NCBI GenBank assembly: GCA_016177025.1
Contig: JACOWB010000011.1
Location: 1-49,132, forward strand
DNA from: Candidatus Aenigmatarchaeota archaeon
Lineage (GTDB): Archaea > Aenigmatarchaeota > Aenigmatarchaeia > CG10238-14 > SCSR01
Direction: 5' to 3'
DNA length: 49,132 nucleotides
Position numbers and translations under genes: made by a program. How positions within the stretch are numbered: the first letter of the stretch is position 1; the number at the start of each line of letters is the position of its first letter. Under the pieces are notes generated by a model. The model saw only the letters and a list, made by a program, of their open reading frames with translations. It had not been told where the DNA came from and ran no database searches. Shown piece by piece: positions 1 to 49,132 of the stretch.

Positions 1-7
1 TAAGCAA

Positions 8-376
8 GTGATTATAGCAGCAGTTGTGATTGTTGTAATCATTTTTGCCACATTCATACTATCTCAATTAGGTACTGAGGCAGGATTCACTGTATCTTCT
101 CTTCTTAACGAGAAACCTCTACCTCTGAATGAAATTGTTATAGTAAGCGGATTAGTAGTGGATGCTCCAGAAGACTATACAGCAAAGACATCTGGTAATC
201 TATACCAACAATTTTATATAACAGATGAGACTAAGCAAATTAAAGTTTTTTGTTCCAAAGATACAGAACTAGAAATATCAAAAAACGACAAGATTGAAGT
301 AACCGGAAAGTTTACAATATTTAGTAACGAATATCAGATAACCGATTTATTGTGTTCAAAGATAGAAAAGAAATAG
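8..376 (+). CDS. Membrane-anchored OB-fold nucleic-acid-binding protein
   Basis: N-terminal hydrophobic helix, then OB-fold-like pattern (V.VSGLV...FYITDET.QIKVF...DKIEVTGK..IF.NEYQI). Start may lie at the window edge. Confidence 0.55.
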   Translation: MIIAAVVIVVIIFATFILSQLGTEAGFTVSSLLNEKPLPLNEIVIVSGLVVDAPEDYTAKTSGNLYQQFYITDETKQIKVFCSKDTELEISKNDKIEVTGKFTIFSNEYQITDLLCSKIEKK

Positions 377-503
377 AGATTTTAAAAACTTAAATGCCGA
401 CAATACCACATATATAGCAAGGATAATAGGGCATTATATTAAAACGGTCTATCTCCCGACGGGAGCATACGACCTTAAATTCTCAAATAGTATTTTGTTT
501 AAG

Positions 504-1427
504 ATGCAGTCCGTAAATTTCACCCTGCTTGGTGACGAATCGATAGCAAATAATCTGGGTAAGAAAGGCACTTCAACGGACATAACAATCTATGACAGGA
601 AAGACTCCGACACAATCAGGACATTCACCTGCCCTACAAGCTTCCCGGAAAAAATCCAATCCATCTTCCAAGCGATAAACATGGGAGAATATGTCATAAT
701 GCACGTGACCAAGGTTGACAAATTTCTAGGCGAGCAGATACTTGCCCTGGACATATTGAAAAAGACACGAGGATTGCTGTGCCATTCCTATGATGTCGAT
801 AGAAACAAGCTTCTTGAAATGGTAAAGGGAACTGTTGTTGAAAAATACAAAATCGTAGATATTTCAGATTTGAAAAAGGAGGTCGATGCTGTCCAACCTA
901 TGTCCAATGAAGGCGATGCAAAAATTGCGATAGACCATTGCTTCGATGTCAAGGGTGCGGGCACTGTAATTCTGGGCAGGGTGATCCAAGGAAAAATAAA
1001 ACAATATGACAACCTTAAACTACTGCTGGATGGAACTGATGTCATGTTAAAGTCAATACAGATGCACGATGAAAATATTGCAGAAGCAGTATATCCTGCA
1101 CGCGTGGGGCTTTCTGTAAAAGGTGTGACGTCGTTTGACGTGGAAAGAGGGGATGTTCTTTGCGCTAAAGATGCGATGAAAGTTTTACAGGAGATTACAT
1201 TGGATTATTCCCAGAACAAGTATTTCAAAGAGGATATTCGCGAGAACCAGTCGTTTTTAATCAGCATAGGCCTCCAGACAAGAGGCGCAAAAGTACTGTC
1301 ATTAAACCCCATGAAACTGTCACTTGTCAAACCAGTTGCGTTCGATGAGGATGATATCTGTGTTGTTCTCAAGCCAGAGTCACAGACTATGCGCATAGTC
1401 GGTAGCGGGAGGATTGTCGATGCTTAA
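504..1427 (+). CDS. Archaeal SelB-like elongation-factor homolog with degenerate G domain
   Basis: EF-Tu/SelB domain II signature (IDHCFDVKGAGTVILGRV, KSIQMHD, RVGLSVKG, VERGDVL); no GxxxxGKT P-loop. ATG at 504. Confidence 0.75.
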   Translation: MQSVNFTLLGDESIANNLGKKGTSTDITIYDRKDSDTIRTFTCPTSFPEKIQSIFQAINMGEYVIMHVTKVDKFLGEQILALDILKKTRGLLCHSYDVDRNKLLEMVKGTVVEKYKIVDISDLKKEVDAVQPMSNEGDAKIAIDHCFDVKGAGTVILGRVIQGKIKQYDNLKLLLDGTDVMLKSIQMHDENIAEAVYPARVGLSVKGVTSFDVERGDVLCAKDAMKVLQEITLDYSQNKYFKEDIRENQSFLISIGLQTRGAKVLSLNPMKLSLVKPVAFDEDDICVVLKPESQTMRIVGSGRIVDA

Positions 1428-1470
1428 TTTATTTATATAACCAATATCTATTATACGGAGGTTGGAAAAA

Positions 1471-1530
1471 ATGTGCACGTCATGCGCTGCTCATTCAGGC
1501 AAGAGTTCCAAAGGCAAGAAAAAGATGTGA
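1471..1530 (+). CDS. Putative 19-aa CxxCxxH / Lys-rich peptide (MCTSCAAHSGKSSKGKKKM)
   Basis: GGAGGT Shine-Dalgarno just upstream of ATG; T-rich tract after the stop. Not in the ORF track. Confidence 0.45.
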   Translation: MCTSCAAHSGKSSKGKKKM

Positions 1531-1592
1531 TTTTTAATATTTTCTTTCCTTTTTATTAAAACTTATCTATTCTGGTTCTAATCTATATTCAC

Positions 1593-1691
1593 GCAGGGGT
1601 CGGATAGCCCGGTCAATTCCGCCAGCTTGAGGACAACAGTCAAAATGTTGGTTGCTTAGTGCATACGCGAGTTCAAATCTCGCCCCCTGCA
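1593..1691 (+). tRNA. tRNA-Leu(GAG) with 13-nt intron at 37/38 (1633-1645)
   Basis: Acceptor GCAGGGG/CCCCTGC, long variable arm, T-loop TTCAAAT; BHB central helix TTGA/TCAA with 3-nt bulges. Confidence 0.92.
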
Positions 1692-2140
1692 CTCAGGTAA
1701 AATGATTCTATTTCAGCTATTCTTTCCGGACTGAAAGGATATACCCGATGAATTTCCACCAGCCCGGTGCGCGGATCCAAGCTTAATGAGGTAACTGCAT
1801 TCGGTGGTGAGAATTCTTTCCTGATTCTTGCAGGTTCAATTCCGTTTCTAATAAGGGAGTCTCTTATATGATATGTTGCTAGAAATCGGCAGTTTTCGGA
1901 TTTCCTGTTGATGTCCTCATTGCCGTCTAGAGGAAACGAAACGCCTGTTACAACTACTATACTATCTTGCTTCACTTCCAGTGGCACTCGAGAAAGAATA
2001 TAGTCTAACATAGACACGTAAGGTGCTTTTATGTGTGCAGTGCCTCCGACTCTGAGACTAGGGCAATACATACCTAAGGCAAGACAAGCTATAATATCCG
2101 TTTCTTTGTAACTAGCACGAGTTTCTAACCGACCAATCAT
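1673..2140 (-). CDS. Hypothetical protein (AT-rich ORFan); 3' end runs into tRNA-Leu
   Basis: Open frame with likely start ATG 2140; the longer track start overlaps the opposite-strand gene. No recognised motif. Confidence 0.5.
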   Translation of the reverse strand: MIGRLETRASYKETDIIACLALGMYCPSLRVGGTAHIKAPYVSMLDYILSRVPLEVKQDSIVVVTGVSFPLDGNEDINRKSENCRFLATYHIRDSLIRNGIEPARIRKEFSPPNAVTSLSLDPRTGLVEIHRVYPFSPERIAEIESFYLSAGGEI

Positions 2141-2194
2141 TTTGATTAACAATATGTATATCAGCTTTTTATATTCAACAGGCAAATGATAATT

Positions 2195-2452
2195 ATGGAA
2201 GAAAAGAAGCTCATCGGAAAGGTGACCCATTACTATAACAAAATTGGCGTCGCCATAGTTGAACTGGAAGATGAGTTGGAATATGGGGATGAAATTTCTA
2301 TAGAAGGCACAATCACCAACATACAGGAAACTGTTGACAGCATGCAAGTGGAGCATGAACCTGTCAAAAGCGCACACAAGGGAGCCGCAATTGGATTGAA
2401 GGTAAAGGATACTGTGAGACCTGGCGATGTTGTATACAAGATAGTCGAATAG
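2195..2452 (+). CDS. Small translation-elongation-factor-like beta-barrel protein
   Basis: KLIGKVTHYYNKIGVAIVEL...SMQVEHEPV..A.KG..IGLKV...VRPGDVVY, an EF-Tu domain II / U32 C-terminal-like barrel. Confidence 0.75.
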   Translation: MEEKKLIGKVTHYYNKIGVAIVELEDELEYGDEISIEGTITNIQETVDSMQVEHEPVKSAHKGAAIGLKVKDTVRPGDVVYKIVE

Positions 2453-2560
2453 ACCAAGTGTTCTTTAAATTTTATTACCAATTTCTATGCGTATCGCAAC
2501 AGAGTATTAAGATAATTGAAAAATATAAAACTTGGAAAACATTAGGTTATTTACCAAAGT

Positions 2561-2649
2561 GCCCCAGTAGCTCAGTCAGTAGAGCGTTTACATTATATGG
2601 CGCAAGCATGGTAAGCAAAAGGTCTCGAGTGCAATTCTCGACTGGGGCT
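2561..2649 (+). tRNA. tRNA-Thr(GGT) with 16-nt non-canonical intron at 29/30 (2590-2605)
   Basis: Acceptor GCCCCAG/CTGGGGC; removing the intron restores stem TTTGC/GCAAA around ATGGTAA; BHB helix GCGT/GCGC, inner CAT/ATG helix. Confidence 0.88.
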
Positions 2650-2969
2650 CAAACTTCAACAATAACTTCATCGTTTTCTACTCTGATTTTGAATGTTTGT
2701 TCATCAGGTATATTTGTTCCAGTAGCAGGATTGTCAACTTTCTTTCCCGTCTTCACATTAAACCGCGCCAAGTGGCAGCCGCAAGTAACAACCTCCCCCT
2801 GCAGAAATCCGTCAGCCAGCGAGCATTCCTCATGCGTGCATACATCGTCAATTGAATAAATCTCGCCGTTGATATTGGCAACCAACAAATCCTTACCTTT
2901 GACAGAAATCCTTTTCATCTTCCCTTCCGGGAAATCGGATGAGACACCTATTTTCACAAGTTCGGACAT
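2649..2969 (-). CDS. Rieske [2Fe-2S] ferredoxin
   Basis: CTH...CGCH ligand motifs, ARFNVKTGK. Confidence 0.9.
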   Translation of the reverse strand: MSELVKIGVSSDFPEGKMKRISVKGKDLLVANINGEIYSIDDVCTHEECSLADGFLQGEVVTCGCHLARFNVKTGKKVDNPATGTNIPDEQTFKIRVENDEVIVEV

Positions 2970-2970
2970 T

Positions 2971-3483
2971 TTACTCAACAACGATTCTCATGGGAGTGGA
3001 TAATTTCAATGACGCCTTCTTCAAAGCTTGTTTGCCGATGACGAGATTATTTTTATTCACCTGCAGCGTGAGAAGTGTCTGTTCTCTTTGTATTTGTACG
3101 GCTTTGCCTGCAGGCTTGCCGAATGCAAGCTTCATTCCCCTTGAATACCTGTCAGCGCCTGCACCTTGAGCAATAGGCTTCTCCCTGATTATTTGGTGCG
3201 GATACAGAAGGAATTTCAGAAAATATCCTTTCGGTGCCTTTTTTTCCAGAAAATTGGTGGCCACAATCCTCGCAGCTTCCATGGCATTGTCCCTTATCTG
3301 CGCAGGCTCTCTCGCAACAAGCTTTAGTTTAGTGTCAAAAGTGCCGTTTACTTCACCTACCATGAACTGGTGGAGCTTTCCAGGTGGCATTGTCGGGATA
3401 TAGCTCTTTGTCTTCTTCACAGAACATCTAGTCGACGGCCTTTCTATAGATCTGAACGACCTTCCGGGTCTTAATGTCGCCAT
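2971..3483 (-). CDS. rpl10e: 50S ribosomal protein L10e (uL16)
   Basis: IRDNAMEAAR, YPHQIIRE, AGADRYSRGMKLAFGKP motifs. Confidence 0.97.
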   Translation of the reverse strand: MATLRPGRSFRSIERPSTRCSVKKTKSYIPTMPPGKLHQFMVGEVNGTFDTKLKLVAREPAQIRDNAMEAARIVATNFLEKKAPKGYFLKFLLYPHQIIREKPIAQGAGADRYSRGMKLAFGKPAGKAVQIQREQTLLTLQVNKNNLVIGKQALKKASLKLSTPMRIVVE

Positions 3484-3535
3484 GAAATCACTTTTGTTGT
3501 AATCTTTAAATAGATTATTCCATTTAACTTAATTA

Positions 3536-3745
3536 ATGACCACATCTGAACAGCAAATAGATTACATACGTGGTTTATACGAACCCCATCATCCTGGGAA
3601 ATATCTAAAAGGTATCATAGCATCATCGCTTCCACTCTTGACCGTACCCGACGACGTTAGCCAGCGTGTTAGAGAGTTAACGCGTAGCAAAAGTCCACAA
3701 GTAAGAAGATTAGCTTACGAAGCGTCAAAGGCAATAGGTTTGTGA
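3536..3745 (+). CDS. Hypothetical protein (AT-rich ORFan)
   Basis: 69-aa ORF about 24 bp after a TTTAAA box; no recognised motif. Confidence 0.5.
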   Translation: MTTSEQQIDYIRGLYEPHHPGKYLKGIIASSLPLLTVPDDVSQRVRELTRSKSPQVRRLAYEASKAIGL

Positions 3746-3790
3746 AACAAGATTATTTATCTTTTTAAATTGGAGAATAGTATTGATTTC

Positions 3791-4267
3791 ATGGCGAGAC
3801 CAACTTGGGACGAGTATTTCTTGGAAGTTATGAAAAGCGTTGCCGCACGTGCCACCTGCGACAGGGGCAAAAGCGGTAGCGTGGTTGTAAAAGACAAGAG
3901 AATTCTGACCACTGGATATGTCGGCGCACCCATAGGTCTGGCTCATTGTGACGATGCCGGCCATATGATGAAGAAGGTAACGCACGAGGACGGTACGGAG
4001 TCCATGCACTGCGTGCGAACTGTCCATGCAGAGCTTAATGCCATACTTCAGGCCGCTAAATTCGGCATCTCCCTGGAGGGTTCGACCATATACTCCAAGA
4101 TGGAGCCTTGCTCAACATGCGCCATGGCTATTATCAATTCTGGAATCAAGCGTGTCGTTTGCGAGATGCAATACCATGCGGCAAAGGACACACGGGAATT
4201 ATTCAAACAAGCCGGCGTGGAGCTAGTCGTATCTAACAATAAAGTAGAAGAATACGAAAAGCAATAA
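3791..4267 (+). CDS. dCMP deaminase (ComEB family)
   Basis: RPTWDEYF, ATCDRG, TGYVGAP, HAELNAI and PCSTC Zn motifs. Confidence 0.93.
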   Translation: MARPTWDEYFLEVMKSVAARATCDRGKSGSVVVKDKRILTTGYVGAPIGLAHCDDAGHMMKKVTHEDGTESMHCVRTVHAELNAILQAAKFGISLEGSTIYSKMEPCSTCAMAIINSGIKRVVCEMQYHAAKDTRELFKQAGVELVVSNNKVEEYEKQ

Positions 4268-4269
4268 GG

Positions 4270-4839
4270 ATGAAGATGAAAGTAATCGGTCTGACTGGCA
4301 CCATCGGTTCCGGGAAGGAGATTGTGCGCGAGATTTTTGAGAAGAACGCAAATTCCTATTCTGTTGTGTTGTCAAGCCTGCTGAAGGAGGATGCTCTAAA
4401 AAAGCAAGGGATAAAGATTACCCGCGAAATAAGGCAAAATCTGGGAAATGAATTAAGAAAACAATACGGAACTAATGTACTTGTAAAAATCGCTGTTAGC
4501 TTCATGCAAAAGAATAAAGATTTCCTGATTATCGAAGGTATCAGGAGTCCAGGCGAGGCGGACTTTTTGCGTGAAAAGTTTGGTGACGATTTCAAACTGA
4601 TTTCTGTAGATGCGTCCCAGCAGACAAGATTCGAGAGAATTAGCCATCGAGGCAGGGAAGGCGATCCAAAAACTTGGGAAGAGTTTGTCAAATTAGACGA
4701 AAGGGACCAAGGCAAAGACGAGCCTGAATACGGGCAGCAGGTCAGGAAATGCATTGAAATGGCCGATATAGCTCTGCAGAATGACGGCAGCTTGGAAGAA
4801 TTGCAGAAAAAAGTCGAGGATGTCATAAAGCAATTTTAA
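4270..4839 (+). CDS. P-loop nucleotide kinase (dephospho-CoA-kinase-like / dNMP kinase-like)
   Basis: IGLTGTIGSGKE Walker A; IEGIRSPGE; RFERISHRGREGD. Confidence 0.8.
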   Translation: MKMKVIGLTGTIGSGKEIVREIFEKNANSYSVVLSSLLKEDALKKQGIKITREIRQNLGNELRKQYGTNVLVKIAVSFMQKNKDFLIIEGIRSPGEADFLREKFGDDFKLISVDASQQTRFERISHRGREGDPKTWEEFVKLDERDQGKDEPEYGQQVRKCIEMADIALQNDGSLEELQKKVEDVIKQF

Positions 4840-4872
4840 TCTTTATCTGTCCTTTATTTAAGTAGTGAGTCT

Positions 4873-6216
4873 ATGGACTGGACTAAAATTCTAAAAGAAG
4901 TCGACCCAGAAACTTATGAGACAGTTCAAAATGAACTTGACAGGCAGAGAAACGGATTGGAAATGATTCCTTCCGAGAATTTCACAAGTCCTGCTGTTCT
5001 GCAAGCAATGGGTTCTATTCTCACAAATAAATATTCCGAAGGATATCCCGGTAAAAGATATTATGGTGGCAATCAGTTCATTGATGTTGTAGAAAAGCTT
5101 GCGATAGAAAGAGCGAAAAAACTTTTCGGAGTCCCTCATGCAAATGTCCAGCCCTATTCCGGCTCACCAGCTAACCTCGCTGTTCACGTTGCTGTCTGCC
5201 AACCGGGGGATGTTACGATGGGACTGGAGTTAACCCACGGCGGGCATCTGACTCACGGATGGAAGACTAGTGCCACAGGACAACTCTGGAAAAGCGTGCA
5301 ATATCACGTGAAGCCAGACGGTTACATAGATTTCGACGAAGTTAGAAAATTAGCGCAAGAAAATAAACCGAAACTCATCTGGGTTGGATTTACGGCATAT
5401 CCTCGCGAATTTCCATTCGAAGAATTTTCAAAAATTGCCGATGAAGTTGGAGCGTATCTTGCTGCTGACATATCACATATATCCGGATTGGTTATATCCG
5501 GTGCGCACAAAAGTCCTGTTCCTTATGTTCACATAGTCACTACAACGACACACAAAACCTTGCGCGGTCCTAGAGGAGCGATTATAATGGTAACGCAGAA
5601 AGGTCTGGATAAGGATCCTGAGTTGGCTGATAAAGTTGACAAAGCCGTGTTTCCCGGATTGCAAGGCGGTCCGCATGACCATACTACTGCCGGCATAGCC
5701 GTTGCTTTGTTGGAAGCATCAAAGCCAGAGTTCAAAGAATACGGGCAGCAGATTGTTAGAAATGCTAAATCTCTGGCTGAAGAATTGATGAATAATGGGT
5801 TGAAACTTGTTACGAACGGAACAGACACACACTTGATGTTGATAGATCTGACGCCTTTCGGCAAAGGCAATGGCGTGTTCATACAGGATGCTTTAGAGAC
5901 AGCAGGAATTACTTTGAATAAAAACACCATTCCAAATGACCCCTCATCGCCGTTTTATCCAAGCGGAGTCAGATTAGGCACGCCAGCTCTGACAACAAGA
6001 GGAATGAAGGAGAACGAGATGAAAATTATAGGAAAGTTAATATCGCAAGTTGTGCATACCGCAAAGGATTATCATTTACCTGAGAACAAGGATGAACGTG
6101 CGGAATACCTGAAAAAGTTCAGGGAAGAAATCAAAAATAACGGAACTGTAAAGTCGGTCAGGGAAAAGGTATTTGAACTTTGCAAACAATTTCCTTTATA
6201 TCCAGGGTTGCAATGA
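4873..6216 (+). CDS. glyA: Serine hydroxymethyltransferase
   Basis: EMIPSENF, YSEGYPGKRYYGG, HGGHLTHG, TTTTHKTLRGPRG (PLP lysine). Confidence 0.98.
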   Translation: MDWTKILKEVDPETYETVQNELDRQRNGLEMIPSENFTSPAVLQAMGSILTNKYSEGYPGKRYYGGNQFIDVVEKLAIERAKKLFGVPHANVQPYSGSPANLAVHVAVCQPGDVTMGLELTHGGHLTHGWKTSATGQLWKSVQYHVKPDGYIDFDEVRKLAQENKPKLIWVGFTAYPREFPFEEFSKIADEVGAYLAADISHISGLVISGAHKSPVPYVHIVTTTTHKTLRGPRGAIIMVTQKGLDKDPELADKVDKAVFPGLQGGPHDHTTAGIAVALLEASKPEFKEYGQQIVRNAKSLAEELMNNGLKLVTNGTDTHLMLIDLTPFGKGNGVFIQDALETAGITLNKNTIPNDPSSPFYPSGVRLGTPALTTRGMKENEMKIIGKLISQVVHTAKDYHLPENKDERAEYLKKFREEIKNNGTVKSVREKVFELCKQFPLYPGLQ

Positions 6217-6335
6217 GCTTTAAATCGGGAGACGTGTACCCTTCAAGAAAGACGCATCTTTGTTGCCATATGGAGACTTTTAAGAAGAGCTTGGTCAATT
6301 TTGATATATATTGCATGTGTTTCTGCCACGTATAG
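6213..6335 (+). CDS. 40-aa Cys/His-rich microprotein, copy A (MSFKSGDVYPSRKTHLCCHMETFKKSLVNFDIYCMCFCHV)
   Basis: ATGA overlap with the glyA stop; gap-free alignment to the paralog at 25257-25379. Not in the ORF track. Confidence 0.8.
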   Translation: MSFKSGDVYPSRKTHLCCHMETFKKSLVNFDIYCMCFCHV

Positions 6336-6367
6336 CATTTAAAACGTTAACTGTGGTATTCTAGCAT

Positions 6368-6808
6368 ATGCCATTAAGCCTGACAACCGAGTTCCTTATG
6401 TTTTCATTTGTTTTTATCGCGGGAAATTACATATTGGATCTGTTCTCGAAAAAATTCCTGCATATAGACGGGACCGACTTTTTATTTTTTGCGCCGTGGC
6501 TTGCCGCGATCAAGTTTGGTGTTTATGAAGGTGTTGTCTTAGCTGCGGTTATTTTAGTTTTGCATGCTTTCATGCACATGCGGATAGCTCGTTTTATTAT
6601 ATTGTCCTTTCCCACGCAGATACTGGCTGTTTTTATGGGATATCTATTTGGTATAGAAGGATTCTGGGTCACTTTGGTGGTTTATTATTTTGCTTCTAGT
6701 GTTGTTACAGGATTGCTTGGTGGAATAGGTGGAATGTATTTCATGTTCCTTTTAACCAACTCAATTACGAATATTGCCGCGTTTTTTGTTTACAAATTTC
6801 TGTTATAA
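6368..6808 (+). CDS. Hypothetical multi-pass membrane protein
   Basis: 146 aa, almost entirely hydrophobic segments. Confidence 0.7.
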   Translation: MPLSLTTEFLMFSFVFIAGNYILDLFSKKFLHIDGTDFLFFAPWLAAIKFGVYEGVVLAAVILVLHAFMHMRIARFIILSFPTQILAVFMGYLFGIEGFWVTLVVYYFASSVVTGLLGGIGGMYFMFLLTNSITNIAAFFVYKFLL

Positions 6809-6813
6809 ACCAA

Positions 6814-7644
6814 TTATAATGTCTTGACTTGTTCTGGTTTCTTGGTAATCTCAAAGACATTAAACATTTTCGAACTTTTGTCAGCCGCGAGGTCCATTTG
6901 TTTGTCGCTTCCTGCAATAAAACACCAAAGGTCGAAAAAAGTCGGAATGAATACTCCATAAACATGCGAACTCTTGAAAACGTTCTTGAAGACCTTTCTC
7001 ATATGTTTTACAGCTTCAGGATAAGTGTAGTATCCGGAGATTTGATAAACTAGCACGCCATTTTTCCTAAGAAGTTTCTTTACACTCTTGATAAATCCAA
7101 TCTGGTAAAGCCTGTTAACCTGTCGACTACTTTCTTTAATTTCAAAATCCGTCAAATCAACAAAAATCACGTCGAACCTCTCATCGTTATTTAAAACAAA
7201 ATGAAATGCATCTTGGTTAATTATCTTAACTTTTGGATTCGAAAATACTTTTCTGAAATTTTTAAAATATTTTTTTGCGACTTCTGTAACCCTTTCGTCT
7301 ATGTCCACAATTTTAATTTCCTTTATAGAGTGTTTCAGAGCTTCTCTCGCCACGCCTCCGTCCCCCCCGCCCAATATCAAAATCTTTTCCACAACTTTAT
7401 TCTTCAAAACAGGTTCTACAAATGAGGAATGGTATAATTCCTCATCCGTTTCAAAGAATTGAGACTCCCCATTTAATATTAATCCTTTCCCTAACCCGTA
7501 GAATTCTGCAACCTGTATTTTCTGGAATTTACTATTGCCGTCGAAGAGGATTTTTTTGATTCCGAAAGCTGGGTGCATATTTTTATCAAAAAAAACCAGA
7601 CTATCTTTAAACTTGGATATTTTCTTTTCAATCATGCAGTTCAT
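6814..7644 (-). CDS. speE: Polyamine aminopropyltransferase (spermidine synthase family), divergent
   Basis: SKFQKIQV, LILGGGDGGVARE, VDIDERV, DAFHF, DVIFVDLTD; ATGA overlap with speD. Confidence 0.85.
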   Translation of the reverse strand: MNCMIEKKISKFKDSLVFFDKNMHPAFGIKKILFDGNSKFQKIQVAEFYGLGKGLILNGESQFFETDEELYHSSFVEPVLKNKVVEKILILGGGDGGVAREALKHSIKEIKIVDIDERVTEVAKKYFKNFRKVFSNPKVKIINQDAFHFVLNNDERFDVIFVDLTDFEIKESSRQVNRLYQIGFIKSVKKLLRKNGVLVYQISGYYTYPEAVKHMRKVFKNVFKSSHVYGVFIPTFFDLWCFIAGSDKQMDLAADKSSKMFNVFEITKKPEQVKTL

Positions 7645-8000
7645 CCTGTCAAAGTGTATTTTCTCTCAAAAGAAGTCTTCTTGACATGTTTCGGTTTGAA
7701 TTTTTCCAATAGAAATTTCATCGCTTTCTCGGCTTTTTTCTTTCCATCACATGAAAAAACGTCTATCGCAGCATAGTTGAATTCGGGCCATGTGTGCAAT
7801 GCAACATGAGAAGTTTTTAACAAGGCATAGCCTGTAATGCCATGCGGATTAAACTTATGGAGTCGTATTCCTATCAACTCCAAACCAGATGCCTTTACAG
7901 CTTCCTTGACAGTCGTCTTAACGAATCGAATATCATCTAACAATTTCTTGCTGCAGCCATACAAATCTGCGCATATGTGATAACCCCTTTTGCCTTTCAT
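7641..8000 (-). CDS. speD: Pyruvoyl-dependent S-adenosylmethionine decarboxylase family proenzyme
   Basis: GYHICADLYGC, HKFNPHGITG, SHVALHTWPE, IDVFSC. Confidence 0.88.
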   Translation of the reverse strand: MKGKRGYHICADLYGCSKKLLDDIRFVKTTVKEAVKASGLELIGIRLHKFNPHGITGYALLKTSHVALHTWPEFNYAAIDVFSCDGKKKAEKAMKFLLEKFKPKHVKKTSFERKYTLTG

Positions 8001-8092
8001 TTTCCGAAATAATTTATACCTTCTATTTTTCTATGGTTTTATGACATTAAAACCTTTCTAGAATTGTGCATCTAAGATAAATTTCTGGTATT

Positions 8093-9814
8093 TTATTGTT
8101 TTATGACTAGTGCTTTCTTCTTGACAGCGATCCTAACTTCCGATTCCAACCTGCCCAATGGTCTGTCCTCCAAATTAATGAATTTCATATGCGCTGCAAC
8201 TGTGGGATGGACTTTCTGGACGGCGTAGAACATATCCTGCACTAGCTTTCTATAATCCGGATGTCCGCCAGGAGTTGTTCTCAATTCGCATAAATGAAAC
8301 AGCTGTCTTGCATTCAGTCGGTAATACCATCGTGTGTTAAATCCAAAAGTCACGACATACTGCGCTTGAAACGGAAGAATGGGATGCAGTTTATTGAACA
8401 AATCTATCACCTGCCGCATCTTGTTTTCATAGTCATCGGATATACCTATTTCCTTGAACTCCTTTCTTGTATTGTAACCGAGGTTTACTGTGAAATTCTG
8501 CCTCTCCTGCGTGCATACCCTATGCCTTTGTATATCACGGAATATCCCGACTCTTGCATTGAGATCAAAGAGATATTCCACGCTTTCAAACGCTCTTCCA
8601 GGTTTGTGCCTGCGATTGACCCTATTGCCGACATATGCAGCGATAATTTTCTTTCTCTCCTCTCGGGGCATGAGGATAGCTTTTTCTATAAGCTGGCTCA
8701 TCGAATGACCGTGGCCGAATTTGTAAAGTATGCTGGCAGTCAAAATGACCTGAGTCGTATCATCGGGATTCTCCGCGCCTTTTCCTGTATATCCGACTAG
8801 TCTAAATTGTTCCGTTGAATCATTCGTCTCCACACCAGCCAATACCTGATTTACTAGATTGAAGGTGTCTTCAGTTCTTCCTTTGAAAAATTCTTGATAT
8901 GCCATGCCATGTTTGTCTGGGACTCGTTTAATTAGCGAAGGAACAAGCTTGTTCAATTCTGCATAAATATTCTGACCAATCCATTTGGATTCAGCCAATG
9001 GCGACGATAATAATTTTAATACAAGGTTTTCATAAGAGCGTGCGTTCATGTTTATGCCGACATGAGTCAATGTTGCCATCGGAAGATAGTCCCTTATCAA
9101 ATCCAGTGCGTTCGCTTTCACAGAGTTGTCATATGCTTTCTTTAAATCAGTTTCTGTTATCCCGTATTTTTCTTCTATTTCTGGCGTCAACTCGGAAACT
9201 TTTACTATCGCATCGCCAATCCTGAAAGTTTGCGACTCGAAAGGATTCAAATCTGATATATATTTTAACATCATTTCCATGTGCGTGGTATATGATGCGA
9301 GCAGACTTCTCATCAGGTTCAAGTACTCATCAGCATACCGCGAATTGAGTATATCAGGATCCTTGTAGAACATGAATTCTCCATTAGGAAGAGTCTTGTC
9401 GAAGAAAACATATCGTGTGGATTTTTCGATATACGAACCTATCCGAGATTCTTCTATTTCCTTTACAGCCAAATTTGATACGAACTCGCATGAAACAGGC
9501 AATCCACCAGACATTTCCTGAATAGAATCATCACCATAGTCAACAAGCCATGCTTCGAAAAATTCCCTTCCCCTGTCTTTGTTCGGCAGGAATTCCTTGA
9601 GGAAAAGTTTCTTTCCTGTAAAAATTGTCCTACTGTATCTCGATAGCAATGCTCCAATTTGTTCCGGTGTCAGTATATCGCCAATTTTCCACGCAAAGAT
9701 ATTGCTGTCGGTATTCGATACAACATTCGATAGAGTCTGAACTTCTTCGTCGGTGAATTCTTCTACAGGAATTCCTTGGTCGTTCTCCCAGAATTTAAGC
9801 AATGTTTCAGGCAC
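8093..9814 (-). CDS. thyX: FAD-dependent thymidylate synthase, long tandem-domain form
   Basis: YIEKSTRYV in the N domain; FRDIQRHR, HLCELRTTPGGHPDYR in the C domain; GTG start. Confidence 0.92.
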   Translation of the reverse strand: MPETLLKFWENDQGIPVEEFTDEEVQTLSNVVSNTDSNIFAWKIGDILTPEQIGALLSRYSRTIFTGKKLFLKEFLPNKDRGREFFEAWLVDYGDDSIQEMSGGLPVSCEFVSNLAVKEIEESRIGSYIEKSTRYVFFDKTLPNGEFMFYKDPDILNSRYADEYLNLMRSLLASYTTHMEMMLKYISDLNPFESQTFRIGDAIVKVSELTPEIEEKYGITETDLKKAYDNSVKANALDLIRDYLPMATLTHVGINMNARSYENLVLKLLSSPLAESKWIGQNIYAELNKLVPSLIKRVPDKHGMAYQEFFKGRTEDTFNLVNQVLAGVETNDSTEQFRLVGYTGKGAENPDDTTQVILTASILYKFGHGHSMSQLIEKAILMPREERKKIIAAYVGNRVNRRHKPGRAFESVEYLFDLNARVGIFRDIQRHRVCTQERQNFTVNLGYNTRKEFKEIGISDDYENKMRQVIDLFNKLHPILPFQAQYVVTFGFNTRWYYRLNARQLFHLCELRTTPGGHPDYRKLVQDMFYAVQKVHPTVAAHMKFINLEDRPLGRLESEVRIAVKKKALVIKQ

Positions 9815-9854
9815 AAAGTGAAGATGAGATTTAAACTATTAATTCTTTCAATTT

Positions 9855-11129
9855 TTACAATTGTTCTAATTCGTGAAGAAGTCTAACAAATCCTTTTTCT
9901 CTTATCAATTCTGAAACATTCTGTGTACTATTAGAACCTACAGCTAAACAAATGGAATCGTGATCAGATGCTAAAAAGTCAATTCGTTGTTTCAACTCCG
10001 GATTTACTTCAAACAAGTCCCTTTTCCCGTTTGGATAAGATACCGCTACATTATCGGCACTTTTCTTTACTCTTTCTCCAGAAGTTGTGAAGAGAATGAC
10101 ATCTGCAGAATCGACTTTCGTTAATTCCGCTACTTTTCTTTCTGTTTTATCTCTATCAGCTAGTGAACTAACAGATTGAACCAGTTTATCATATTCTTGA
10201 TCATCTACAAGTTCTTCATTACGTACAGAAAATTTTCTTACAGCACGTTTTATTCGTGCTACCATCCACAAGTGTGGTTGGTTAAAATTATCACTAAAAA
10301 CGGTCTTGTATACACTTTGTGTTATTGGGTTTGCAGAATGTCTAACGGTGTTCATAGCTTCTATGTCATCCCAATTCCACATCTCATACGGATCTATCCC
10401 ATCCGTCTTGATAGCATTGTATAATGCCTTCAACATAGCTGTGGCAATAAGTGTAGGGGCTTCATCTAGATACACTGCCATATAGTTAAACGCATATGAA
10501 TTTACAACAGCTTCCGCTTGTCCTAATCCCTGATATAATACGCCATAACTTTCTCCATCAAACCACAAGTAAGGTAATACTCCAGTAGTATCTGTTTGAG
10601 GCATACCCACATGATGTCTATCCCTTGCAATATAATCCAGTCTATCCGCACTCAAAGCATGATGAGAGACTATTTGATGATAAGGATGCGAACCATCTAA
10701 CATACTTCGAACTTTTGCATAGTCAACAATATTTTCCAACAAAGGTTTAAGTCTTTCTAACTTTTCTAATGTCATGCTTTCATGACTTTTCCCAGTCAGT
10801 TCTTGTAAAAGGGTTTCCCCAGTATGGGACCAAAATGGGTGACCCAAATCATGCAATACGCCAGCGAGCTTTAGAGCATTTACGTCTTCTCTACTGAAGC
10901 GTAACCATTCACCTATCTTTCCTGCTAAATAACCTGCACCTAGACTATGCTCCAATCTAGTAACATTGGCACCCGGTCTAACCGGATAAACGAAACTCAT
11001 TTGTCTTAATTCAGCAAGTCGCCTCAATTCTCCTTGCCCCAGAAGGACTGTTGCGTCCCCAAGAATTTCCGGTATAGCGGCATTCCCATAAGGGTGAGGT
11101 ACCCAAATCGTCGAGTTTGCCGAATACAT
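9855..11129 (-). CDS. HD-domain phosphohydrolase (SAMHD1/dNTP triphosphohydrolase-like)
   Basis: LRRLAELRQM, TRLEHSLG, LHDLGHPFWSH, SADRLDYIARD; likely start ATG 11129. Confidence 0.85.
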   Translation of the reverse strand: MYSANSTIWVPHPYGNAAIPEILGDATVLLGQGELRRLAELRQMSFVYPVRPGANVTRLEHSLGAGYLAGKIGEWLRFSREDVNALKLAGVLHDLGHPFWSHTGETLLQELTGKSHESMTLEKLERLKPLLENIVDYAKVRSMLDGSHPYHQIVSHHALSADRLDYIARDRHHVGMPQTDTTGVLPYLWFDGESYGVLYQGLGQAEAVVNSYAFNYMAVYLDEAPTLIATAMLKALYNAIKTDGIDPYEMWNWDDIEAMNTVRHSANPITQSVYKTVFSDNFNQPHLWMVARIKRAVRKFSVRNEELVDDQEYDKLVQSVSSLADRDKTERKVAELTKVDSADVILFTTSGERVKKSADNVAVSYPNGKRDLFEVNPELKQRIDFLASDHDSICLAVGSNSTQNVSELIREKGFVRLLHELEQL

Positions 11130-11196
11130 AAAATTGAACTGAAAAATAACATTTAAATACCGGCATTTAATTAGAATTATTGGAGGTGTGATGATA

Positions 11197-11337
11197 ATGG
11201 CATTAGCTGTCAAATCTGCTGTTCGTGGTCAGTTGAAGGGGATGCGAGCAGGCGGAGATTTCTTCAAAGAACTGGACAACAAAATTGCTTGTTTATCTTC
11301 AACTTTTCATTTTAAAATTAGGTCGGTCAAAGGATGA
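11197..11337 (+). CDS. Small histone-fold protein (alpha3-less / face-to-face type), C-terminus apparently replaced
   Basis: GGAGGTG RBS; MALAVKSAVRGQLKGMRAGGDFFKELDNKIA fits alpha1-loop-alpha2; the tail CLSSTFHFKIRSVKG lacks RAKxxxRKT. Not in the ORF track. Confidence 0.7.
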   Translation: MALAVKSAVRGQLKGMRAGGDFFKELDNKIACLSSTFHFKIRSVKG

Positions 11338-11576
11338 GTCAGTCTAGTGATAGCAATCAGCAGCAAGCTTACAGATTACGTGCAGTCTTAATACAAAACT
11401 CAACTAAAAGCCCTAGTAGTTCCAGAAGATTCGTTTCCGAGGACGCATCTCGTCATTTAGCTCGCCAAATCTATGGTGACAATTGTGTAGAAATTGGTTG
11501 GGCATTTAATTTTCTTCGTTCCCAAAGGTATGCTAGAGAAGTGGTAAGAAATGGCGTACGAGGATATCTTGTCTAA
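11334..11576 (+). CDS. Hypothetical protein (ORFan, possibly winged-helix-like)
   Basis: 80-aa ORF whose ATG overlaps the histone-ORF TGA; stop overlaps the DUF1512 stop. Confidence 0.5.
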   Translation: MSQSSDSNQQQAYRLRAVLIQNSTKSPSSSRRFVSEDASRHLARQIYGDNCVEIGWAFNFLRSQRYAREVVRNGVRGYLV

Positions 11577-12748
11577 AAACCAAACCATCTTTTCCCCTGT
11601 TTCTCCTGCTCTGCCCTTCCTTTCATCATCTTTGATATCTCTTTCGCTTTCTTTTCCGCGACTTCGGTAGATTTCTTGTCATTCCCGACGCCGCTAGTGT
11701 TCCCAACGCCTAAAAGAATGATAGTCCCTCTTTTCTTGGTGTTCTTGATATTCTGCTCGACAATGCTCACAGCCCTCGGCACAGCCTTCAAAACATCCAA
11801 AGGCATGTTCATTATCGCTTCCTCAGGCGCCATCTTGATCGCAACAGACTCTATAGGAACTTTCTTCTCTGTCGCGACGTTTTCAATAAATGCACGATAG
11901 AAGCTCCCCATTGCAACTCCAATGCCTTCCGCAACTGATCCTGTCCTTTCCCCTTCCAATTTCCCTGCAGCGTCAACAGAAATTATCTTCGCCACCTTAC
12001 CACGCCTGACTTCCTTTTCTACAACTTCCCACGGCTTTCCCAATCTTCCGCCCGGGCCTTTCGCCTTTATTATAACAACACTCCTTCCCTTGATCTTCTT
12101 CCTTGCAACAATCGTGTCCCTGATATCTTTTCCTCGCGAGTCGCCGATCATATGCGATGCGACCATCGGTCCGATTGAGTCGCCCATCGGCCATCCGTTG
12201 GCCATGGTTTCAGTCCCGTTGAGCATGGCTTTGGCCACCTTTTCAATAAACGGCATCTGCATCTGAAGAATCATCGCCAGTTGCAAACTCTTCGTTTTTT
12301 TTATAGTTTCAACAAAATGCCGCACTATTTTTGCGATTTGATTCATGCTAATGGCGCCCGACAATCCGCCAACAAGGCTCGCTTGATCTTCGGGATTCAT
12401 CTTAGGAGCCACTTCCTTGCTGAAGTCCTTGAACTTGTCTTCCACGAGCTCGACAAGATGGTTCAATTTATTCAATATCCCGTAAGGATCAAGATTTACA
12501 GGCTCGATTGCAAAAAACTCCATAAAGTTTCCGACCTTCTCTCTCAGTTCATGCGATGGTTTGTTAGATATCCTTCTGAGCACTATCTGCTTGGTTTTGT
12601 GGGTATAACCTTCAAGCATCAGCGCAGTGCCTTCAAGCTTCCCCAACATCTGCATGAGCATTAGGCGAGGATAGAAGAACATCATCACTACAAAAAATCC
12701 TATCCAGATTGCAGTCCCGATGAAGCTTGTATCCCCGAATAAAGGCAT
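11573..12748 (-). CDS. DUF1512-family archaeal membrane protein
   Basis: N-terminal TM, IEPVNLDPYGI, GWPMGDSIGP, VDAAGKLEGERTGSVAEGIGVAMG, GVGNTSGV. Confidence 0.8.
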   Translation of the reverse strand: MPLFGDTSFIGTAIWIGFFVVMMFFYPRLMLMQMLGKLEGTALMLEGYTHKTKQIVLRRISNKPSHELREKVGNFMEFFAIEPVNLDPYGILNKLNHLVELVEDKFKDFSKEVAPKMNPEDQASLVGGLSGAISMNQIAKIVRHFVETIKKTKSLQLAMILQMQMPFIEKVAKAMLNGTETMANGWPMGDSIGPMVASHMIGDSRGKDIRDTIVARKKIKGRSVVIIKAKGPGGRLGKPWEVVEKEVRRGKVAKIISVDAAGKLEGERTGSVAEGIGVAMGSFYRAFIENVATEKKVPIESVAIKMAPEEAIMNMPLDVLKAVPRAVSIVEQNIKNTKKRGTIILLGVGNTSGVGNDKKSTEVAEKKAKEISKMMKGRAEQEKQGKRWFGF

Positions 12749-12802
12749 TTTTCCACTCAGAAGTATTCAAGATTTCGCAGTGCTCATTTAAATAAATTCT
12801 GT

Positions 12803-13015
12803 CTAAAGCAACATTATCTTCTTATTCAAGCTGTACAGGGCGAGCTTGACGCCTGAGACAATCGACCATCCTATCCGACTTATCTCACCGTAACGCTTCA
12901 GCTTCATTATACTGATGGCTACAGATGTCCTGCTCTTGCCTGTGTGCTTGGTGAAGTCTTTGATGGTACCATTGCCAGTTTTTTTCAAATAGTTCAGTAT
13001 CTCTGCCTGCGACAT
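12803..13015 (-). CDS. Small winged-helix DNA-binding protein
   Basis: EILNYLKK.G..TIKDFTKHTGKSRTSV..SIMKL.RYGEI HTH pattern. Confidence 0.65.
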   Translation of the reverse strand: MSQAEILNYLKKTGNGTIKDFTKHTGKSRTSVAISIMKLKRYGEISRIGWSIVSGVKLALYSLNKKIMLL

Positions 13016-13117
13016 TATATCAATTTGTCACCGCAGATATTATATAATTAGAGTTTGTCCATACCGACACAACAGACGTTGTCACTAATATGTAGTGAAG
13101 AATAGAAAAGCTTATAT

Positions 13118-13939
13118 ATGAGTAACTCTTCAAGAATTGATATGAATCTTACTGAGTTAACAAGAACGCTAGAAGAAGGCAGGATACTTTTGGAACCACT
13201 TCGAAGAAGTGGACAGACTTACTTTAGAGATACTGATGGAGGATTGTATACTTACGGTGTAGGAGGAAATAAAGTTTTAGCAGGTGGTGTAAACAGAACA
13301 GTCGCTGGAGAATTAGGTCTCCAAGAGCTGTGGTATGATGAAGACGGTTTGAGGTTAATATTTCCTATTGGGTATTCTTTTGATGAAGCAGGTTTAGTTA
13401 AAATCCGTGAAGCTGTAGAATTTAACAATCCAGATGATGTCAGGAAGTTGTGGTTTAGAAGGTATGTAGGAGAAGGACAAATACGAGAAAATTACGAAAG
13501 AGCTATAAAAGAAGGTTTTGCTCGCTGGAATGAAGAGGAAAAAAGATTTGAAATCGAAAGTGAAGTGCCTCCTGAAAACAGAGGTTTTTTTTATGACTTT
13601 TGGTCTCCTATAGGTCTTTGTGAAGTAAATTCAATTCCTGAAGGATTTTCCCTCTGGGGCACTGATATACGATATCATAAAATAACAGGTCAAAACTGTG
13701 TAACTGGTCGTGTTACAGCATACCCTTTAAGGAGAGATGGGCAACCTGAAGTCGTCGGTATAAGCATACAAAGAGAACCTGTAGTTAGAGGAATACCCTT
13801 TAATTCTGGTTACCATCGCGGTGAGGCATCAGTGCTTCATTCACATATGCCCCTGCATGATCATGAGGTATCTGGAATAAATCCTACAACAATTGGTTTA
13901 GCACAATGGATTATAGACGAAGCATTGAGACAACCCTAA
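13118..13939 (+). CDS. Hypothetical protein (AT-rich ORFan)
   Basis: 273-aa open frame; real start may be ATG 13142 given the TTATATA box at about 13111. Confidence 0.65.
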   Translation: MSNSSRIDMNLTELTRTLEEGRILLEPLRRSGQTYFRDTDGGLYTYGVGGNKVLAGGVNRTVAGELGLQELWYDEDGLRLIFPIGYSFDEAGLVKIREAVEFNNPDDVRKLWFRRYVGEGQIRENYERAIKEGFARWNEEEKRFEIESEVPPENRGFFYDFWSPIGLCEVNSIPEGFSLWGTDIRYHKITGQNCVTGRVTAYPLRRDGQPEVVGISIQREPVVRGIPFNSGYHRGEASVLHSHMPLHDHEVSGINPTTIGLAQWIIDEALRQP

Positions 13940-13985
13940 ATCGCAACTTAATATTAATAAATTTTCAATTATATAGTAGAATTCT

Positions 13986-14666
13986 ATGACAGAACACAGC
14001 CACTCCGGTGGTCATTTTAAGCTCATCCTGGCTCTTGTGCTGATAGGCGGCATAATGGGTTTGATTGCCTATGCCAACACAGGGCAGCAATTTCTCCAGT
14101 CATTCAAAGTGGGAAAGTTCGCTGATGTGCAGAGCACGGCGCAGAAAGAACCTTTTGGCTTGTCACTAAGCACAGGCGTGACGGCATTGTACGGAAAGAG
14201 CTTTTCGATAGCGTCTTCCCCATTCTCGTTTGAGGGCATTTGCAGCTTGGTCACCGTCGGAGGGTTAAACGTAGAGACCGAAGATGCACGATGCTCAGCG
14301 TCTGTGGAAAGCTTCTCAGGAACATTTCAATACAGTCCATTCGGAAGTATTTTGTTTACCGGAAGCTCGAACTCAGTCAAGGTCAACGATAACAAATACA
14401 CCGCGGCCACCCCAATAAGCTTTGAGTTTGAAGTTATTCCCACTGCGTTTTCTGTGAGCGGTATAAACGCGAACACAATCTCCATGGTTACGCCTTCAGG
14501 CAAGATTGAGAAATACGGCAAGGACGGCTCGTTGAAAGCTGTTGCCTACTTGAGCCAGAGCACGCTGGATTTAAATAGTTTGGTTGCGTATGCACAATTA
14601 GAAAACGGTGGGCTAAAGATCACCGGGACTGCGACTTCTGTCAAAAGCGAAGAATTCAACTGGTAA
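13986..14666 (+). CDS. Hypothetical membrane-anchored, beta-rich exported protein
   Basis: N-terminal TM (LILALVLIGGIMGLIAY) then a Ser/Thr/Gly-rich domain. Confidence 0.7.
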   Translation: MTEHSHSGGHFKLILALVLIGGIMGLIAYANTGQQFLQSFKVGKFADVQSTAQKEPFGLSLSTGVTALYGKSFSIASSPFSFEGICSLVTVGGLNVETEDARCSASVESFSGTFQYSPFGSILFTGSSNSVKVNDNKYTAATPISFEFEVIPTAFSVSGINANTISMVTPSGKIEKYGKDGSLKAVAYLSQSTLDLNSLVAYAQLENGGLKITGTATSVKSEEFNW

Positions 14667-14709
14667 ATGCCAGAAATTAAAAATCGAATAAATTAAAAGG
14701 AGTGATTTA

Positions 14710-15171
14710 ATGTATCAAAGAAGACCGACAAGAAGCGATTACGGTAACGTAGCCATTTTTGTCGACGGTCCTAACATGCTCCGAAAGGAGTTTATGATAG
14801 ACTTGGGCGAGGTTAGAAGGATCTCGCGAAAATTCGGCAGGATAGCGATAGCAAAGGTTTTCATAAACCAGTATGCGCCCGAGAAGCTCATAGAGGCTGT
14901 CATCAACGAAGGTTTCGAGTGTGTGATGGTCTTGGGCATGAAGGCCGATATGGAAACGTCTGCCGACGTTGATGTGTCGTTGGCGACATCTGCGATGGAT
15001 GCTATCATAACAAAGGAAGTTGACACAGTGGTTTTTGTTACACGCGATGCCGATTTCTTACCTGTGATTCAAAAGGCCAAGGAATACGGCAAAAGGACTG
15101 TAGTCATAGGCGCGGATGCGGGATTTTCAGCATCGCTGCAGAATGCGGCTGATTTAGTGGAAATATTGTAA
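14710..15171 (+). CDS. NYN-domain (LabA/DUF88 PIN-like) protein
   Basis: VAIFVDGPNM, DVDVSLA, TRDADFLPVI..AKEYGK.TVVIG; GGAGTGA RBS. Confidence 0.9.
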   Translation: MYQRRPTRSDYGNVAIFVDGPNMLRKEFMIDLGEVRRISRKFGRIAIAKVFINQYAPEKLIEAVINEGFECVMVLGMKADMETSADVDVSLATSAMDAIITKEVDTVVFVTRDADFLPVIQKAKEYGKRTVVIGADAGFSASLQNAADLVEIL

Positions 15172-15204
15172 AGTTTTAGTTACCAAAACCTAAGTTAGAA
15201 TTAG

Positions 15205-15471
15205 ATGGAACCGATAGAAATACTAGCGATGACATTAGGCACTATTGCAGCCGCAAGTTTCTTTTTACAAGCGTTTAAAATAGAGAAACTTCGAGAGTCG
15301 AAAGAGATAGCATTACCGATGTATTTGATACTCCTTGCGACCGCAATTACGTGGTTACTTTACGGCATTAGCATCGGAAGTTTGCCTTTAATTGTTAGTT
15401 ATACTGTTGGTGTTGTCAGTAACGCTACTGTAATCGTGGTTTATTTTATGTATGACAAAAACCGAAAATAA
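15205..15471 (+). CDS. SemiSWEET / PQ-loop family transporter
   Basis: Three TMs; FFLQAFKI...SKEIALPMY...WLLYG.SI.SLPLI. Confidence 0.75.
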   Translation: MEPIEILAMTLGTIAAASFFLQAFKIEKLRESKEIALPMYLILLATAITWLLYGISIGSLPLIVSYTVGVVSNATVIVVYFMYDKNRK

Positions 15472-15509
15472 TCCGAGGTTAGAGGCAGATATGAACCAAA
15501 TAAAAAATT

Positions 15510-16784
15510 CTATCGTCTTCTTCCCCTATCTGAGGATCTAGACCTTCTTCTTGATTGGAATCTTCTACCGCGACCTCTTTCTTCATGACGGTTATAGCCT
15601 CTGGGTCCTCTGTAATTGCTCGGTCCTCTATCGTACCTGTCCTCCCTGCCAAATCTCTGCGGGCGGCTGAATTCTATTATTTCAAATTCAGGTTTGTCTG
15701 CTTTGACAACATCCAGGCTGTGGTCTCTCAAGACATTTCTGAAATTGTCATAGTCCCTTTCTGCCAGTATGGTGACCGCATCGCCTTCTTCTCCTGCACG
15801 CGCAGTCCTTCCGATTCTGTGCACATACTCTTCAGAAGTTTTCGGAACATCATAATTGTAGACATGCGAAACATTCCTGATGTCAAGGCCTCTTGCAGCG
15901 ACATCCGTCGCAACCAGGACATTTATCGTCCCTTTTTTCAGAGCTTCAATCGCGTCAAGCCTTCTGCCCTGTGTCAGACCGCCGTGTATTGTCATCGCAC
16001 GTATTCCTTGTGCAGATAAATTTCTCCCGACGATATTAGCTTCCCTGCGTGTCGCACAAAACACAAGAGCGAACCCATCGGAATTCTTCTTAAGAAGGTG
16101 GACGAGCAATGAAAATTTCTCAGCCTGCCTTACATCATAATAGATTTGTTTCAGCAAATGCTTCGCCACATGTATCTGGGTTTTAATTACAACCGGCGAA
16201 TGAAGATGCTTTTCGACTAGCCTGTGGATTTCATTGGGAATAGTCGCGCTGAACAGAAGAGTTTGTCTTTTTTTTGGAACGTTGCTTATGATGAATTCAA
16301 CATCTTCGATGAAACCCATGTCGAACATCCTGTCAGCTTCGTCCAGCACCAGAAACTTGACGTTTTCAAAATTGATGGTTCTTCTCCGGAGATGATCTAT
16401 TATCCTTCCGGGTGTCCCGACAACTATATCAGCCCGTTTTATCGCCTGTATCTGGGGTTCTATGCCTACTCCGCCGTATATGCTTGTAGCTTTTGCGTGC
16501 ATGTGTTTTCCCAAAGCGTTTATAGCATCTGTGACTTGAACGCAGAGTTCCCTTGTAGGCGTTAGTATAAGTGACTGTATTCCATTGCCTGATTCAATCT
16601 TTTCAAGAATCGGCAGACCGAATGCAACTGTCTTCCCCGACCCGGTGCTTGACTGTCCAACAACATCTTTACCCTGCCGTATTTCAGGTATGCATTTCTC
16701 TTGGATTGGTGTCAGTTCGGTATATCCCAAATCTTTTATTGACCGAAGTAAGCTTGGATTCAAATTCAAATCTTCTATTTTCAT
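15510..16784 (-). CDS. DEAD-box RNA helicase
   Basis: TPIQ, STGSGKT, PTRELC, TPGR, DEAD, SAT, HRIGRTAR; Arg/Gly-rich tail. Confidence 0.97.
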   Translation of the reverse strand: MKIEDLNLNPSLLRSIKDLGYTELTPIQEKCIPEIRQGKDVVGQSSTGSGKTVAFGLPILEKIESGNGIQSLILTPTRELCVQVTDAINALGKHMHAKATSIYGGVGIEPQIQAIKRADIVVGTPGRIIDHLRRRTINFENVKFLVLDEADRMFDMGFIEDVEFIISNVPKKRQTLLFSATIPNEIHRLVEKHLHSPVVIKTQIHVAKHLLKQIYYDVRQAEKFSLLVHLLKKNSDGFALVFCATRREANIVGRNLSAQGIRAMTIHGGLTQGRRLDAIEALKKGTINVLVATDVAARGLDIRNVSHVYNYDVPKTSEEYVHRIGRTARAGEEGDAVTILAERDYDNFRNVLRDHSLDVVKADKPEFEIIEFSRPQRFGREDRYDRGPSNYRGPRGYNRHEERGRGRRFQSRRRSRSSDRGRRR

Positions 16785-16837
16785 AATCCCATCTTTTATT
16801 GATTTTTCAACATTCATAAAGGCGTTAGAATCAGAAT

Positions 16838-17662
16838 TCATAATCTGAATTTATCTAATTGCTCCATGTCACTCTTTTCCAATTTCCAACCAACAGCTCC
16901 GGCATTTTCTTCCACATGATTTATGTTGGAAGCTTTCGGTATTGTTATCACAGAATCTTTGGATATTAACCAGTTAAGTGCAATCTGTGCAGGTGTTTTG
17001 TTGTATTTCTTCGAAAGGACACCAAGCAAGAGTATTTTCTTTTTCACAAGTTTTCCATGGCCAAGCGGGCTGTAGGCAGTAAAAATTATTTTATTTTTCC
17101 GGCAGAATGGTATCAATTCTTTTTCAGGCTCTCTTTCAAGCAGGCTGTACTCAACTTGGTTAGTGACTATCTTTGCCCCGTCTAGATACGATTGTGCTTC
17201 TTTCATTTCTTCAACAGAAAAATTACTAACACCGATAAATTTTGTCAATTCTTGTTCAAGCAGGTATTCCATAGCACGCATGGTCTCTTTCAAAGGTATA
17301 TCCGGATTAGGCCAGTGCAGAAGATACAAATCCATCTGTTTTATTTTCAATCTCTTCAAGCTTCTTTTAGCCGCTTCAATTACATCATTATATCTGAAGT
17401 TTCTGGGAAGTACCTTTGATGTTATGAAAAGCTTCTCCCTATCAAATGGTTTTATCGCTTCACTGACAACTTCTTCTGTGTGACCGTTGGCATACATTTC
17501 TGCTGTATCGATGTGCGTCATTCCAAGTTTTATCCCATGCCTCAGTGCTGCGATGGACCGCTTGTCGGTAAAATGATTAGGGAACGTCCCACCACCCATG
17601 CCCCATGTGCCCAAGCCAACAACAGGTATCTTCACGCCTTTGGCGATTTCCTTGAATTCCAT
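16838..17662 (-). CDS. Aldo/keto reductase
   Basis: GLGTW, HIDTAEMY, DLYLLHWP, IGVSNF, NQVEY, AYSPL, IPKAS; start ATG 17662. Confidence 0.95.
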   Translation of the reverse strand: MEFKEIAKGVKIPVVGLGTWGMGGGTFPNHFTDKRSIAALRHGIKLGMTHIDTAEMYANGHTEEVVSEAIKPFDREKLFITSKVLPRNFRYNDVIEAAKRSLKRLKIKQMDLYLLHWPNPDIPLKETMRAMEYLLEQELTKFIGVSNFSVEEMKEAQSYLDGAKIVTNQVEYSLLEREPEKELIPFCRKNKIIFTAYSPLGHGKLVKKKILLLGVLSKKYNKTPAQIALNWLISKDSVITIPKASNINHVEENAGAVGWKLEKSDMEQLDKFRL

Positions 17663-17778
17663 AACATGATATATGTGAGAGGATAGAAAAACTTGTTGAT
17701 ACCGTATATGCGACATTTGATAGTGTATTATTTCCCGAGTTCTAATGTAATACGTCTTACATATAGGCAAGAAAGCTC

Positions 17779-18003
17779 TCAAATCTCAGTTTGTCTTCTA
17801 AATGTTCTACGCACATGTCTTATAACTCTAGGGCCATATGCTACGCCAGACCCAAGCATAACAAGTCCCATTACTGTCCCACAAAATAAAGATTCGTCTT
17901 TCCCGGTCAGATACTGGTAAATACTCGCTATACCTTAACTACCTATGTAATTTCCGATAGCGCCAGCAACTAAACCACTTATTAAATTGCTTTCATAAGG
18001 CAT
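17779..18003 (-). pseudogene. Small two-TM glycine-rich membrane protein with an in-frame TAA
   Basis: MPYESNLISGLVAGAIGNYIGS*GIASIYQYLTGKDESLFCGTVMGLVMLGSGVAYGPRVIRHVRRTFRRQTEI; TAA at 17935-17937. Confidence 0.45.
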
Positions 18004-18147
18004 GCTAATACCAACTAACAAAATACATAATAAATAACTATTTACCTTTTTATTTAAACAATCAGTTGGAAAATGAAATAAACACCTGTCCCATATGGGT
18101 CATCATTAAACTTAAAAAGAAATACCACCAACTCTAATGAGTTAATT

Positions 18148-18336
18148 ATGTCAAAAGGAACGCCCTCAATGGGAAAGTTTCACTCCAAGCTGAAGCATAC
18201 AAGATGCAGGAGATGCGGAAGAGTATCATTTCATATGCAGAAGGGAGAATGCTCTGCGTGCGGTTTCGGCAAGAGCGCCAAGATAAAGGATTACGCTTGG
18301 AAAACACACGACATCAACAGAATGAGAAAGCTGTAG
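18148..18336 (+). CDS. rpl37e: 50S ribosomal protein L37e
   Basis: [34 protein letters not shown] zinc finger. Confidence 0.97.
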
Positions 18337-18882
18337 CTACAAAGTTTTGATAATCATGATGCACTTGCCTCCAAGCTCCTGAAGATCGCCGTTATTTGAA
18401 ATTTCAAAATCAAATTTTTCATGATTGATAATCTTCCCCAAGTCATTCACCTTTTTGTCCTTTTCGTCGACTCCGTTGAAATCTTCCTTCGAGACCATGG
18501 GATCAATTTCCCGTTTTCGCGACAGGTATCTTTTGTATCTGATTTTATAATCGGCATCGAGCTTGACCAAATAGAACTTGAAATCCTTCTTGTTCCTCCA
18601 AAAATCAAGCGCTGAACTAGTCCGTATGTTTGGGATTATTATTTTAGTTCCTTTTTCTTTCAATATTTCTTCGAAGAGAAGTTCGTCGGCTTTCCTGCCC
18701 AACTTTTGCAAAAGCACTCTATACGCATCTCTGGTGTGAGGCAAATTCTTGCTTTTCGCGACTGGCGCCAAAACTTTTTCTGTGTAGCTGTATTTTTTAA
18801 ATCCGTGCTTGGCGAAAATGTTCGCGACCGTGTCCTTGCCGGAGCAAGTAAGCCCGCACAAACCAACGCAGATTTTTTTCAT
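18337..18882 (-). CDS. P-loop kinase (dephospho-CoA-kinase-like family), paralog 2
   Basis: VGLCGLTCSGKDT; IIPNIR; RYKRYLSRKRE; DFEISNNGDL. Confidence 0.8.
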   Translation of the reverse strand: MKKICVGLCGLTCSGKDTVANIFAKHGFKKYSYTEKVLAPVAKSKNLPHTRDAYRVLLQKLGRKADELLFEEILKEKGTKIIIPNIRTSSALDFWRNKKDFKFYLVKLDADYKIRYKRYLSRKREIDPMVSKEDFNGVDEKDKKVNDLGKIINHEKFDFEISNNGDLQELGGKCIMIIKTL

Positions 18883-18883
18883 A

Positions 18884-19459
18884 TCAACATCTTATTGACG
18901 ATGGTAAAAGCGTTCCATTCAATCTCTGCAACTCATGTCTCAAATTTCCCAAGCCGTCGACATTGTTATCAATCACCAAATCAAAATGATTCCCGGATTT
19001 TATCTTTCCCATGTCAGTTAATCTTGAGTCCTCGTCATCAATCTTTCTCAGATCTTCGATTGTCGCTATAGTTTTCTCACCCTCTTTCTCCCGTCTTAAG
19101 TATCTTGAAAACCTCGTTTCTTCAGACGCTTCGACCCAGCCCATCGTATACGGATAACCCAGACTTGTAAAATAGTTTCTTGTCGCCAACAGCCTGCCAT
19201 TCGGAGTAATTAAAACGCCTGTGCCACCCTCGACCGCCAGTTGATGCAATCTTTCATATGCAGATATACCCATTTTCACATACAAGGACCTCAGGGATTC
19301 TCTCGTTATAGGCATGCCTCTTTTCACAGCTTCAGGTATCAGTATTCTTTCAGTCATGTCCAGTATCTTGATGTTAATATCAGGGCAAGCCTGTTTTATC
19401 ATCTCTCCTGCGGTATTCTTTCCAGAGCAGGTGTATCCGCTTAGTTCAATGACATGCAT
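18884..19459 (-). CDS. P-loop kinase (same family), paralog 3
   Basis: IELSGYTCSGKNT; RFSRYLRREKE; DLVIDNN; start ATG 19459 (the track start runs into the tRNA). Confidence 0.75.
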   Translation of the reverse strand: MHVIELSGYTCSGKNTAGEMIKQACPDINIKILDMTERILIPEAVKRGMPITRESLRSLYVKMGISAYERLHQLAVEGGTGVLITPNGRLLATRNYFTSLGYPYTMGWVEASEETRFSRYLRREKEGEKTIATIEDLRKIDDEDSRLTDMGKIKSGNHFDLVIDNNVDGLGNLRHELQRLNGTLLPSSIRC

Positions 19460-19518
19460 TAATTTCACAAGCGTTCTTAAGTTTATAAATTTATTTGATA
19501 ATTCCAAACTAATAATAA

Positions 19519-19635
19519 GGGCCCATAGCTCAGCATGGCAGAGCACCTGGCTTTTAACTATATGTTAAAAAGCATATTGATCCAAGATGATAGGAAGGAA
19601 CCAGTGGGTCGAGGGTTCAAATCCCTCTGGGCTCA
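19519..19635 (+). tRNA. tRNA-Lys(TTT) with 43-nt intron at 37/38 (19557-19599)
   Basis: Acceptor GGGCCCA/TGGGCTC; BHB helix CTTT/GAAG, outer helix CTAT/ATAG; T arm GAGGG-TTCAAAT-CCCTC. Confidence 0.9.
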
Positions 19636-19642
19636 TTCAACC

Positions 19643-20047
19643 ATGAAATCAAAAATGCAAAAGTCTGACACAGAATGGAAAACATGTCTGTCTCCAGAAG
19701 AGTATCGCATTCTAAGAGAAAAGGGAACCGAAACCCCGTTCACTGGAAAATACTACAAGAACAAGAAGAAAGGAATGTACATCTGTGCTGGATGCGGGGC
19801 TGAATTATTTCCCTCCGATACCAAATACGAGTCCGGTACAGGATGGCCCAGCTTTTGGAAACCTGCCAAAAAAGAAAACGTGGAAACCAAGCCTGATAAT
19901 AGTCTATTCATGCAGAGGACTGAAGTCTTGTGCAAGAAATGCGGCGGTCATCTCGGACATGTTTTTGATGACGGGCCAGAACCGACAGGAAAAAGATTCT
20001 GTATAAATTCCGCTTCATTGAATTTCAAAGAAAAAAAATCTAAATAG
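19643..20047 (+). CDS. msrB: Peptide-methionine (R)-S-oxide reductase
   Basis: [48 protein letters not shown]. Confidence 0.96.
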
Positions 20048-20049
20048 CT

Positions 20050-20658
20050 CTAGAACCCAAGTTTTTCCTTAACAAACAGTATTGTGATCCTTCCAGCCAT
20101 TTTTTCTTTATTTACAATCAGAATCTTGTTAACCCCGCTACCAACACCGTAAGTTTTTTTCGCCCTTTCATCTTCTAATGGAAAAGTATATTCGTAAATC
20201 CTTTTGAGTCCTTCATCAAGATTTTTGACTATCTTTTGCGCACCGACAACCCATATAACATGACTTGCAGCATATACATAGGCTGGCAACTGGCTGCCGC
20301 TGTTGGATGCAATTAGCACTTTTCCGTCTTCGGTTACAGCATGCGCACTTCCAACTGCCCATTCGGGAGCTGCACCCAATTTTTGCATCTCCGCACCCTG
20401 AGTGTTTCTGTCCATTGACATTAATTTTTTCTTCACAGAATTGTATTTTTCAGATTCCATTATCTCCTTTGATAAGCCAATGGTGTCCAAGGTCGTGGAA
20501 CTCATGTTCATGACCTCTGATCCTTCAGGCAAAATCCCCAGAACTTTCTCCCTTGCCTCTTCACCATTCTCAACTACGATGGCGTCTATTCCATTTGCTT
20601 TAAGCGCTTTAACCGTAGCTTGAATCTGCGCATCGCTCGCAAGTTCATCCCATTTCAT
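20050..20658 (-). CDS. LUD-domain (lactate-utilisation / DUF162-like) protein
   Basis: SSTTLDTIG, AVGSAHAVTEDG, SNSGSQL, VVGAQKIV, YEYTFPLEDER. Confidence 0.8.
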   Translation of the reverse strand: MKWDELASDAQIQATVKALKANGIDAIVVENGEEAREKVLGILPEGSEVMNMSSTTLDTIGLSKEIMESEKYNSVKKKLMSMDRNTQGAEMQKLGAAPEWAVGSAHAVTEDGKVLIASNSGSQLPAYVYAASHVIWVVGAQKIVKNLDEGLKRIYEYTFPLEDERAKKTYGVGSGVNKILIVNKEKMAGRITILFVKEKLGF

Positions 20659-20682
20659 ATAATCACAAAAAAGAGGAGAAGA

Positions 20683-20820
20683 TTAGTTGTTCTTCTCCAA
20701 TTCTTTAATTCGTTCGCCAACACCTTTGGCTTCCTTCTCCAGATTATCCTTGTATTCCTTAAGCATCTCTACCTTTTCATCCTTTGTAAGAAAGCCTCTT
20801 GCTCCAAATTCACCACACAT
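20683..20820 (-). CDS. 45-aa coiled-coil protein (DUF5320-like, PadR-associated)
   Basis: GGAGGTG RBS; MCGEFGARGFLTKDEKVEMLKEYKDNLEKEAKGVGERIKELEKNN. Not in the ORF track. Confidence 0.8.
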   Translation of the reverse strand: MCGEFGARGFLTKDEKVEMLKEYKDNLEKEAKGVGERIKELEKNN

Positions 20821-20837
20821 TATAACGCCACCTCCTT

Positions 20838-20898
20838 TATATCGGCCATACGATATATTGATTTGACAGGTATTTAAATGTATCGGACGTCCAATATA
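20838..20898. promoter_or_regulatory. Two inverted-repeat operators (TATATCG-N6-CGATATA type) flanking a TATA box
   Basis: Perfect copy 20838-20857; imperfect copy TGTATCG-GACGTC-CAATATA 20879-20898; TATTTAAA between them; lies between divergent padR and the 45-aa gene. Confidence 0.65.
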
Positions 20899-20902
20899 TC
20901 TT

Positions 20903-21202
20903 ATGAGAAAAGATTACTGCTGTGACATGAGAGGAATGCTTTCATTTCTTATACTGTTTTTACTTTCAAAAAAGGCGATGCATGGTCAGGAAATTGCAGA
21001 GGAACTAGAAAAAAGAAAGGGCGACAAACCCAGCCCAGGTACAATATACCCTGCTCTTAGAATGCTAAACAAAGATGGTTTAATCAAAAAGAAAAAGTCC
21101 GGAAAGACAATAACTTATAGTCTGACGCCTATTGGTAAAAGAGTGCTTGACATCGCAAAAAAGAAATTTGTCAGGACTTTTTTTGGGGTTTCCTCACCTT
21201 AA
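20903..21202 (+). CDS. PadR-family transcriptional regulator
   Basis: MRGMLSFLILFLL...MHGQEIAEEL, PSPGTIYPAL, YSLTPIG. Confidence 0.92.
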   Translation: MRKDYCCDMRGMLSFLILFLLSKKAMHGQEIAEELEKRKGDKPSPGTIYPALRMLNKDGLIKKKKSGKTITYSLTPIGKRVLDIAKKKFVRTFFGVSSP

Positions 21203-21250
21203 GTCTTAAATTGTCGCAGTTGCAACTTTCATGTTCAGAAAAGCCAATGG

Positions 21251-22228
21251 CTAAACTTCGACATTAATAAAATTATTCGTTTCGTTCAGCTCATCTATAA
21301 CATTGTTGGGGTCCAACATTATTTCTATCGCACTGAAATCTTTTTCTACGCGCAGATTACCAAGCGTAACGCTTAGGCTATTTCCAATCTGTATATCAGG
21401 CAATGTGTCGTTCTTCACTGCAATGCCGTCAGTGCTTATCGCCATCTGCGGGGATATCGCATCAACCAAACCATTGTTTTCTATTATTAGACTAATGTTG
21501 ATCAGATAAAATGTTGTAATCCTTTTTACAGTCGCCTTGGACACATTAGCTTCTATTATGCGCAAGTCCGGTTCCGGTTCAACCGAATATATTTCCTGCA
21601 GTCTGCTAACCTCCTTGTCAGGAATCCCTTTTATTTCTTTCGACGGCACAACCAAAATCGGATGCATTATATCATTCTCATCATCACTGTGATTCAGCCC
21701 CAGGGCATGGCCCATTTCATGTATGGCAAGATTCGTCATATCGATCGTGCTCAATTGCTTAGGTCCTGATTTGGTTAGGAGCTGTATATCCGCGCTTTGT
21801 ATCAGACCTGTCCCACTAATGTTGATGAACTTAATGTCTGTATTCCCGAGTGTATCCATCGCCTTTTCTTTCAGACTCGATACCCATTCGACTGTGACGT
21901 CAGCGGCAGGAGAGGATGTCACAAAAAATGATACGGTGTTATTCGTAGATGCTTGCCATAATTCTAGAGCTCCCCTGAAAGCATCAACATATTCCGTGTC
22001 TTGTCTGACAGAATCAGTGTCTACATATACCGTCAACGGAAAGTGGTTCCATCTTAAATTAAGCGTTTGCGGCTCTTCTTCGGGCAGGTTGAACTTGGAT
22101 TCGCTCACATTAATCGGTGTGATGGGGGAGCTTAATTCAATGAGCATCTGGCCGCTTTTATAACCAATCACAACCAAGATCGCCAGAATCAGAATGCCCA
22201 CGATAGAATTGATCAGTTTCATAATCAA
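21251..22228 (-). CDS. Membrane-anchored matrixin-type zinc metalloprotease with C-terminal CARDB-like domain
   Basis: HEMGHALGLNH, Met-turn DIMHP; PDLRI...IENNG...LDPNNVIDELNETNN. Confidence 0.88.
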   Translation of the reverse strand: MIMKLINSIVGILILAILVVIGYKSGQMLIELSSPITPINVSESKFNLPEEEPQTLNLRWNHFPLTVYVDTDSVRQDTEYVDAFRGALELWQASTNNTVSFFVTSSPAADVTVEWVSSLKEKAMDTLGNTDIKFINISGTGLIQSADIQLLTKSGPKQLSTIDMTNLAIHEMGHALGLNHSDDENDIMHPILVVPSKEIKGIPDKEVSRLQEIYSVEPEPDLRIIEANVSKATVKRITTFYLINISLIIENNGLVDAISPQMAISTDGIAVKNDTLPDIQIGNSLSVTLGNLRVEKDFSAIEIMLDPNNVIDELNETNNFINVEV

Positions 22229-22291
22229 AGTTGGTTTGCATAATAGAAATGTTTTTATTAAAGGTTCACCATAGCTATTTCCGCTGATTTT

Positions 22292-22615
22292 ATGGTTATT
22301 CGAAAAATAGGCAAAGCTGTTGGCACATTGACAGGACCTAATTGGAAAAACCAGAGAAGAGGCCTGACGATTGGAAGGGAGTTACAGGAATTCAGAAGGG
22401 TCTTCAAGGACAATTTTGTCACTTTGATCGTTTCCGCGTTCGGTGTCGTTGCAGCTCTGAGCTGGAATGATGCTTTAAAAGAGGTCATATTCGTGTTTTT
22501 TCCTGAAAAAGGGGATTTGATAGTTAAAGTCTATACTGCGGTTGCTGTAACTATTCTCTCGATAGTTGTTACATATCTTTTGTCAAAGTTGAAGACAAAA
22601 ACCAGTTCAAATTAA
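22292..22615 (+). CDS. DUF5654-like small membrane protein
   Basis: LIVSAFGVVAALSWNDA...YTAVAVTILSI signature. Confidence 0.75.
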   Translation: MVIRKIGKAVGTLTGPNWKNQRRGLTIGRELQEFRRVFKDNFVTLIVSAFGVVAALSWNDALKEVIFVFFPEKGDLIVKVYTAVAVTILSIVVTYLLSKLKTKTSSN

Positions 22616-22644
22616 TTTAAAGGTAGATACAAACTATTTCTTAG

Positions 22645-22731
22645 GGGCCCATAGCTCAGCATGGTAGAGCAGCTCAAGTGTTGCTGAAGCTCTTAACGAG
22701 ACGGTCATGGGTTCGAATCCCATTGGGCTCA
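22645..22731 (+). tRNA. tRNA-Lys(CTT) with 13-nt non-canonical intron at 30/31 (22676-22688)
   Basis: Acceptor GGGCCCA/TGGGCTC; splicing restores GCTCG/CGAGA around CTCTTAA; perfect BHB helix CAGC/GCTG. Confidence 0.9.
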
Positions 22732-23682
22732 CTAAATTGGCTTTAAAATTATAGCATTATTATCCCGGTCGAAGTCACTCTTAGCTTGAGAAGAATCTAT
22801 AGTCAAAGTAATCAAATCAACATTCCTTTCCGTATAAATCGCATCTGGTATCATCCAACCTGCTCCCGAACTCATGGCTGGTAGTGTATGCATTTTAGTT
22901 TCATCATCAAGCTTTATTTCAATCGAGACATTCTCTGATGTGATGAGACCCCTGTTCCAGACCGTGAAGTTTATTATGATGTATTTGTCGTGCTGTTCTG
23001 CGTTGACATCGCCGAAGTACAAATCAGGCAAAGCTTCTATAGAATACAGATTTCTCAGGGTCTGTTTCATCTCGTCTGTGATTTTGGCGCTGCAATCTAC
23101 GGAAGGGAACATCACACTCTTTACATCAGTCGTATGCGCGAATCCCAAGACATGTCCGATTTCGTGAACGATTGTTATCTTGTTTTCACATTCGCTTGAT
23201 GTAGGCGTATACAGCATCTCAGCTGATCTTACAAGACTGAAGAGGCCGGTGTCGATTGCATCCAACTTGGCTTCACCGAGCGTGACTGTTATGGCTGATG
23301 TATTCCTTTCATTATATTCTCCTGCAGTCGCATAGCGGACGATAAAATGAGCTTTTTCCAATTCGGTCACTTCTGTGAATTTAACCAGTCCTGTAGCTTC
23401 CTTGTTCCAGATCTCTATCCCTTCTCGGATAAGTTGCAAGCTTGTGTTCTCGGTTATTCTTGAATAGAAAGTGAGCTCGCTCGAGTTCCAGCGGGCCTTT
23501 TCGTAAATCATTGCGTGCGGAATGGTCACTTGGACGTCATTAAGAATGTATTTATCGGGTTTGAAAGTTTTAGATATTTCTGCATCCTGCTCTGTAGATT
23601 CTGGGCTTTGCGGAGAAAATCGCGGTTCGGCGCATCCCGACAAAAACAAGACGGCTACCAAACAAAAAATCACCAGCTTCAT
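22732..23682 (-). CDS. Lipoprotein matrixin-type zinc metalloprotease with CARDB-like domain (paralog)
   Basis: Lipobox-like LFLSGC after ATG 23682; HEIGHVLGFAH, SVMFP; LPDLYF...VWNRG...DFDRDNN. Confidence 0.85.
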   Translation of the reverse strand: MKLVIFCLVAVLFLSGCAEPRFSPQSPESTEQDAEISKTFKPDKYILNDVQVTIPHAMIYEKARWNSSELTFYSRITENTSLQLIREGIEIWNKEATGLVKFTEVTELEKAHFIVRYATAGEYNERNTSAITVTLGEAKLDAIDTGLFSLVRSAEMLYTPTSSECENKITIVHEIGHVLGFAHTTDVKSVMFPSVDCSAKITDEMKQTLRNLYSIEALPDLYFGDVNAEQHDKYIIINFTVWNRGLITSENVSIEIKLDDETKMHTLPAMSSGAGWMIPDAIYTERNVDLITLTIDSSQAKSDFDRDNNAIILKPI

Positions 23683-23702
23683 AAAAATAACTGCTGTATC
23701 AG

Positions 23703-23909
23703 TTAAAATACAAATCTTTCTTCTAGGATTCTTGCATCGCCGCCGGATTTCTTGATGAATGACGCTATATCCATTAAGCTTGTCAACTCGCCAAAACTCC
23801 ATACAGATCTTTGAATGTGTTTGGCGCCGATTTTAGTCAACATTCTTTGCGCCTGTTTCATGCTTGACTTTTCTCCTAATGGAATGTCGAAAATTAAAGC
23901 AAATCTCAT
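23703..23909 (-). CDS. Stand-alone Cas2/VapD/PaaX-like ferredoxin-fold protein
   Basis: MRFALIFDIP...RMLTKIGAKHIQRSVW matches the hhhhYDI...L...G..hQ.SV pattern; 68 aa from ATG 23909. Confidence 0.7.
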   Translation of the reverse strand: MRFALIFDIPLGEKSSMKQAQRMLTKIGAKHIQRSVWSFGELTSLMDIASFIKKSGGDARILEERFVF

Positions 23910-23928
23910 GTTTTCCCACCTGTTAACA

Positions 23929-23946
23929 ATGTCGCATATGCGACAT
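23929..23946. promoter_or_regulatory. Perfect 18-bp palindrome ATGTCGCATATGCGACAT (candidate operator)
   Basis: Exact reverse-complement symmetry, between the divergent starts at 23909 and 23984. Confidence 0.7.
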
Positions 23947-23983
23947 ACAAAGATTTTTGTATTCAAAAGGATAATAAAGAAAT

Positions 23984-24109
23984 ATGGCAGAAGACGTTAA
24001 AAAGAAAATCGAAGACATAGCATACGAAGTGGGATATTCAACAGGTAAGAAAAAGTACAAAGGATATAAAAAAGGATTCACGAGAAAATACACAGGATAT
24101 AAGAAATAA
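23984..24109 (+). CDS. 41-aa basic peptide with repeated G[YF]KK units
   Basis: MAEDVKKKIEDIAYEVGYSTGKKKYKGYKKGFTRKYTGYKK fills the gap exactly. Not in the ORF track. Confidence 0.6.
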   Translation: MAEDVKKKIEDIAYEVGYSTGKKKYKGYKKGFTRKYTGYKK

Positions 24110-24112
24110 AAT

Positions 24113-25114
24113 CTATTGAACTGTCAGTATAGCTGTGTTGCATATGCTAGATGTGCACAATCTTAAAGTGTGAGTACCTTTTGATAATTGGTTATAGATT
24201 TTAATTGTGGCTATTTCCCCCGAATTAATCTGTGAACCCAAATCATATTCGGCCTTTATTTCTTGCTCTGACAAGGCTCTCCTATATACAGTCACCGAAT
24301 CAAGCAAGCAGGCGCATGGAAAACCGCCCCCCGCCACATCCCCAATAGTAAAGTTTGAAGTTTCTGTAAAATTGTCAATGCCAGTCAGCAGTACAGGTCC
24401 ATTCCCAAGCACGCCATCCTTGTATATACTTAGCCCAACTCCGCGCTTCAAAACAAAAGAATAGAAATGCCAACCCAAATCGGTAATCGACACGCCATTT
24501 GCAGGAAAACCGGTACTATCGTCATCCCTGCCCCCCATGCTAATTGTAGTTCCAGCCACACTTGTTTCTATCGCCCAGCCATCCTGCCCAGTGCCCCTCG
24601 TGTCAAACATAAACTGCCTTCTTAATGCATCATACTTCAGCCAGAAACTCAAAGTAAAGGATGTGCTGTTGTCAAAATCAAGAGTATTGCCATGCGATAC
24701 TACAATGCGGTCATTTATACCGTCAAACTTCATGCAGTTTCCAAACTTGCAGTCGGTTGAGTTCCAACCGCTTGTAGCATTTCCAGTAGTATTCATATTT
24801 GTGAGATTCCCAGTATTCATATTCCCACTACTATCAGCAATAGTGCTTCCGCTTCCCTCATCCATCTTCCAATAGCCTACAAGCGAGGAATCTTGCTTGG
24901 ACACACGATAAACAGCATCATTGCCATCTATTTTAACGTTATTAAAAGATGCTAATGACCCTGTACCCGAATTCCTTATTGTAACTGTGTCGTTAACAGC
25001 ATCAATTATTTCAAATGTTGCTGCTGTTTTGCCTGTGAAAACATCCGATACATACAGGTAAGTTGTTCCGCCTAGCGCACCAACAATCATTAACATTAGA
25101 ATCGATGCAATGAC
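24113..25114 (-). pseudogene. Archaeal type-IV-pilin-like protein with inserted LamG domain, 5'-truncated
   Basis: Frame opens VIASILMLMIVGALGGTTYLY (hydrophobic part of a class III signal) with no upstream K/R-G start and a TAG two codons earlier; LamG motifs LVGYWKMDEG, FDGIND, WHFY, LDSVTVYRRALS. Confidence 0.7.
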
Positions 25115-25196
25115 CTTCGTCTAGCCCGGTCAATTAAAGCCGTTAGGACGTGACCTTCTCGAGGTCGAAACCTGGGTTCAAATCCCAGAGGGAGCA
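25114..25196 (+). pseudogene. tRNA-Glu(CTC) lacking nt 1-4, with 12-nt D-loop intron (25133-25144)
   Basis: 3' acceptor strand AGGGAGC-A; only positions 5-7 (CCT) pair; anticodon arm TGACC-TTCTCGA-GGTCG; BHB helix CGGT/GCCG. Confidence 0.8.
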
Positions 25197-25250
25197 CTTG
25201 CTGGAAGCATGCGCAAATCTTTAAATATAATCACAGCCACCATTCTACTG

Positions 25251-25379
25251 ATGGAAATGAGCTACCTTTCAAGCGATGTGTTTCCAGAACTAAGCAAACA
25301 CGTCTGCTGCAACTTGGAGAGGTTCAAAACGGCTAGTACAGGCTTTAATATATCCTGCCCGTGCTTCTGCCACAAATAA
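25251..25379 (+). CDS. Cys/His-rich microprotein, copy B (MEMSYLSSDVFPELSKHVCCNLERFKTASTGFNISCPCFCHK)
   Basis: TTTAAATATAA box about 25 bp upstream; 19 of 40 positions identical to copy A without gaps (counted from ATG 25257). Confidence 0.8.
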   Translation: MEMSYLSSDVFPELSKHVCCNLERFKTASTGFNISCPCFCHK

Positions 25380-25470
25380 GCTTAAATACTCATACTTTCA
25401 ACTGTTATAGAATTGTACGAGCCTACTTCTGTAGTATCGTATGAGATAAAATAAAAAGGAGTGAATATAG

Positions 25471-25632
25471 ATGGCATTCGGTGGAGGCAGCCGTTTCGGT
25501 GGACCTCGAAAGATGTTTGACATAACCTGCTCTGACTGCGGTCAGCCAGGACAAGTACCTTTCGAACCTTCTGAAGGCAAGCCTGTGTATTGTAGAGAGT
25601 GTTACCCAAAGCATAGCACGAGAAAGTTCTAA
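25471..25632 (+). CDS. CxxC-x17-CxxC zinc-ribbon protein
   Basis: RKMFDITCSDCGQPGQVPFEPSEGKPVYCRECY; AAGGAGTGA RBS; T-rich tract downstream. Not in the ORF track. Confidence 0.92.
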   Translation: MAFGGGSRFGGPRKMFDITCSDCGQPGQVPFEPSEGKPVYCRECYPKHSTRKF

Positions 25633-25746
25633 GTTCTAGCTTAGCCGGGTAATAGCCTAAATTGGATTGAGTTTCTTTTATTTTTTGGCTTTTTTGATTA
25701 GCGTGAGCTATAAACATTAATAAATCTAACCTTTCTTTAATGTTGT

Positions 25747-26577
25747 ATGGAAGACTGGAAATCGTATCTTGACAACACTGAAATAATTGTCCATGCCGGC
25801 GGTCTGAGCGAGAGATGGTATCCCGTGACACAGGGAAAAATACCGAAAGTTCTCACGGAAATCGGCAGCAATCCAAGGCCTATGATAGACTGGACGATAC
25901 TCCCTTATGTGAAAGCTGGCATCAAAAAGTTTTTCATAACTCTGTGGCATCAATCCGATCAGATTATCCAACATTGTAATGAGATTAGTAAAAAGACTGG
26001 AATAGAATTCGTTTTCCTTAAAGAGGAGCCTGTAAGAATGGGACGTGCAGGCGTGCTCAAGTATTACTTGGAGAAAGGCGTGCTCGATGTCAGCAAACAC
26101 AAGATAAATGTCGGCGGATCGGACATAGTCAATCTGAATCTGGAGAACTTTGCAAAATTCCACATGGAAGGATTAAGGCAAGGATTTTTTGTGACTCTTG
26201 TCGGCAGTTCGTCAGGTCTTTCACAGTTCGACAGGATAGTTTTTGATTCCTCGACCAATCGCGTAGTCAGAATGGACATAGAGCGCACCATGAATCTTTC
26301 CGAGGGCGAACACGCGAATACAGGGACAGCATACTTTGACGCGAAAGCCAATCCGACATTATTGCAAATAAAGGAGAGTCAGTTGCCAATAGACTGGGAA
26401 AACCTTGAAGAAATTTTTACGAATGCAAGATGTTTCAGAGGTGCAAGGCTATTCGACAGCTGGATACCATTGAAGACACCGTATGATTACAAGAAGGCGA
26501 AGAATTTGGATTTTGAAAAGTGGTTTGGTGTAAATTCTGAAGAGCATCTCGGCGAATACGGATCTAATTCTCTATAA
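25747..26577 (+). CDS. Sugar-phosphate nucleotidyltransferase family protein
   Basis: IIVHAGGLSERWYPVT...IPKVL, EEPVRMGRAG, NTGTAYF. Confidence 0.85.
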   Translation: MEDWKSYLDNTEIIVHAGGLSERWYPVTQGKIPKVLTEIGSNPRPMIDWTILPYVKAGIKKFFITLWHQSDQIIQHCNEISKKTGIEFVFLKEEPVRMGRAGVLKYYLEKGVLDVSKHKINVGGSDIVNLNLENFAKFHMEGLRQGFFVTLVGSSSGLSQFDRIVFDSSTNRVVRMDIERTMNLSEGEHANTGTAYFDAKANPTLLQIKESQLPIDWENLEEIFTNARCFRGARLFDSWIPLKTPYDYKKAKNLDFEKWFGVNSEEHLGEYGSNSL

Positions 26578-26610
26578 GTTTTAAAATCCACAAACTAGTA
26601 TTATTCTCAC

Positions 26611-26696
26611 GCAGGGGTCGCATAGTCTGGTCAATTGCACGAGGCCTAGGACCTCGCGGGTTAGTCCCTACGGGAGTTCAAATCTCTCCCCCTGCA
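26611..26696 (+). tRNA. tRNA-Leu(TAG), intronless
   Basis: Acceptor GCAGGGG/CCCCTGC; CGAGG-CCTAGGA-CCTCG; variable arm GGG-TTAGT-CCC. Confidence 0.93.
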
Positions 26697-28490
26697 TCAC
26701 CGCTTTGCAATTCTGTTAACCAAATTCAAAACCTTCTGCATATAATTCTCGGGTGCTTTCGTCGGTTCTGGTGTCGTCTTCAACTTGTTTAATATAGTGC
26801 TAGTATCAGTTCGCACTTTCACAATCTCGCTTTGGACTTCTTTCAATGATTTTTCATCGCCAACTCTCGAAGCCTTCGTTTCCAAAATCTTGATCTTCCT
26901 ATTAAGTATGTTCAGTCGTTGTATGATGTTCATTCTGTTCTTGTATCCCATTTTTCCCAGCTCACTTGTCGCCATCCTAATCAGTCTGTCCATTTCAACG
27001 AACGCCTTCACAGTGCCACTCCCGATTCGAATTGCACCTTTCCCGATAATAACACCGCTCCTTCCAACTACCCGCATGCCAAATGCCAGCGGAATGTTCA
27101 AAATACCGAAAGAAAATCTTGTCACGGAATAAAAGTTTGCGAACACCTCCATGAACCTGTTTGTTCTCATGTCAGAAAGGACATCCTCGATTTCACCGGC
27201 TTCAGGCTCGTGTATGTCCTTGATGAACGAAGTGCTCCACAGCCTGAGCAGTCCCGATATGATGAAAAGGAAATGCAATCCTGAGAATGTGAAGAACATA
27301 ACCGAATATGACATGCCAGCGAAAATATTCGCAAGCAGTCCCCCTATTATCGGGCCGATTGCGAACGCGATGCCGCTTGCGGCCGTGAATGCCGAGAAGT
27401 ATACCGATTTGTTTGTCTGCGGCGCTGACCTCATCAGTATCTGTGCAGACGCGAAATCGACGCCGCTCCACGCTATGCCGGAAAGTATGTTAATCGGGAT
27501 CAGCAACAGATAATTCTCCTTGGTTATGAAAATAAAGAACAGCGGGTAGAGACTCACGATAAGCGCTGTTATCGCGACCACATTTTTCGCCCCGTACTTG
27601 TCAACGATATAACCCCATTTTCCAAGTGCGATGACGCCACTCACGACAAACAGCGTGCTCAAAGCCACAATCATCATGTAGCCAAGCTCCAGGACCTTTA
27701 TCTGGTATACGAATATGAACGGCCCGGCGACACCCAGCGCGAATCCCCAAATGACGCCGAACCTCACAAACTTTATGAAATCAGGATTTTTGAAGGGGCT
27801 CTTCACAAGATCTTTGAATTTCTCAAAAGTCACTCTCTCGCCCTCAATAGGGAATTCTCTGACGCGACTCATGAACAGAATGCTCAACATGCCAAGCAGC
27901 GTGCCTATAGAAAACAAAATCAAAAACGCGCTAAGAGGCGACATGACGATTCCCAAATAGTCGACAAAAAATCCCGCGAGCAGTCCGGCAACCACGCCTA
28001 GAAAGCTCATGTATGCTATCCTTTTGCTGAAGAATTTTCCCAAGATATTTCTGGGAACCATTGTTGTCACCCATGAAAGCCAAGCAACCCCGCTTACAGA
28101 ACTCAAGATACTGGAAAGAGCAAAAATAAATATGATCATCCACATGGAATTCTCGACAGGAAGCAGAAACAGAGGCGTTATTATTATCGCTATCCAGAGA
28201 AGTCTGCCGGCAATTGCCGCCGACAAATATATACCTTTTCTTCTTCCGCGTCTTTCGATGAAATACGATCCTATTATCTGCGCTACATTCGCAAAAAACG
28301 GAATGGATGAAAGCAGTCCTATTTGCACTGGTGTCGCGCCCAACAATAGTGCAAATCCTATAAGGAACACGCTACCGAATGTCAAAGTGAAAAATATCTG
28401 CCATGACAGACCATCCGCTATCACATTGTTAAGGTCTTTTTTCGTCAACTTATCGATGTTCTGATATCCCTTATCTTTTAGGAAATCCAT
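26697..28490 (-). CDS. MFS transporter with long cytoplasmic C-terminal extension
   Basis: About 12 hydrophobic segments, WGYIVDKYGAK motif-A-like loop; charged helical tail. Confidence 0.88.
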   Translation of the reverse strand: MDFLKDKGYQNIDKLTKKDLNNVIADGLSWQIFFTLTFGSVFLIGFALLLGATPVQIGLLSSIPFFANVAQIIGSYFIERRGRRKGIYLSAAIAGRLLWIAIIITPLFLLPVENSMWMIIFIFALSSILSSVSGVAWLSWVTTMVPRNILGKFFSKRIAYMSFLGVVAGLLAGFFVDYLGIVMSPLSAFLILFSIGTLLGMLSILFMSRVREFPIEGERVTFEKFKDLVKSPFKNPDFIKFVRFGVIWGFALGVAGPFIFVYQIKVLELGYMMIVALSTLFVVSGVIALGKWGYIVDKYGAKNVVAITALIVSLYPLFFIFITKENYLLLIPINILSGIAWSGVDFASAQILMRSAPQTNKSVYFSAFTAASGIAFAIGPIIGGLLANIFAGMSYSVMFFTFSGLHFLFIISGLLRLWSTSFIKDIHEPEAGEIEDVLSDMRTNRFMEVFANFYSVTRFSFGILNIPLAFGMRVVGRSGVIIGKGAIRIGSGTVKAFVEMDRLIRMATSELGKMGYKNRMNIIQRLNILNRKIKILETKASRVGDEKSLKEVQSEIVKVRTDTSTILNKLKTTPEPTKAPENYMQKVLNLVNRIAKR

Positions 28491-28648
28491 AATGATTTAA
28501 TTAGTCATGTGTGGATAAATTTTTATCTGGAATTTTGTTACTGCATCATTATTGTTGTGATAGTTGCACTAGAAGTTTTAATACCGAATCCGTATAAAAT
28601 CTTTGGGAGATTATTAATCACAACCTTACCAGAAAGCTCCCCATGCAT

Positions 28649-29566
28649 CTAAATCTTCAAATCCTTCAAATGCTTGTGCGAGGCGTAGAATGCATACAGG
28701 ATTATCGCTACTGTTATCAATGTCGGCACATAAATGGGCAGGTCAAAACCGAAACTTTCTACAGTCATGAAAGCTCCAAGCAATCCGATTGCAGTCATTG
28801 CGCCATTCTTCAGAAACTTGTACTTTCCGACAGTGTTAATTCCTCTGATCGTAAGTTCCCTGACAACAAGCGCGCCTATTCCCAATCCGATTGTAATCCA
28901 AAGCAGGTTTGTAGTGAACGCAAACGCACCAACCACGCCGTCAAAACTAAAAGTAGCATCCAGAACCTCAAGATAAGCAAATTTTGACATATCTGAAGTG
29001 CTTCCTTTCACCAACTTCTCTTCCTCCCTTGCAGCAGTTTCCTTAAATCCATAAACAATGAAAAATGTTGCGCTCCCGATAGCCGTAAACAGCATCATAT
29101 TCGGATTGCTGCGTGCAAAATACATCAATACTACCAGAAAAATCGCCGCAACAGCAAAAAACCAGACTTTATGGTGCTCTTTCAATAATTTTTCATGATA
29201 GAACAAGTGCAGCTTTTTTTCCATGAAGAGCCAGTGGAAATAAAGAAGAAGGAGAAATATGCCAGCAAAACTCAATATGAGTGGCTTGCTTGTTTCTATA
29301 GCTTCTGTGGCCAGCGAACTATCTCCTCCAAACATCTTAGCAATATCGGCAAGTGATATGCCAGGTGCAATTATCCAAACCAGTATGATAGGCAGTATGA
29401 ACCTTACCAAAAAAACAGATGTCAGTATGCCAACGAACAGGAATCTTCTACGCCATTTTTCTCCCATTGTCCTGAGAACATGGGCATTTATGATGGCGTT
29501 ATCAACGCTATTCACTATTTCAAACAGAACAAGACCAAAAATTATTATAAGAGCCTCCAGAAACAT
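28649..29566 (-). CDS. DUF475 / TerC-like integral membrane protein
   Basis: LFEIVNSVDNAIINA, YLEVLDATFSFDGVVGAFA, GLGIGALVVRELT. Confidence 0.88.
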   Translation of the reverse strand: MFLEALIIIFGLVLFEIVNSVDNAIINAHVLRTMGEKWRRRFLFVGILTSVFLVRFILPIILVWIIAPGISLADIAKMFGGDSSLATEAIETSKPLILSFAGIFLLLLYFHWLFMEKKLHLFYHEKLLKEHHKVWFFAVAAIFLVVLMYFARSNPNMMLFTAIGSATFFIVYGFKETAAREEEKLVKGSTSDMSKFAYLEVLDATFSFDGVVGAFAFTTNLLWITIGLGIGALVVRELTIRGINTVGKYKFLKNGAMTAIGLLGAFMTVESFGFDLPIYVPTLITVAIILYAFYASHKHLKDLKI

Positions 29567-29622
29567 TGTCCAATCAACTTTAATTCTATGTAGTTTAAGT
29601 GCTTAAAGGAATTATTTTTTGT

Positions 29623-29874
29623 ATGCCATATCAAGAAGGCCTTGTAGTTATAGGTGCAGCTGTCAGTTATATTGCTTTGCAAGGATCAGTGTGCGCTACA
29701 AGGTTTAGAGAACTCCAAAGTATTCGCAGACACCACCCTCCGGAAAGACAGCATGAAATAATTAGCGAATATCGTTCGGCTAGGCGAAGAAGACTTGATC
29801 CAGTTGTATATCTTTTAAATTTTCCCGGCAGAAATTTGGCTTACCTTATTGACAGTGCATTGCACAGGTATTAA
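29623..29874 (+). CDS. Hypothetical protein (AT-rich ORFan, N-terminal TM)
   Basis: 83 aa from ATG 29623, antisense within an otherwise minus-strand run. Confidence 0.5.
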   Translation: MPYQEGLVVIGAAVSYIALQGSVCATRFRELQSIRRHHPPERQHEIISEYRSARRRRLDPVVYLLNFPGRNLAYLIDSALHRY

Positions 29875-29934
29875 CTATTCCATCATTACCGTCGTTATAA
29901 CATCTCTATCAAGTGTCTCACTATGTCCCTTTTA

Positions 29935-30315
29935 TCAAACTCGAGTCAGATAAGTATGTACCGCAGTCTTCAGAGTGTTAAGCCCGAGCAAAGCACACTT
30001 CAATCTCAAGGGCGATAGCTCTATTCCAAGTATTTCTAGAAAATCTTCTGTCGTGAAATTTTCCACTTCAGCAATAGTTTTATTCTTGACTATACCAAGC
30101 AAGATATCAACACTGCTTTGGCTGATTGCACATCCTTCCCCTCGGAATTTTATATCTTTGACAATCCCATCCGAAAACTTGGCTTGGATTTCGACGACAT
30201 CACCGCATGACGGGTTGAAATCCCTAGCGGTAGCGTCGGCATCCGGAATATCACCAGCATTTACAGGATTCGCATAATGTTCCAAAATCGTTTCACGATA
30301 AATTTCCGAATTCAT
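29935..30315 (-). CDS. sufU: SufU/IscU-type Fe-S scaffold or sulfur acceptor
   Basis: ILEHY.NP.N.G, NPSCGD, GEGCAISQSS, LSPLRLKCALL. Confidence 0.9.
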   Translation of the reverse strand: MNSEIYRETILEHYANPVNAGDIPDADATARDFNPSCGDVVEIQAKFSDGIVKDIKFRGEGCAISQSSVDILLGIVKNKTIAEVENFTTEDFLEILGIELSPLRLKCALLGLNTLKTAVHTYLTRV

Positions 30316-31538
30316 ACCTTGAACACCTGGTTGACTTTTTCCAATCCTTCGGCAAGCGTGTCAATCTCTTCTTTTGTGTTGTACAGATAGAAGCTCGCCC
30401 GTGCAATTGATTGCATGCCAAGTCTCCTCATCAAAGGTTGGCAACACATGTGGCCCGACCTGATCGCAACAGCAAATTCATCCAGGATATATGCAACGTC
30501 ATGTGAATGCGTCCCCACCATATTGAATGATATGACACCATTTTTCAGCGTTCCATTAAAAACAGGTTTGAATCCTTTGATTTCATTCAATTTCTCCATG
30601 GCGTATACGCTTAATTCCTCCTCATGCTTCTGTATTTCACTCAGACCGACTTTGCTTAGATAATCAATCGCCGCAGATAATCCGACAGCACCTTCAACAT
30701 TCGGAGTGCCGGCCTCAAACTTCCAGGGCAGATCATTCCATACAGTTTCTGTAAGTTGAACTTCCTTAATCATATCACTCCCGCGCATGAAGGGTTCCAT
30801 TTTTTCCAGTATATCAGATTTACCATACAACACACCGATATTCATCGGGCCCAGCATTTTGTGACCGGAAAATGCAAGAAAATCGCAATCCAGATCCTTC
30901 ACATCAACTGGCATGTTTGGCACAGCTTGGGCGCCGTCTACAATAAAAATGCTTTCATTATCGTGCGCAATCCTGCCAATTTCCTTCACATTATTAACCG
31001 TGCCTAACACATTCGACTTGTGAGTCACTGAAACTATTTTTGTATTTTTTGTAATCATTTCATTCAGCTGGTTCAAATTCAAAGTTCCATCGTCATTTAT
31101 ATCCACAAACTTCAACTTCACCCCCCTTTTCTGCAACATCTGCCACGGCACAATATTTGCGTGATGCTCCATTATCGTCAGCAGGATTTCATCACCTTCC
31201 TTCAGATTTTCCATCGCGTAAGAATATGCAAGTATGTTCATCGCCTCGTTCGTGTTCCTGACGAAAATTATTTCCTTGTCGCTCTTTGCATTGATGAATT
31301 TCGCAACTTTCTCACGTGCTTTCTCATAAATCTGTGTCGCCTCGTCGCATAATGTGTATATCGAACGATGCGGATTGGCATTATGCTGTTCGTAATAATC
31401 TTTTATAGCGTCTATTACTTGCTGAGGTTTTTGCGATGTTGATGCAGAATCCAAGAATGCGAGTGGCCGATTGTTTATTTTTCTTTTGAATATAGGAAAG
31501 TCTTCCCTAAATTTTTCTGCATTCAATGACATGTTCAA
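30312..31538 (-). CDS. sufS: Cysteine desulfurase, SufS type
   Basis: [39 protein letters not shown]. Confidence 0.96.
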
Positions 31539-32935
31539 CCAACAGCACCAGTCATTTCCAGTTGTATCAAACGATTGAACTCAACAGCATACTCCAAAGG
31601 AAGCTCCTTCACAAAGGTCTCAAAGAATCCATTGATAATCATCGCTATAGCTTCGTCTTCTGTCAACCCGCGAGACATTAAGTAAAACAACTGTTCTTCC
31701 CCCACCTTGCCGACAGTTGCTTCGTGCCCGACATTGACTCTATTATCGTCTATATCCAACTGTGGTATCGTTTCAGAATTTGATTTTTCATCTAGAATCA
31801 GTGCATCACATTTTGTGTGCGACTTGGAATTTTCAGCACCTGGAAATATTTTCACGAATCCTCTGAAATTAGTCTTGCCGCCGTCCTTGCTGACAGATTT
31901 ATTTATTATAGTTGACGATGTGTCTGGTGCCAAATGAATAGCCTTCGCGCCTGCATCAAGAGTTTGTCCTTTACCTGCAAATGCGATTGACAATATTTCC
32001 CCTCTTGCCCCCCTTCCCGCCAGAAATATCGAAGGATATTTCATTGTGACCTTAGACCCCAAATTTGCATCCAGCCATTCAACAAAGGCATTCTCATATG
32101 CGCGTGCACGTTTAGTGACAAGATTGTAAACGTTTGTTGACCAGTTCTGCAATGTGGTATATCTGACGTGAGATCCGGGCAGGGCAATGATTTCAACCAC
32201 TGCTGCATGCAAAGCATCTGCTTGATAGGTAGCTGCAGTGCACCCTTCGATATAATGAACTTTGCTATTAGGTCCCGCAATTATCAATGTTCTCTCGAAC
32301 TGCCCCATATTTTCTGAATTAATTCTGAAATAAGCTTGCAATGGAATTTTAACTTCCACATTTTCTGGGATATAAACAAACGATCCACCCGACCACACAC
32401 AGCTATTCAGAGCAGCAAACTTGTTATCATTCGGTGGAATAATCGTACCAAAATATTCCTTAACAATTTCAGGATATTCTCTCACTCCTGTATCCATGTC
32501 AGCAAATATCACACCCTGCTTTTCTAGATCTTCTTTCAGTTTATGATACACTACTTCTGAATCATATTGTGATCCAACCCCCGCCAAGAACTTCCTTTCA
32601 GCTTCTGGTATCCCCAATTTCTCAAATGTCCTTCTTATTCCGTCAGGTAATTCTTCCCATGATTTGGCTTGCCGCTCAGTTGGTTTTATGTAATAAACAA
32701 TATCATCGAAGTTCAATCCTGATAAGTCAGCACCCCATGTGGGTACAGGCCTCTTTTCAAAAAATTCCAAAGCTTTCAATCTGAAATCCAGCATCCATTT
32801 TGGCTCTTTCTTAATCTTCGATATCTCCTCTACAATCTCCTTAGATAATCCTTTCTTTGTTTTGTAAACAGATTCATCAGGTTCTCTGAATCCATATTGG
32901 GAATAATTTTTTTCTATTACTATCTGACTAACCAT
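31535..32935 (-). CDS. sufB: Fe-S cluster assembly protein SufB
   Basis: [46 protein letters not shown]. Confidence 0.96.
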
Positions 32936-33665
32936 TTGCTATCGCCTCATAACCTTTCTCTTCTATCTCCTTCGCGAGATTATAATCTCCACTCTTGACA
33001 ATTCTCCCATCAATTAGCACATGAACGAAATCTGGTTTGACATGATTCAGAATTCTTTGGTAATGTGTTATCAATAAAATCCCTGTGTTCTCTTCAACAG
33101 CTTTCTTCAGCCCATTCGCAACAATCTTCAAAGCATCCACATCCGTACCGGAATCTATTTCATCGCATATTGCAATCTTTGGCTTTAATACCGACAACTG
33201 CAAGACTTCCGCCCTCTTTTTTTCACCACCGGAAAATCCTTCGTTCAAATAACGAGTTGCAAAACTTTTATCCATCCCCAACGATTCTAACTTTTCCGAA
33301 AACATTTCGTTGAACTCAACAAAAGAAGAATTACCGTTGTTCATGCTCTTGTAGGTTTTCCACATGAAATTCTTCAAAGTCACGCCAGGAACTTCAACAG
33401 GATACTGGAATCCAAGAAACAATCCAAGCTTCGCTCTTTTATCAGGTTTCAATTGTGTTATACCCTCCCCATCAATTAGTATCTCTCCCCCTTCGATTTT
33501 GTATTTAGGGTGTCCCATCAGAGCATATGACAATGTCGACTTGCCAGATCCATTCGGTCCCATCAAGGCATGCAGTTCGCCCTGCTTAATCTTGAGATTA
33601 ACTCCGTTCAAAATTTTCTTTCCCGCCACGCTGACATGCAAATCCTTTATTTCCAATTCAGTCAT
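32928..33665 (-). CDS. sufC: Fe-S cluster assembly ATPase SufC
   Basis: [41 protein letters not shown]. Confidence 0.97.
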
Positions 33666-34030
33666 TTTTCACCCTTCAGATTATACATTTCCAAAAGACA
33701 GATGAGCGAACCAAGTTCCTTATCCTTCACTTCCTTCCTGGTCTCAGCGCATAAATCACATTCAGCTTCTCCTAATCTAAAATTGCCAGACGCTATTTCT
33801 GACGTAAGTCTCTTGATCCAGGAGTACAGCTTCTCATTGGACAAAATCTCGTTAACCTTTTTTCCCCGAACACCGTTAAAATACTGCGATACAGCGGCTT
33901 GCGTTATTCCCAGTTTCTCAGCGACTTGTTCCTGCGTATATCCGTATGTTTCGAGCAGTTCTTTTGTTATTATTGACTTTACTGCAGATGGTATCGCATT
34001 GTTGAATAATGTCTGACAGAAGATTTTCAT
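33662..34030 (-). CDS. HTH transcriptional regulator heading the SUF operon
   Basis: YGYTQEQVAEKLGITQAAVSQY; C-terminal CDLC and C residues; ATGA overlap with sufC. Confidence 0.85.
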   Translation of the reverse strand: MKIFCQTLFNNAIPSAVKSIITKELLETYGYTQEQVAEKLGITQAAVSQYFNGVRGKKVNEILSNEKLYSWIKRLTSEIASGNFRLGEAECDLCAETRKEVKDKELGSLICLLEMYNLKGEK

Positions 34031-34084
34031 ACTGTAATCTATTGAGTTCAAAGATTTATAAATATAACAAGGTTATAGGATTTT

Positions 34085-34420
34085 ATGACTGGTGAAACCC
34101 CCGATTTCAAAACTGTTATATTGCGTGCTTACGCGCGTTTAAGTTCGCATCAGGATAGAAGAAACGGAAGAGCATATATTGTTGGAGATTACGGATACGT
34201 GGAACTAGTTTGCGAAGCCGGATCAGTGAGGGTACCTCAAATAAAAGAAATTCCATATGGCGACTGGACAAGAAGAGAATTCGTGCAACATGCTATAGGT
34301 CAGGGTAACTGCCTTGGGTTTTTACCAGCTTCGCCAGCGTCAAACAACGAACTTATTAAAAATTTCAAAATGGAACAAAATGATATAGGATTTCTAGAAC
34401 CGAAAGTTAATACTCATTGA
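34085..34420 (+). CDS. Hypothetical protein (AT-rich ORFan)
   Basis: 111-aa ORF 23 bp after TTTATAAA; no motif recognised. Confidence 0.55.
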   Translation: MTGETPDFKTVILRAYARLSSHQDRRNGRAYIVGDYGYVELVCEAGSVRVPQIKEIPYGDWTRREFVQHAIGQGNCLGFLPASPASNNELIKNFKMEQNDIGFLEPKVNTH

Positions 34421-34463
34421 ATAGCGACACATCCTGTCAAACTAGGATTCAAATTAAACTATG

Positions 34464-34859
34464 TCACTGCACTATAATATTTCCAGTCATTCCGGGATTT
34501 AAATGATCATGATATCTCCAGTTGCCAGCCAAATCAAAAACCATCGGATAGCTTTCACCTTGAGCCATCCCCCTCCTAGCGTCAAAAACACCGCATCCTT
34601 TATATTCGCAATGTGTTGGGTGGACATCGCTTGCGGGCCAATGCGGCGCGTTATCCCTGTTAACAAAAACAACCTTGTCACCTACATTGATTGTTAATAG
34701 ATTTGGACTGAATCCCGTGCTAGTTATTTCTACTATCTTTTCTGCACCTGTAATAGCTGTTGGTGTCTCAGTTTCAGTCGTTTCCTTAGGGCCGTATGCA
34801 GCACATCCCGCCAAAAACACCACAAAAATTAAAGGTAATGTGAAAATAAGTCTATTCAT
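34464..34859 (-). CDS. Cupredoxin-fold lipoprotein
   Basis: FLAGC lipobox-like; F.PN.LTINVGDKVVFVN, HWPASDVHPTH, WRYHDHLNPGMTGNIIV. Confidence 0.8.
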   Translation of the reverse strand: MNRLIFTLPLIFVVFLAGCAAYGPKETTETETPTAITGAEKIVEITSTGFSPNLLTINVGDKVVFVNRDNAPHWPASDVHPTHCEYKGCGVFDARRGMAQGESYPMVFDLAGNWRYHDHLNPGMTGNIIVQ

Positions 34860-34888
34860 AGTAATCTTTTGATTCAGTTATATAAATC

Positions 34889-35383
34889 TTATGAAACCAT
34901 TATCTGCAAATTGTCTTTCACTACTCCGCTTGAAGGCCAATAAGAAGTTATGGTGCACGTGCTATCAGCTGTGAACTGAATTTCTATAGAAGCTCCAGGT
35001 TTCGTATTAGGAGTGTCCTGTCCGCATCCCCTGAAATCCAGTCCCCCGAAATAAGTGCCGACAGTTCTGACATTAAACGTTATTTTTACAAGCTCTCCAT
35101 TACTAACCGAAACCAAGGAAATATCCTTGTTGTCAATATAGAATCCACTGTCATCAGCGTCTATCGTGAATTCTCTTGCAGTTGGCAATGGAGGTACTGT
35201 AGGAGGCTCTTCTTGTGGCAATACTTCGCCTTGCAAAGTGTCTTGTGAAAGTTGTGGCGGTGTTTCTTCTGCTGGTGGTGTCGCAGTTTCTTCTGGCTGA
35301 GTTTGAACTGTCTCACCAAGTTGTGCCGCACATCCGCTAATGAAGATAATTAGGGTTATCGGCAAAATTTTCAATAATTTCAT
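34889..35383 (-). CDS. Lipoprotein with Pro/Glu/Thr linker and cupredoxin-like domain
   Basis: FISGC lipobox-like; TAREFTIDADD, GELVKITF. Confidence 0.6.
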   Translation of the reverse strand: MKLLKILPITLIIFISGCAAQLGETVQTQPEETATPPAEETPPQLSQDTLQGEVLPQEEPPTVPPLPTAREFTIDADDSGFYIDNKDISLVSVSNGELVKITFNVRTVGTYFGGLDFRGCGQDTPNTKPGASIEIQFTADSTCTITSYWPSSGVVKDNLQIMVS

Positions 35384-35415
35384 ATGATATTTATCGCAAA
35401 GTTATAAATAAACAT

Positions 35416-36567
35416 ATGGCTAAGGCTATCTCACCAATGGTAGCGGTTGTTCTTTTAACTGCATTTACCATTGGCGTAGGCGGTCTAGTAATGATATTCC
35501 TCACAGGCACAACCCAAACTTCTACAGGTATAGTAAAAAATGCATCGGAAAGCTTGGCTCTCTGCTCTGCGGCTATCATTAATGTACCTAAAGATTCTGT
35601 CTATTGCGTTAGCGGGTATAACTTAAGTCTGGTTATGCGACTTGATGAAAGTTCAGGTACCACAGCAGCCGATTCTTCTGGATACGGAAATAATGGCGTG
35701 CTGACTAATTTCAATTTCAACTCAATTTCAGGCTGGACAGCAGGGAGATACGGCAATGGTTTGATGTTCGATGGCGTGAACGATTTTGTAAATATAACTC
35801 ACAGTAGTAGCTTAGACATCACTGGAGGCCTCACCATAGAAGGATGGTTTAATTTCAAGAGCAGAAGCACAGTAACTGACACAATGCTTATTGATAAAGG
35901 AACTACATCACCCAACATCGGATATTTCTTAGACTTTGATAATGGCGAAGGGTTTGAATTTGTGATATCAGGAAACGGTACTACGGAAGGTCGGGCAAAA
36001 GCCTTCAGTCAATTGAAATCCGAAAACAACAGATGGTATCATGTGGTCGCAGTTTTCATACCTAGTCAGAGAATGGAGATGTGGGTGGATGGCGTGCTTG
36101 AAGGGGTTAATGAGTCGTCCTTCGCACCTGCGCCAGACGGTATTTTCTCCAATTCAGCAAATGTATTGATAGGGAGAGATAGTGGTGGTGCTCTACTTTT
36201 CAACGGCACTATGGACGAAATCAGAATATACAACCGTGCACTATCGGCTTCTGAGATTAAGCAGCACTATGAAAGCGGCATCACAGAACTATTCGGCAAC
36301 AAAAGCGTAGTCAAGTTCCAGCTCCAGAACAACGGCCAGTACAGTCTCGGCAGAAACTTCAACTTTGCACTGGCGACAGCTTCTGCTTCAAATACAACAA
36401 ACATAACTTTAGGCAGTGACTTGAATGCTGGTGGTACCCAGCTCGTTAAATTAGTTAACTTGACTATGACACCATTAAGTGTTAGCACAGTGAAGAATCT
36501 GTTCGTTACAAGTGTTGTTTGTCCAAATGTACAACTTAATATCAAAGATTTGAATACGGACTGTTGA
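35416..36567 (+). CDS. Archaeal type-IV-pilin-like protein with inserted LamG domain
   Basis: Class III signal MAK/AISPMVAVVLLTAFTIGVGGLV; LDESSGTTAADSSG, FDGVND, WYHVVAV, FNGTMDEIRIYNRALS. Confidence 0.88.
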   Translation: MAKAISPMVAVVLLTAFTIGVGGLVMIFLTGTTQTSTGIVKNASESLALCSAAIINVPKDSVYCVSGYNLSLVMRLDESSGTTAADSSGYGNNGVLTNFNFNSISGWTAGRYGNGLMFDGVNDFVNITHSSSLDITGGLTIEGWFNFKSRSTVTDTMLIDKGTTSPNIGYFLDFDNGEGFEFVISGNGTTEGRAKAFSQLKSENNRWYHVVAVFIPSQRMEMWVDGVLEGVNESSFAPAPDGIFSNSANVLIGRDSGGALLFNGTMDEIRIYNRALSASEIKQHYESGITELFGNKSVVKFQLQNNGQYSLGRNFNFALATASASNTTNITLGSDLNAGGTQLVKLVNLTMTPLSVSTVKNLFVTSVVCPNVQLNIKDLNTDC

Positions 36568-36612
36568 GACAATTTTTATTTAAATTTAAAAGCATGATAA
36601 CAAAAGGATAGT

Positions 36613-37572
36613 ATGGAATTTCAGATTTGGGCAGAGCGCTATCGCCCTGTGAAATTGTCCGACATTATCAACCAGAAGCATGCCATTGAAAGAATCAAGG
36701 CTTTCGTGAAAGACAAGAACATTCCCCACATGCTTTTTGCTGGCCATGCTGGCACCGGTAAAACAACAACTGCGCTTGCTATAGCCAAGGAATTATACGG
36801 GGACACTTGGAGGCAGAATGTTCTGGAGTTGAACGCTTCGGATGAAAGGGGAATCGATGTCATTCGCGGTAAGGTCAAGGATTTCGCACGAATGAAACCT
36901 TTTGGGAAAGTGTCATGGAAAATAGTAATTCTGGATGAGGCTGACGCATTGACACAGGAAGCCCAGCAAGCTTTGAGAAGAACTATGGAAAACTATACGA
37001 ATGTCACAAGGTTCATTTTGTTATGCAATTATTCCTCTAAAATCATCGAGCCTATACAATCTCGTTGTGCTGTTTTCAGATTCAAAGTGTTGGTCGATGC
37101 GGACATTAAGAAATACATCGAAAGGATTTCCGAAGGAGAGAAATTGGATATGGACGAGAAAGCTACGAATGCAATAATTTATCTTTCCGAGGGCGACCTG
37201 AGGAAAGCATCAAACCTAATGCAAGCATCTGCAGCTATGAAGGAAAAAATAACTGAGGATGTTGTTTATGATATTGCTAGCAAAGCCAAGCCTACTGACG
37301 TGAAAGACATGTTGGATATGGCACTTAAAGGAAAGTTCATGGACGCCAGAAAAAAATTGCAGGAATTATTGTTAAGGCAGGGGTTGTCAGGTAGTGATAT
37401 AGTCTCTGAGATTCATCGCCAGATATATTCTTTGGATGGGATGCCAGAAGATAAGAAAGTCCAACTTATAGAAAAGTGCGGCGAATTTGAGTTTCGCATG
37501 AGCGAAGGCGGGAATGAGTTGATACAACTTGAAGCATTATTAGCAAGTTTTCTAACCAGTTCAAAGAAATGA
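36613..37572 (+). CDS. rfcS: Replication factor C small subunit
   Basis: WAERYRP, GHAGTGKT, ELNASDERG, LDEADALT, IQSRC. Confidence 0.97.
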   Translation: MEFQIWAERYRPVKLSDIINQKHAIERIKAFVKDKNIPHMLFAGHAGTGKTTTALAIAKELYGDTWRQNVLELNASDERGIDVIRGKVKDFARMKPFGKVSWKIVILDEADALTQEAQQALRRTMENYTNVTRFILLCNYSSKIIEPIQSRCAVFRFKVLVDADIKKYIERISEGEKLDMDEKATNAIIYLSEGDLRKASNLMQASAAMKEKITEDVVYDIASKAKPTDVKDMLDMALKGKFMDARKKLQELLLRQGLSGSDIVSEIHRQIYSLDGMPEDKKVQLIEKCGEFEFRMSEGGNELIQLEALLASFLTSSKK

Positions 37573-37576
37573 TTTC

Positions 37577-38704
37577 ATGTGGGTAAACAAATACAAACCC
37601 AAAAACCTCAATGAGTATGTTGGACAGGAAAAATCTGTTGAAACTTTTCTAAAATGGATAAAAAACTGGAAGCAGGGCAAGTCGCTTTTGTTCCATGGAC
37701 CACCCGGAACTGGTAAAACTTCATTGATAGAAACTTTTGCAAAAGAAAACAACTATGAATTTATTGAAATGAACGCTTCCGATTTTCGCAATAAAAAACA
37801 AATTGAAGAAGTTCTTGGGCAATCGATGAAACAAGCATCTTTGTTTGGAAGAAAAAAAATATTTTTGATCGACGAAATAGACGGTCTAGCAGGACGACAA
37901 GACATGGGTGGCACGGGAGCTGTTATAAAAATAATTAAAGAATCTAGGTTTCCTGTTATTCTCACTTGCAACAATCCTTACGATCAGAAGTTGCGAGCAT
38001 TAAAAGAATGTTGCCAACTAGTGGAATTCAAAAAATTCTCAGTGTTCGATATTGAAAAAAGATTGAAACAGATAGCTGAGAAGGAAGACATCAAGATTGA
38101 CAAAGGAATTCTTCGCCAATTCGCAAAAAGAGGCGAAGGTGACCTGAGGGCATCTATCATTGACCTGCAAAGTTTATCGCATGGCAAAAAAGAAATTGCA
38201 CAGAACGATTTGGATATTTTAGGTTACCGCGAGAAGGAACAGTCGATATTTGATGCATTGATGATGATTTTCAAAACCAAATCAGCGTTAGCTGCAAAGC
38301 TTGCAATCAACAATGTCGACAAGGATCCAGAAGAAATTTTCTGGTGGATAGAAAATAATATCGCGAATGAATATGAACACCCAGAAGAAATAGCTAAGGC
38401 TTATGATGCTCTCAGTAAAGCCGATTTGTTTAGACAGAGGATTAAATCTCGGCAAAACTGGAAATTTCTGGCGTATATGATTGACCTGATGACAGCAGGC
38501 GTTTCCACAGCTAAAAATGAAATGTACAGGAAATTCACAAGATATCAGTATCCAAGCAACATGATTGTTCTAGGCGGAAGCAAGTTCGAAAGGAAGGAAG
38601 AAAAGGAAAAGCTATTAGAACTATCACAGCAGTTGCATTGCTCTACAAGGAAAGTCAGGAAAGAGTTTCTGCCATTTTTGAATTTATTCAGATACACGAA
38701 TTAA
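37577..38704 (+). CDS. rfcL: Replication factor C large subunit
   Basis: WVNKYKP, GPPGTGKT, EMNASD, IDEIDG, LSKADLF, WKFLAY. Confidence 0.94.
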   Translation: MWVNKYKPKNLNEYVGQEKSVETFLKWIKNWKQGKSLLFHGPPGTGKTSLIETFAKENNYEFIEMNASDFRNKKQIEEVLGQSMKQASLFGRKKIFLIDEIDGLAGRQDMGGTGAVIKIIKESRFPVILTCNNPYDQKLRALKECCQLVEFKKFSVFDIEKRLKQIAEKEDIKIDKGILRQFAKRGEGDLRASIIDLQSLSHGKKEIAQNDLDILGYREKEQSIFDALMMIFKTKSALAAKLAINNVDKDPEEIFWWIENNIANEYEHPEEIAKAYDALSKADLFRQRIKSRQNWKFLAYMIDLMTAGVSTAKNEMYRKFTRYQYPSNMIVLGGSKFERKEEKEKLLELSQQLHCSTRKVRKEFLPFLNLFRYTN

Positions 38705-40030
38705 TTATTTACAGATAGGAGCACTTGGAAGTTTTTCACAAATCTCAGTTTTTATTTTCATCTTTAGTTCTTCCGTCTGTCTTTCCGACTCTCGTTGCCT
38801 TTCTGCACCTATTTCTTCTCTTTCTTTCCAGAATCCCTTTATGTCTCCAATGCCTTCTTCTATCCCCTTTCTTAAACTTTCCTGAACCTGATCTGCCTTT
38901 TCCTCTGCAATAGGCACGTATATTTGAGCAGTCTCAACTAGATTAATCATCCTTTTACCAGGTTCTACCCACCCTTCCAGTTTGAATCTACCGTTCTCAT
39001 TAACGAGTCTGAGATTAGCATAGGTATTTTCTTCTGTTTCTTCCGCTACTTTTTCTGCGACTACAAGTGCCAGTGGCTTACCATCTGCCCACGGTAATGG
39101 AGTCAGACCCACGCTTATATTAGACAAAACATAAGCAGTTGCAATTGGGTCTAATGATGCTCTTGCCCTTATTTCCCCAGGATTCGTCTCATATTCTATG
39201 AAATATTGCCATAAAGGCCTTGAACCATTCTCGTCTACTGCGTAAACATTCCGTGTGACATAGTTTAACACTGTCGAAACAAGCAATGGATTGTTCGTTC
39301 CTACTAGTCGTTCGACATCATCTAGAGTTTGTGATGGATTTGAAATGAAGGTAGATAATAATTCGTTCTCTCGTTCCTTTATTTTTTGTATCATCTCGAC
39401 ATCGAGTTTAATATTTTCTGGTGTCGCATTTTCTATAAAGTTTGTGCCATTCCATCTGTATGCTTTCGTTGAAATACCGCCGTCATAATTTGTTTCAACA
39501 ATAATTTTGTTGTCTCCGTCTTCAACTAGACTCATGTCATTTGCATTGCCTAAAAAGACAGGAGCCATTGTATAAGGATCTATCACCACAATCGATTCTC
39601 TGTTGCCATATTGCATAATCAGAGCTATTTCGTCATCCGGATCACCGTCACCGTAATCTTGCGCATCTAAAGAAACTCTGCTGAATCTTCTAGGAATTTC
39701 CGCGCCAAATATTACTCTCGGTCTCTGATCTGCGCCAATATGAACAACTTTGGGACTTTCCAATCCCCCTGTTCTTTTTGCGGTCAGAGAAAGGAATTCA
39801 CCTCTATTGTAAGCTACCGTATCTCTCCATGTCAGTCTGTCATTGGACAATTCAGCTATATAAGGAATCCCTCTTTTATTATGCTCAAACCATTGTTCTC
39901 TTCCAACATGTTGATAACCTCTTTCAGGATAATACGACTTGGGTGAGTATGCTGGTGTAGCTTGTGTACATGCAGAAAATAGAAGTGTCAGTAAAAGAGA
40001 AAAGTTCACTATAGCAGTTCTGATTCCCAC
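38705..40030 (-). CDS. Hypothetical exported lipoprotein (AT-rich ORFan)
   Basis: LLFSAC lipobox-like; DYGDGDPDDEIA resembles a Ca-binding loop; charged C-terminal helix. Confidence 0.7.
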   Translation of the reverse strand: MGIRTAIVNFSLLLTLLFSACTQATPAYSPKSYYPERGYQHVGREQWFEHNKRGIPYIAELSNDRLTWRDTVAYNRGEFLSLTAKRTGGLESPKVVHIGADQRPRVIFGAEIPRRFSRVSLDAQDYGDGDPDDEIALIMQYGNRESIVVIDPYTMAPVFLGNANDMSLVEDGDNKIIVETNYDGGISTKAYRWNGTNFIENATPENIKLDVEMIQKIKERENELLSTFISNPSQTLDDVERLVGTNNPLLVSTVLNYVTRNVYAVDENGSRPLWQYFIEYETNPGEIRARASLDPIATAYVLSNISVGLTPLPWADGKPLALVVAEKVAEETEENTYANLRLVNENGRFKLEGWVEPGKRMINLVETAQIYVPIAEEKADQVQESLRKGIEEGIGDIKGFWKEREEIGAERQRESERQTEELKMKIKTEICEKLPSAPICK

Positions 40031-40080
40031 AAATCCTCTATTCTAACTAAAGCTTAAATAAGTTTTTAGACAATCAACAT

Positions 40081-41385
40081 TTGGTAGTAGTGGGAAAGGG
40101 AAAAAGAATTGCACTTGGAACCACACTCGCGGGTTTGGTCGGTCTGGGAGGCTTGTTATATTATGATTCTTCACCTTCCCCAACAGAATATCTCCAGGTC
40201 GAACGCCCGTCACATCAAGTGATTGTCGATAAGCTTAATCCGATGGTTTTAACACCACCCAAGGATTGTCCACAATACCTAATTGTCAGGGATATATCGC
40301 CAGTGCCATCTAGTGGCTATGAAGGTTGGGATGTACTTAATGTCGAAACAGATCTTCATAATGATTCTAGCTGTCTCGGAGACAAAGCTCCGGAATGGGA
40401 AGGTGATTTGGTGCTGGGCCTGTTTGGTAGGTGGGAAGAAAGGGGCCGATCTTCCCAGTATATTTTCGGCAAAGCTCAAATCGTTGTTAGGTGGGAAGGG
40501 GCGGGAAAAGATAACTTAGACATAACTTCTAAAGAAAAGAGTGTGGTGGTGCCAGATTCTAATTCTTGGATAATAATGGTGCCAAAAGCAGCTCAGGATA
40601 GAAGGATTGATGTGGACTTTAGAGGTGGTATCACCACCAATATGAGAGATGTCCGTGATGCCCCTTATGTCCCAGGATTCTCAAAAGACACAAAATTACC
40701 GACTAGTTCGGCTCACACTATAGAAGGGCGTCCTCAATTGGATGAAAAAAAAGCCAGAGATTTCGTTGAGCAATGGCTGCAAGACAACAAATCACGAATA
40801 GTAAGAAATACAGGTCAACCTTTGCAAGAAGCACCTCAAGAAGCTTACGAAGAATGGTTTAGGCAAAAAATCGGAGAATTCATGATAGATAATAATTTGG
40901 ATAAATACAGAGATACTGCCATAACCAGGCTTGATATGGAACCTACTGGGAAAGGACTAAAAATTAGTTTGGAATTGAGCAACCCCACTTTCACAGAGAA
41001 TATCGAATTATATTCCGCAGGATTTACTGTCACAGATGTTTTGGATTCAAGAGGTAAGTTGCTTAAACATTACGACGAACCTATTAGATTTCCTTTAACC
41101 GCCCAAAATAAATCATTGGCTCCCAAATACTCCGCTGAAGGGAAAATAACTATCCGGCACCACCATAGTTTTCCCAAAGATGCCACATATCTAGTAGGTT
41201 CTCTTACACTCGGTCGTTACGGTTCTGAAAGTGGAAGAGTCAATCCACCACCACGATTGTATCACGATCCTGTTGTTGTCGATATTGCAACTATCGGCGA
41301 ACCTGAATTTAGAGGCAGGCTTGGAATCAGAGGATGGGTTTTGGATCGATTCGATTCTATACGGGAAAGTCTTGCTAATCAATAG
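40081..41385 (+). CDS. Hypothetical membrane-anchored protein (AT-rich ORFan)
   Basis: KGKR followed by TM ALGTTLAGLVGLGGLLYY; 434-aa open frame. Confidence 0.7.
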   Translation: MVVVGKGKRIALGTTLAGLVGLGGLLYYDSSPSPTEYLQVERPSHQVIVDKLNPMVLTPPKDCPQYLIVRDISPVPSSGYEGWDVLNVETDLHNDSSCLGDKAPEWEGDLVLGLFGRWEERGRSSQYIFGKAQIVVRWEGAGKDNLDITSKEKSVVVPDSNSWIIMVPKAAQDRRIDVDFRGGITTNMRDVRDAPYVPGFSKDTKLPTSSAHTIEGRPQLDEKKARDFVEQWLQDNKSRIVRNTGQPLQEAPQEAYEEWFRQKIGEFMIDNNLDKYRDTAITRLDMEPTGKGLKISLELSNPTFTENIELYSAGFTVTDVLDSRGKLLKHYDEPIRFPLTAQNKSLAPKYSAEGKITIRHHHSFPKDATYLVGSLTLGRYGSESGRVNPPPRLYHDPVVVDIATIGEPEFRGRLGIRGWVLDRFDSIRESLANQ

Positions 41386-42143
41386 CCAATGAAAAAAAAT
41401 TCCATAGCATTTCTATCAGTAATATCACTCACGTAATTCGCACCAACCTTTTTAATCTCCGCAATCTTTTGACAAGGAATTTTCACATTTGTCGGCAGCC
41501 CTCTTTCTCCATTCTGTCCGAACCAGGGGGAGTCAGTCTCAATCATCAAATTTTCCAGTGGCAAATCCCTCACCATTTTCTTGTGATTTTTGCTCCTTGC
41601 AATTATAGGTCCTATCGTGACACGATATTCATTTTCAACTATACTTTTCAAATGTTCTTTTTCCTTGCTTCCCCACAAATGCAACAAAGTTTTTTTCACA
41701 TCTCCCTGCTCCAGAATTTTCAAACAGTCATCCCACGCATCTCTGGTATGAACGACCAGCGGCAGTTTCAGCTCTTTCGACAGTTCGATGTGTTGTATAA
41801 AAAGTTCTTTCTGTTTCTCTCTCCAGCCGTCTTCTTTTACCCAGAAATAATCAAGACCACATTCACCCACAGCAACTAAATTTTTCCTGTTTCCTCTCAA
41901 TCTGTCAAAGTAATCGTCTATTTGTTTCGTTGTGATTTCCTTTATGAATTCAGGATGTATGGAAGCGCAAAGAAAAACATAATTCTTGTACTTTTCTACA
42001 ATCTCTAATGACCTGTCAAAGTCCTTAGGATGAGCACAGACGCTGATAATAGCTTTCAAGCCTTCCTTTTTACAGATAGATATTACATTATCCAAGTCCG
42101 AATATAGACTGTCCTGTTCCAAGTGGCAATGTGCATCTATCAT
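41379..42143 (-). CDS. tatD: TatD-family hydrolase
   Basis: MIDAHCHL, IHP, AVGECGLDY, VVHTRDA, LLH, MIETDSPW. Confidence 0.94.
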   Translation of the reverse strand: MIDAHCHLEQDSLYSDLDNVISICKKEGLKAIISVCAHPKDFDRSLEIVEKYKNYVFLCASIHPEFIKEITTKQIDDYFDRLRGNRKNLVAVGECGLDYFWVKEDGWREKQKELFIQHIELSKELKLPLVVHTRDAWDDCLKILEQGDVKKTLLHLWGSKEKEHLKSIVENEYRVTIGPIIARSKNHKKMVRDLPLENLMIETDSPWFGQNGERGLPTNVKIPCQKIAEIKKVGANYVSDITDRNAMEFFFIGY

Positions 42144-42179
42144 AGAGAATTAATTCTGTATAAAAACAAATAAAGTATA

Positions 42180-44813
42180 ATGACCAACTGGCACACCTTC
42201 GATTCTACCGCAGTATTGGAGGAACTTCGTACTACAGAAAACGGCATATCCGAAGCAGAAGCCCGAAGAAGGTTGCAAGCTACAGGCTACAATGAATTGA
42301 AAGAAAAGAAAAGAGTCACTCTATTAACCTTGTTCCTAGGCCAGTTTAAGAGCTTCTTGGTTCTCATTCTGGTTATAGCTGCTGGAATTTCCTATTTGAT
42401 TGAAAACATCATAGATGCCGTCCTGATAGCTGTAATAATAATCATCAATGCACTGTTCGGATTCATCCAGGAGTTCAAGGCCGAGAAAACTCTGGAGAGC
42501 CTGAAGAAGCTGTCAACATCGAGAGCGAAGGTCATCCGTGACGGCGAAGAGAGGTTGATAGATTCGCGTGAGATAGTTCCCGGTGACATTCTTGTTATCA
42601 ACGAGGGAGACAAAATCCCGGCAGATGCCCGCATAATCGAAGTTGCCAATCTCAAAGTCGATGAAGCATCCTTGACAGGCGAATCAATCCCGGTATCAAA
42701 ATTCGACAAAGTTTTAAAAGAAGTTCCCTTGCCAGAAAGAAAGAACATGCTCTACCTGGGGACGATCGCAACATACGGAAGAGCCAAGGCAGTTGTCGTC
42801 AGTACAGGCATGTCAACAGAAATAGGCAAGATAGCGACATTAATCCAAACATCAGAACAAGAAACTCCGTTGCAAGCGAAGATAAATTCTTTCGGCAAAT
42901 GGCTGGGGGTGATAGCTGTAATAATTGCAGGTGTTGCTGCATTGATAGGCATTTTGAAAAGTTACGCTCTTACAGACATGTTCCTCACATCAGCGGCTTT
43001 AGCCGTGTCAGCCGTGCCTGAGGGACTGCCAGCGTTATTGACCATCACCCTGGCTATCGGCGTCCAAAGAATGGGCAGGAATAAGGCCATCGTAAGAAAA
43101 CTCTCCGCAGTAGAAACTCTCGGCTCCACCACTATCATACTGGCAGACAAAACCGGAACCATGACAACCAATGAGATGACTGTGCAGAAAGTCCATATTA
43201 ACAACCAAGAAATTGATGTAAGCGGTGTTGGATTCGAACCGAAAGGAGAATTTTCTATAAAAGGAAAACCTATTGACCCTATCAAGGACAAGGAACTGGT
43301 AAATGCATTGACAATATCTGCTCTCTGCAACGATGCCGTCCTCACAAAGAATGAAAAATGGAACATCATAGGCGACCCAACAGAAGGTGCGCTGCTTGTA
43401 GTTGCCAAAAAAGCCGGTATAGATGCAAAGGAATTGGGCAAGAAATATCCTCGAGTCAATGAAATCCCTTTTTCTTCTGAAAGAAAAATGATGTCGACTG
43501 TCCATAAAATGGGAAAAGGTTATTTCGTATATTCAAAAGGTGCGCCTGAAGTTATTCTATCAAAATGCACTGCTGTATTAAGAAGTTCACATGTAGCTAG
43601 ATTAAGCGAAGTTCAAAGAAGTGGCATACTCACAAGCGTGAAAGAGCTTGCCGACAAAGGTCTTCGCGTGCTGGCCGTCGCTTACAAAGAAACTGCAGAG
43701 CATCATCATGAAAATCTCGAGAAGGATATGATATTCGTCGGGTTACTTGGAATGATCGATCCTCCAAGACCAGAAGTTAAGACTGCGATTAAAACTTGTC
43801 ATGATGCAGGAATTAAAGTAATCATGATAACCGGCGATCACAAGGATACAGCTGTTGCAGTCGCCAGACATATTGGTTTGCTCAAAGACGGAAAAGTTCT
43901 AACAGGAGAGGAACTAGAAAAAATCCCTGGTGACAAATTAGGAAAAGTAATCGAGGAGGTGGAAGTATATGCGAGAGTTTCACCTGCGCACAAATCACGA
44001 ATTGTTAAAGTGCTCAGGGAGAAAGGTCATGTAGTTGCTGTCACTGGCGATGGTGTGAATGACGCACCTGCACTGAAGGATGCGCACATCGGTGTGGCGA
44101 TGGGAATCAAAGGCACAGATGTGGCCAAAGAAGCGAGTGAGATAGTTCTAGCCGATGACAACTTTTCAACAATAGTGAAAGCTGTCGAAGAAGGCAGGGG
44201 AATTTACGACAACATAAGAAAGTTCATCCGGTATATTCTCTCAGCCAACTTCGATGAAATTTTTGTTATAGCAGTTGCGATTTTGCTTGGATTGCCATTG
44301 CCGTTCTTACCTATCCAAATTTTGTGGATCAATCTTCTGACAGACAGTCTGCCGGCACTTGCATTGGGATTCGACACAAAGAGCAAGGACATAATGAAAA
44401 GAAGCCCGAGAAATCCGAAGGAAAGCGTTCTGCACAAAATGTTGCCTTTCGTCATATCTGCGGGCGTGTTAGCTGCAATAGTGAGTTTAGGTTTGTTTAT
44501 TTTTGAACTGAAAACCAGCGGTTCGATAGATAGAGCAAGAACAATCGTTTTCACAACGGCGATAATATTCGAATTGCTTTTTGTTTTCAACTGCAGGTCA
44601 GAAAAAAATCCGATATGGAAAATAAATCCACTTTCAAACAAATTATTGGTTCTAGCTGTTTTACTGGGCATATTGCTGCAGGTAGCGATAGTCCATTTGC
44701 CGTTCTTCAACGCATTGTTCAAAACAGTTCCTCTTGGATTATACGACTGGCTACTAATAGGATTGCTTTCATCCACAGGCCTGTTCTTAGTCCCGAAGAT
44801 ATTCATACGCTGA
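42180..44813 (+). CDS. Cation-transporting P-type ATPase (type IIA, Ca2+-ATPase-like)
   Basis: TGES, VPEGL, DKTGT, KGAPE, MITGD, GDGVNDAPAL, WINLLTD. Confidence 0.96.
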   Translation: MTNWHTFDSTAVLEELRTTENGISEAEARRRLQATGYNELKEKKRVTLLTLFLGQFKSFLVLILVIAAGISYLIENIIDAVLIAVIIIINALFGFIQEFKAEKTLESLKKLSTSRAKVIRDGEERLIDSREIVPGDILVINEGDKIPADARIIEVANLKVDEASLTGESIPVSKFDKVLKEVPLPERKNMLYLGTIATYGRAKAVVVSTGMSTEIGKIATLIQTSEQETPLQAKINSFGKWLGVIAVIIAGVAALIGILKSYALTDMFLTSAALAVSAVPEGLPALLTITLAIGVQRMGRNKAIVRKLSAVETLGSTTIILADKTGTMTTNEMTVQKVHINNQEIDVSGVGFEPKGEFSIKGKPIDPIKDKELVNALTISALCNDAVLTKNEKWNIIGDPTEGALLVVAKKAGIDAKELGKKYPRVNEIPFSSERKMMSTVHKMGKGYFVYSKGAPEVILSKCTAVLRSSHVARLSEVQRSGILTSVKELADKGLRVLAVAYKETAEHHHENLEKDMIFVGLLGMIDPPRPEVKTAIKTCHDAGIKVIMITGDHKDTAVAVARHIGLLKDGKVLTGEELEKIPGDKLGKVIEEVEVYARVSPAHKSRIVKVLREKGHVVAVTGDGVNDAPALKDAHIGVAMGIKGTDVAKEASEIVLADDNFSTIVKAVEEGRGIYDNIRKFIRYILSANFDEIFVIAVAILLGLPLPFLPIQILWINLLTDSLPALALGFDTKSKDIMKRSPRNPKESVLHKMLPFVISAGVLAAIVSLGLFIFELKTSGSIDRARTIVFTTAIIFELLFVFNCRSEKNPIWKINPLSNKLLVLAVLLGILLQVAIVHLPFFNALFKTVPLGLYDWLLIGLLSSTGLFLVPKIFIR

Positions 44814-44906
44814 ACGGAGAGCCAAAGAAATAAGTGAGACTGAACAGAAATTACGGGCGTATTTCGTGTAATTTAATTAAAGGAAAATAATTTAATATAA
44901 GGGAAA

Positions 44907-45458
44907 ATGCCAAGGAAAAGTAAACTCAAACAAATGCAACCCTTAGAACCTGAAGGTGTGAGAGTCGAGGACAATGTTCTGAAAACACCCAAAGGCCTCT
45001 ACAGAATCAAGACACAGCTGTTAAGGGGAAACAAGCTCATCGCCACTTTGCAACCGCTTCACTTTAAATTTGAAGCGAGGGACTTGGCCCAGATATTCAT
45101 AGGCTCAATAGTTCTGGCATCGCCATTCATGGTAACAGCAGAGGTTTGGGAACTTGGTGCGCAGATGTCGACGATGTCCTCTGTTTTGTACCTGATGCTA
45201 AGTTTGTTCGCGCTTACAATATTATTGTATTTCTGGCGGTACGAGAAAGTGACGTTTGAGGGCCATGTTGTGAAAAGGGAACTCATGAAGCGCCTAGTCG
45301 TGACATATCTGATAGCGTTTGCCACAGTGGCGGTCCTGTTGACATTATTAGATAAAGCGCCATGGGGTACCGATGCACAGATAGCTGTGAAGAGAGTGAT
45401 ACTGGTGTCCCTGCCGGCATGCTTGGGCGGCGCAGCGATAGACTTTATATTCAAATGA
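44907..45458 (+). CDS. DUF2391-like membrane protein
   Basis: RDLAQIFIGSIVLASPFMVTAEVW, RLVVTY, PACLGGAAID. Confidence 0.75.
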   Translation: MPRKSKLKQMQPLEPEGVRVEDNVLKTPKGLYRIKTQLLRGNKLIATLQPLHFKFEARDLAQIFIGSIVLASPFMVTAEVWELGAQMSTMSSVLYLMLSLFALTILLYFWRYEKVTFEGHVVKRELMKRLVVTYLIAFATVAVLLTLLDKAPWGTDAQIAVKRVILVSLPACLGGAAIDFIFK

Positions 45459-46107
45459 GCCTTGCAGAATACGCTATGGCCAGTATGCCGACAAAATGCA
45501 ACAGATAAGAGACAACTATAAACTTTTCTGGATTGAATTTGACCGCGCCGAATATCGCAACACCAACCTCATCGGGCAGTGGAGAAGCCAGGATAAATCC
45601 CGCAAATACAGGAACGAATATCTGCCAAATCTTTGATTTTGAGATTGCACGCCAGATTCTTATCCTCATTTCCTCCCAGAAGAACAAAGCCGAGACAGGT
45701 TTAGTTAGATTTTTCACCTCTTTCGACAGCATGTCAATTTCTTTCAGCAATCTGTCCCTCATCAACCTGAATATTATGTAATTTCCGACAACAGAGCCGA
45801 CGGCACCAATCAAGGCTATCAGAACAGGGTTCAAAACTTCACCCAAGCTGAAAATTGCGACTGTGGCAGGAACTGCTGTAAATGCATAGGTAAAGAGCAT
45901 GCCCAATGCAAAAGCCGCTGGGTATCCGAAATTACCCAAACCTTCAATGAAGGACATCATCTGCGGAGTTTTCAGCATGTAATAAGCAAACAAAAGGCTC
46001 AGTGCAAGAAGCAGCAGATTTCTGTATTTCCACTGGTATCTTCCAATTCTTCTGATAGTCTTTTTTGTAGTTTTGTATAACTTCTCAGGGTACTCTGCTT
46101 TTTTCAT
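45451..46107 (-). CDS. Hypothetical membrane protein (DedA/VTT-like)
   Basis: GY.AAFALGMLFTYAFT.VPA, ALIGAVGSVVGNYIIF, ASPLPDE.GV. Confidence 0.65.
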   Translation of the reverse strand: MKKAEYPEKLYKTTKKTIRRIGRYQWKYRNLLLLALSLLFAYYMLKTPQMMSFIEGLGNFGYPAAFALGMLFTYAFTAVPATVAIFSLGEVLNPVLIALIGAVGSVVGNYIIFRLMRDRLLKEIDMLSKEVKNLTKPVSALFFWEEMRIRIWRAISKSKIWQIFVPVFAGFILASPLPDEVGVAIFGAVKFNPEKFIVVSYLLHFVGILAIAYSARLI

Positions 46108-46140
46108 TTAATTGACTATTGGCGAGAGAAGTAATAACGT

Positions 46141-46524
46141 TTATTGTTCCAGCAAAACCGCATTGGCGATTCCATGCTGGCTTGGACGAGATGTTATTCT
46201 AGCTTTTCCTATTTCCGTGTTGATTACAGCCCCTCGTGTAACAACCTTTCTTCTTGCAAGATCGGGGTTGGCAGGATTGGTCACGACATCCAAAATCTTG
46301 ACTTTCTTAGCGGTCCTGGTTTTCATATCGACAACATTAACAAAAGACAGGGAGGATAATTTTACTTTATTATCGCCACCTTTTATCCTGACAATTTTTC
46401 TAAGTTCGTTACCTATTTTCGGATATACAGGTTCTCCACCGAGTTCGTACTTTCTTTTTTTTCTAGCTAACTGAATCTTCCCGCCTGTCAGCTTTTTTCC
46501 AGATTCACCATGCCACATTACCAT
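46141..46524 (-). CDS. rps8e: 30S ribosomal protein S8e
   Basis: KKLTGGK, RKKRKYELG, R.KGG..KV, NPANP, VTRGAVI, TSRPSQHG. Confidence 0.96.
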   Translation of the reverse strand: MVMWHGESGKKLTGGKIQLARKKRKYELGGEPVYPKIGNELRKIVRIKGGDNKVKLSSLSFVNVVDMKTRTAKKVKILDVVTNPANPDLARRKVVTRGAVINTEIGKARITSRPSQHGIANAVLLEQ

Positions 46525-46673
46525 AACAATCTAACAGTTATTATTCATTAGAGTTAAAAAGCTATTCAAGCTCCAGTAATACTATATCCCTAGCTGGGAC
46601 ATACTCTCTCCAACCTTTTCTCCTACATTCTTCTAAAAATATCATAAATCCCCTATAATATTCGTTGTCATCA

Positions 46674-47036
46674 TCATCGGTGGGAAGTAAATTCTAGATG
46701 TGGTAATACACTTTCACCTTTTGAATCCACAATATCAGAAGCTTGCAGGACCGAACCTCTGCGATACGAATTACCTTTCAGAGGTCTGTAAAATTCCATA
46801 TAGCCCCCTTCTTTATTATCGATGATTAGCTTCTGTTCATTTTCCATGAATCCTTCGATTTCTGATTCTAAAAGAAAAGAAAGGGGTCTGTAAATACGGG
46901 CAGACCATTCATAACGAAAAGTACTTCCTATTCCATAACCTTCATTGCCAAATCTAATGATTTCAGTTCCTTTCTGTATGTACTTATCTAGAGCTGTCAC
47001 TTTCTTATGATCTGGTTCAACTTCTGTTTTTCCCAT
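46674..47036 (-). CDS. Hypothetical protein (AT-rich, possibly frameshifted)
   Basis: 120-aa ORF; a protein-like continuation exists in another frame down to 46562. Confidence 0.4.
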   Translation of the reverse strand: MGKTEVEPDHKKVTALDKYIQKGTEIIRFGNEGYGIGSTFRYEWSARIYRPLSFLLESEIEGFMENEQKLIIDNKEGGYMEFYRPLKGNSYRRGSVLQASDIVDSKGESVLPHLEFTSHR

Positions 47037-47040
47037 AAAA

Positions 47041-47241
47041 TTAATTAAACTTCAAATCTTTATAAATCTTATTGTCAACGGTATCTGATGGTAATGTTCC
47101 TCCTATTCCAATACAATTAGATAATGTAAGAGCAGTTACATTCAAGCTCTTTCTTAAATCGCTGTACGAGTTGACAGTTACATAGCAATATTCTTCGTCA
47201 GTTTTAGAAGTGATTTGTTTAGAGGCATTCCTAGGGTTCAT
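47041..47241 (-). CDS. Hypothetical ORF / gene remnant
   Basis: 66 aa in an AT-rich tract with short upstream fragments. Confidence 0.25.
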   Translation of the reverse strand: MNPRNASKQITSKTDEEYCYVTVNSYSDLRKSLNVTALTLSNCIGIGGTLPSDTVDNKIYKDLKFN

Positions 47242-47440
47242 TAATTTTTAGAGATAAAAACTGTTAGATTCAGAACTTCATCACAAGATTTCTATCAATT
47301 GGAAATCAATTTCATCCCGTTTTGTCATAGATTTAATCCAAATCAGGAGTCGACTCTCTCTTTTTATATCTACTTTGCGAACTACTGTGAAAACAAAAGG
47401 TTTTATATATTTGCACTACATAATAGAATAAGCAATTACA

Positions 47441-47659
47441 ATGACAGACAGACCGATTGATGTTCTAGACAAAGCCAAAGGCAAGAAAGTAATGATCAAG
47501 CTCAAGAACGGCGAGGAAGTCACAGGGACTTTGAAAGCCCTTGATCTGCATTTGAATCTCTGGTTGGAAGAGGCGGAAGTCTCTAAGAGTGATGTTAAAA
47601 TAAGATTGGGTAATATTCTTGTTCGCGGGGACACGATAGTCTATGCTTCTCCTGTCTGA
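47441..47659 (+). CDS. Sm-like archaeal protein (Lsm / SmAP)
   Basis: RPIDVL, IKLKNG..VTGTLKALDLHLNL, ILVRGDTIVY. Confidence 0.93.
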   Translation: MTDRPIDVLDKAKGKKVMIKLKNGEEVTGTLKALDLHLNLWLEEAEVSKSDVKIRLGNILVRGDTIVYASPV

Positions 47660-47703
47660 TGCTATTTAAATTCATATGGACAAATACTGTATAAGGTGAC
47701 GAA

Positions 47704-48036
47704 ATGGGTCTATTTGACGTTTTTAAATCCAAAAAACCTGCAGAAGATGCCGTAGAGTTTCCTGAAGATACAGAGCCGAGAGAGAGGCTGAGCGTCAGGA
47801 TAGAGAATGTCACCGGTCTGGGCGATGTTGAAAGGATTGGCGGATATCTGAAGCAAGGCAATGTCGTTCTTGTGAAGGTGAGGGATTTGCAGAAAAAAGA
47901 TGTCGGTTTGTTCCAGACTTCACTTCAGAAAATGAAAAGGTTGTCGACGCAATTCAACTGGGACATGGTTGCGCTTCAGGAAGGATATGTCATCATGACT
48001 CCTAGTTTTGCGAGGATAGAAAGACCTGAAGCTTAA
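47704..48036 (+). CDS. sepF: Cell-division protein SepF
   Basis: LKQGNVVLVKVRDL...LKK......DMVAL..GYVIMTPSFARI. Confidence 0.75.
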   Translation: MGLFDVFKSKKPAEDAVEFPEDTEPRERLSVRIENVTGLGDVERIGGYLKQGNVVLVKVRDLQKKDVGLFQTSLQKMKRLSTQFNWDMVALQEGYVIMTPSFARIERPEA

Positions 48037-48060
48037 ATTAACCGGAACTAATTTAATAAT

Positions 48061-48402
48061 ATGGAAATAGTAAAGAAAGCTAAAATCTCAGTTAATGGGA
48101 AATCAGAAGAAGTAGAAGCAATTATTGATACGGGTGCTGCAAAGACTATGATAGACGAAGAAACCCTCCTAAAGATAGGAGCACCTCATATGGGTAATAG
48201 AGCAGTGCAGTCTATGGGTGAGTTTAAGGACGTCAAGCCTCAATATGCGACCAATGTAGAAATAGACAATTGCGAATTCGAACTTGTAGTAACAGGAGGT
48301 AAAAAGAATCTAATCGGTCATGATTTTCTGCAGTTAGCTAAAGCTATAATGAATGAAGAAACTGGTGAAGTAAAGCTTACAAAGAATTATATAGAGATGT
48401 GA
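48061..48402 (+). CDS. Retropepsin-like (clan AA) aspartic protease
   Basis: VEAIIDTGAAKTMI catalytic motif; NLIGHDFL. Confidence 0.8.
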   Translation: MEIVKKAKISVNGKSEEVEAIIDTGAAKTMIDEETLLKIGAPHMGNRAVQSMGEFKDVKPQYATNVEIDNCEFELVVTGGKKNLIGHDFLQLAKAIMNEETGEVKLTKNYIEM

Positions 48403-48422
48403 CCCAAGTCGGGAACATTCAC

Positions 48423-49132
48423 TTAGAACGGTCTCTGATTTCTTCTTTGTTCGAACAAGCTTGATATGTTACCTGTCTTGTTCATTATATCCTGATAAAA
48501 CATCTCCAGCTCATTCTCTTCCAGCTTGGCTCTCTGATCGGCTTCTATAAGTATGGACGGTATGCCGTAATTGGAATGCCCGGTCATTTTCAACAGCACG
48601 GAAGAAATAAAGTCAGCCTTGTCAACAACACCCTTGTCGCCGAGAAAATCTATCCTGATAGGTCTGTCATATTCGGCGGTTTTCAGATAGAATGTGTATA
48701 TCATGCTTCCCGCTTGCTTGAACTCCTTCAATATGGGATGCTGGGACGACTTGGACGAATAAGGGAACACAAAACTCCTCTCGCCTTTCTTCAGCGTGTA
48801 TGAGAGCAGGTTGGAGTCCTTCGTTCTGGTAAGAACAATTTTCATCTCCGGCGGCATGCTTGCGCTAAAGTGCGTCAGAAGGATGCTGTTGAGAATTTCG
48901 CAGAACCTTGTGCCTCTGCTGTCTTCAATCACGCCTGCGAGCACGGTCTTTCTCAATCTCACGGCCTCGAACAAATCGACATACGCCAGAATCATCCGCC
49001 TGTAATTCTCTCCAAGCAGGGACCCCTTCTCAGGAACGAATGTATAGTGCGGAATAACAGAGCCGTGCATAAATAGCATATCCGGCTCGAATTTTTCTAT
49101 GGTCTCTGTCGCGGTTATGACTTCTTTTATCT
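48423..49132 (-). CDS. nurA: NurA-family DNA double-strand-break repair nuclease (5' part outside the window)
   Basis: LAGVIEDSRG, RPIRIDF, YGIPSILIEADQRAK; frame stays open to the window edge. Confidence 0.85.
   Translation of the reverse strand, partial: IKEVITATETIEKFEPDMLFMHGSVIPHYTFVPEKGSLLGENYRRMILAYVDLFEAVRLRKTVLAGVIEDSRGTRFCEILNSILLTHFSASMPPEMKIVLTRTKDSNLLSYTLKKGERSFVFPYSSKSSQHPILKEFKQAGSMIYTFYLKTAEYDRPIRIDFLGDKGVVDKADFISSVLLKMTGHSNYGIPSILIEADQRAKLEENELEMFYQDIMNKTGNISSLFEQRRNQRPF

Follow-up and report, generated by a model that had tools for sequence, protein, structure and literature searches.

Two paralogs of a never-annotated, genus-restricted Aenigmatarchaeota microprotein family that may fold around metal

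The 49,132-nucleotide stretch of DNA analysed here, hereafter the window, comes from an ultra-small archaeon of the Aenigmatarchaeota and carries two very short open reading frames (ORFs) with strikingly similar cysteine-rich translations. This raises the question of whether the two are genes of a single microprotein family and, if so, what such a protein might do. No gene finder had called the microprotein ORF. A sequence-only reading had picked out both copies, and its coordinates and translations proved exact:

6213..6335, forward strand: copy A (type A paralog), 40 amino acids plus stop, MSFKSGDVYPSRKTHLCCHMETFKKSLVNFDIYCMCFCHV; no promoter of its own.
25257..25379, forward strand: copy B (type B paralog), 40 amino acids plus stop, MSYLSSDVFPELSKHVCCNLERFKTASTGFNISCPCFCHK.

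The ungapped alignment that it had proposed, with 19 of 40 residues identical, was reproduced (BLASTP E 9e-15). The potential ligands common to the two copies are H15, C17, C18, C34, C36, C38 and H39, that is, five Cys and two His. Likeness between the two DNA sequences is bounded by the ATG on one side and the stop codon on the other, and the resemblance as a whole is far beyond chance. A profile built from the pair found exactly two sites in the 571-kb genome, copies A and B themselves (E 1e-28), and recovered more homologs in relatives.

Those relatives supply seven further distinct copies, which come from five congeneric metagenome-assembled genomes (G001, G002, G003, G004 and G008, the genome of the window being G000) and one metagenome contig (L020), bringing the total to nine; a second metagenome contig duplicates the G001 copy and is not counted as distinct. 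Within one genus, 6 of 11 genomes carry the family; among 360 further genomes of the phylum, none does. It is narrow, being confined to one genus, and, because 5 of the 11 congeners lack it, it is dispensable. Copy A clusters with the type-A copies of G001, G002, G003, G004 and G008. Copy B and its ortholog on L020 (79% identity) form a clade with support of 98/96, which G008 copy 1 joins weakly (74/78). These groupings show types A and B to be older than the species split. Both types have been retained together in G000, and probably in G008 too; in G003, a possible type-B copy is represented by its first 10 nt only.

As judged from the substitutions among copies, both 40-codon ORFs are real coding genes, demonstrably under strong purifying selection. 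Frame +1 contains no stop in any of the nine distinct copies, while each of the other five frames contains 7-25. In each of the 15 pairs, codon position 3 differs about twice as often as positions 1 and 2. Synonymous sites are saturated (pS 0.6-1.1 vs pN 0.08-0.39), which together with the third-position excess upholds the earlier claim that conservation of the protein across divergent DNA reflects selection, and dN/dS for the closest pair, copy B and its L020 ortholog, is 0.07. The block conserved across copies is bounded exactly by the start and stop codons. At the RNA level, the RNAalifold consensus amounts to 3 pairs at -0.5 kcal/mol with no covariation, and Rfam gave no credible match across copy A or copy B.

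The family had been offered as a candidate new one, and searches of Pfam, NCBIfam, PHROGs, PADLOC and PDB gave no match to any described family. Neither copy hit any family of Pfam-A or NCBIfam at a cut-off as loose as E <= 10, and PHROGs and PADLOC returned 0 families for 9 of 9 members. The sole match among PDB sequences had an E value of 2.6 and is taken as chance. IMG/VR held no relative of the family, 1.84 billion protein representatives gave no true match to it, and a 15-billion-protein collection contains no member. By sequence, then, this is a new, never-annotated protein family, a conclusion that survives every library and database available.

The surroundings of the two copies bear on how the gene is expressed and how it moves. 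Copy A lies among the following features:

4873..6216, forward strand: glyA (serine hydroxymethyltransferase; Pfam SHMT, E 4.9e-157), the stop of which overlaps the start of copy A.
6337..6344, forward strand: ATTTAAAA, a TATA-like box of the downstream 146-aa gene, starting 2 nt past the copy A stop.
6368-6808, forward strand: the 146-aa gene (membrane protein) downstream of copy A; G008 has the homologous promoter and start region without the micro-ORF.

Copy A had been described as coupled to glyA by an ATGA overlap. The overlap, in which the ATG of copy A meets the TGA of glyA, is real, but the coupling is not conserved: in G008 and G007, glyA runs directly into the same 146-aa gene and the site is empty. 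The glyA C-terminus, FPLYP(G/N)L, is native, since it is present in congeners without the micro-ORF. Comparison of these filled and empty sites shows copy A to be a secondary, promoter-less insertion onto the stop codon of glyA, confined to this genome. Without a promoter, it would be expressible only from the glyA transcript, by translational coupling; and because that coupling is peculiar to one genome, it offers no evidence of a partnership with GlyA.

Copy B occupies a different kind of site:

25114..25196, forward strand: tRNA-Glu(CUC) gene (Rfam tRNA, 22.7 bits, under the gathering score).
25220..25227, forward strand: TTTAAATA, the copy B TATA box, 37 nt ahead of the ATG.
25381..25388, forward strand: CTTAAATA, the TATA box of the zinc-finger gene, starting 2 nt past the copy B stop; it is not the microprotein's.
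25471..25632, forward strand: a 53-aa CxxC-x17-CxxC protein (Pfam PF23477 zf_Tbcl_2, E 5.4e-19), a neighbour and not a family member.

Two of these, the TATA box ahead of copy B and the zinc-binding motif of the protein behind it, had been noticed in the sequence-only reading and are indeed present. In the window, the first 4 nt (GCTC) of the tRNA-Glu(CUC) gene are missing and its D-loop is enlarged by an 11-nt insert; G001, G002, G003, G004, G008 and L020 have complete orthologs (GCTCCCTTCGTCTAG...). The spacing between TATA box and ATG implies a leaderless or very short-leader mRNA for copy B. In four copies the TTTAAATA box precedes the ATG by 22-29 nt; L020, G008 copy 2 and G001 resemble copy B in its placement. 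The zf_Tbcl_2 gene is found in 11 of 11 genomes of the genus, whether or not they have the microprotein, and in 13 of 27 genera of the taxonomic family, and its CTTAAATA box and conserved 5' leader are kept without an upstream micro-ORF in G001, G003 (contig 18), G009 and G004. Gene order runs from tRNA-Glu through the micro gene and zf_Tbcl_2 to NTP_transferase in G000, G008 and L020, and at the empty site of G001 the tRNA-Glu leads directly into the zinc-finger promoter. The arrangement of tRNA-Glu(CUC), microprotein(s) and zf_Tbcl_2 is the commonest site and probably the ancestral one.

Taken together, the sites show that the gene moves as a minimal unit, which is either the TATA box with its ORF or a bare ORF fused to the stop codon of another gene. 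Five of the nine copies stop 1-10 nt short of the promoter of the next same-strand gene. The downstream genes vary (zinc finger, 146-aa membrane protein, G8/PA14 protein, or a convergent gene), in two genomes the micro gene is coupled translationally to an unrelated gene upstream of it (glyA in G000, a 334-aa ORF in G002), and no consistent neighbourhood partner was found across copies. The suf operon lies near family copies in G000, G004 and G008, which may amount to synteny inherited within one genus.

The peptides themselves measure 40-41 amino acids among the nine copies and follow the pattern SF(R/K)SGDxFP-x4-H-x-CC-N-x-E-x2-K-x9-C-x-C-F-C-H-x. Invariant in all nine are M1, D7, H15, C17, C18, C34, C36, F37, C38 and H39; positions 3 and 9 are F or Y. 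The Cys spacing CC-x15-CxCxC does not vary, and Cys makes up 5 of 40 residues (12.5%). The peptides have neither a signal peptide nor a hydrophobic segment, and their GRAVY of ~0 and pI of 6-8.4 mark them, by composition, as soluble and near-neutral. The usual zinc signature, a CxxC knuckle, occurs in 0 of 9 members, and CxxH is likewise missing. The structure prediction that had been suggested was run with AlphaFold and is uninformative on the fold (pLDDT 52, pTM 0.19), the only predicted helix being residues 16-27.

We consider it somewhat probable, taking all parts together, that copies A and B are paralogs in a real Aenigmatarchaeota (DPANN) family, restricted to one genus and never annotated, the members of which would fold around metal. 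The likeliest product would be a small cytoplasmic metal-thiolate module (Zn, Cu or Fe-S), maybe dimeric. Each peptide would fold around one or two metal ions, or around a small metal-thiolate or Fe-S cluster, with ligands contributed by the HxCC knuckle at the start of the predicted helix and by the C-terminal CxCxCH strand. A homodimer or an A/B heterodimer would probably form, as vicinal CC and CxC spacings typify bridged thiolate clusters and not single CxxC zinc knuckles. Candidate roles would be metal or redox buffering, or service as a structural metal module for binding to a partner protein. In favour of metal are the seven invariant Cys and His, with an invariant Asp, within 40 residues. 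Counting against it, Pfam, NCBIfam and PDB sequences offer no match to a metal-binding family, even a weak one, and the low AlphaFold scores mean that no predicted fold backs a metal site.

That failure to recover a metal-binding family or fold would also suit a metal-free microprotein, which we regard as unlikely, in which the cysteines serve as disulfides or redox-active thiols, or the small peptide regulates a larger protein by binding to it, much as Methanosarcina sP26 binds glutamine synthetase. The N-terminal SFRSGDxFP is conserved in the manner of a short linear binding motif, and the coupling to glyA and to the 334-aa ORF might point the same way; however, the upstream genes vary by genome and the glyA site stands empty in two congeners. 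Stable disulfides are improbable as well, because this would be a cytoplasmic peptide of anaerobic DPANN archaea, and classic ligands (5 Cys, 2 His, 1 Asp) dominate the invariant residues.

The position of so many copies just ahead of a same-strand promoter (five of nine, within 1-10 nt), together with the Cys4 zinc-finger gene that follows copy B, invites a cis-acting role, in which translation of a Cys-codon-rich upstream ORF would sense the supply of cysteine or Cys-tRNA and control the downstream gene. Polycysteine leader ORFs reportedly regulate downstream genes in mycobacteria. We think this very unlikely here: purifying selection acts over the full length of the peptide, at D7, H15, F37, H39 and in the N-terminal motif as well as at Cys codons; the downstream genes differ among copies and have their own promoters, that of the zinc-finger gene persisting with its leader in genomes without the micro-ORF; and copy A sits downstream, not upstream, of glyA. 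Mycobacteria have been surveyed for small ORFs (PMC4633059). Still more doubtful is a RiPP-type precursor, with the conserved N-terminal half as leader and the CxCxCH C-terminus as a post-translationally modified core. The layout and length are those of such precursors, but no maturase lies near any copy (the neighbours being glyA, tRNA, zinc finger, NTP_transferase and ORFs without assigned function), none of the 11 congeneric genomes has YcaO, only G002 has a SPASM radical-SAM protein, ~72 kb from its copy, no transporter or protease adjoins, and the genomes are small (0.4-0.9 Mb). Finally, it is scarcely credible that this is no gene at all, and instead a conserved non-coding RNA, DNA repeat or tRNA-linked attachment-site remnant open by chance, as the tRNA gene adjoining several copies and the silence of every gene finder might suggest, because codon periodicity, saturated synonymous sites beside conserved amino acids, the single open frame of six, the want of RNA structure, covariation or an Rfam match, and the exact ORF boundaries all contradict it.

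A more elaborate version of the metal-thiolate reading, which we offer as a rather improbable speculation, would make this a young gene, possibly de novo, that arose from the tRNA-Glu(CUC)/zinc-finger spacer in one genus. Its A and B products would form a heterodimer round a shared metal-thiolate or Fe-S cluster, and it would spread as a minimal ORF cassette that survives next to a promoter or on a stop codon. If true, the family would show, as a case from nature, how a functional metal-binding microprotein can originate in a minimal genome and move there. Apart from that speculation, the filled and empty sites of close relatives, at which a 120-nt ORF has been gained or lost with its own start and stop as boundaries, inform how micro-genes arise and move. 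The family adds a selected, wholly unannotated member to the small-protein "dark matter" of DPANN archaea, the reduced genomes of which are expected to retain useful genes only. In practice, its reach is limited by a narrow distribution in one genus of uncultured organisms.

How does this family compare with known small metalloproteins? The adjacent gene product at the commonest locus, PF23477 zf_Tbcl_2, is also small and Cys-containing, with a TATA box of its own; its sequence is unrelated, however, and its occurrence is independent of the microprotein. Literature matches for CXCXC are mostly metallothioneins and disulfide-rich secreted proteins. Like metallothioneins, the family is a short peptide with CC and CxC(xC) motifs and His, in spacings that favour bridged multi-metal clusters. 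Unlike them (Cys ~15-30%, few or no aromatics), it has 12.5% Cys and invariant aromatics, with a conserved non-Cys N-terminal motif, a predicted helix and no homology; we know of no archaeal metallothionein family for comparison. Desulforedoxin (CxxC...CC) and NEET proteins (CDGSH; CxCx2(S/T)x3PxCDG(S/A/T)H) bind Fe or 2Fe-2S as dimers, and resemble the family in their ~36-40 residues and in their ligands, a vicinal Cys-Cys pair in desulforedoxin and CxC with a His in NEET proteins. Their motifs are ordered and spaced differently, Pfam gave no match even at E 10, and the likeness is one of ligand chemistry only. The haloarchaeal C(P)XCG mu-proteins (HVO_2753, Brz) are archaeal zinc-finger micro-proteins with CxxC/CPXCG knuckles, the roles of which are often regulatory. 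The present family is like them in consisting of stand-alone archaeal genes of <60 codons, often unannotated, that encode Cys-rich, cytoplasmic proteins with a presumed metal-centred fold. It has no sequence similarity to them (Pfam, NCBIfam and PDB being empty) and is found in one genus only, and, where they have at least two CxxC knuckles, it has HxCC and CxCxCH. Such an arrangement, with no CxxC, differs from the described zinc-ribbon micro-proteins and could reveal a new minimal metal site.

Two short ORFs of the window encode the paired Cys/His microproteins, copy A and copy B, and translation of the window reproduced both peptides as quoted in the sequence-only reading. The features concerned are the following.

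4873-6216, + strand: glyA, serine hydroxymethyltransferase (Pfam SHMT, E 4.9e-157)
6213-6335, + strand: copy A ORF, a 40-residue peptide on translation
25220-25227, + strand: TATA box of copy B, TTTAAATA
25257-25379, + strand: copy B ORF, a 40-residue peptide on translation

The two peptides align without gaps and share 19 of 40 residues, among them every one of the five Cys and two His (BLASTP E = 9e-15). Nucleotide similarity between the copies is bounded by the ATG and the stop codon, and the flanks are unrelated. The ATGA overlap of the glyA stop with the copy A start is real, the upstream gene being a bona fide SHMT, while copy B has the TATA box ascribed to it on its 5' side and is followed by the 53-aa CxxC-x17-CxxC protein, which matches zf_Tbcl_2 (Pfam PF23477). 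All factual statements of that reading were correct, and its interpretation, with the caveats attached to it, is supported.

The family is restricted to one uncultured genus. In the window's own genome (G000; 571 kb, 86%-complete), a profile built from the pair finds two places only, namely copies A and B; neither that profile at E <= 10 nor a scan of ATG-started ORFs of 25-70 aa with at least five Cys yielded a further or more diverged paralog there. The search for homologs with an HMM of the pair, which had been proposed as a check, did find more copies, with clear homologs in five of the ten congeneric genomes (G001, G002, G003, G004 and G008, the last with a tandem pair); 50 further genomes from the family and order had none. 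A second profile, run against 371 genomes of the phylum, again placed true members in this one genus only; four weak extra matches, one of them in the congener G007, proved to be unrelated frames or to contain stops. One metagenome scan added two contigs, L019, whose copy is identical to that of G001, and L020, which carries an ortholog of copy B (79%-identical), and the distinct sequences now number nine. Across these, M1, D7, H15, C17, C18, C34, C36, F37, C38 and H39 are invariant, and the stretch from C18 to C34 has not a single indel.

The suspicion of novelty withstood an extensive series of database searches, none of which matched a described family. Pfam and NCBIfam gave no match even at E 10, nor did PHROGs or PADLOC; PDB sequences gave a single chance match (E 2.6), and IMG/VR held no relative. 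A word-indexed search of 5.8 billion protein clusters was likewise negative. Of 1.84 billion representatives scanned exhaustively with HMMER, two matched, both of them repeat-protein artefacts aligned via a short HxxCCNxERxK-like motif, one of which we take to resemble a eukaryotic THAP-type protein. Eight exact member sequences were absent from a 15-billion-protein collection; these micro-ORFs have never been called by any pipeline. At the DNA level, a relaxed pattern (CC-N45-CxCFCH) found only known members and chance matches in 596 Gb of genomes, and the best of the extra matches (L124) lies on the opposite strand of an apparent gene that, by eye, is presumably of YebC type. Literature searches found nothing on the family.

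Four independent counts argue that the micro-ORFs are very probably a real, translated gene. The reading frame is open, with no stop in frame +1 across the nine copies and 7-25 in total in the other five frames. Differences at codon position 3 are about twice those at positions 1 or 2 in every pairwise comparison. By the Nei-Gojobori method, pN is low (0.08-0.39) against a pS of 0.6-1.1, at which synonymous sites are saturated, and dN/dS is 0.07 between copy B and L020, the sole pair close enough for good measurement; selection on the protein, previously proposed from the A/B comparison, is borne out by this dN/dS check. Finally, there is no conserved RNA structure, RNAalifold finding three pairs at -0.5 kcal/mol with zero covariation. 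Rfam has no credible match over the micro genes, and a reading as an RNA element was rejected for want of both an Rfam match and a consensus structure. In four copies a TTTAAATA box lies 22-29 nt 5' of the ATG. In archaeal promoters such TATA-to-ATG spacing goes with leaderless or very short-leader mRNAs, and these copies would therefore be transcribed in that manner.

In a small tree the type-A copies stand apart from a type-B clade, which is well supported. The clade joins copy B to L020 (support 98/96), with the first G008 copy attached weakly (74/78). Both types are kept in G000; G008 probably holds both as well, judging by that weak placement, and G003 may do so, judging by a 10-nt fragment. 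Their coexistence within single genomes points to an A/B duplication that predates these species.

The commonest gene order, found in the window (copy B), in G008 (two tandem copies) and in L020, is tRNA-Glu(CUC), TATA box, micro gene or genes, TATA box, zf_Tbcl_2 and NTP_transferase. A type-A-like copy comes after the tRNA in G003, and beyond it the contig ends with ten more bases, ATGAGCTACC, that match the start of type-B copies. The tRNA of G001 directly abuts the zinc-finger promoter (GGGAGCA-TCA-AGCTTAAATA), an empty site, and the single copy of that genome lies elsewhere with its own TATA box. The micro gene of G004 follows the zinc-finger gene at a distance of about 470 nt; the one of G002 is preceded by an unrelated 334-aa ORF, whose stop overlaps the micro ATG. 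Genomes of other genera have the zinc-finger gene with neither a tRNA-Glu neighbour nor a micro-ORF, one of them with an unidentified tRNA upstream. In five of the nine copies the next gene's TATA box begins 1-10 nt after the micro stop codon. A different small ORF with two CxxC pairs (MRLLGCCPSCKNE...KCETCKTVWNN...) follows the tRNA-Glu of G002 (L009/C1 ~11100-11300), so the spot beside this tRNA seems to collect small Cys-rich genes. The variable segment from tRNA-Glu to the micro gene also holds, in G002 (L009 7829-8746) and G004 (L010 3472-4389), a gene for a 305-aa protein that matches EF-Tu domain 2 and the eIF2-gamma C-terminal domain, with no GTPase domain detected; in G010, and by eye also in G003, the ORF whose end closely precedes the zinc-finger gene presumably resembles it.

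Copy A is best read as a secondary insertion. In G008 and G007 no micro-ORF separates glyA from the ortholog of the 146-aa gene (6368-6808), which comes immediately after it, and in G008 that downstream gene retains the same promoter-like sequence. The surplus in G000, some 130 nt, is essentially the bare ORF, so copy A has no promoter and would have to be expressed through translational coupling on the glyA mRNA. This coupling consequently results from where an expressible copy could survive, and it is no argument for a partnership with GlyA. The likeness of the regions upstream of copy A and of the G002 copy had prompted the idea that a cassette flank supplies the C-terminus of upstream genes, but the idea was rejected: the similarity is not significant, being reached by 12% of shuffles, and at glyA the C-terminus is native. 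Nor does the G001 copy lie downstream of glyA, its upstream ORF being unrelated.

Several observations concern the neighbouring genes in their own right. The tRNA-Glu(CUC) of the window (25096-25196) lacks its first four bases (GCTC), and the break adjoins the start of a divergent pilin/LamG-like ORF (24113-25096); orthologs are intact in G001, G002, G003, G004, G008 and L020. ARAGORN missed the window gene, which scores 22.7 bits in Rfam, below the gathering cut-off, and neither ARAGORN nor motifs specific to the tRNA-Glu(CUC) gene revealed another tRNA-Glu in the 86%-complete G000 genome; the truncation reflects a genuine deletion or else a join made in assembly. A D-loop insert of ~11 nt (window 25137-25147; equivalents in L020, L013, L010 and L032) occurs in G000, G001, G003, G004 and L020 and is absent from G008 and G002, and a 15-nt anticodon-loop insert is also present in G001, G003 and L020. 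The inserts look like one non-canonical and one canonical archaeal tRNA intron. Rfam reports two further tRNA genes that ARAGORN did not, at 2561-2649 (47.6 bits) and 19519-19635 (52.6 bits), whose lengths of 89 and 117 nt make introns probable; the latter sits just before a small Cys-containing ORF (19535-20047). The ~65-nt leader of zf_Tbcl_2 (25389-25470) is conserved as DNA across the genus and contains a hairpin, CTACTTCTGTAG (25423-25434), whose motif CTACT(T/C)C...TAGTAG is seen again 5' of zf_Tbcl_2 orthologs from several other genera of the family. This small zinc-finger protein, possibly RNA-binding, may use it as an RNA element for autoregulation. The window also carries a complete suf operon (sufC, sufBD, sufS as a class-V aminotransferase, and a nifU-like gene; 29935-33665, - strand). 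Micro genes of G000, G004 and G008 lie 0.8-4.5 kb from the 3' end of sufC-sufBD-sufS-nifU, convergently or with unrelated genes between; as this proximity within one genus may be inherited synteny, a functional link is unproven.

What the peptide does is a separate matter, and we regard metal binding as an evenly balanced proposition. It is a soluble protein of 4.5-4.7 kDa and unremarkable charge (pI 6-8.4, GRAVY ~0) with no signal sequence. Seven classical metal ligands, together with a single Asp and the N-terminal motif SFRSGDxFP, are where selection is focused. The peptide would fold around metal, a reading for or against which AlphaFold2 says nothing: given the nine-sequence alignment, it reached a pLDDT of 52 with a sole helix at residues 16-27. 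Its ligands are spaced as HxCC and CxCxCH, with no CxxC knuckle. Bridged thiolate clusters (metallothioneins, Zn3Cys9 CXC domains) characteristically have vicinal CC and CxC pairs, as do small dimeric iron sites (desulforedoxin CC, NEET CxC...H). These spacings would favour a site of one or two metals or an Fe-S site, which a homodimer or an A/B heterodimer might complete between its chains. That the peptide is instead a metal-free redox or binder peptide appears doubtful. A Cys-sensing regulatory leader ORF is very unlikely, since selection includes non-Cys residues and the downstream genes are varied, each with its own promoter. A RiPP precursor is highly unlikely: no maturase was found, the genus lacks YcaO, and SPASM is restricted to G002, far from the copy there. 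A non-coding element, contradicted by the open frame, third-position excess, pS against pN and lack of RNA structure, is extremely unlikely.

Returning to the candidate metal-binding microprotein, this is a clean family, under selection and entirely without annotation, with intriguing footprints of gain and loss; its reach is limited to one uncultured genus, with no functional handle so far. It belongs to none of the families tested. It would work most like the archaeal Cys-rich micro-proteins, yet lacks their defining CxxC and CPXCG motifs, and it has motif chemistry in common with metallothioneins but differs from them in composition. What is new is the family, with its unusual ligand pattern, rather than the kind of system.

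Follow-up and report, generated by a model that had tools for sequence, protein, structure and literature searches.

A face-to-face histone gene, probably truncated by a short internal deletion, in an Aenigmatarchaeota-like archaeon

Face-to-face (FtF) histones constitute the α3-truncated histone family, in which α3 has only 3–4 residues and α2 is shortened, and their defining quaternary structure is a toroidal homotetramer (Schwab et al. 2024, PMC11390915). The residues that define them are an RxTxxxxD motif, structuring loop L2 and contacting DNA, and an arginine and an asparagine of the tetramer. The dimer–dimer contact involves R45 of HTkC, equivalent to R41 of D4GZE0, and N45 of D4GZE0; a conserved, solvent-exposed lysine of α1 is K11 in D4GZE0 (PMC11390915). 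Substitution R45A turns the HTkC tetramer into a dimer (bioRxiv 10.64898/2025.12.06.692711). The described proteins closest to the gene reported here are HTkC (TK1040) of Thermococcus kodakarensis (PDB 9F2C) and HVO_0196 (D4GZE0) of Haloferax volcanii. Cells of T. kodakarensis survive the deletion of htkC; their stationary-phase density falls by about 27% and htkA expression doubles. The histones HBb of Bdellovibrio (8FVX, 8CMP, 9EZZ) and HLp of Leptospira (9QT0-2) are bacterial and differ in oligomeric behaviour, and many carry N-terminal tails. DUF1931 (PF09123) is another histone-fold family; its members form a separate category without DNA-binding residues (Schwab et al.).

We analysed a stretch of 49,132 bp, called the window throughout; it is C22, one of the 23 contigs that make up a 571-kb assembly with 86% completeness. 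It contains a 46-aa open reading frame whose first 31 residues are those of an FtF histone and whose last 15 are not. Probably, an internal deletion of about 97 bp has truncated what is the single-copy FtF histone gene of this Aenigmatarchaeota-like DPANN archaeon. The best-matching protein relative with a name likewise points to the DPANN lineage Aenigmatarchaeota. The order histone, DUF1512 gene, small wHTH gene is found again on six contigs of relatives (L022, L023, L005, L009, L016, L021), where DUF1512 is the syntenic neighbour of the histone. The DUF1512 gene of the window is 78% identical to that of L022 in nucleotides and 87.5% in amino acids. The features of the locus are collected in Table 1.

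Table 1 Features of the truncated histone locus and its surroundings, in window coordinates.
Feature	Position	Strand	Remarks
thyX	8093-9814	minus	
HD-domain gene	about 9855-11129	minus	
TATA-box-like TTTAAATA, putative histone promoter element	11152..11159	+	inferred; inside block AAAATAACATTTAAAT, conserved with L022
Shine-Dalgarno-like GGAGGTG	11182..11188	+	8 nt 5′ of ATG; TTATTGGAGGTGT same in L022
Truncated histone ORF (46 aa)	11188/11197..11337	+	start codon at 11197, TGA at 11335-11337
Retained codons 1-31	11197..11289	+	α1, loop L1, first 12 residues of α2
New tail CLSSTFHFKIRSVKG, 15 codons and TGA	11290..11337	+	former 3′ untranslated/terminator sequence
Deletion junction (candidate)	11291..11292	+	about 97 bp of the relatives absent between these bases (alignments A1, A2)
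Native histone 3′ flank, remnant	11292..11338	+	T-tracts persist, both T5 runs interrupted; then conserved AGGT..CGGTC motif
80-codon ORFan	11334-11576	+	between histone and DUF1512 gene
DUF1512 gene, convergent	11573-12748	minus	Pfam PF07431 1.7e-37, PF23542 8.4e-49
70-aa wHTH-like gene	12803-13015	minus	

Searching 5.8 billion protein clusters with the 46-aa product, we retrieved 39 relatives, nearly all of exactly 54 aa; the product itself is a singleton cluster in that collection. Its residues 1–31 are 74–100% identical to the 54-aa proteins, and every match ends at residue 31–33. A family profile, made from 35 relatives and the stub of the window (alignment A3, 36 rows), finds HTkC (9F2C) as its best profile match with an E-value of 1.5e-8, followed more weakly by HLp (9QT0) and HBb (8FVX, 8CMP) at 1.8e-4 to 1e-2. 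The AF2 model of a 54-aa relative (pLDDT 91.8) has helices at residues 6–12, 20–43 and 51–53. Submitted to Foldseek, it retrieves 9F2C_A first (TM 0.88/0.83) and then HLp and HBb, which have the same monomer fold (TM 0.86–0.92); such monomer models do not discriminate between FtF and bacterial-dimer α3 histones, and the sequence match to the bacterial proteins is weaker than that to HTkC.

The residues R40, N44, R46, K47, T48 and D53 are nearly invariant among the 35 relatives. By residue correspondence, R40 and N44 are the tetramerisation arginine and asparagine, while R46, T48 and D53 make up the RxTxxxxD motif of FtF histones (PMC11390915; bioRxiv 10.64898/2025.12.06.692711). Similarity in fold and profile to HTkC is common to the intact 54-aa orthologues. 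They share with the HTkC type a three-residue α3, a short α2, RxTxxxxD, the asparagine two residues before it, the tetramerisation arginine and the α1 lysine; with 54 aa they are slightly shorter than HTkC, which has 59 aa in the PDB entry. Judged by profile, residue pattern and predicted fold, the 54-aa family of the relatives is a face-to-face (α3-truncated) histone. NCBI labels one 54-aa relative, P0020, as a 'DUF1931 domain-containing protein'. PF09123 (gathering score 21.8 bits) matches neither the stub nor the intact protein P0002 at E ≤ 10; its only match in the same genome is below threshold and falls on a canonical histone (E 0.05). PF00808 (CBFD_NFYB_HMF), the model of nucleosomal archaeal histones, whose α3 has 10 residues, has no match to the stub or to P0002 either.

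Compared with the HTkC type, the copy in the window keeps α1, L1 and the first half of α2, with helix limits taken from the AF2 model of the 54-aa relative (H6–12, H20–43). It also keeps the α1 lysine, K6 of VKS, which does not vary within the family. The second half of α2, L2, α3 and the C-terminal signature residues are absent, and 15 unrelated residues stand in their place. The α1-L1-α2-L2-α3 arrangement with a short α3, seen in the model of the 54-aa relative, is thus not found in the product of the window: R40 and N44 are deleted, and an unrelated tail occupies the place of RxTxxxxD. It is through its first 31 residues that the stub belongs to a gene family resembling a solved FtF histone. 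An earlier note on this DNA had likened these residues to small histones of the HTkC/face-to-face type, which the profile and Foldseek matches to 9F2C bear out. It had also reported the C-terminal half (the end of α2 and the RKT loop) as missing, and indeed no frame in the window supplies it.

As intact loci for comparison we used the Logan contigs L022 and L042, the JGI contig L023, and G003. In these relatives ATT GCT TG is continued by G AAA GTC ... GAT TTA TAA, and the stop codon is followed by a conserved hairpin, GGGTCTTATGACCC, then by AAGC and T-tracts (TTTTTATTTTTAAC.TTTCATTATTT). The window jumps from ATTGCTTG directly to TTTATCTTCAACTTTTCATTTTAAAATTAGGTCGGTC. The missing stretch corresponds to L022 172–268: it begins with the last base of the Trp32 codon, takes in the rest of the reading frame up to codon 54 and its stop, and goes on over the hairpin to AAGCTT. 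With it the C-terminal half of α2, R40 (equivalent to HTkC R45, the arginine of the tetramer salt bridge), N44, RxTxxxxD (R46, T48, D53) and the short α3 are lost. Beyond the junction, window 11292–11338 aligns with the flank of the relatives beginning 26–27 nt past their stop codon; with 2000 shuffles in each case, none attained the Smith-Waterman score of 16 for L022 and a single one did for L005/G003. Since the sequence after the junction is homologous to the native 3′ flank, the event is, on these alignments, an internal deletion of about 97 bp rather than an insertion.

The deletion starts behind the second base of codon 32 and ends 27 nt beyond the stop codon, in the T-rich sequence of the terminator. 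As 97 is not a multiple of three, the frame shifts, and translation reads 15 codons of former 3′ untranslated sequence until it meets a TGA; this TGA overlaps the ORFan ATG by chance. The 46-aa protein reads MALAVKSAVRGQLKGMRAGGDFFKELDNKIA and then CLSSTFHFKIRSVKG. In the alignment this tail replaces WKVKRAIERAK(A/S)N(G/D)RKT.RACDL of the relatives, a segment (WKVKRAIERAK.N.RKT.RACDL) that occurs in no frame of the window and on no contig of the assembly. The AT-richness observed earlier after the junction is real: the GC fraction is 0.295 (11290–11333) against 0.405 for the genome, with a codon-usage score of −0.225, and it would follow from the tail being translated terminator sequence. Hairpin-plus-T terminator sites are present in L022, L023 and L042; none is found in the window at 11292–11338, which the deletion would explain. 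The relatives do not share the new tail, and the suspicion of a disruption, as opposed to a natural variant, is upheld.

The earlier note had proposed that foreign DNA was inserted or swapped in close to position 11290. [quoted passage not shown] CTTGT is indeed present at both places (11288–11292 and 11568–11572), the ORFan has no relatives, and the interior of the segment (11339–11570) is not alignable with L022 or L042. Against this, native 3′ flank of the histone gene fills the 47 bases that follow the left end, the displaced C-terminal codons expected downstream are found nowhere in the genome, and the same slot holds other, unrelated ORFs in the relatives. As a target-site duplication CTTGT fails as well: its left copy consists of the native Ala31/Trp32 codons (GCT TG.), and relatives with intact histones, L022 among them, have CTTG at the same two places. 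The repeat as such stands, its placement at the segment ends is coincidental, and the insertion is hardly credible.

We return to the deletion and to its breakpoints. GCTT recurs as a direct repeat near both of them and was considered as the mechanism; it was rejected, as the junction keeps an extra G and leaves no exact match. In the relatives the left breakpoint lies at the edge of an inverted repeat within the histone gene, GCTTG-GAAAGT-CAAGC (L022 167–182), and the equivalent site is lost in the window. The palindrome AAGCTT holds the right breakpoint. Secondary structure may have promoted the deletion, although the junction is not exactly explained by it.

The retained half is well preserved. 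Window 11132–11287 is 86.7% identical to L042, and codons 1–31 have 100% amino-acid identity to P0002 and L022. Relative to L022 there are seven synonymous and no non-synonymous differences; the changes specific to the window's lineage, at codons 15 and 26, are both synonymous. This lack of amino-acid decay fits a deletion that is recent, or an allele that is not fixed, 31 codons having little power. With the same little power, an intact promoter, Shine-Dalgarno sequence and N-terminal half would also be expected from ongoing selection on the stub.

The slot between the histone and the DUF1512 gene varies among relatives. Intact histones are accompanied by an 89/111-aa ORF in L022, by a 90-aa ORF in L042 and by others in G002 and G007, all unrelated; in L023 and G006 the slot has just 50–90 nt, again beside an intact histone. 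We detected no homology between the slot ORFs of different relatives, and none of them, including that of the window, matches Pfam or PHROGs. Because the slot is variable and relatives with intact histones carry unrelated ORFs or none, the ORFan, judged from this comparison, was not the cause of the truncation. One conserved motif, AGGT..CGGTC..A/TTG, marks the start of the slot ORF in the window, L022 and L042 (GGATGAG in the window, GGTTGAT in L022, TCGATGG in L042), and homology reaches to about 11338. The stop codon of the slot ORF overlaps that of the convergent DUF1512 gene in both the window and L022. Across the loci compared, the slot thus appears either empty or filled by mutually unrelated ORFs of 70–111 aa (window 11334–11576, L022 242–577, L042 620–892, L016 1056–1358, L009 1155–1367).

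The coding status of the ORFan is uncertain on sequence grounds. No homologue was found in the 5.8 billion protein clusters (word-indexed search), in 118 genomes of the order (six-frame), in the DNA of 40 relatives, in JGI metagenome contigs (back-translated patterns), or in Pfam, NCBIfam and PHROGs. When 1.84 billion representatives were scanned exhaustively with HMMER, two matches came out; both fall on repeats in large unrelated proteins, a MIF4G and a Calx-beta protein. A weak tblastn match (E 0.16) to contig C7, at the N-terminus of a membrane protein that we take to be a pyrophosphatase, was put down to chance. The codon-usage score of the ORFan is −0.06, compared with 0.26 ± 0.09 for real genes and −0.74 ± 0.42 for off-frames: all 300 segments sampled from real genes score higher, 97% of the off-frame segments score lower, and the other five frames do worse. 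Shuffled sequence yields a frame that stays open this long in 3% of cases, and the AF2 model made from the single sequence reaches a pLDDT of 56.9.

The histone TGA overlaps the ORFan ATG (11334–11336) in an ATGA at 11334–11337, as had been noticed before, and this overlap could be taken as a sign of function. The stub would then be a microprotein made from a strong histone promoter and coupled through ATGA to the ORFan, its partner or the capturer of its promoter. Promoter, Shine-Dalgarno sequence and start codon are intact, the 31 codons carry no non-synonymous change, and the loss of the terminator would place the ORFan on the same transcript; the rarity in shuffles of a frame as long as the ORFan's and its leading codon score among the six frames point the same way. 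However, the 46-aa form is conserved nowhere: its cluster, one of 5.8 billion, has no other member, and none of the other copies in the 62 gene-bearing genomes of the family is truncated. The idea of a truncated variant with a coupled partner thus finds no backing in the relatives. Its tail is translated terminator with a poor codon score, and the residues for the L2 DNA contact, the dimer–dimer contact and the centre of the α2 crossing are all gone. The ORFan, for its part, has no homologue, a codon usage below that of every real-gene segment and a low model confidence, and its product is absent from the protein collection, where the stub is present. Altogether, we regard a functional variant as quite unlikely. 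A combined scenario, in which a real and fixed deletion yielded a half-histone microprotein with a terminator-born tail and brought a young or de novo ORFan under the histone promoter by ATGA coupling, seems very unlikely to us; if true, it would show promoter capture and gene birth in progress at a chromatin locus, the lineage having given up an otherwise universal FtF histone. With the deletion as the preferred explanation, the ATGA overlap would be a by-product of the new frame.

We searched 70 genomes of the family in six frames with the family profile. A full-length FtF histone was found in 62 of them, including all 20 high-quality genomes (at least 90% complete), and it is nearly always single-copy. 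The matches in other genomes span the model from positions 1–5 to 53–54 (of 54) with no stops, apart from one chance-level partial match (E 0.007). The genome studied here (G000) is the only truncated case. Neither the missing C-terminal half nor an intact paralog, for which a search of the genome had been suggested, turned up in the assembly: searches with the stub, the family profile, the C-terminal 23 aa (tblastn) and the deleted 97 bp (blastn) gave only chance-level matches. An intact FtF copy could sit in the missing part of the assembly, which is 86% complete. Two canonical PF00808 histones are kept, at C1:73873-74055 (L001 1474–1680; E 5e-14) and C23:5720-5902; most relatives also have two canonical histones of the nucleosomal type.

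With the FtF gene kept in every high-quality genome of the family, its true loss is somewhat surprising. An assembly or consensus artefact, or a minority allele, would account for that, the real genome or most of the population then carrying the intact 54-codon gene. The truncated form is known from one contig only, and its junction pattern is absent from JGI metagenome contigs. The lack of decay in the retained half, promoter and Shine-Dalgarno sequence, the state of the metagenome-assembled genome (23 contigs, 86% complete) and a further deletion-like junction at about 25.1 kb of the same window are on the same side. On the other hand, only the 4-nt GCTT recurs near the breakpoints and nothing repeats at the junction, which leaves a k-mer graph assembler no repeat to collapse. 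No other contig of the assembly overlaps the histone region, and a clean loss of 97 bp is atypical of sequencing error. We therefore rate an artefact as unlikely.

From the established histone-fold architecture and the work on HTkC, we infer that the 46-aa product would form neither the handshake dimer nor the toroidal tetramer, which would make the gene a null allele. The stub has kept its promoter and Shine-Dalgarno sequence but not its terminator, so its transcription probably continues and extends into the ORFan and on in the direction of the 3′ end of the convergent DUF1512 gene. Losing the FtF histone should be tolerable, given the viable htkC deletion of T. kodakarensis and the continued presence of the two canonical nucleosomal histones.

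The kind of event is ordinary. Deletion pseudogenes in reduced DPANN genomes likewise show a single out-of-frame internal deletion with read-through into the flank, in a genome of about 0.6 Mb; in contrast to these, the gene hit here is one that every high-quality genome of the family keeps. The case is only mildly notable, in that the lost gene is otherwise universal in the family. Should the deletion prove real and fixed, there would be an Aenigmatarchaeota-like lineage that does without an FtF histone and relies on two canonical histones. It would parallel in nature the htkC deletion made in the laboratory in Thermococcus and add a little evidence on whether FtF histones are dispensable in DPANN archaea; otherwise, this is an ordinary pseudogene or a variant of this metagenome-assembled genome. 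The annotation should be corrected, with the 46-aa ORF labelled a truncated FtF histone and the ORFan no longer taken for its partner.

Finally, we note some tRNA features on the same contig. Rfam calls two tRNAs, at window 2561–2649 (89 nt) and 19519–19635 (117 nt), and ARAGORN calls neither; both probably contain introns. A further tRNA-like sequence at window 25117–25196 has a T-arm, CTGGGTTCAAATCCCAG, and a 3′ acceptor, AGGGAGCA, with no call from ARAGORN and none from Rfam at the gathering score. Its 5′ acceptor strand is apparently absent, which would make it a second deletion-like junction on this contig. Alternatively, it could be a split or permuted tRNA; such tRNAs are known from Nanoarchaeota.

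Follow-up and report, generated by a model that had tools for sequence, protein, structure and literature searches.

A stand-alone Cas2-fold protein family of Aenigmatarchaeota as a probable reader of the palindromes in its own promoters

Results

Genes and features of the locus

The window, that is, the whole analysed stretch of 49,132 nucleotides, contains a leftward gene for a stand-alone protein of 68 amino acids, here called P0001 (MRFALIFDIPLGEKSSMKQAQRMLTKIGAKHIQRSVWSFGELTSLMDIASFIKKSGGDARILEERFVF), and, divergent from it, a gene for a peptide of 41 amino acids, P0002 (MAEDVKKKIEDIAYEVGYSTGKKKYKGYKKGFTRKYTGYKK). A gene for an M10-like metallopeptidase begins 20 nt past the stop codon of the P0001 gene, and from this short gap the two genes are probably co-transcribed. 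The ATG of P0001 is preceded by a Shine-Dalgarno-like element, at the equivalent position of which the paralog on contig C15 carries GGGTGA, and, 19 nt 5' of the ATG, by a perfect 18-bp palindrome (ATGTCGCATATGCGACAT) that follows the TATA box and precedes the predicted transcription start. The adjoining BRE/TATA-like segment appears to be common to the leftward P0001 gene and the rightward P0002 gene, and we infer from the sequence that both use it as a promoter.

In the shuffled window, only 0.01 matches to the 18-bp palindrome were obtained even with three mismatches allowed, and the genome contains six perfect TGT..ACA 16-mers against approximately 0.14 expected. The same palindrome is found 5' of the P0001 orthologs in L036 and L037.

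Table 1. Coordinates of the features discussed, in positions of the window.
Feature	Position	Strand	Basis or remark
Orphan site: family-type promoter motif ATAGAAAAACTTGTTG, then degenerate palindrome ATACCGTAT/ATGCGACAT	17683..17716	+	sequence
Orphan near-perfect palindrome ATGTAATAC/GTCTTACAT, 8/9 pairs	17745..17762		same type as C15:4556 ATGTAAGACGTCTTACAT
Orphan near-palindrome TGTCCCAT/ATGGGTCA, 7/8 pairs	18087..18102		45 nt upstream of rpl37e
M10-like metallopeptidase gene, lipoprotein-type (lipobox LFLSGC, motif HEIGHVLGFAH)	22732..23682	-	ORF list, sequence
P0001 gene, 68-aa stand-alone Cas2-fold protein	23703..23909	-	translation, AF2, Foldseek
Shine-Dalgarno-like GGTGGG, 5 nt 5' of P0001 ATG	23915..23920	-	read directly from sequence
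Perfect 18-bp palindrome ATGTCGCAT/ATGCGACAT, proposed operator of P0001	23929..23946		sequence, family-wide position
Quasi-symmetric BRE/TATA-like segment ACAAAGATTTTTGTAT	23947..23962		family promoter consensus, geometry in sequence
P0002 gene, conserved 41-aa Lys/Tyr-rich peptide	23984..24109	+	ORF, homologs in genus

Predicted fold and sequence relationships of P0001

The AF2 model of P0001 (pLDDT 90.8) has the topology b1-a1-b2-b3-a2-b4 as assigned by DSSP, with the Cas2 feature of a ferredoxin-like fold in which an acidic residue (D8) closes b1. The top PDB matches of the model in Foldseek were Cas2 II-A, SSO8090 and VapD (TMq ~0.7); VapD of H. influenzae (PDB 6zn8) was found at rank 27 with a TMq of 0.64. 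Modelling thus confirmed the predicted fold as Cas2-like/VapD-like.

The sequence evidence for this likeness is weak. Matches to Cas2 sequence models were sub-threshold (E=0.017-0.028), covered residues 1-43 and stayed below both curated cut-offs (15.0 bits versus 23.8 for PF09827 and 15.4 versus 24.5 for TIGR01573), and the Cas2 models of PADLOC, for which no cut-off has been curated, matched at E=3e-4. Searching the sequences of the PDB with P0001 alone returned nothing and with a profile only Cas2 (E ~0.1), and searches of PHROGs and BFVD gave no informative matches. The central domain of PaaX (PF20803, PaaX_M) did not match P0001 itself at E<10; it matched 23 of 36 family members at E<1 (best E=7.4e-5), the best score in the genome of the window being 12.8 bits versus a cut-off of 24. 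Both the winged helix (PF07848) and the C-terminal helical domain (PF08223) are absent from P0001, whose 68 residues are entirely taken up by the Cas2-like fold, and it contains no classical DNA-binding motif. Judged by sequence, then, P0001 represents an unnamed, lineage-specific family of proteins of ~68 aa, for which the nearest models are the central Cas2-like domain of PaaX and Cas2.

Searching the entire 571-kb assembly, we found no cas1, no CRISPR-like array and no Cas2 or PaaX above cut-off; there is no CRISPR array in the 49-kb window and no repeat-spacer pattern in the genome. These results support the view that the P0001 gene is an orphan as regards CRISPR. A CRISPR remnant was considered and ruled out, the genome having no cas1, no Cas2 above cut-off and no arrays.

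The earlier note on this DNA had described a Cas2-like first-strand Asp within LIFDIP together with a QxSVW motif, and both are indeed present (residues 5-10, and 33-37 as QRSVW). The Cas2/VapD-like fold that it proposed agrees with the model and its Foldseek matches, and the lack of cas1 and arrays that it reported for the window extends to the whole assembly. It had also allowed for a PaaX-type C-terminal fragment: the closest Pfam model is the central Cas2-like domain of PaaX, but the protein belongs to a family of complete stand-alone members and is not a fragment.

Family distribution and promoter architecture

P0001 is one of four paralogs in a genome of 0.57 Mb, the others being located on contigs C20, C7 and C15. 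The neighbours of the four genes (M10-like peptidase, MazG, scpB, pdhC) are unrelated to the phenylacetyl-CoA pathway. Members of the family are intact stand-alone proteins of 60-98 aa, almost confined to one order of Aenigmatarchaeota, with 0-16 copies per genome. Their distribution is patchy, pseudogenes are present, and orthologs are syntenic within a genus. Asp8 is nearly invariant in the family alignment; some members carry Lys instead (FKLP). A profile search starting from the family reaches proteins of CPR bacteria that combine a wHTH with a Cas2-like domain (P0127, P0130 and P0132).

Each of the four paralogs has an 18-bp palindrome 7-19 nt before its ATG: ATGTCGCATATGCGACAT, ATGTCCGATGTCAGACAT, ATGTCACACGTGTGACAT and ATGTAACACGTGTTACAT. 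Family-wide, 78 of the 108 full-length members, from approximately 45 genomes, have a perfect palindrome (14-26 bp) that separates the TATA box from the ATG, the count covering the 100 nt before the gene and palindromes of 14 bp or more; most of the remaining ~28% have a near-perfect one. Downstream, within 250 nt, a perfect palindrome follows only 4 of 71 genes. Bracketing by a second palindrome occurs at two of the 71, the divergent members L027 and L029, which have their own palindrome on both sides.

In 51 aligned promoters, the consensus ATAGAAA(A/T)nTTTATA stops 0-5 nt short of the TGT in the palindrome. The palindrome ends 0-22 nt before the ATG (10-28 nt when measured from the dyad centre), and promoter geometry places it at approximately -23 to -5. 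The central four nucleotides are self-complementary (ACGT, ATAT or AGCT) in all 78 perfect sites. A dyad-symmetric site that overlaps the core promoter of its own gene, in a position conserved across the family, is the arrangement expected of an autoregulated repressor. Our literature search, which was incomplete and so is no proof of absence, turned up no account of archaeal stand-alone Cas2-like proteins that have private palindromes.

Co-variation of protein residues with palindrome bases

From one paralog to another the palindromes change in sequence, and they do so in step with residues 11, 18, 21 and 34. Residue 11 separates the three types of centre with zero overlap: Arg (48), Lys (7) or Ser (2) with AC; Thr (8), Leu (4), Ile (1) or Asn (1) with AT; and Gln (3), Phe (2) or Glu (2) with AG. 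At residue 34, AC centres go with His, Asp, Phe or Glu in 55 rows and Gln in one, a further row having a gap, AT centres with Arg or Lys in 13 and Gly in one, and AG centres with Gln (5) or Asn (2). Wherever half-site position 4 is C, residue 18 is Lys or Arg (25/25), and CG at positions 4-5 is accompanied by Lys or Arg at 18 and by Gln21 in six of six cases, the distant lineage L129 included. In pairs that are at least 55% identical elsewhere and share the same half-site, residues 18 and 21 never differ and residues 13, 14, 20 and 23 vary freely, which is the pattern that one face of a predicted helix would leave.

The E. coli Cas2 protein touches the protospacer duplex via N10, R14 and R16, located at the beta1-alpha1 junction and the N-terminus of alpha1 with N10 at the duplex centre, and via R77/R78 (PMC6395717). 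By comparison with that structure, the DNA-co-varying residues of the family sit where E. coli Cas2 contacts the duplex. The co-variation suggests that the palindrome is read by the Cas2 fold itself.

Physical linkage between the promoter and the N-terminal codons, and the co-inheritance that follows from it, explain part of the association. A tree calculated without the co-varying columns (56 columns) had 2 of 49 branches supported, and independent contrasts (four, two, six and eight pairs on the best tree, one on supported branches) were concordant and short of formal significance because a tree of 56 columns is too poorly resolved.

Proposed autoregulation by a Cas2-type dimer

The palindrome in the promoter of each copy is most likely read by the encoded protein itself, and we hold with moderate confidence that it does so as a Cas2-type dimer, repressing the gene from which it is expressed. 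P0001 would form a Cas2-type homodimer whose two-fold axis coincides with the dyad of the 18-bp palindrome. The model assigns the reading of each half-site (T1 G2 T3 n4 n5 n6 A7 n8, n8 being innermost) to one face of alpha1 in its N-terminal half (residues 11, 15, 17, 18 and 21 and R22, which is invariant), together with residue 34, located in the turn between beta2 and beta3. The palindrome follows the BRE/TATA directly, with the predicted start a few bases past its end, so that occupancy should block the recruitment of TFB/RNA polymerase. The expected outcome would be autorepression of the P0001 gene and, probably, repression of the M10-like peptidase gene that begins 20 nt downstream as well. 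The P0002 gene would be influenced too, via the common TATA region. A private operator for each paralog would prevent cross-talk between paralogs, and operator copies elsewhere, single or arrayed, would be extra targets. We consider the P0001 family to be probably a new kind of DNA-binding regulator, neither a part of CRISPR nor of a toxin-antitoxin system. PaaX reads DNA with its winged helix, and its Cas2-like domain is viewed as serving dimerisation; the absence of a winged helix from P0001 counts against the self-reading model.

Palindromes elsewhere in the genomes and alternative explanations

The exact 18-mer of the window recurs in the same genome at C9:2891-2908, side by side with the 16-mer of the C15 paralog (C9:2891-2926) and between unrelated flanks. 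Three orphan sites lie in the window itself. The right half of the first (17683..17716) is identical to that of the palindrome at 23929; it is followed by no family gene and is located just upstream of the promoter of an aldo-keto reductase on the other strand. The third, upstream of rpl37e, is of the CCCAT type, perfect copies of which are found in genome G007 (cf. ATGTCCCATATGGGACAT).

Perfect palindromes of the form ATGT-N10-ACAT number one in total over five related genomes without the family and from 5 to 13 or more each in six of the seven family-bearing genomes scanned; the seventh (G015) has none of this form and carries palindromes of other types. Each type is present in 1-8 copies. 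Contig breaks are frequent at palindrome sites. In G008, a cognate paralog is present for every palindrome type. Several types have no cognate paralog in the near-complete genome G007, where at least 11 sites of nine types compare with four or five genes, and in G042 the palindrome ATGTTATACGTATAACAT occurs eight times. A strict regulon of one palindrome per paralog accordingly holds in G008 and fails in G007 and G042. Many orphan palindromes are located at gene 3' ends or between convergent genes, where promoters are not expected. The side-by-side operator copies on C9, the match of types and paralogs in G008 and the near-absence of such palindromes from genomes without the family favour the repressor model. 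The orphan locations, the types of G007 without a cognate paralog and the ~28% of family members that have no perfect palindrome count against it.

These orphan sites bear on a different reading, which we consider unlikely, of the palindromes as a propagating element comparable to REP/RAYT or integron attachment sites, with the Cas2-fold dimer acting as a nuclease or strand-transferase. A pair of Asp8 residues over the dyad centre would cut and rejoin the strands, giving rise to perfect palindromes, hybrids and back-to-back arrays, and the promoter copy would be both the element's own end and its control site. Consistent with this, orphan perfect palindromes outnumber paralogs in G007 and recur in G042, and dispersed and clustered extragenic copies of cognate palindromes exist, as for REPs, although at 1-8 copies per type rather than hundreds. 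Arrays contain two to five different palindromes separated by 0-5 nt, and some occupy precisely the space that lies between convergent genes; hybrid sites join two known half-site types on contigs C20 (ATGTCCGAT/GTCAGACAT) and C13 (ATGTCATAC/GTGCGACAT) and in G008 (ATGTTATAC/GTATTACAT); homodimer and heterodimer binding combined with selection, however, would also account for both the perfect symmetry and the hybrids. The nearly invariant Asp8 fits a catalytic role, but FKLP members, with Lys in its place, still have dyads. Patchy distribution, pseudogenes, the frequent breaks of contigs at palindromes and the bracketing of L027 and L029 by their own palindrome are further points in favour, to be set against synteny of orthologs within a genus, 67 of 71 genes without a downstream palindrome and the lack of any associated transposase or recombinase.

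Somewhat harder to credit is an addition to the repressor model in which the Cas2-type dimer also nicks or exchanges strands, with the Asp8 pair (the Cas2 metal site) on the dyad centre of the private palindrome. Perfect palindromes, hybrids of two half-site types and back-to-back arrays would again be its products, and it would amount to a minimal sequence-specific DNA-handling system made of nothing but the Cas2 fold.

It is improbable that another factor binds the palindromes and that the Cas2-fold protein is a Cas2/VapD-like RNase or small adaptor within the regulon of that factor. Homologs in the Cas2 and VapD families are nucleases, P0001 has no classical DNA-binding motif, and the outer ATGT..ACAT common to many palindrome types could be recognised by a single factor. 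Such a factor would account neither for inner bases that vary and remain perfectly symmetric nor for their co-variation with particular residues of the Cas2-fold protein. It would also leave unexplained the lack of palindromes in sister genomes from which only this family is absent.

Control at the RNA level, in which the palindrome would form a hairpin at the 5' end of the transcript and be bound or cleaved there by a Cas2/VapD-like RNase that thereby limits its own mRNA, is more improbable again. RNases are known among Cas2 and VapD family members and the palindrome could form a stem of 7-8 bp. However, the TATA box abuts the palindrome, so that the predicted start is at or past its 3' end, and the Rfam search of the window returned tRNAs only, with nothing at the palindrome. 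The self-complementary centres of all 78 perfect sites argue for duplex DNA, as they are needed by a two-fold protein and not by a hairpin loop.

The earlier note had combined three elements of the locus: the upstream palindrome, the divergent 41-aa reading frame and a toxin-antitoxin pairing autoregulated through the palindrome. The first was found as described, and its reading as a regulatory site is strongly reinforced by the conserved position between TATA box and start. The second is a real conserved gene, with 14 homologs found; all 11 genomes of the genus carry the peptide in single copy, including three without any gene of the Cas2-like family (G003, G006 and G010). The third, a pair formed by the Cas2/VapD-like protein and the peptide, is already largely refuted by distribution: although the fold resembles the toxin VapD and the divergent layout around one palindrome recurs in four other genomes, P0002 adjoins only 5 of ~108 family genes (all one ortholog group of one genus), and is absent beside the three other paralogs of the window genome, an 85%-identical ortholog has a different neighbour, the two genes are divergent and form no operon, and the toxin-antitoxin models of PADLOC, Pfam and NCBIfam gave no matches. 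P0002 is a neighbour with a promoter region in common and not an obligate partner.

Discussion

The residue-to-base pattern is simple and could be tested by swapping two to four residues. If the self-reading model is correct, it would put a name to a lineage-expanded family of regulators in DPANN archaea, a group with small genomes in which few transcription factors can be recognised, and would account for one class of perfect palindromes, and for the arrays of palindromes, that these genomes contain. The family would also give a minimal point of comparison for the wHTH+Cas2-like proteins of CPR bacteria, which are numerous and uncharacterised. The strand-exchange variant, if true, may relate to the same CPR proteins and may bear on the role of Cas2 before CRISPR adaptation.

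Several known systems resemble the family in part. REP/RAYT systems and BIMEs share short extragenic palindromes, single or clustered, each type linked to a cognate gene with the same palindrome alongside. P0001, in contrast, has a Cas2 fold and is not an HUH/Tyr transposase, and the palindromes of its family number 1-8 copies instead of hundreds and are perfect, loopless and located in the gene promoter. The DNA-binding domains of papillomavirus E2 and EBNA1 are dimers of b-a-b-b-a-b units that recognise a palindromic site with alpha1, the helix immediately following b1. The resemblance is an analogy with no detectable homology, and the dimers may differ (the beta-barrel of E2 versus Cas2-type packing).

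VapD/VapX of H. influenzae (PDB 6zn8) has the same fold and is likewise a small stand-alone protein, whereas the P0001 family has no conserved adjacent antitoxin, its sole small neighbour peptide being independent of it. PaaX (PF07848 + PF20803 + PF08223) shares the FDIP...Q.SVW signature of its Cas2-like domain, and most family members match PF20803. Compared with PaaX and the short wHTH+Cas2-like proteins of CPR (mini-PaaX), the family has neither winged helix nor C-terminal domain, and its palindrome is short (16-18 bp) and usually upstream only, not bracketing the gene.

Cas2 is the most conserved and least understood protein of CRISPR systems, in which it serves as a scaffold and binds the DNA backbone without sequence preference. 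Outside CRISPR, its fold is known from VapD, an RNase toxin, and from PaaX, where it serves dimerisation. P0001 shares with CRISPR Cas2 (PF09827 / TIGR01573) the b1-a1-b2-b3-a2-b4 topology and the Asp ending b1, and differs in its scores under the curated cut-offs and in a genome without cas1 or array. Unlike CRISPR Cas2, the P0001 family appears to be sequence-specific and autoregulatory, suggesting a third use of the Cas2 fold, in which the bare 68-aa unit would serve as a sequence-specific reader of short palindromes.

The Cas2-fold protein and its family

All three elements that an earlier note had joined into a candidate toxin-antitoxin or regulatory module, a 68-aa Cas2/VapD-like ORF (P0001), an 18-bp palindrome and a divergent 41-aa ORF (P0002), were confirmed at the places it gave. 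The palindrome sequence has a chance expectation of 0.01, even tolerating 3 mismatches.

Features of the window
Feature	Position	Strand	Remarks
tRNA gene	2561-2649
Promoter motif ATAGAAAAACTTG with decayed CGCAT-type palindrome	17683-17716
Operator-like site	17699-17716		preceded by family-type promoter motif; no family gene after
Operator-like site	17745-17762		from sequence
Stretch of 370 bp	17780-18147		no convincing gene
Operator-like site	18087-18102		from sequence
tRNA gene	19519-19635
tRNA gene	22645-22732
Cas2-fold gene (P0001)	23703..23909	-	68 aa; LIFDIP at residues 5-10, QRSVW at 33-37
Perfect palindrome ATGTCGCATATGCGACAT	23929..23946		19 nt 5' of P0001 ATG
Segment ACAAAGATTTTTGTAT	23947-23962		TATA-like, predicted to be usable in either direction
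41-aa peptide gene (P0002)	23984..24109	+	divergent from P0001 gene
tRNA gene	26611-26696

As a single sequence, P0001 gave sub-threshold Cas2 matches only (PF09827, E=0.028; TIGR01573, E=0.017), while the PADLOC Cas2 models reached E=3e-4 for it and 3e-6 for one relative. When 36 homologs were scanned singly, 23 matched PF20803 ('PaaX central Cas2-like domain'; best 7e-5) and 12 matched Cas2 models. The proposed fold was borne out by AlphaFold2 with the family alignment (pLDDT 90.8), which predicted the topology b1(3-8) a1(14-26) b2(30-33) b3(36-39) a2(42-54) b4(58-63); the closest PDB structures were type II-A Cas2, SSO8090 and other Cas2, then VapD (TMq ~0.7).

The absence of cas1 and of an array holds for the whole G000 assembly to which the window belongs (Aenigmatarchaeota, DPANN; 571 kb, 23 contigs, completeness 86%): a genome-wide search returned neither Cas1 nor repeat-spacer arrays, and nothing above cut-off for Cas2 or PaaX, which rules out a CRISPR component. 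When 1.8 billion representatives were searched exhaustively with a profile, just 95 clusters emerged, nearly all of 60-98-aa proteins, with CPR wHTH+Cas2-like proteins and one ChrB-like protein as the remotest matches; a protein fragment is thereby ruled out. Given this near-uniform size, the fold and the lack of Cas1, arrays and PaaX, the P0001 family is a complete stand-alone Cas2-fold family.

G000 carries four full-length paralogs, on contigs C22 (the window copy), C20, C7 and C15; the others are 49-63% identical to the window copy. Across the phylum the family was found in 57 of 301 genomes, 55 of them in one order, across 26 of 151 genera, at 1-16 copies per genome, broken copies among them. 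One paralog lies in the scpA-scpB gap, where it has a promoter and a palindrome of its own (G000 C15:33726-33926); 5' of scpB in genome G042 (L090) there is only an orphan palindrome.

Palindrome and promoter

The conserved partner of the Cas2-fold gene is the palindrome. It has 18 bp and lies 7-19 nt 5' of the ATG in all four G000 paralogs, and among the 108 full-length members examined (~45 genomes) a perfect palindrome of 14-26 bp occurs within 100 nt upstream in 78, with a near-perfect one in most of the remainder; within 250 nt downstream, just 4 of 71 genes have one. Upstream DNA aligned on the dyad contains a BRE/TATA-like element, ATAGAAA(A/T)nTTTATA, that ends 0-5 nt before the palindrome TGT, and the ATG follows the dyad centre by 10-28 nt. 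The spacing from TATA box to transcription start is standard in archaea and places the palindrome roughly from -23 to -5, where known archaeal repressors sit to block recruitment of the polymerase. Where the dyad-ATG distance is short, transcripts would be leaderless; members with 23-28 nt, the window gene included, carry a GGTG-type ribosome-binding site. The conserved position beside a TATA-like element supports and extends the suggestion that the palindrome is a regulatory site. Gene callers start P0006, P0018, P0020, P0025, P0032 and P0035 at a palindrome-internal ATG, giving spurious MSHMRH or MSDIGH extensions, and P0116 is a 376-aa 'fusion' to a pseudouridine-synthase-like protein in which the palindrome is read through as ...SDVIRIT...

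In the window, ACAAAGATTTTTGTAT can, judging by its sequence, serve as a TATA box both ways. Leftwards, it is separated from the Cas2-fold gene start by the palindrome, and an M10-like lipoprotein peptidase gene starting 20 nt after the Cas2-fold gene is probably co-transcribed. Rightwards, the palindrome is on the BRE side and the P0002 ATG lies ~22 nt past the element, a distance that points to a leaderless transcript. ARAGORN calls just two of the four tRNA genes; from their lengths (86-117 nt), the genes are read as carrying archaeal-type introns.

The peptide, which is Lys/Tyr-rich with an acidic N-terminal helix and a KGYKKGF tail, has no family match; among 5.8 billion database proteins, 14 homologs were found. 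It stands divergent beside a family gene in five loci only: the window, G001, G007 (family gene truncated), G008 and one NCBI assembly. It is single-copy in 11 of 11 genomes of the genus, including three without a family gene (G003, G006, G010); in G009 an identical palindrome lies 60 nt 5' of the peptide gene and the Cas2-like gene is absent, and an 85%-identical P0001 ortholog has a different neighbour. Because the peptide is kept without the family gene, is seldom adjacent to one and is not the neighbour of the ortholog, the toxin-antitoxin pairing was rejected. P0002 is a small conserved gene, and in some genomes its promoter has a share in the TATA region and palindrome.

Protein-DNA co-variation

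We write the half-site, one arm of the palindrome, as T1 G2 T3 n4 n5 n6 A7 n8, with n8 at the centre, and number residues by the P0001 alignment. The outer (A)TGT...ACA(T) is common; the inner bases vary among paralogs, always symmetrically, and the central four (ACGT, ATAT or AGCT) are symmetric too, as a two-fold protein on duplex DNA requires and a hairpin loop does not.

Residues found with each half-site centre
Centre	Residue 11	Residue 34
AC	R48 / K7 / S2	H27 / D15 / F11 / E2 / Q1
AT	T8 / L4 / I1 / N1	R11 / K2 / G1
AG	Q3 / F2 / E2	Q5 / N2

The residue-11 classes have zero overlap. Position 4 = C goes with K/R at residue 18 (25 of 25), otherwise mainly V/L, and positions 4-5 = CG with [KR]18 and Q21 (6 of 6); the window half-site TGTCGCAT also belongs to a distant protein (L129), one of the CG cases. 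Within the window clade, a change at residue 34 goes with a change of centre (R-ATAT, Q-AGCT, F-ACGT). Between proteins at least 55% identical outside the co-varying columns that share a half-site, residues 18 and 21 never differ and 34 rarely, whereas 13, 14, 20 and 23 differ freely, a pattern that reads as the periodicity of one helix face. The residue-to-base map is ordered: 11 and 34 to the centre, 17 to position 6, 18 and 21 to positions 3-5. The same region contacts the protospacer in E. coli Cas2, where N10 (immediately following the acidic residue of b1), R16 and R14 touch the duplex, N10 at its centre (PMC6395717). Two caveats apply: the N-terminal codons are linked to the promoter, and leaving out the co-varying columns gave a poorly resolved tree, on which independent contrasts were concordant but not significant.

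Palindromes away from family genes

Six of seven family-bearing genomes scanned hold 5 to 13 or more perfect ATGT-N10-ACAT palindromes each (~0.01 expected); G015, the seventh, has zero of this form, its palindromes being of other types. Five related genomes without a family gene (three in the same genus) have counts no higher than the control, and a single perfect palindrome between them. Each perfect type in G008 (8 contigs) matches one of its paralogs; near-complete G007 has several orphan types without a cognate paralog, and one palindrome is present eight times in G042.

The exact window 18-mer recurs with different flanks at G000 C9:2891-2908, followed after 2 nt by TGTAACACGTGTTACA, the 16-mer that forms the core of the palindrome at the C15 paralog; this intergenic pair (C9:2891-2926) precedes an unknown ORF and pilin-like genes by ~100 nt. 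Back-to-back placement is frequent among orphan palindromes. Four different perfect ones fill a 73-bp gap in G007 (C3:23904-23976; L104 601-673) that follows an AAA_28 gene and faces a convergent ORF, and arrays of 2, 3 and 5 occur at other places (L103, L105, L107, L099). Array members are different perfect 16-18-bp palindromes spaced 0-5 nt, and some arrays exactly fill convergent-gene gaps (AAA_28, ROK, SNase gene ends). Hybrids of two known half-site types occur at G000 C20:8235-8252 and C13:2376-2393, G008:C5:21115 and G014:C14:4151. The C20 paralog's own operator-position site, upstream of the gene, is a hybrid of ATGTCCGAT and GTCAGACAT; its residue 34 is R, fitting the AT half, and in the G001 ortholog F accompanies a perfect ACGT site.

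Several contigs of related assemblies begin or end at these palindromes or at family genes (G042:C60:11-28, C61:1-18, C36:145; G015:C9:114; G011:C3:23), as expected if palindromes act as assembly-breaking repeats. The promoter motif with the decayed palindrome in the window points into the 370-bp stretch and may be the relic of a lost paralog.

The best explanation, which we put forward with moderate confidence, is that the members of this family form Cas2-fold dimers, which would read private palindromic operators and autoregulate through them; the literature searched gave no account of Cas2-fold dimers doing so. The same protein-palindrome pairs might also have a catalytic or selfish role. 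The back-to-back arrays, the orphan types, the eightfold G042 palindrome and the hybrid sites fit a simple regulon poorly and recall REP/BIME elements; they leave room for the conserved Asp8 pair, which would lie on the dyad, to act as a nuclease or in recombination.
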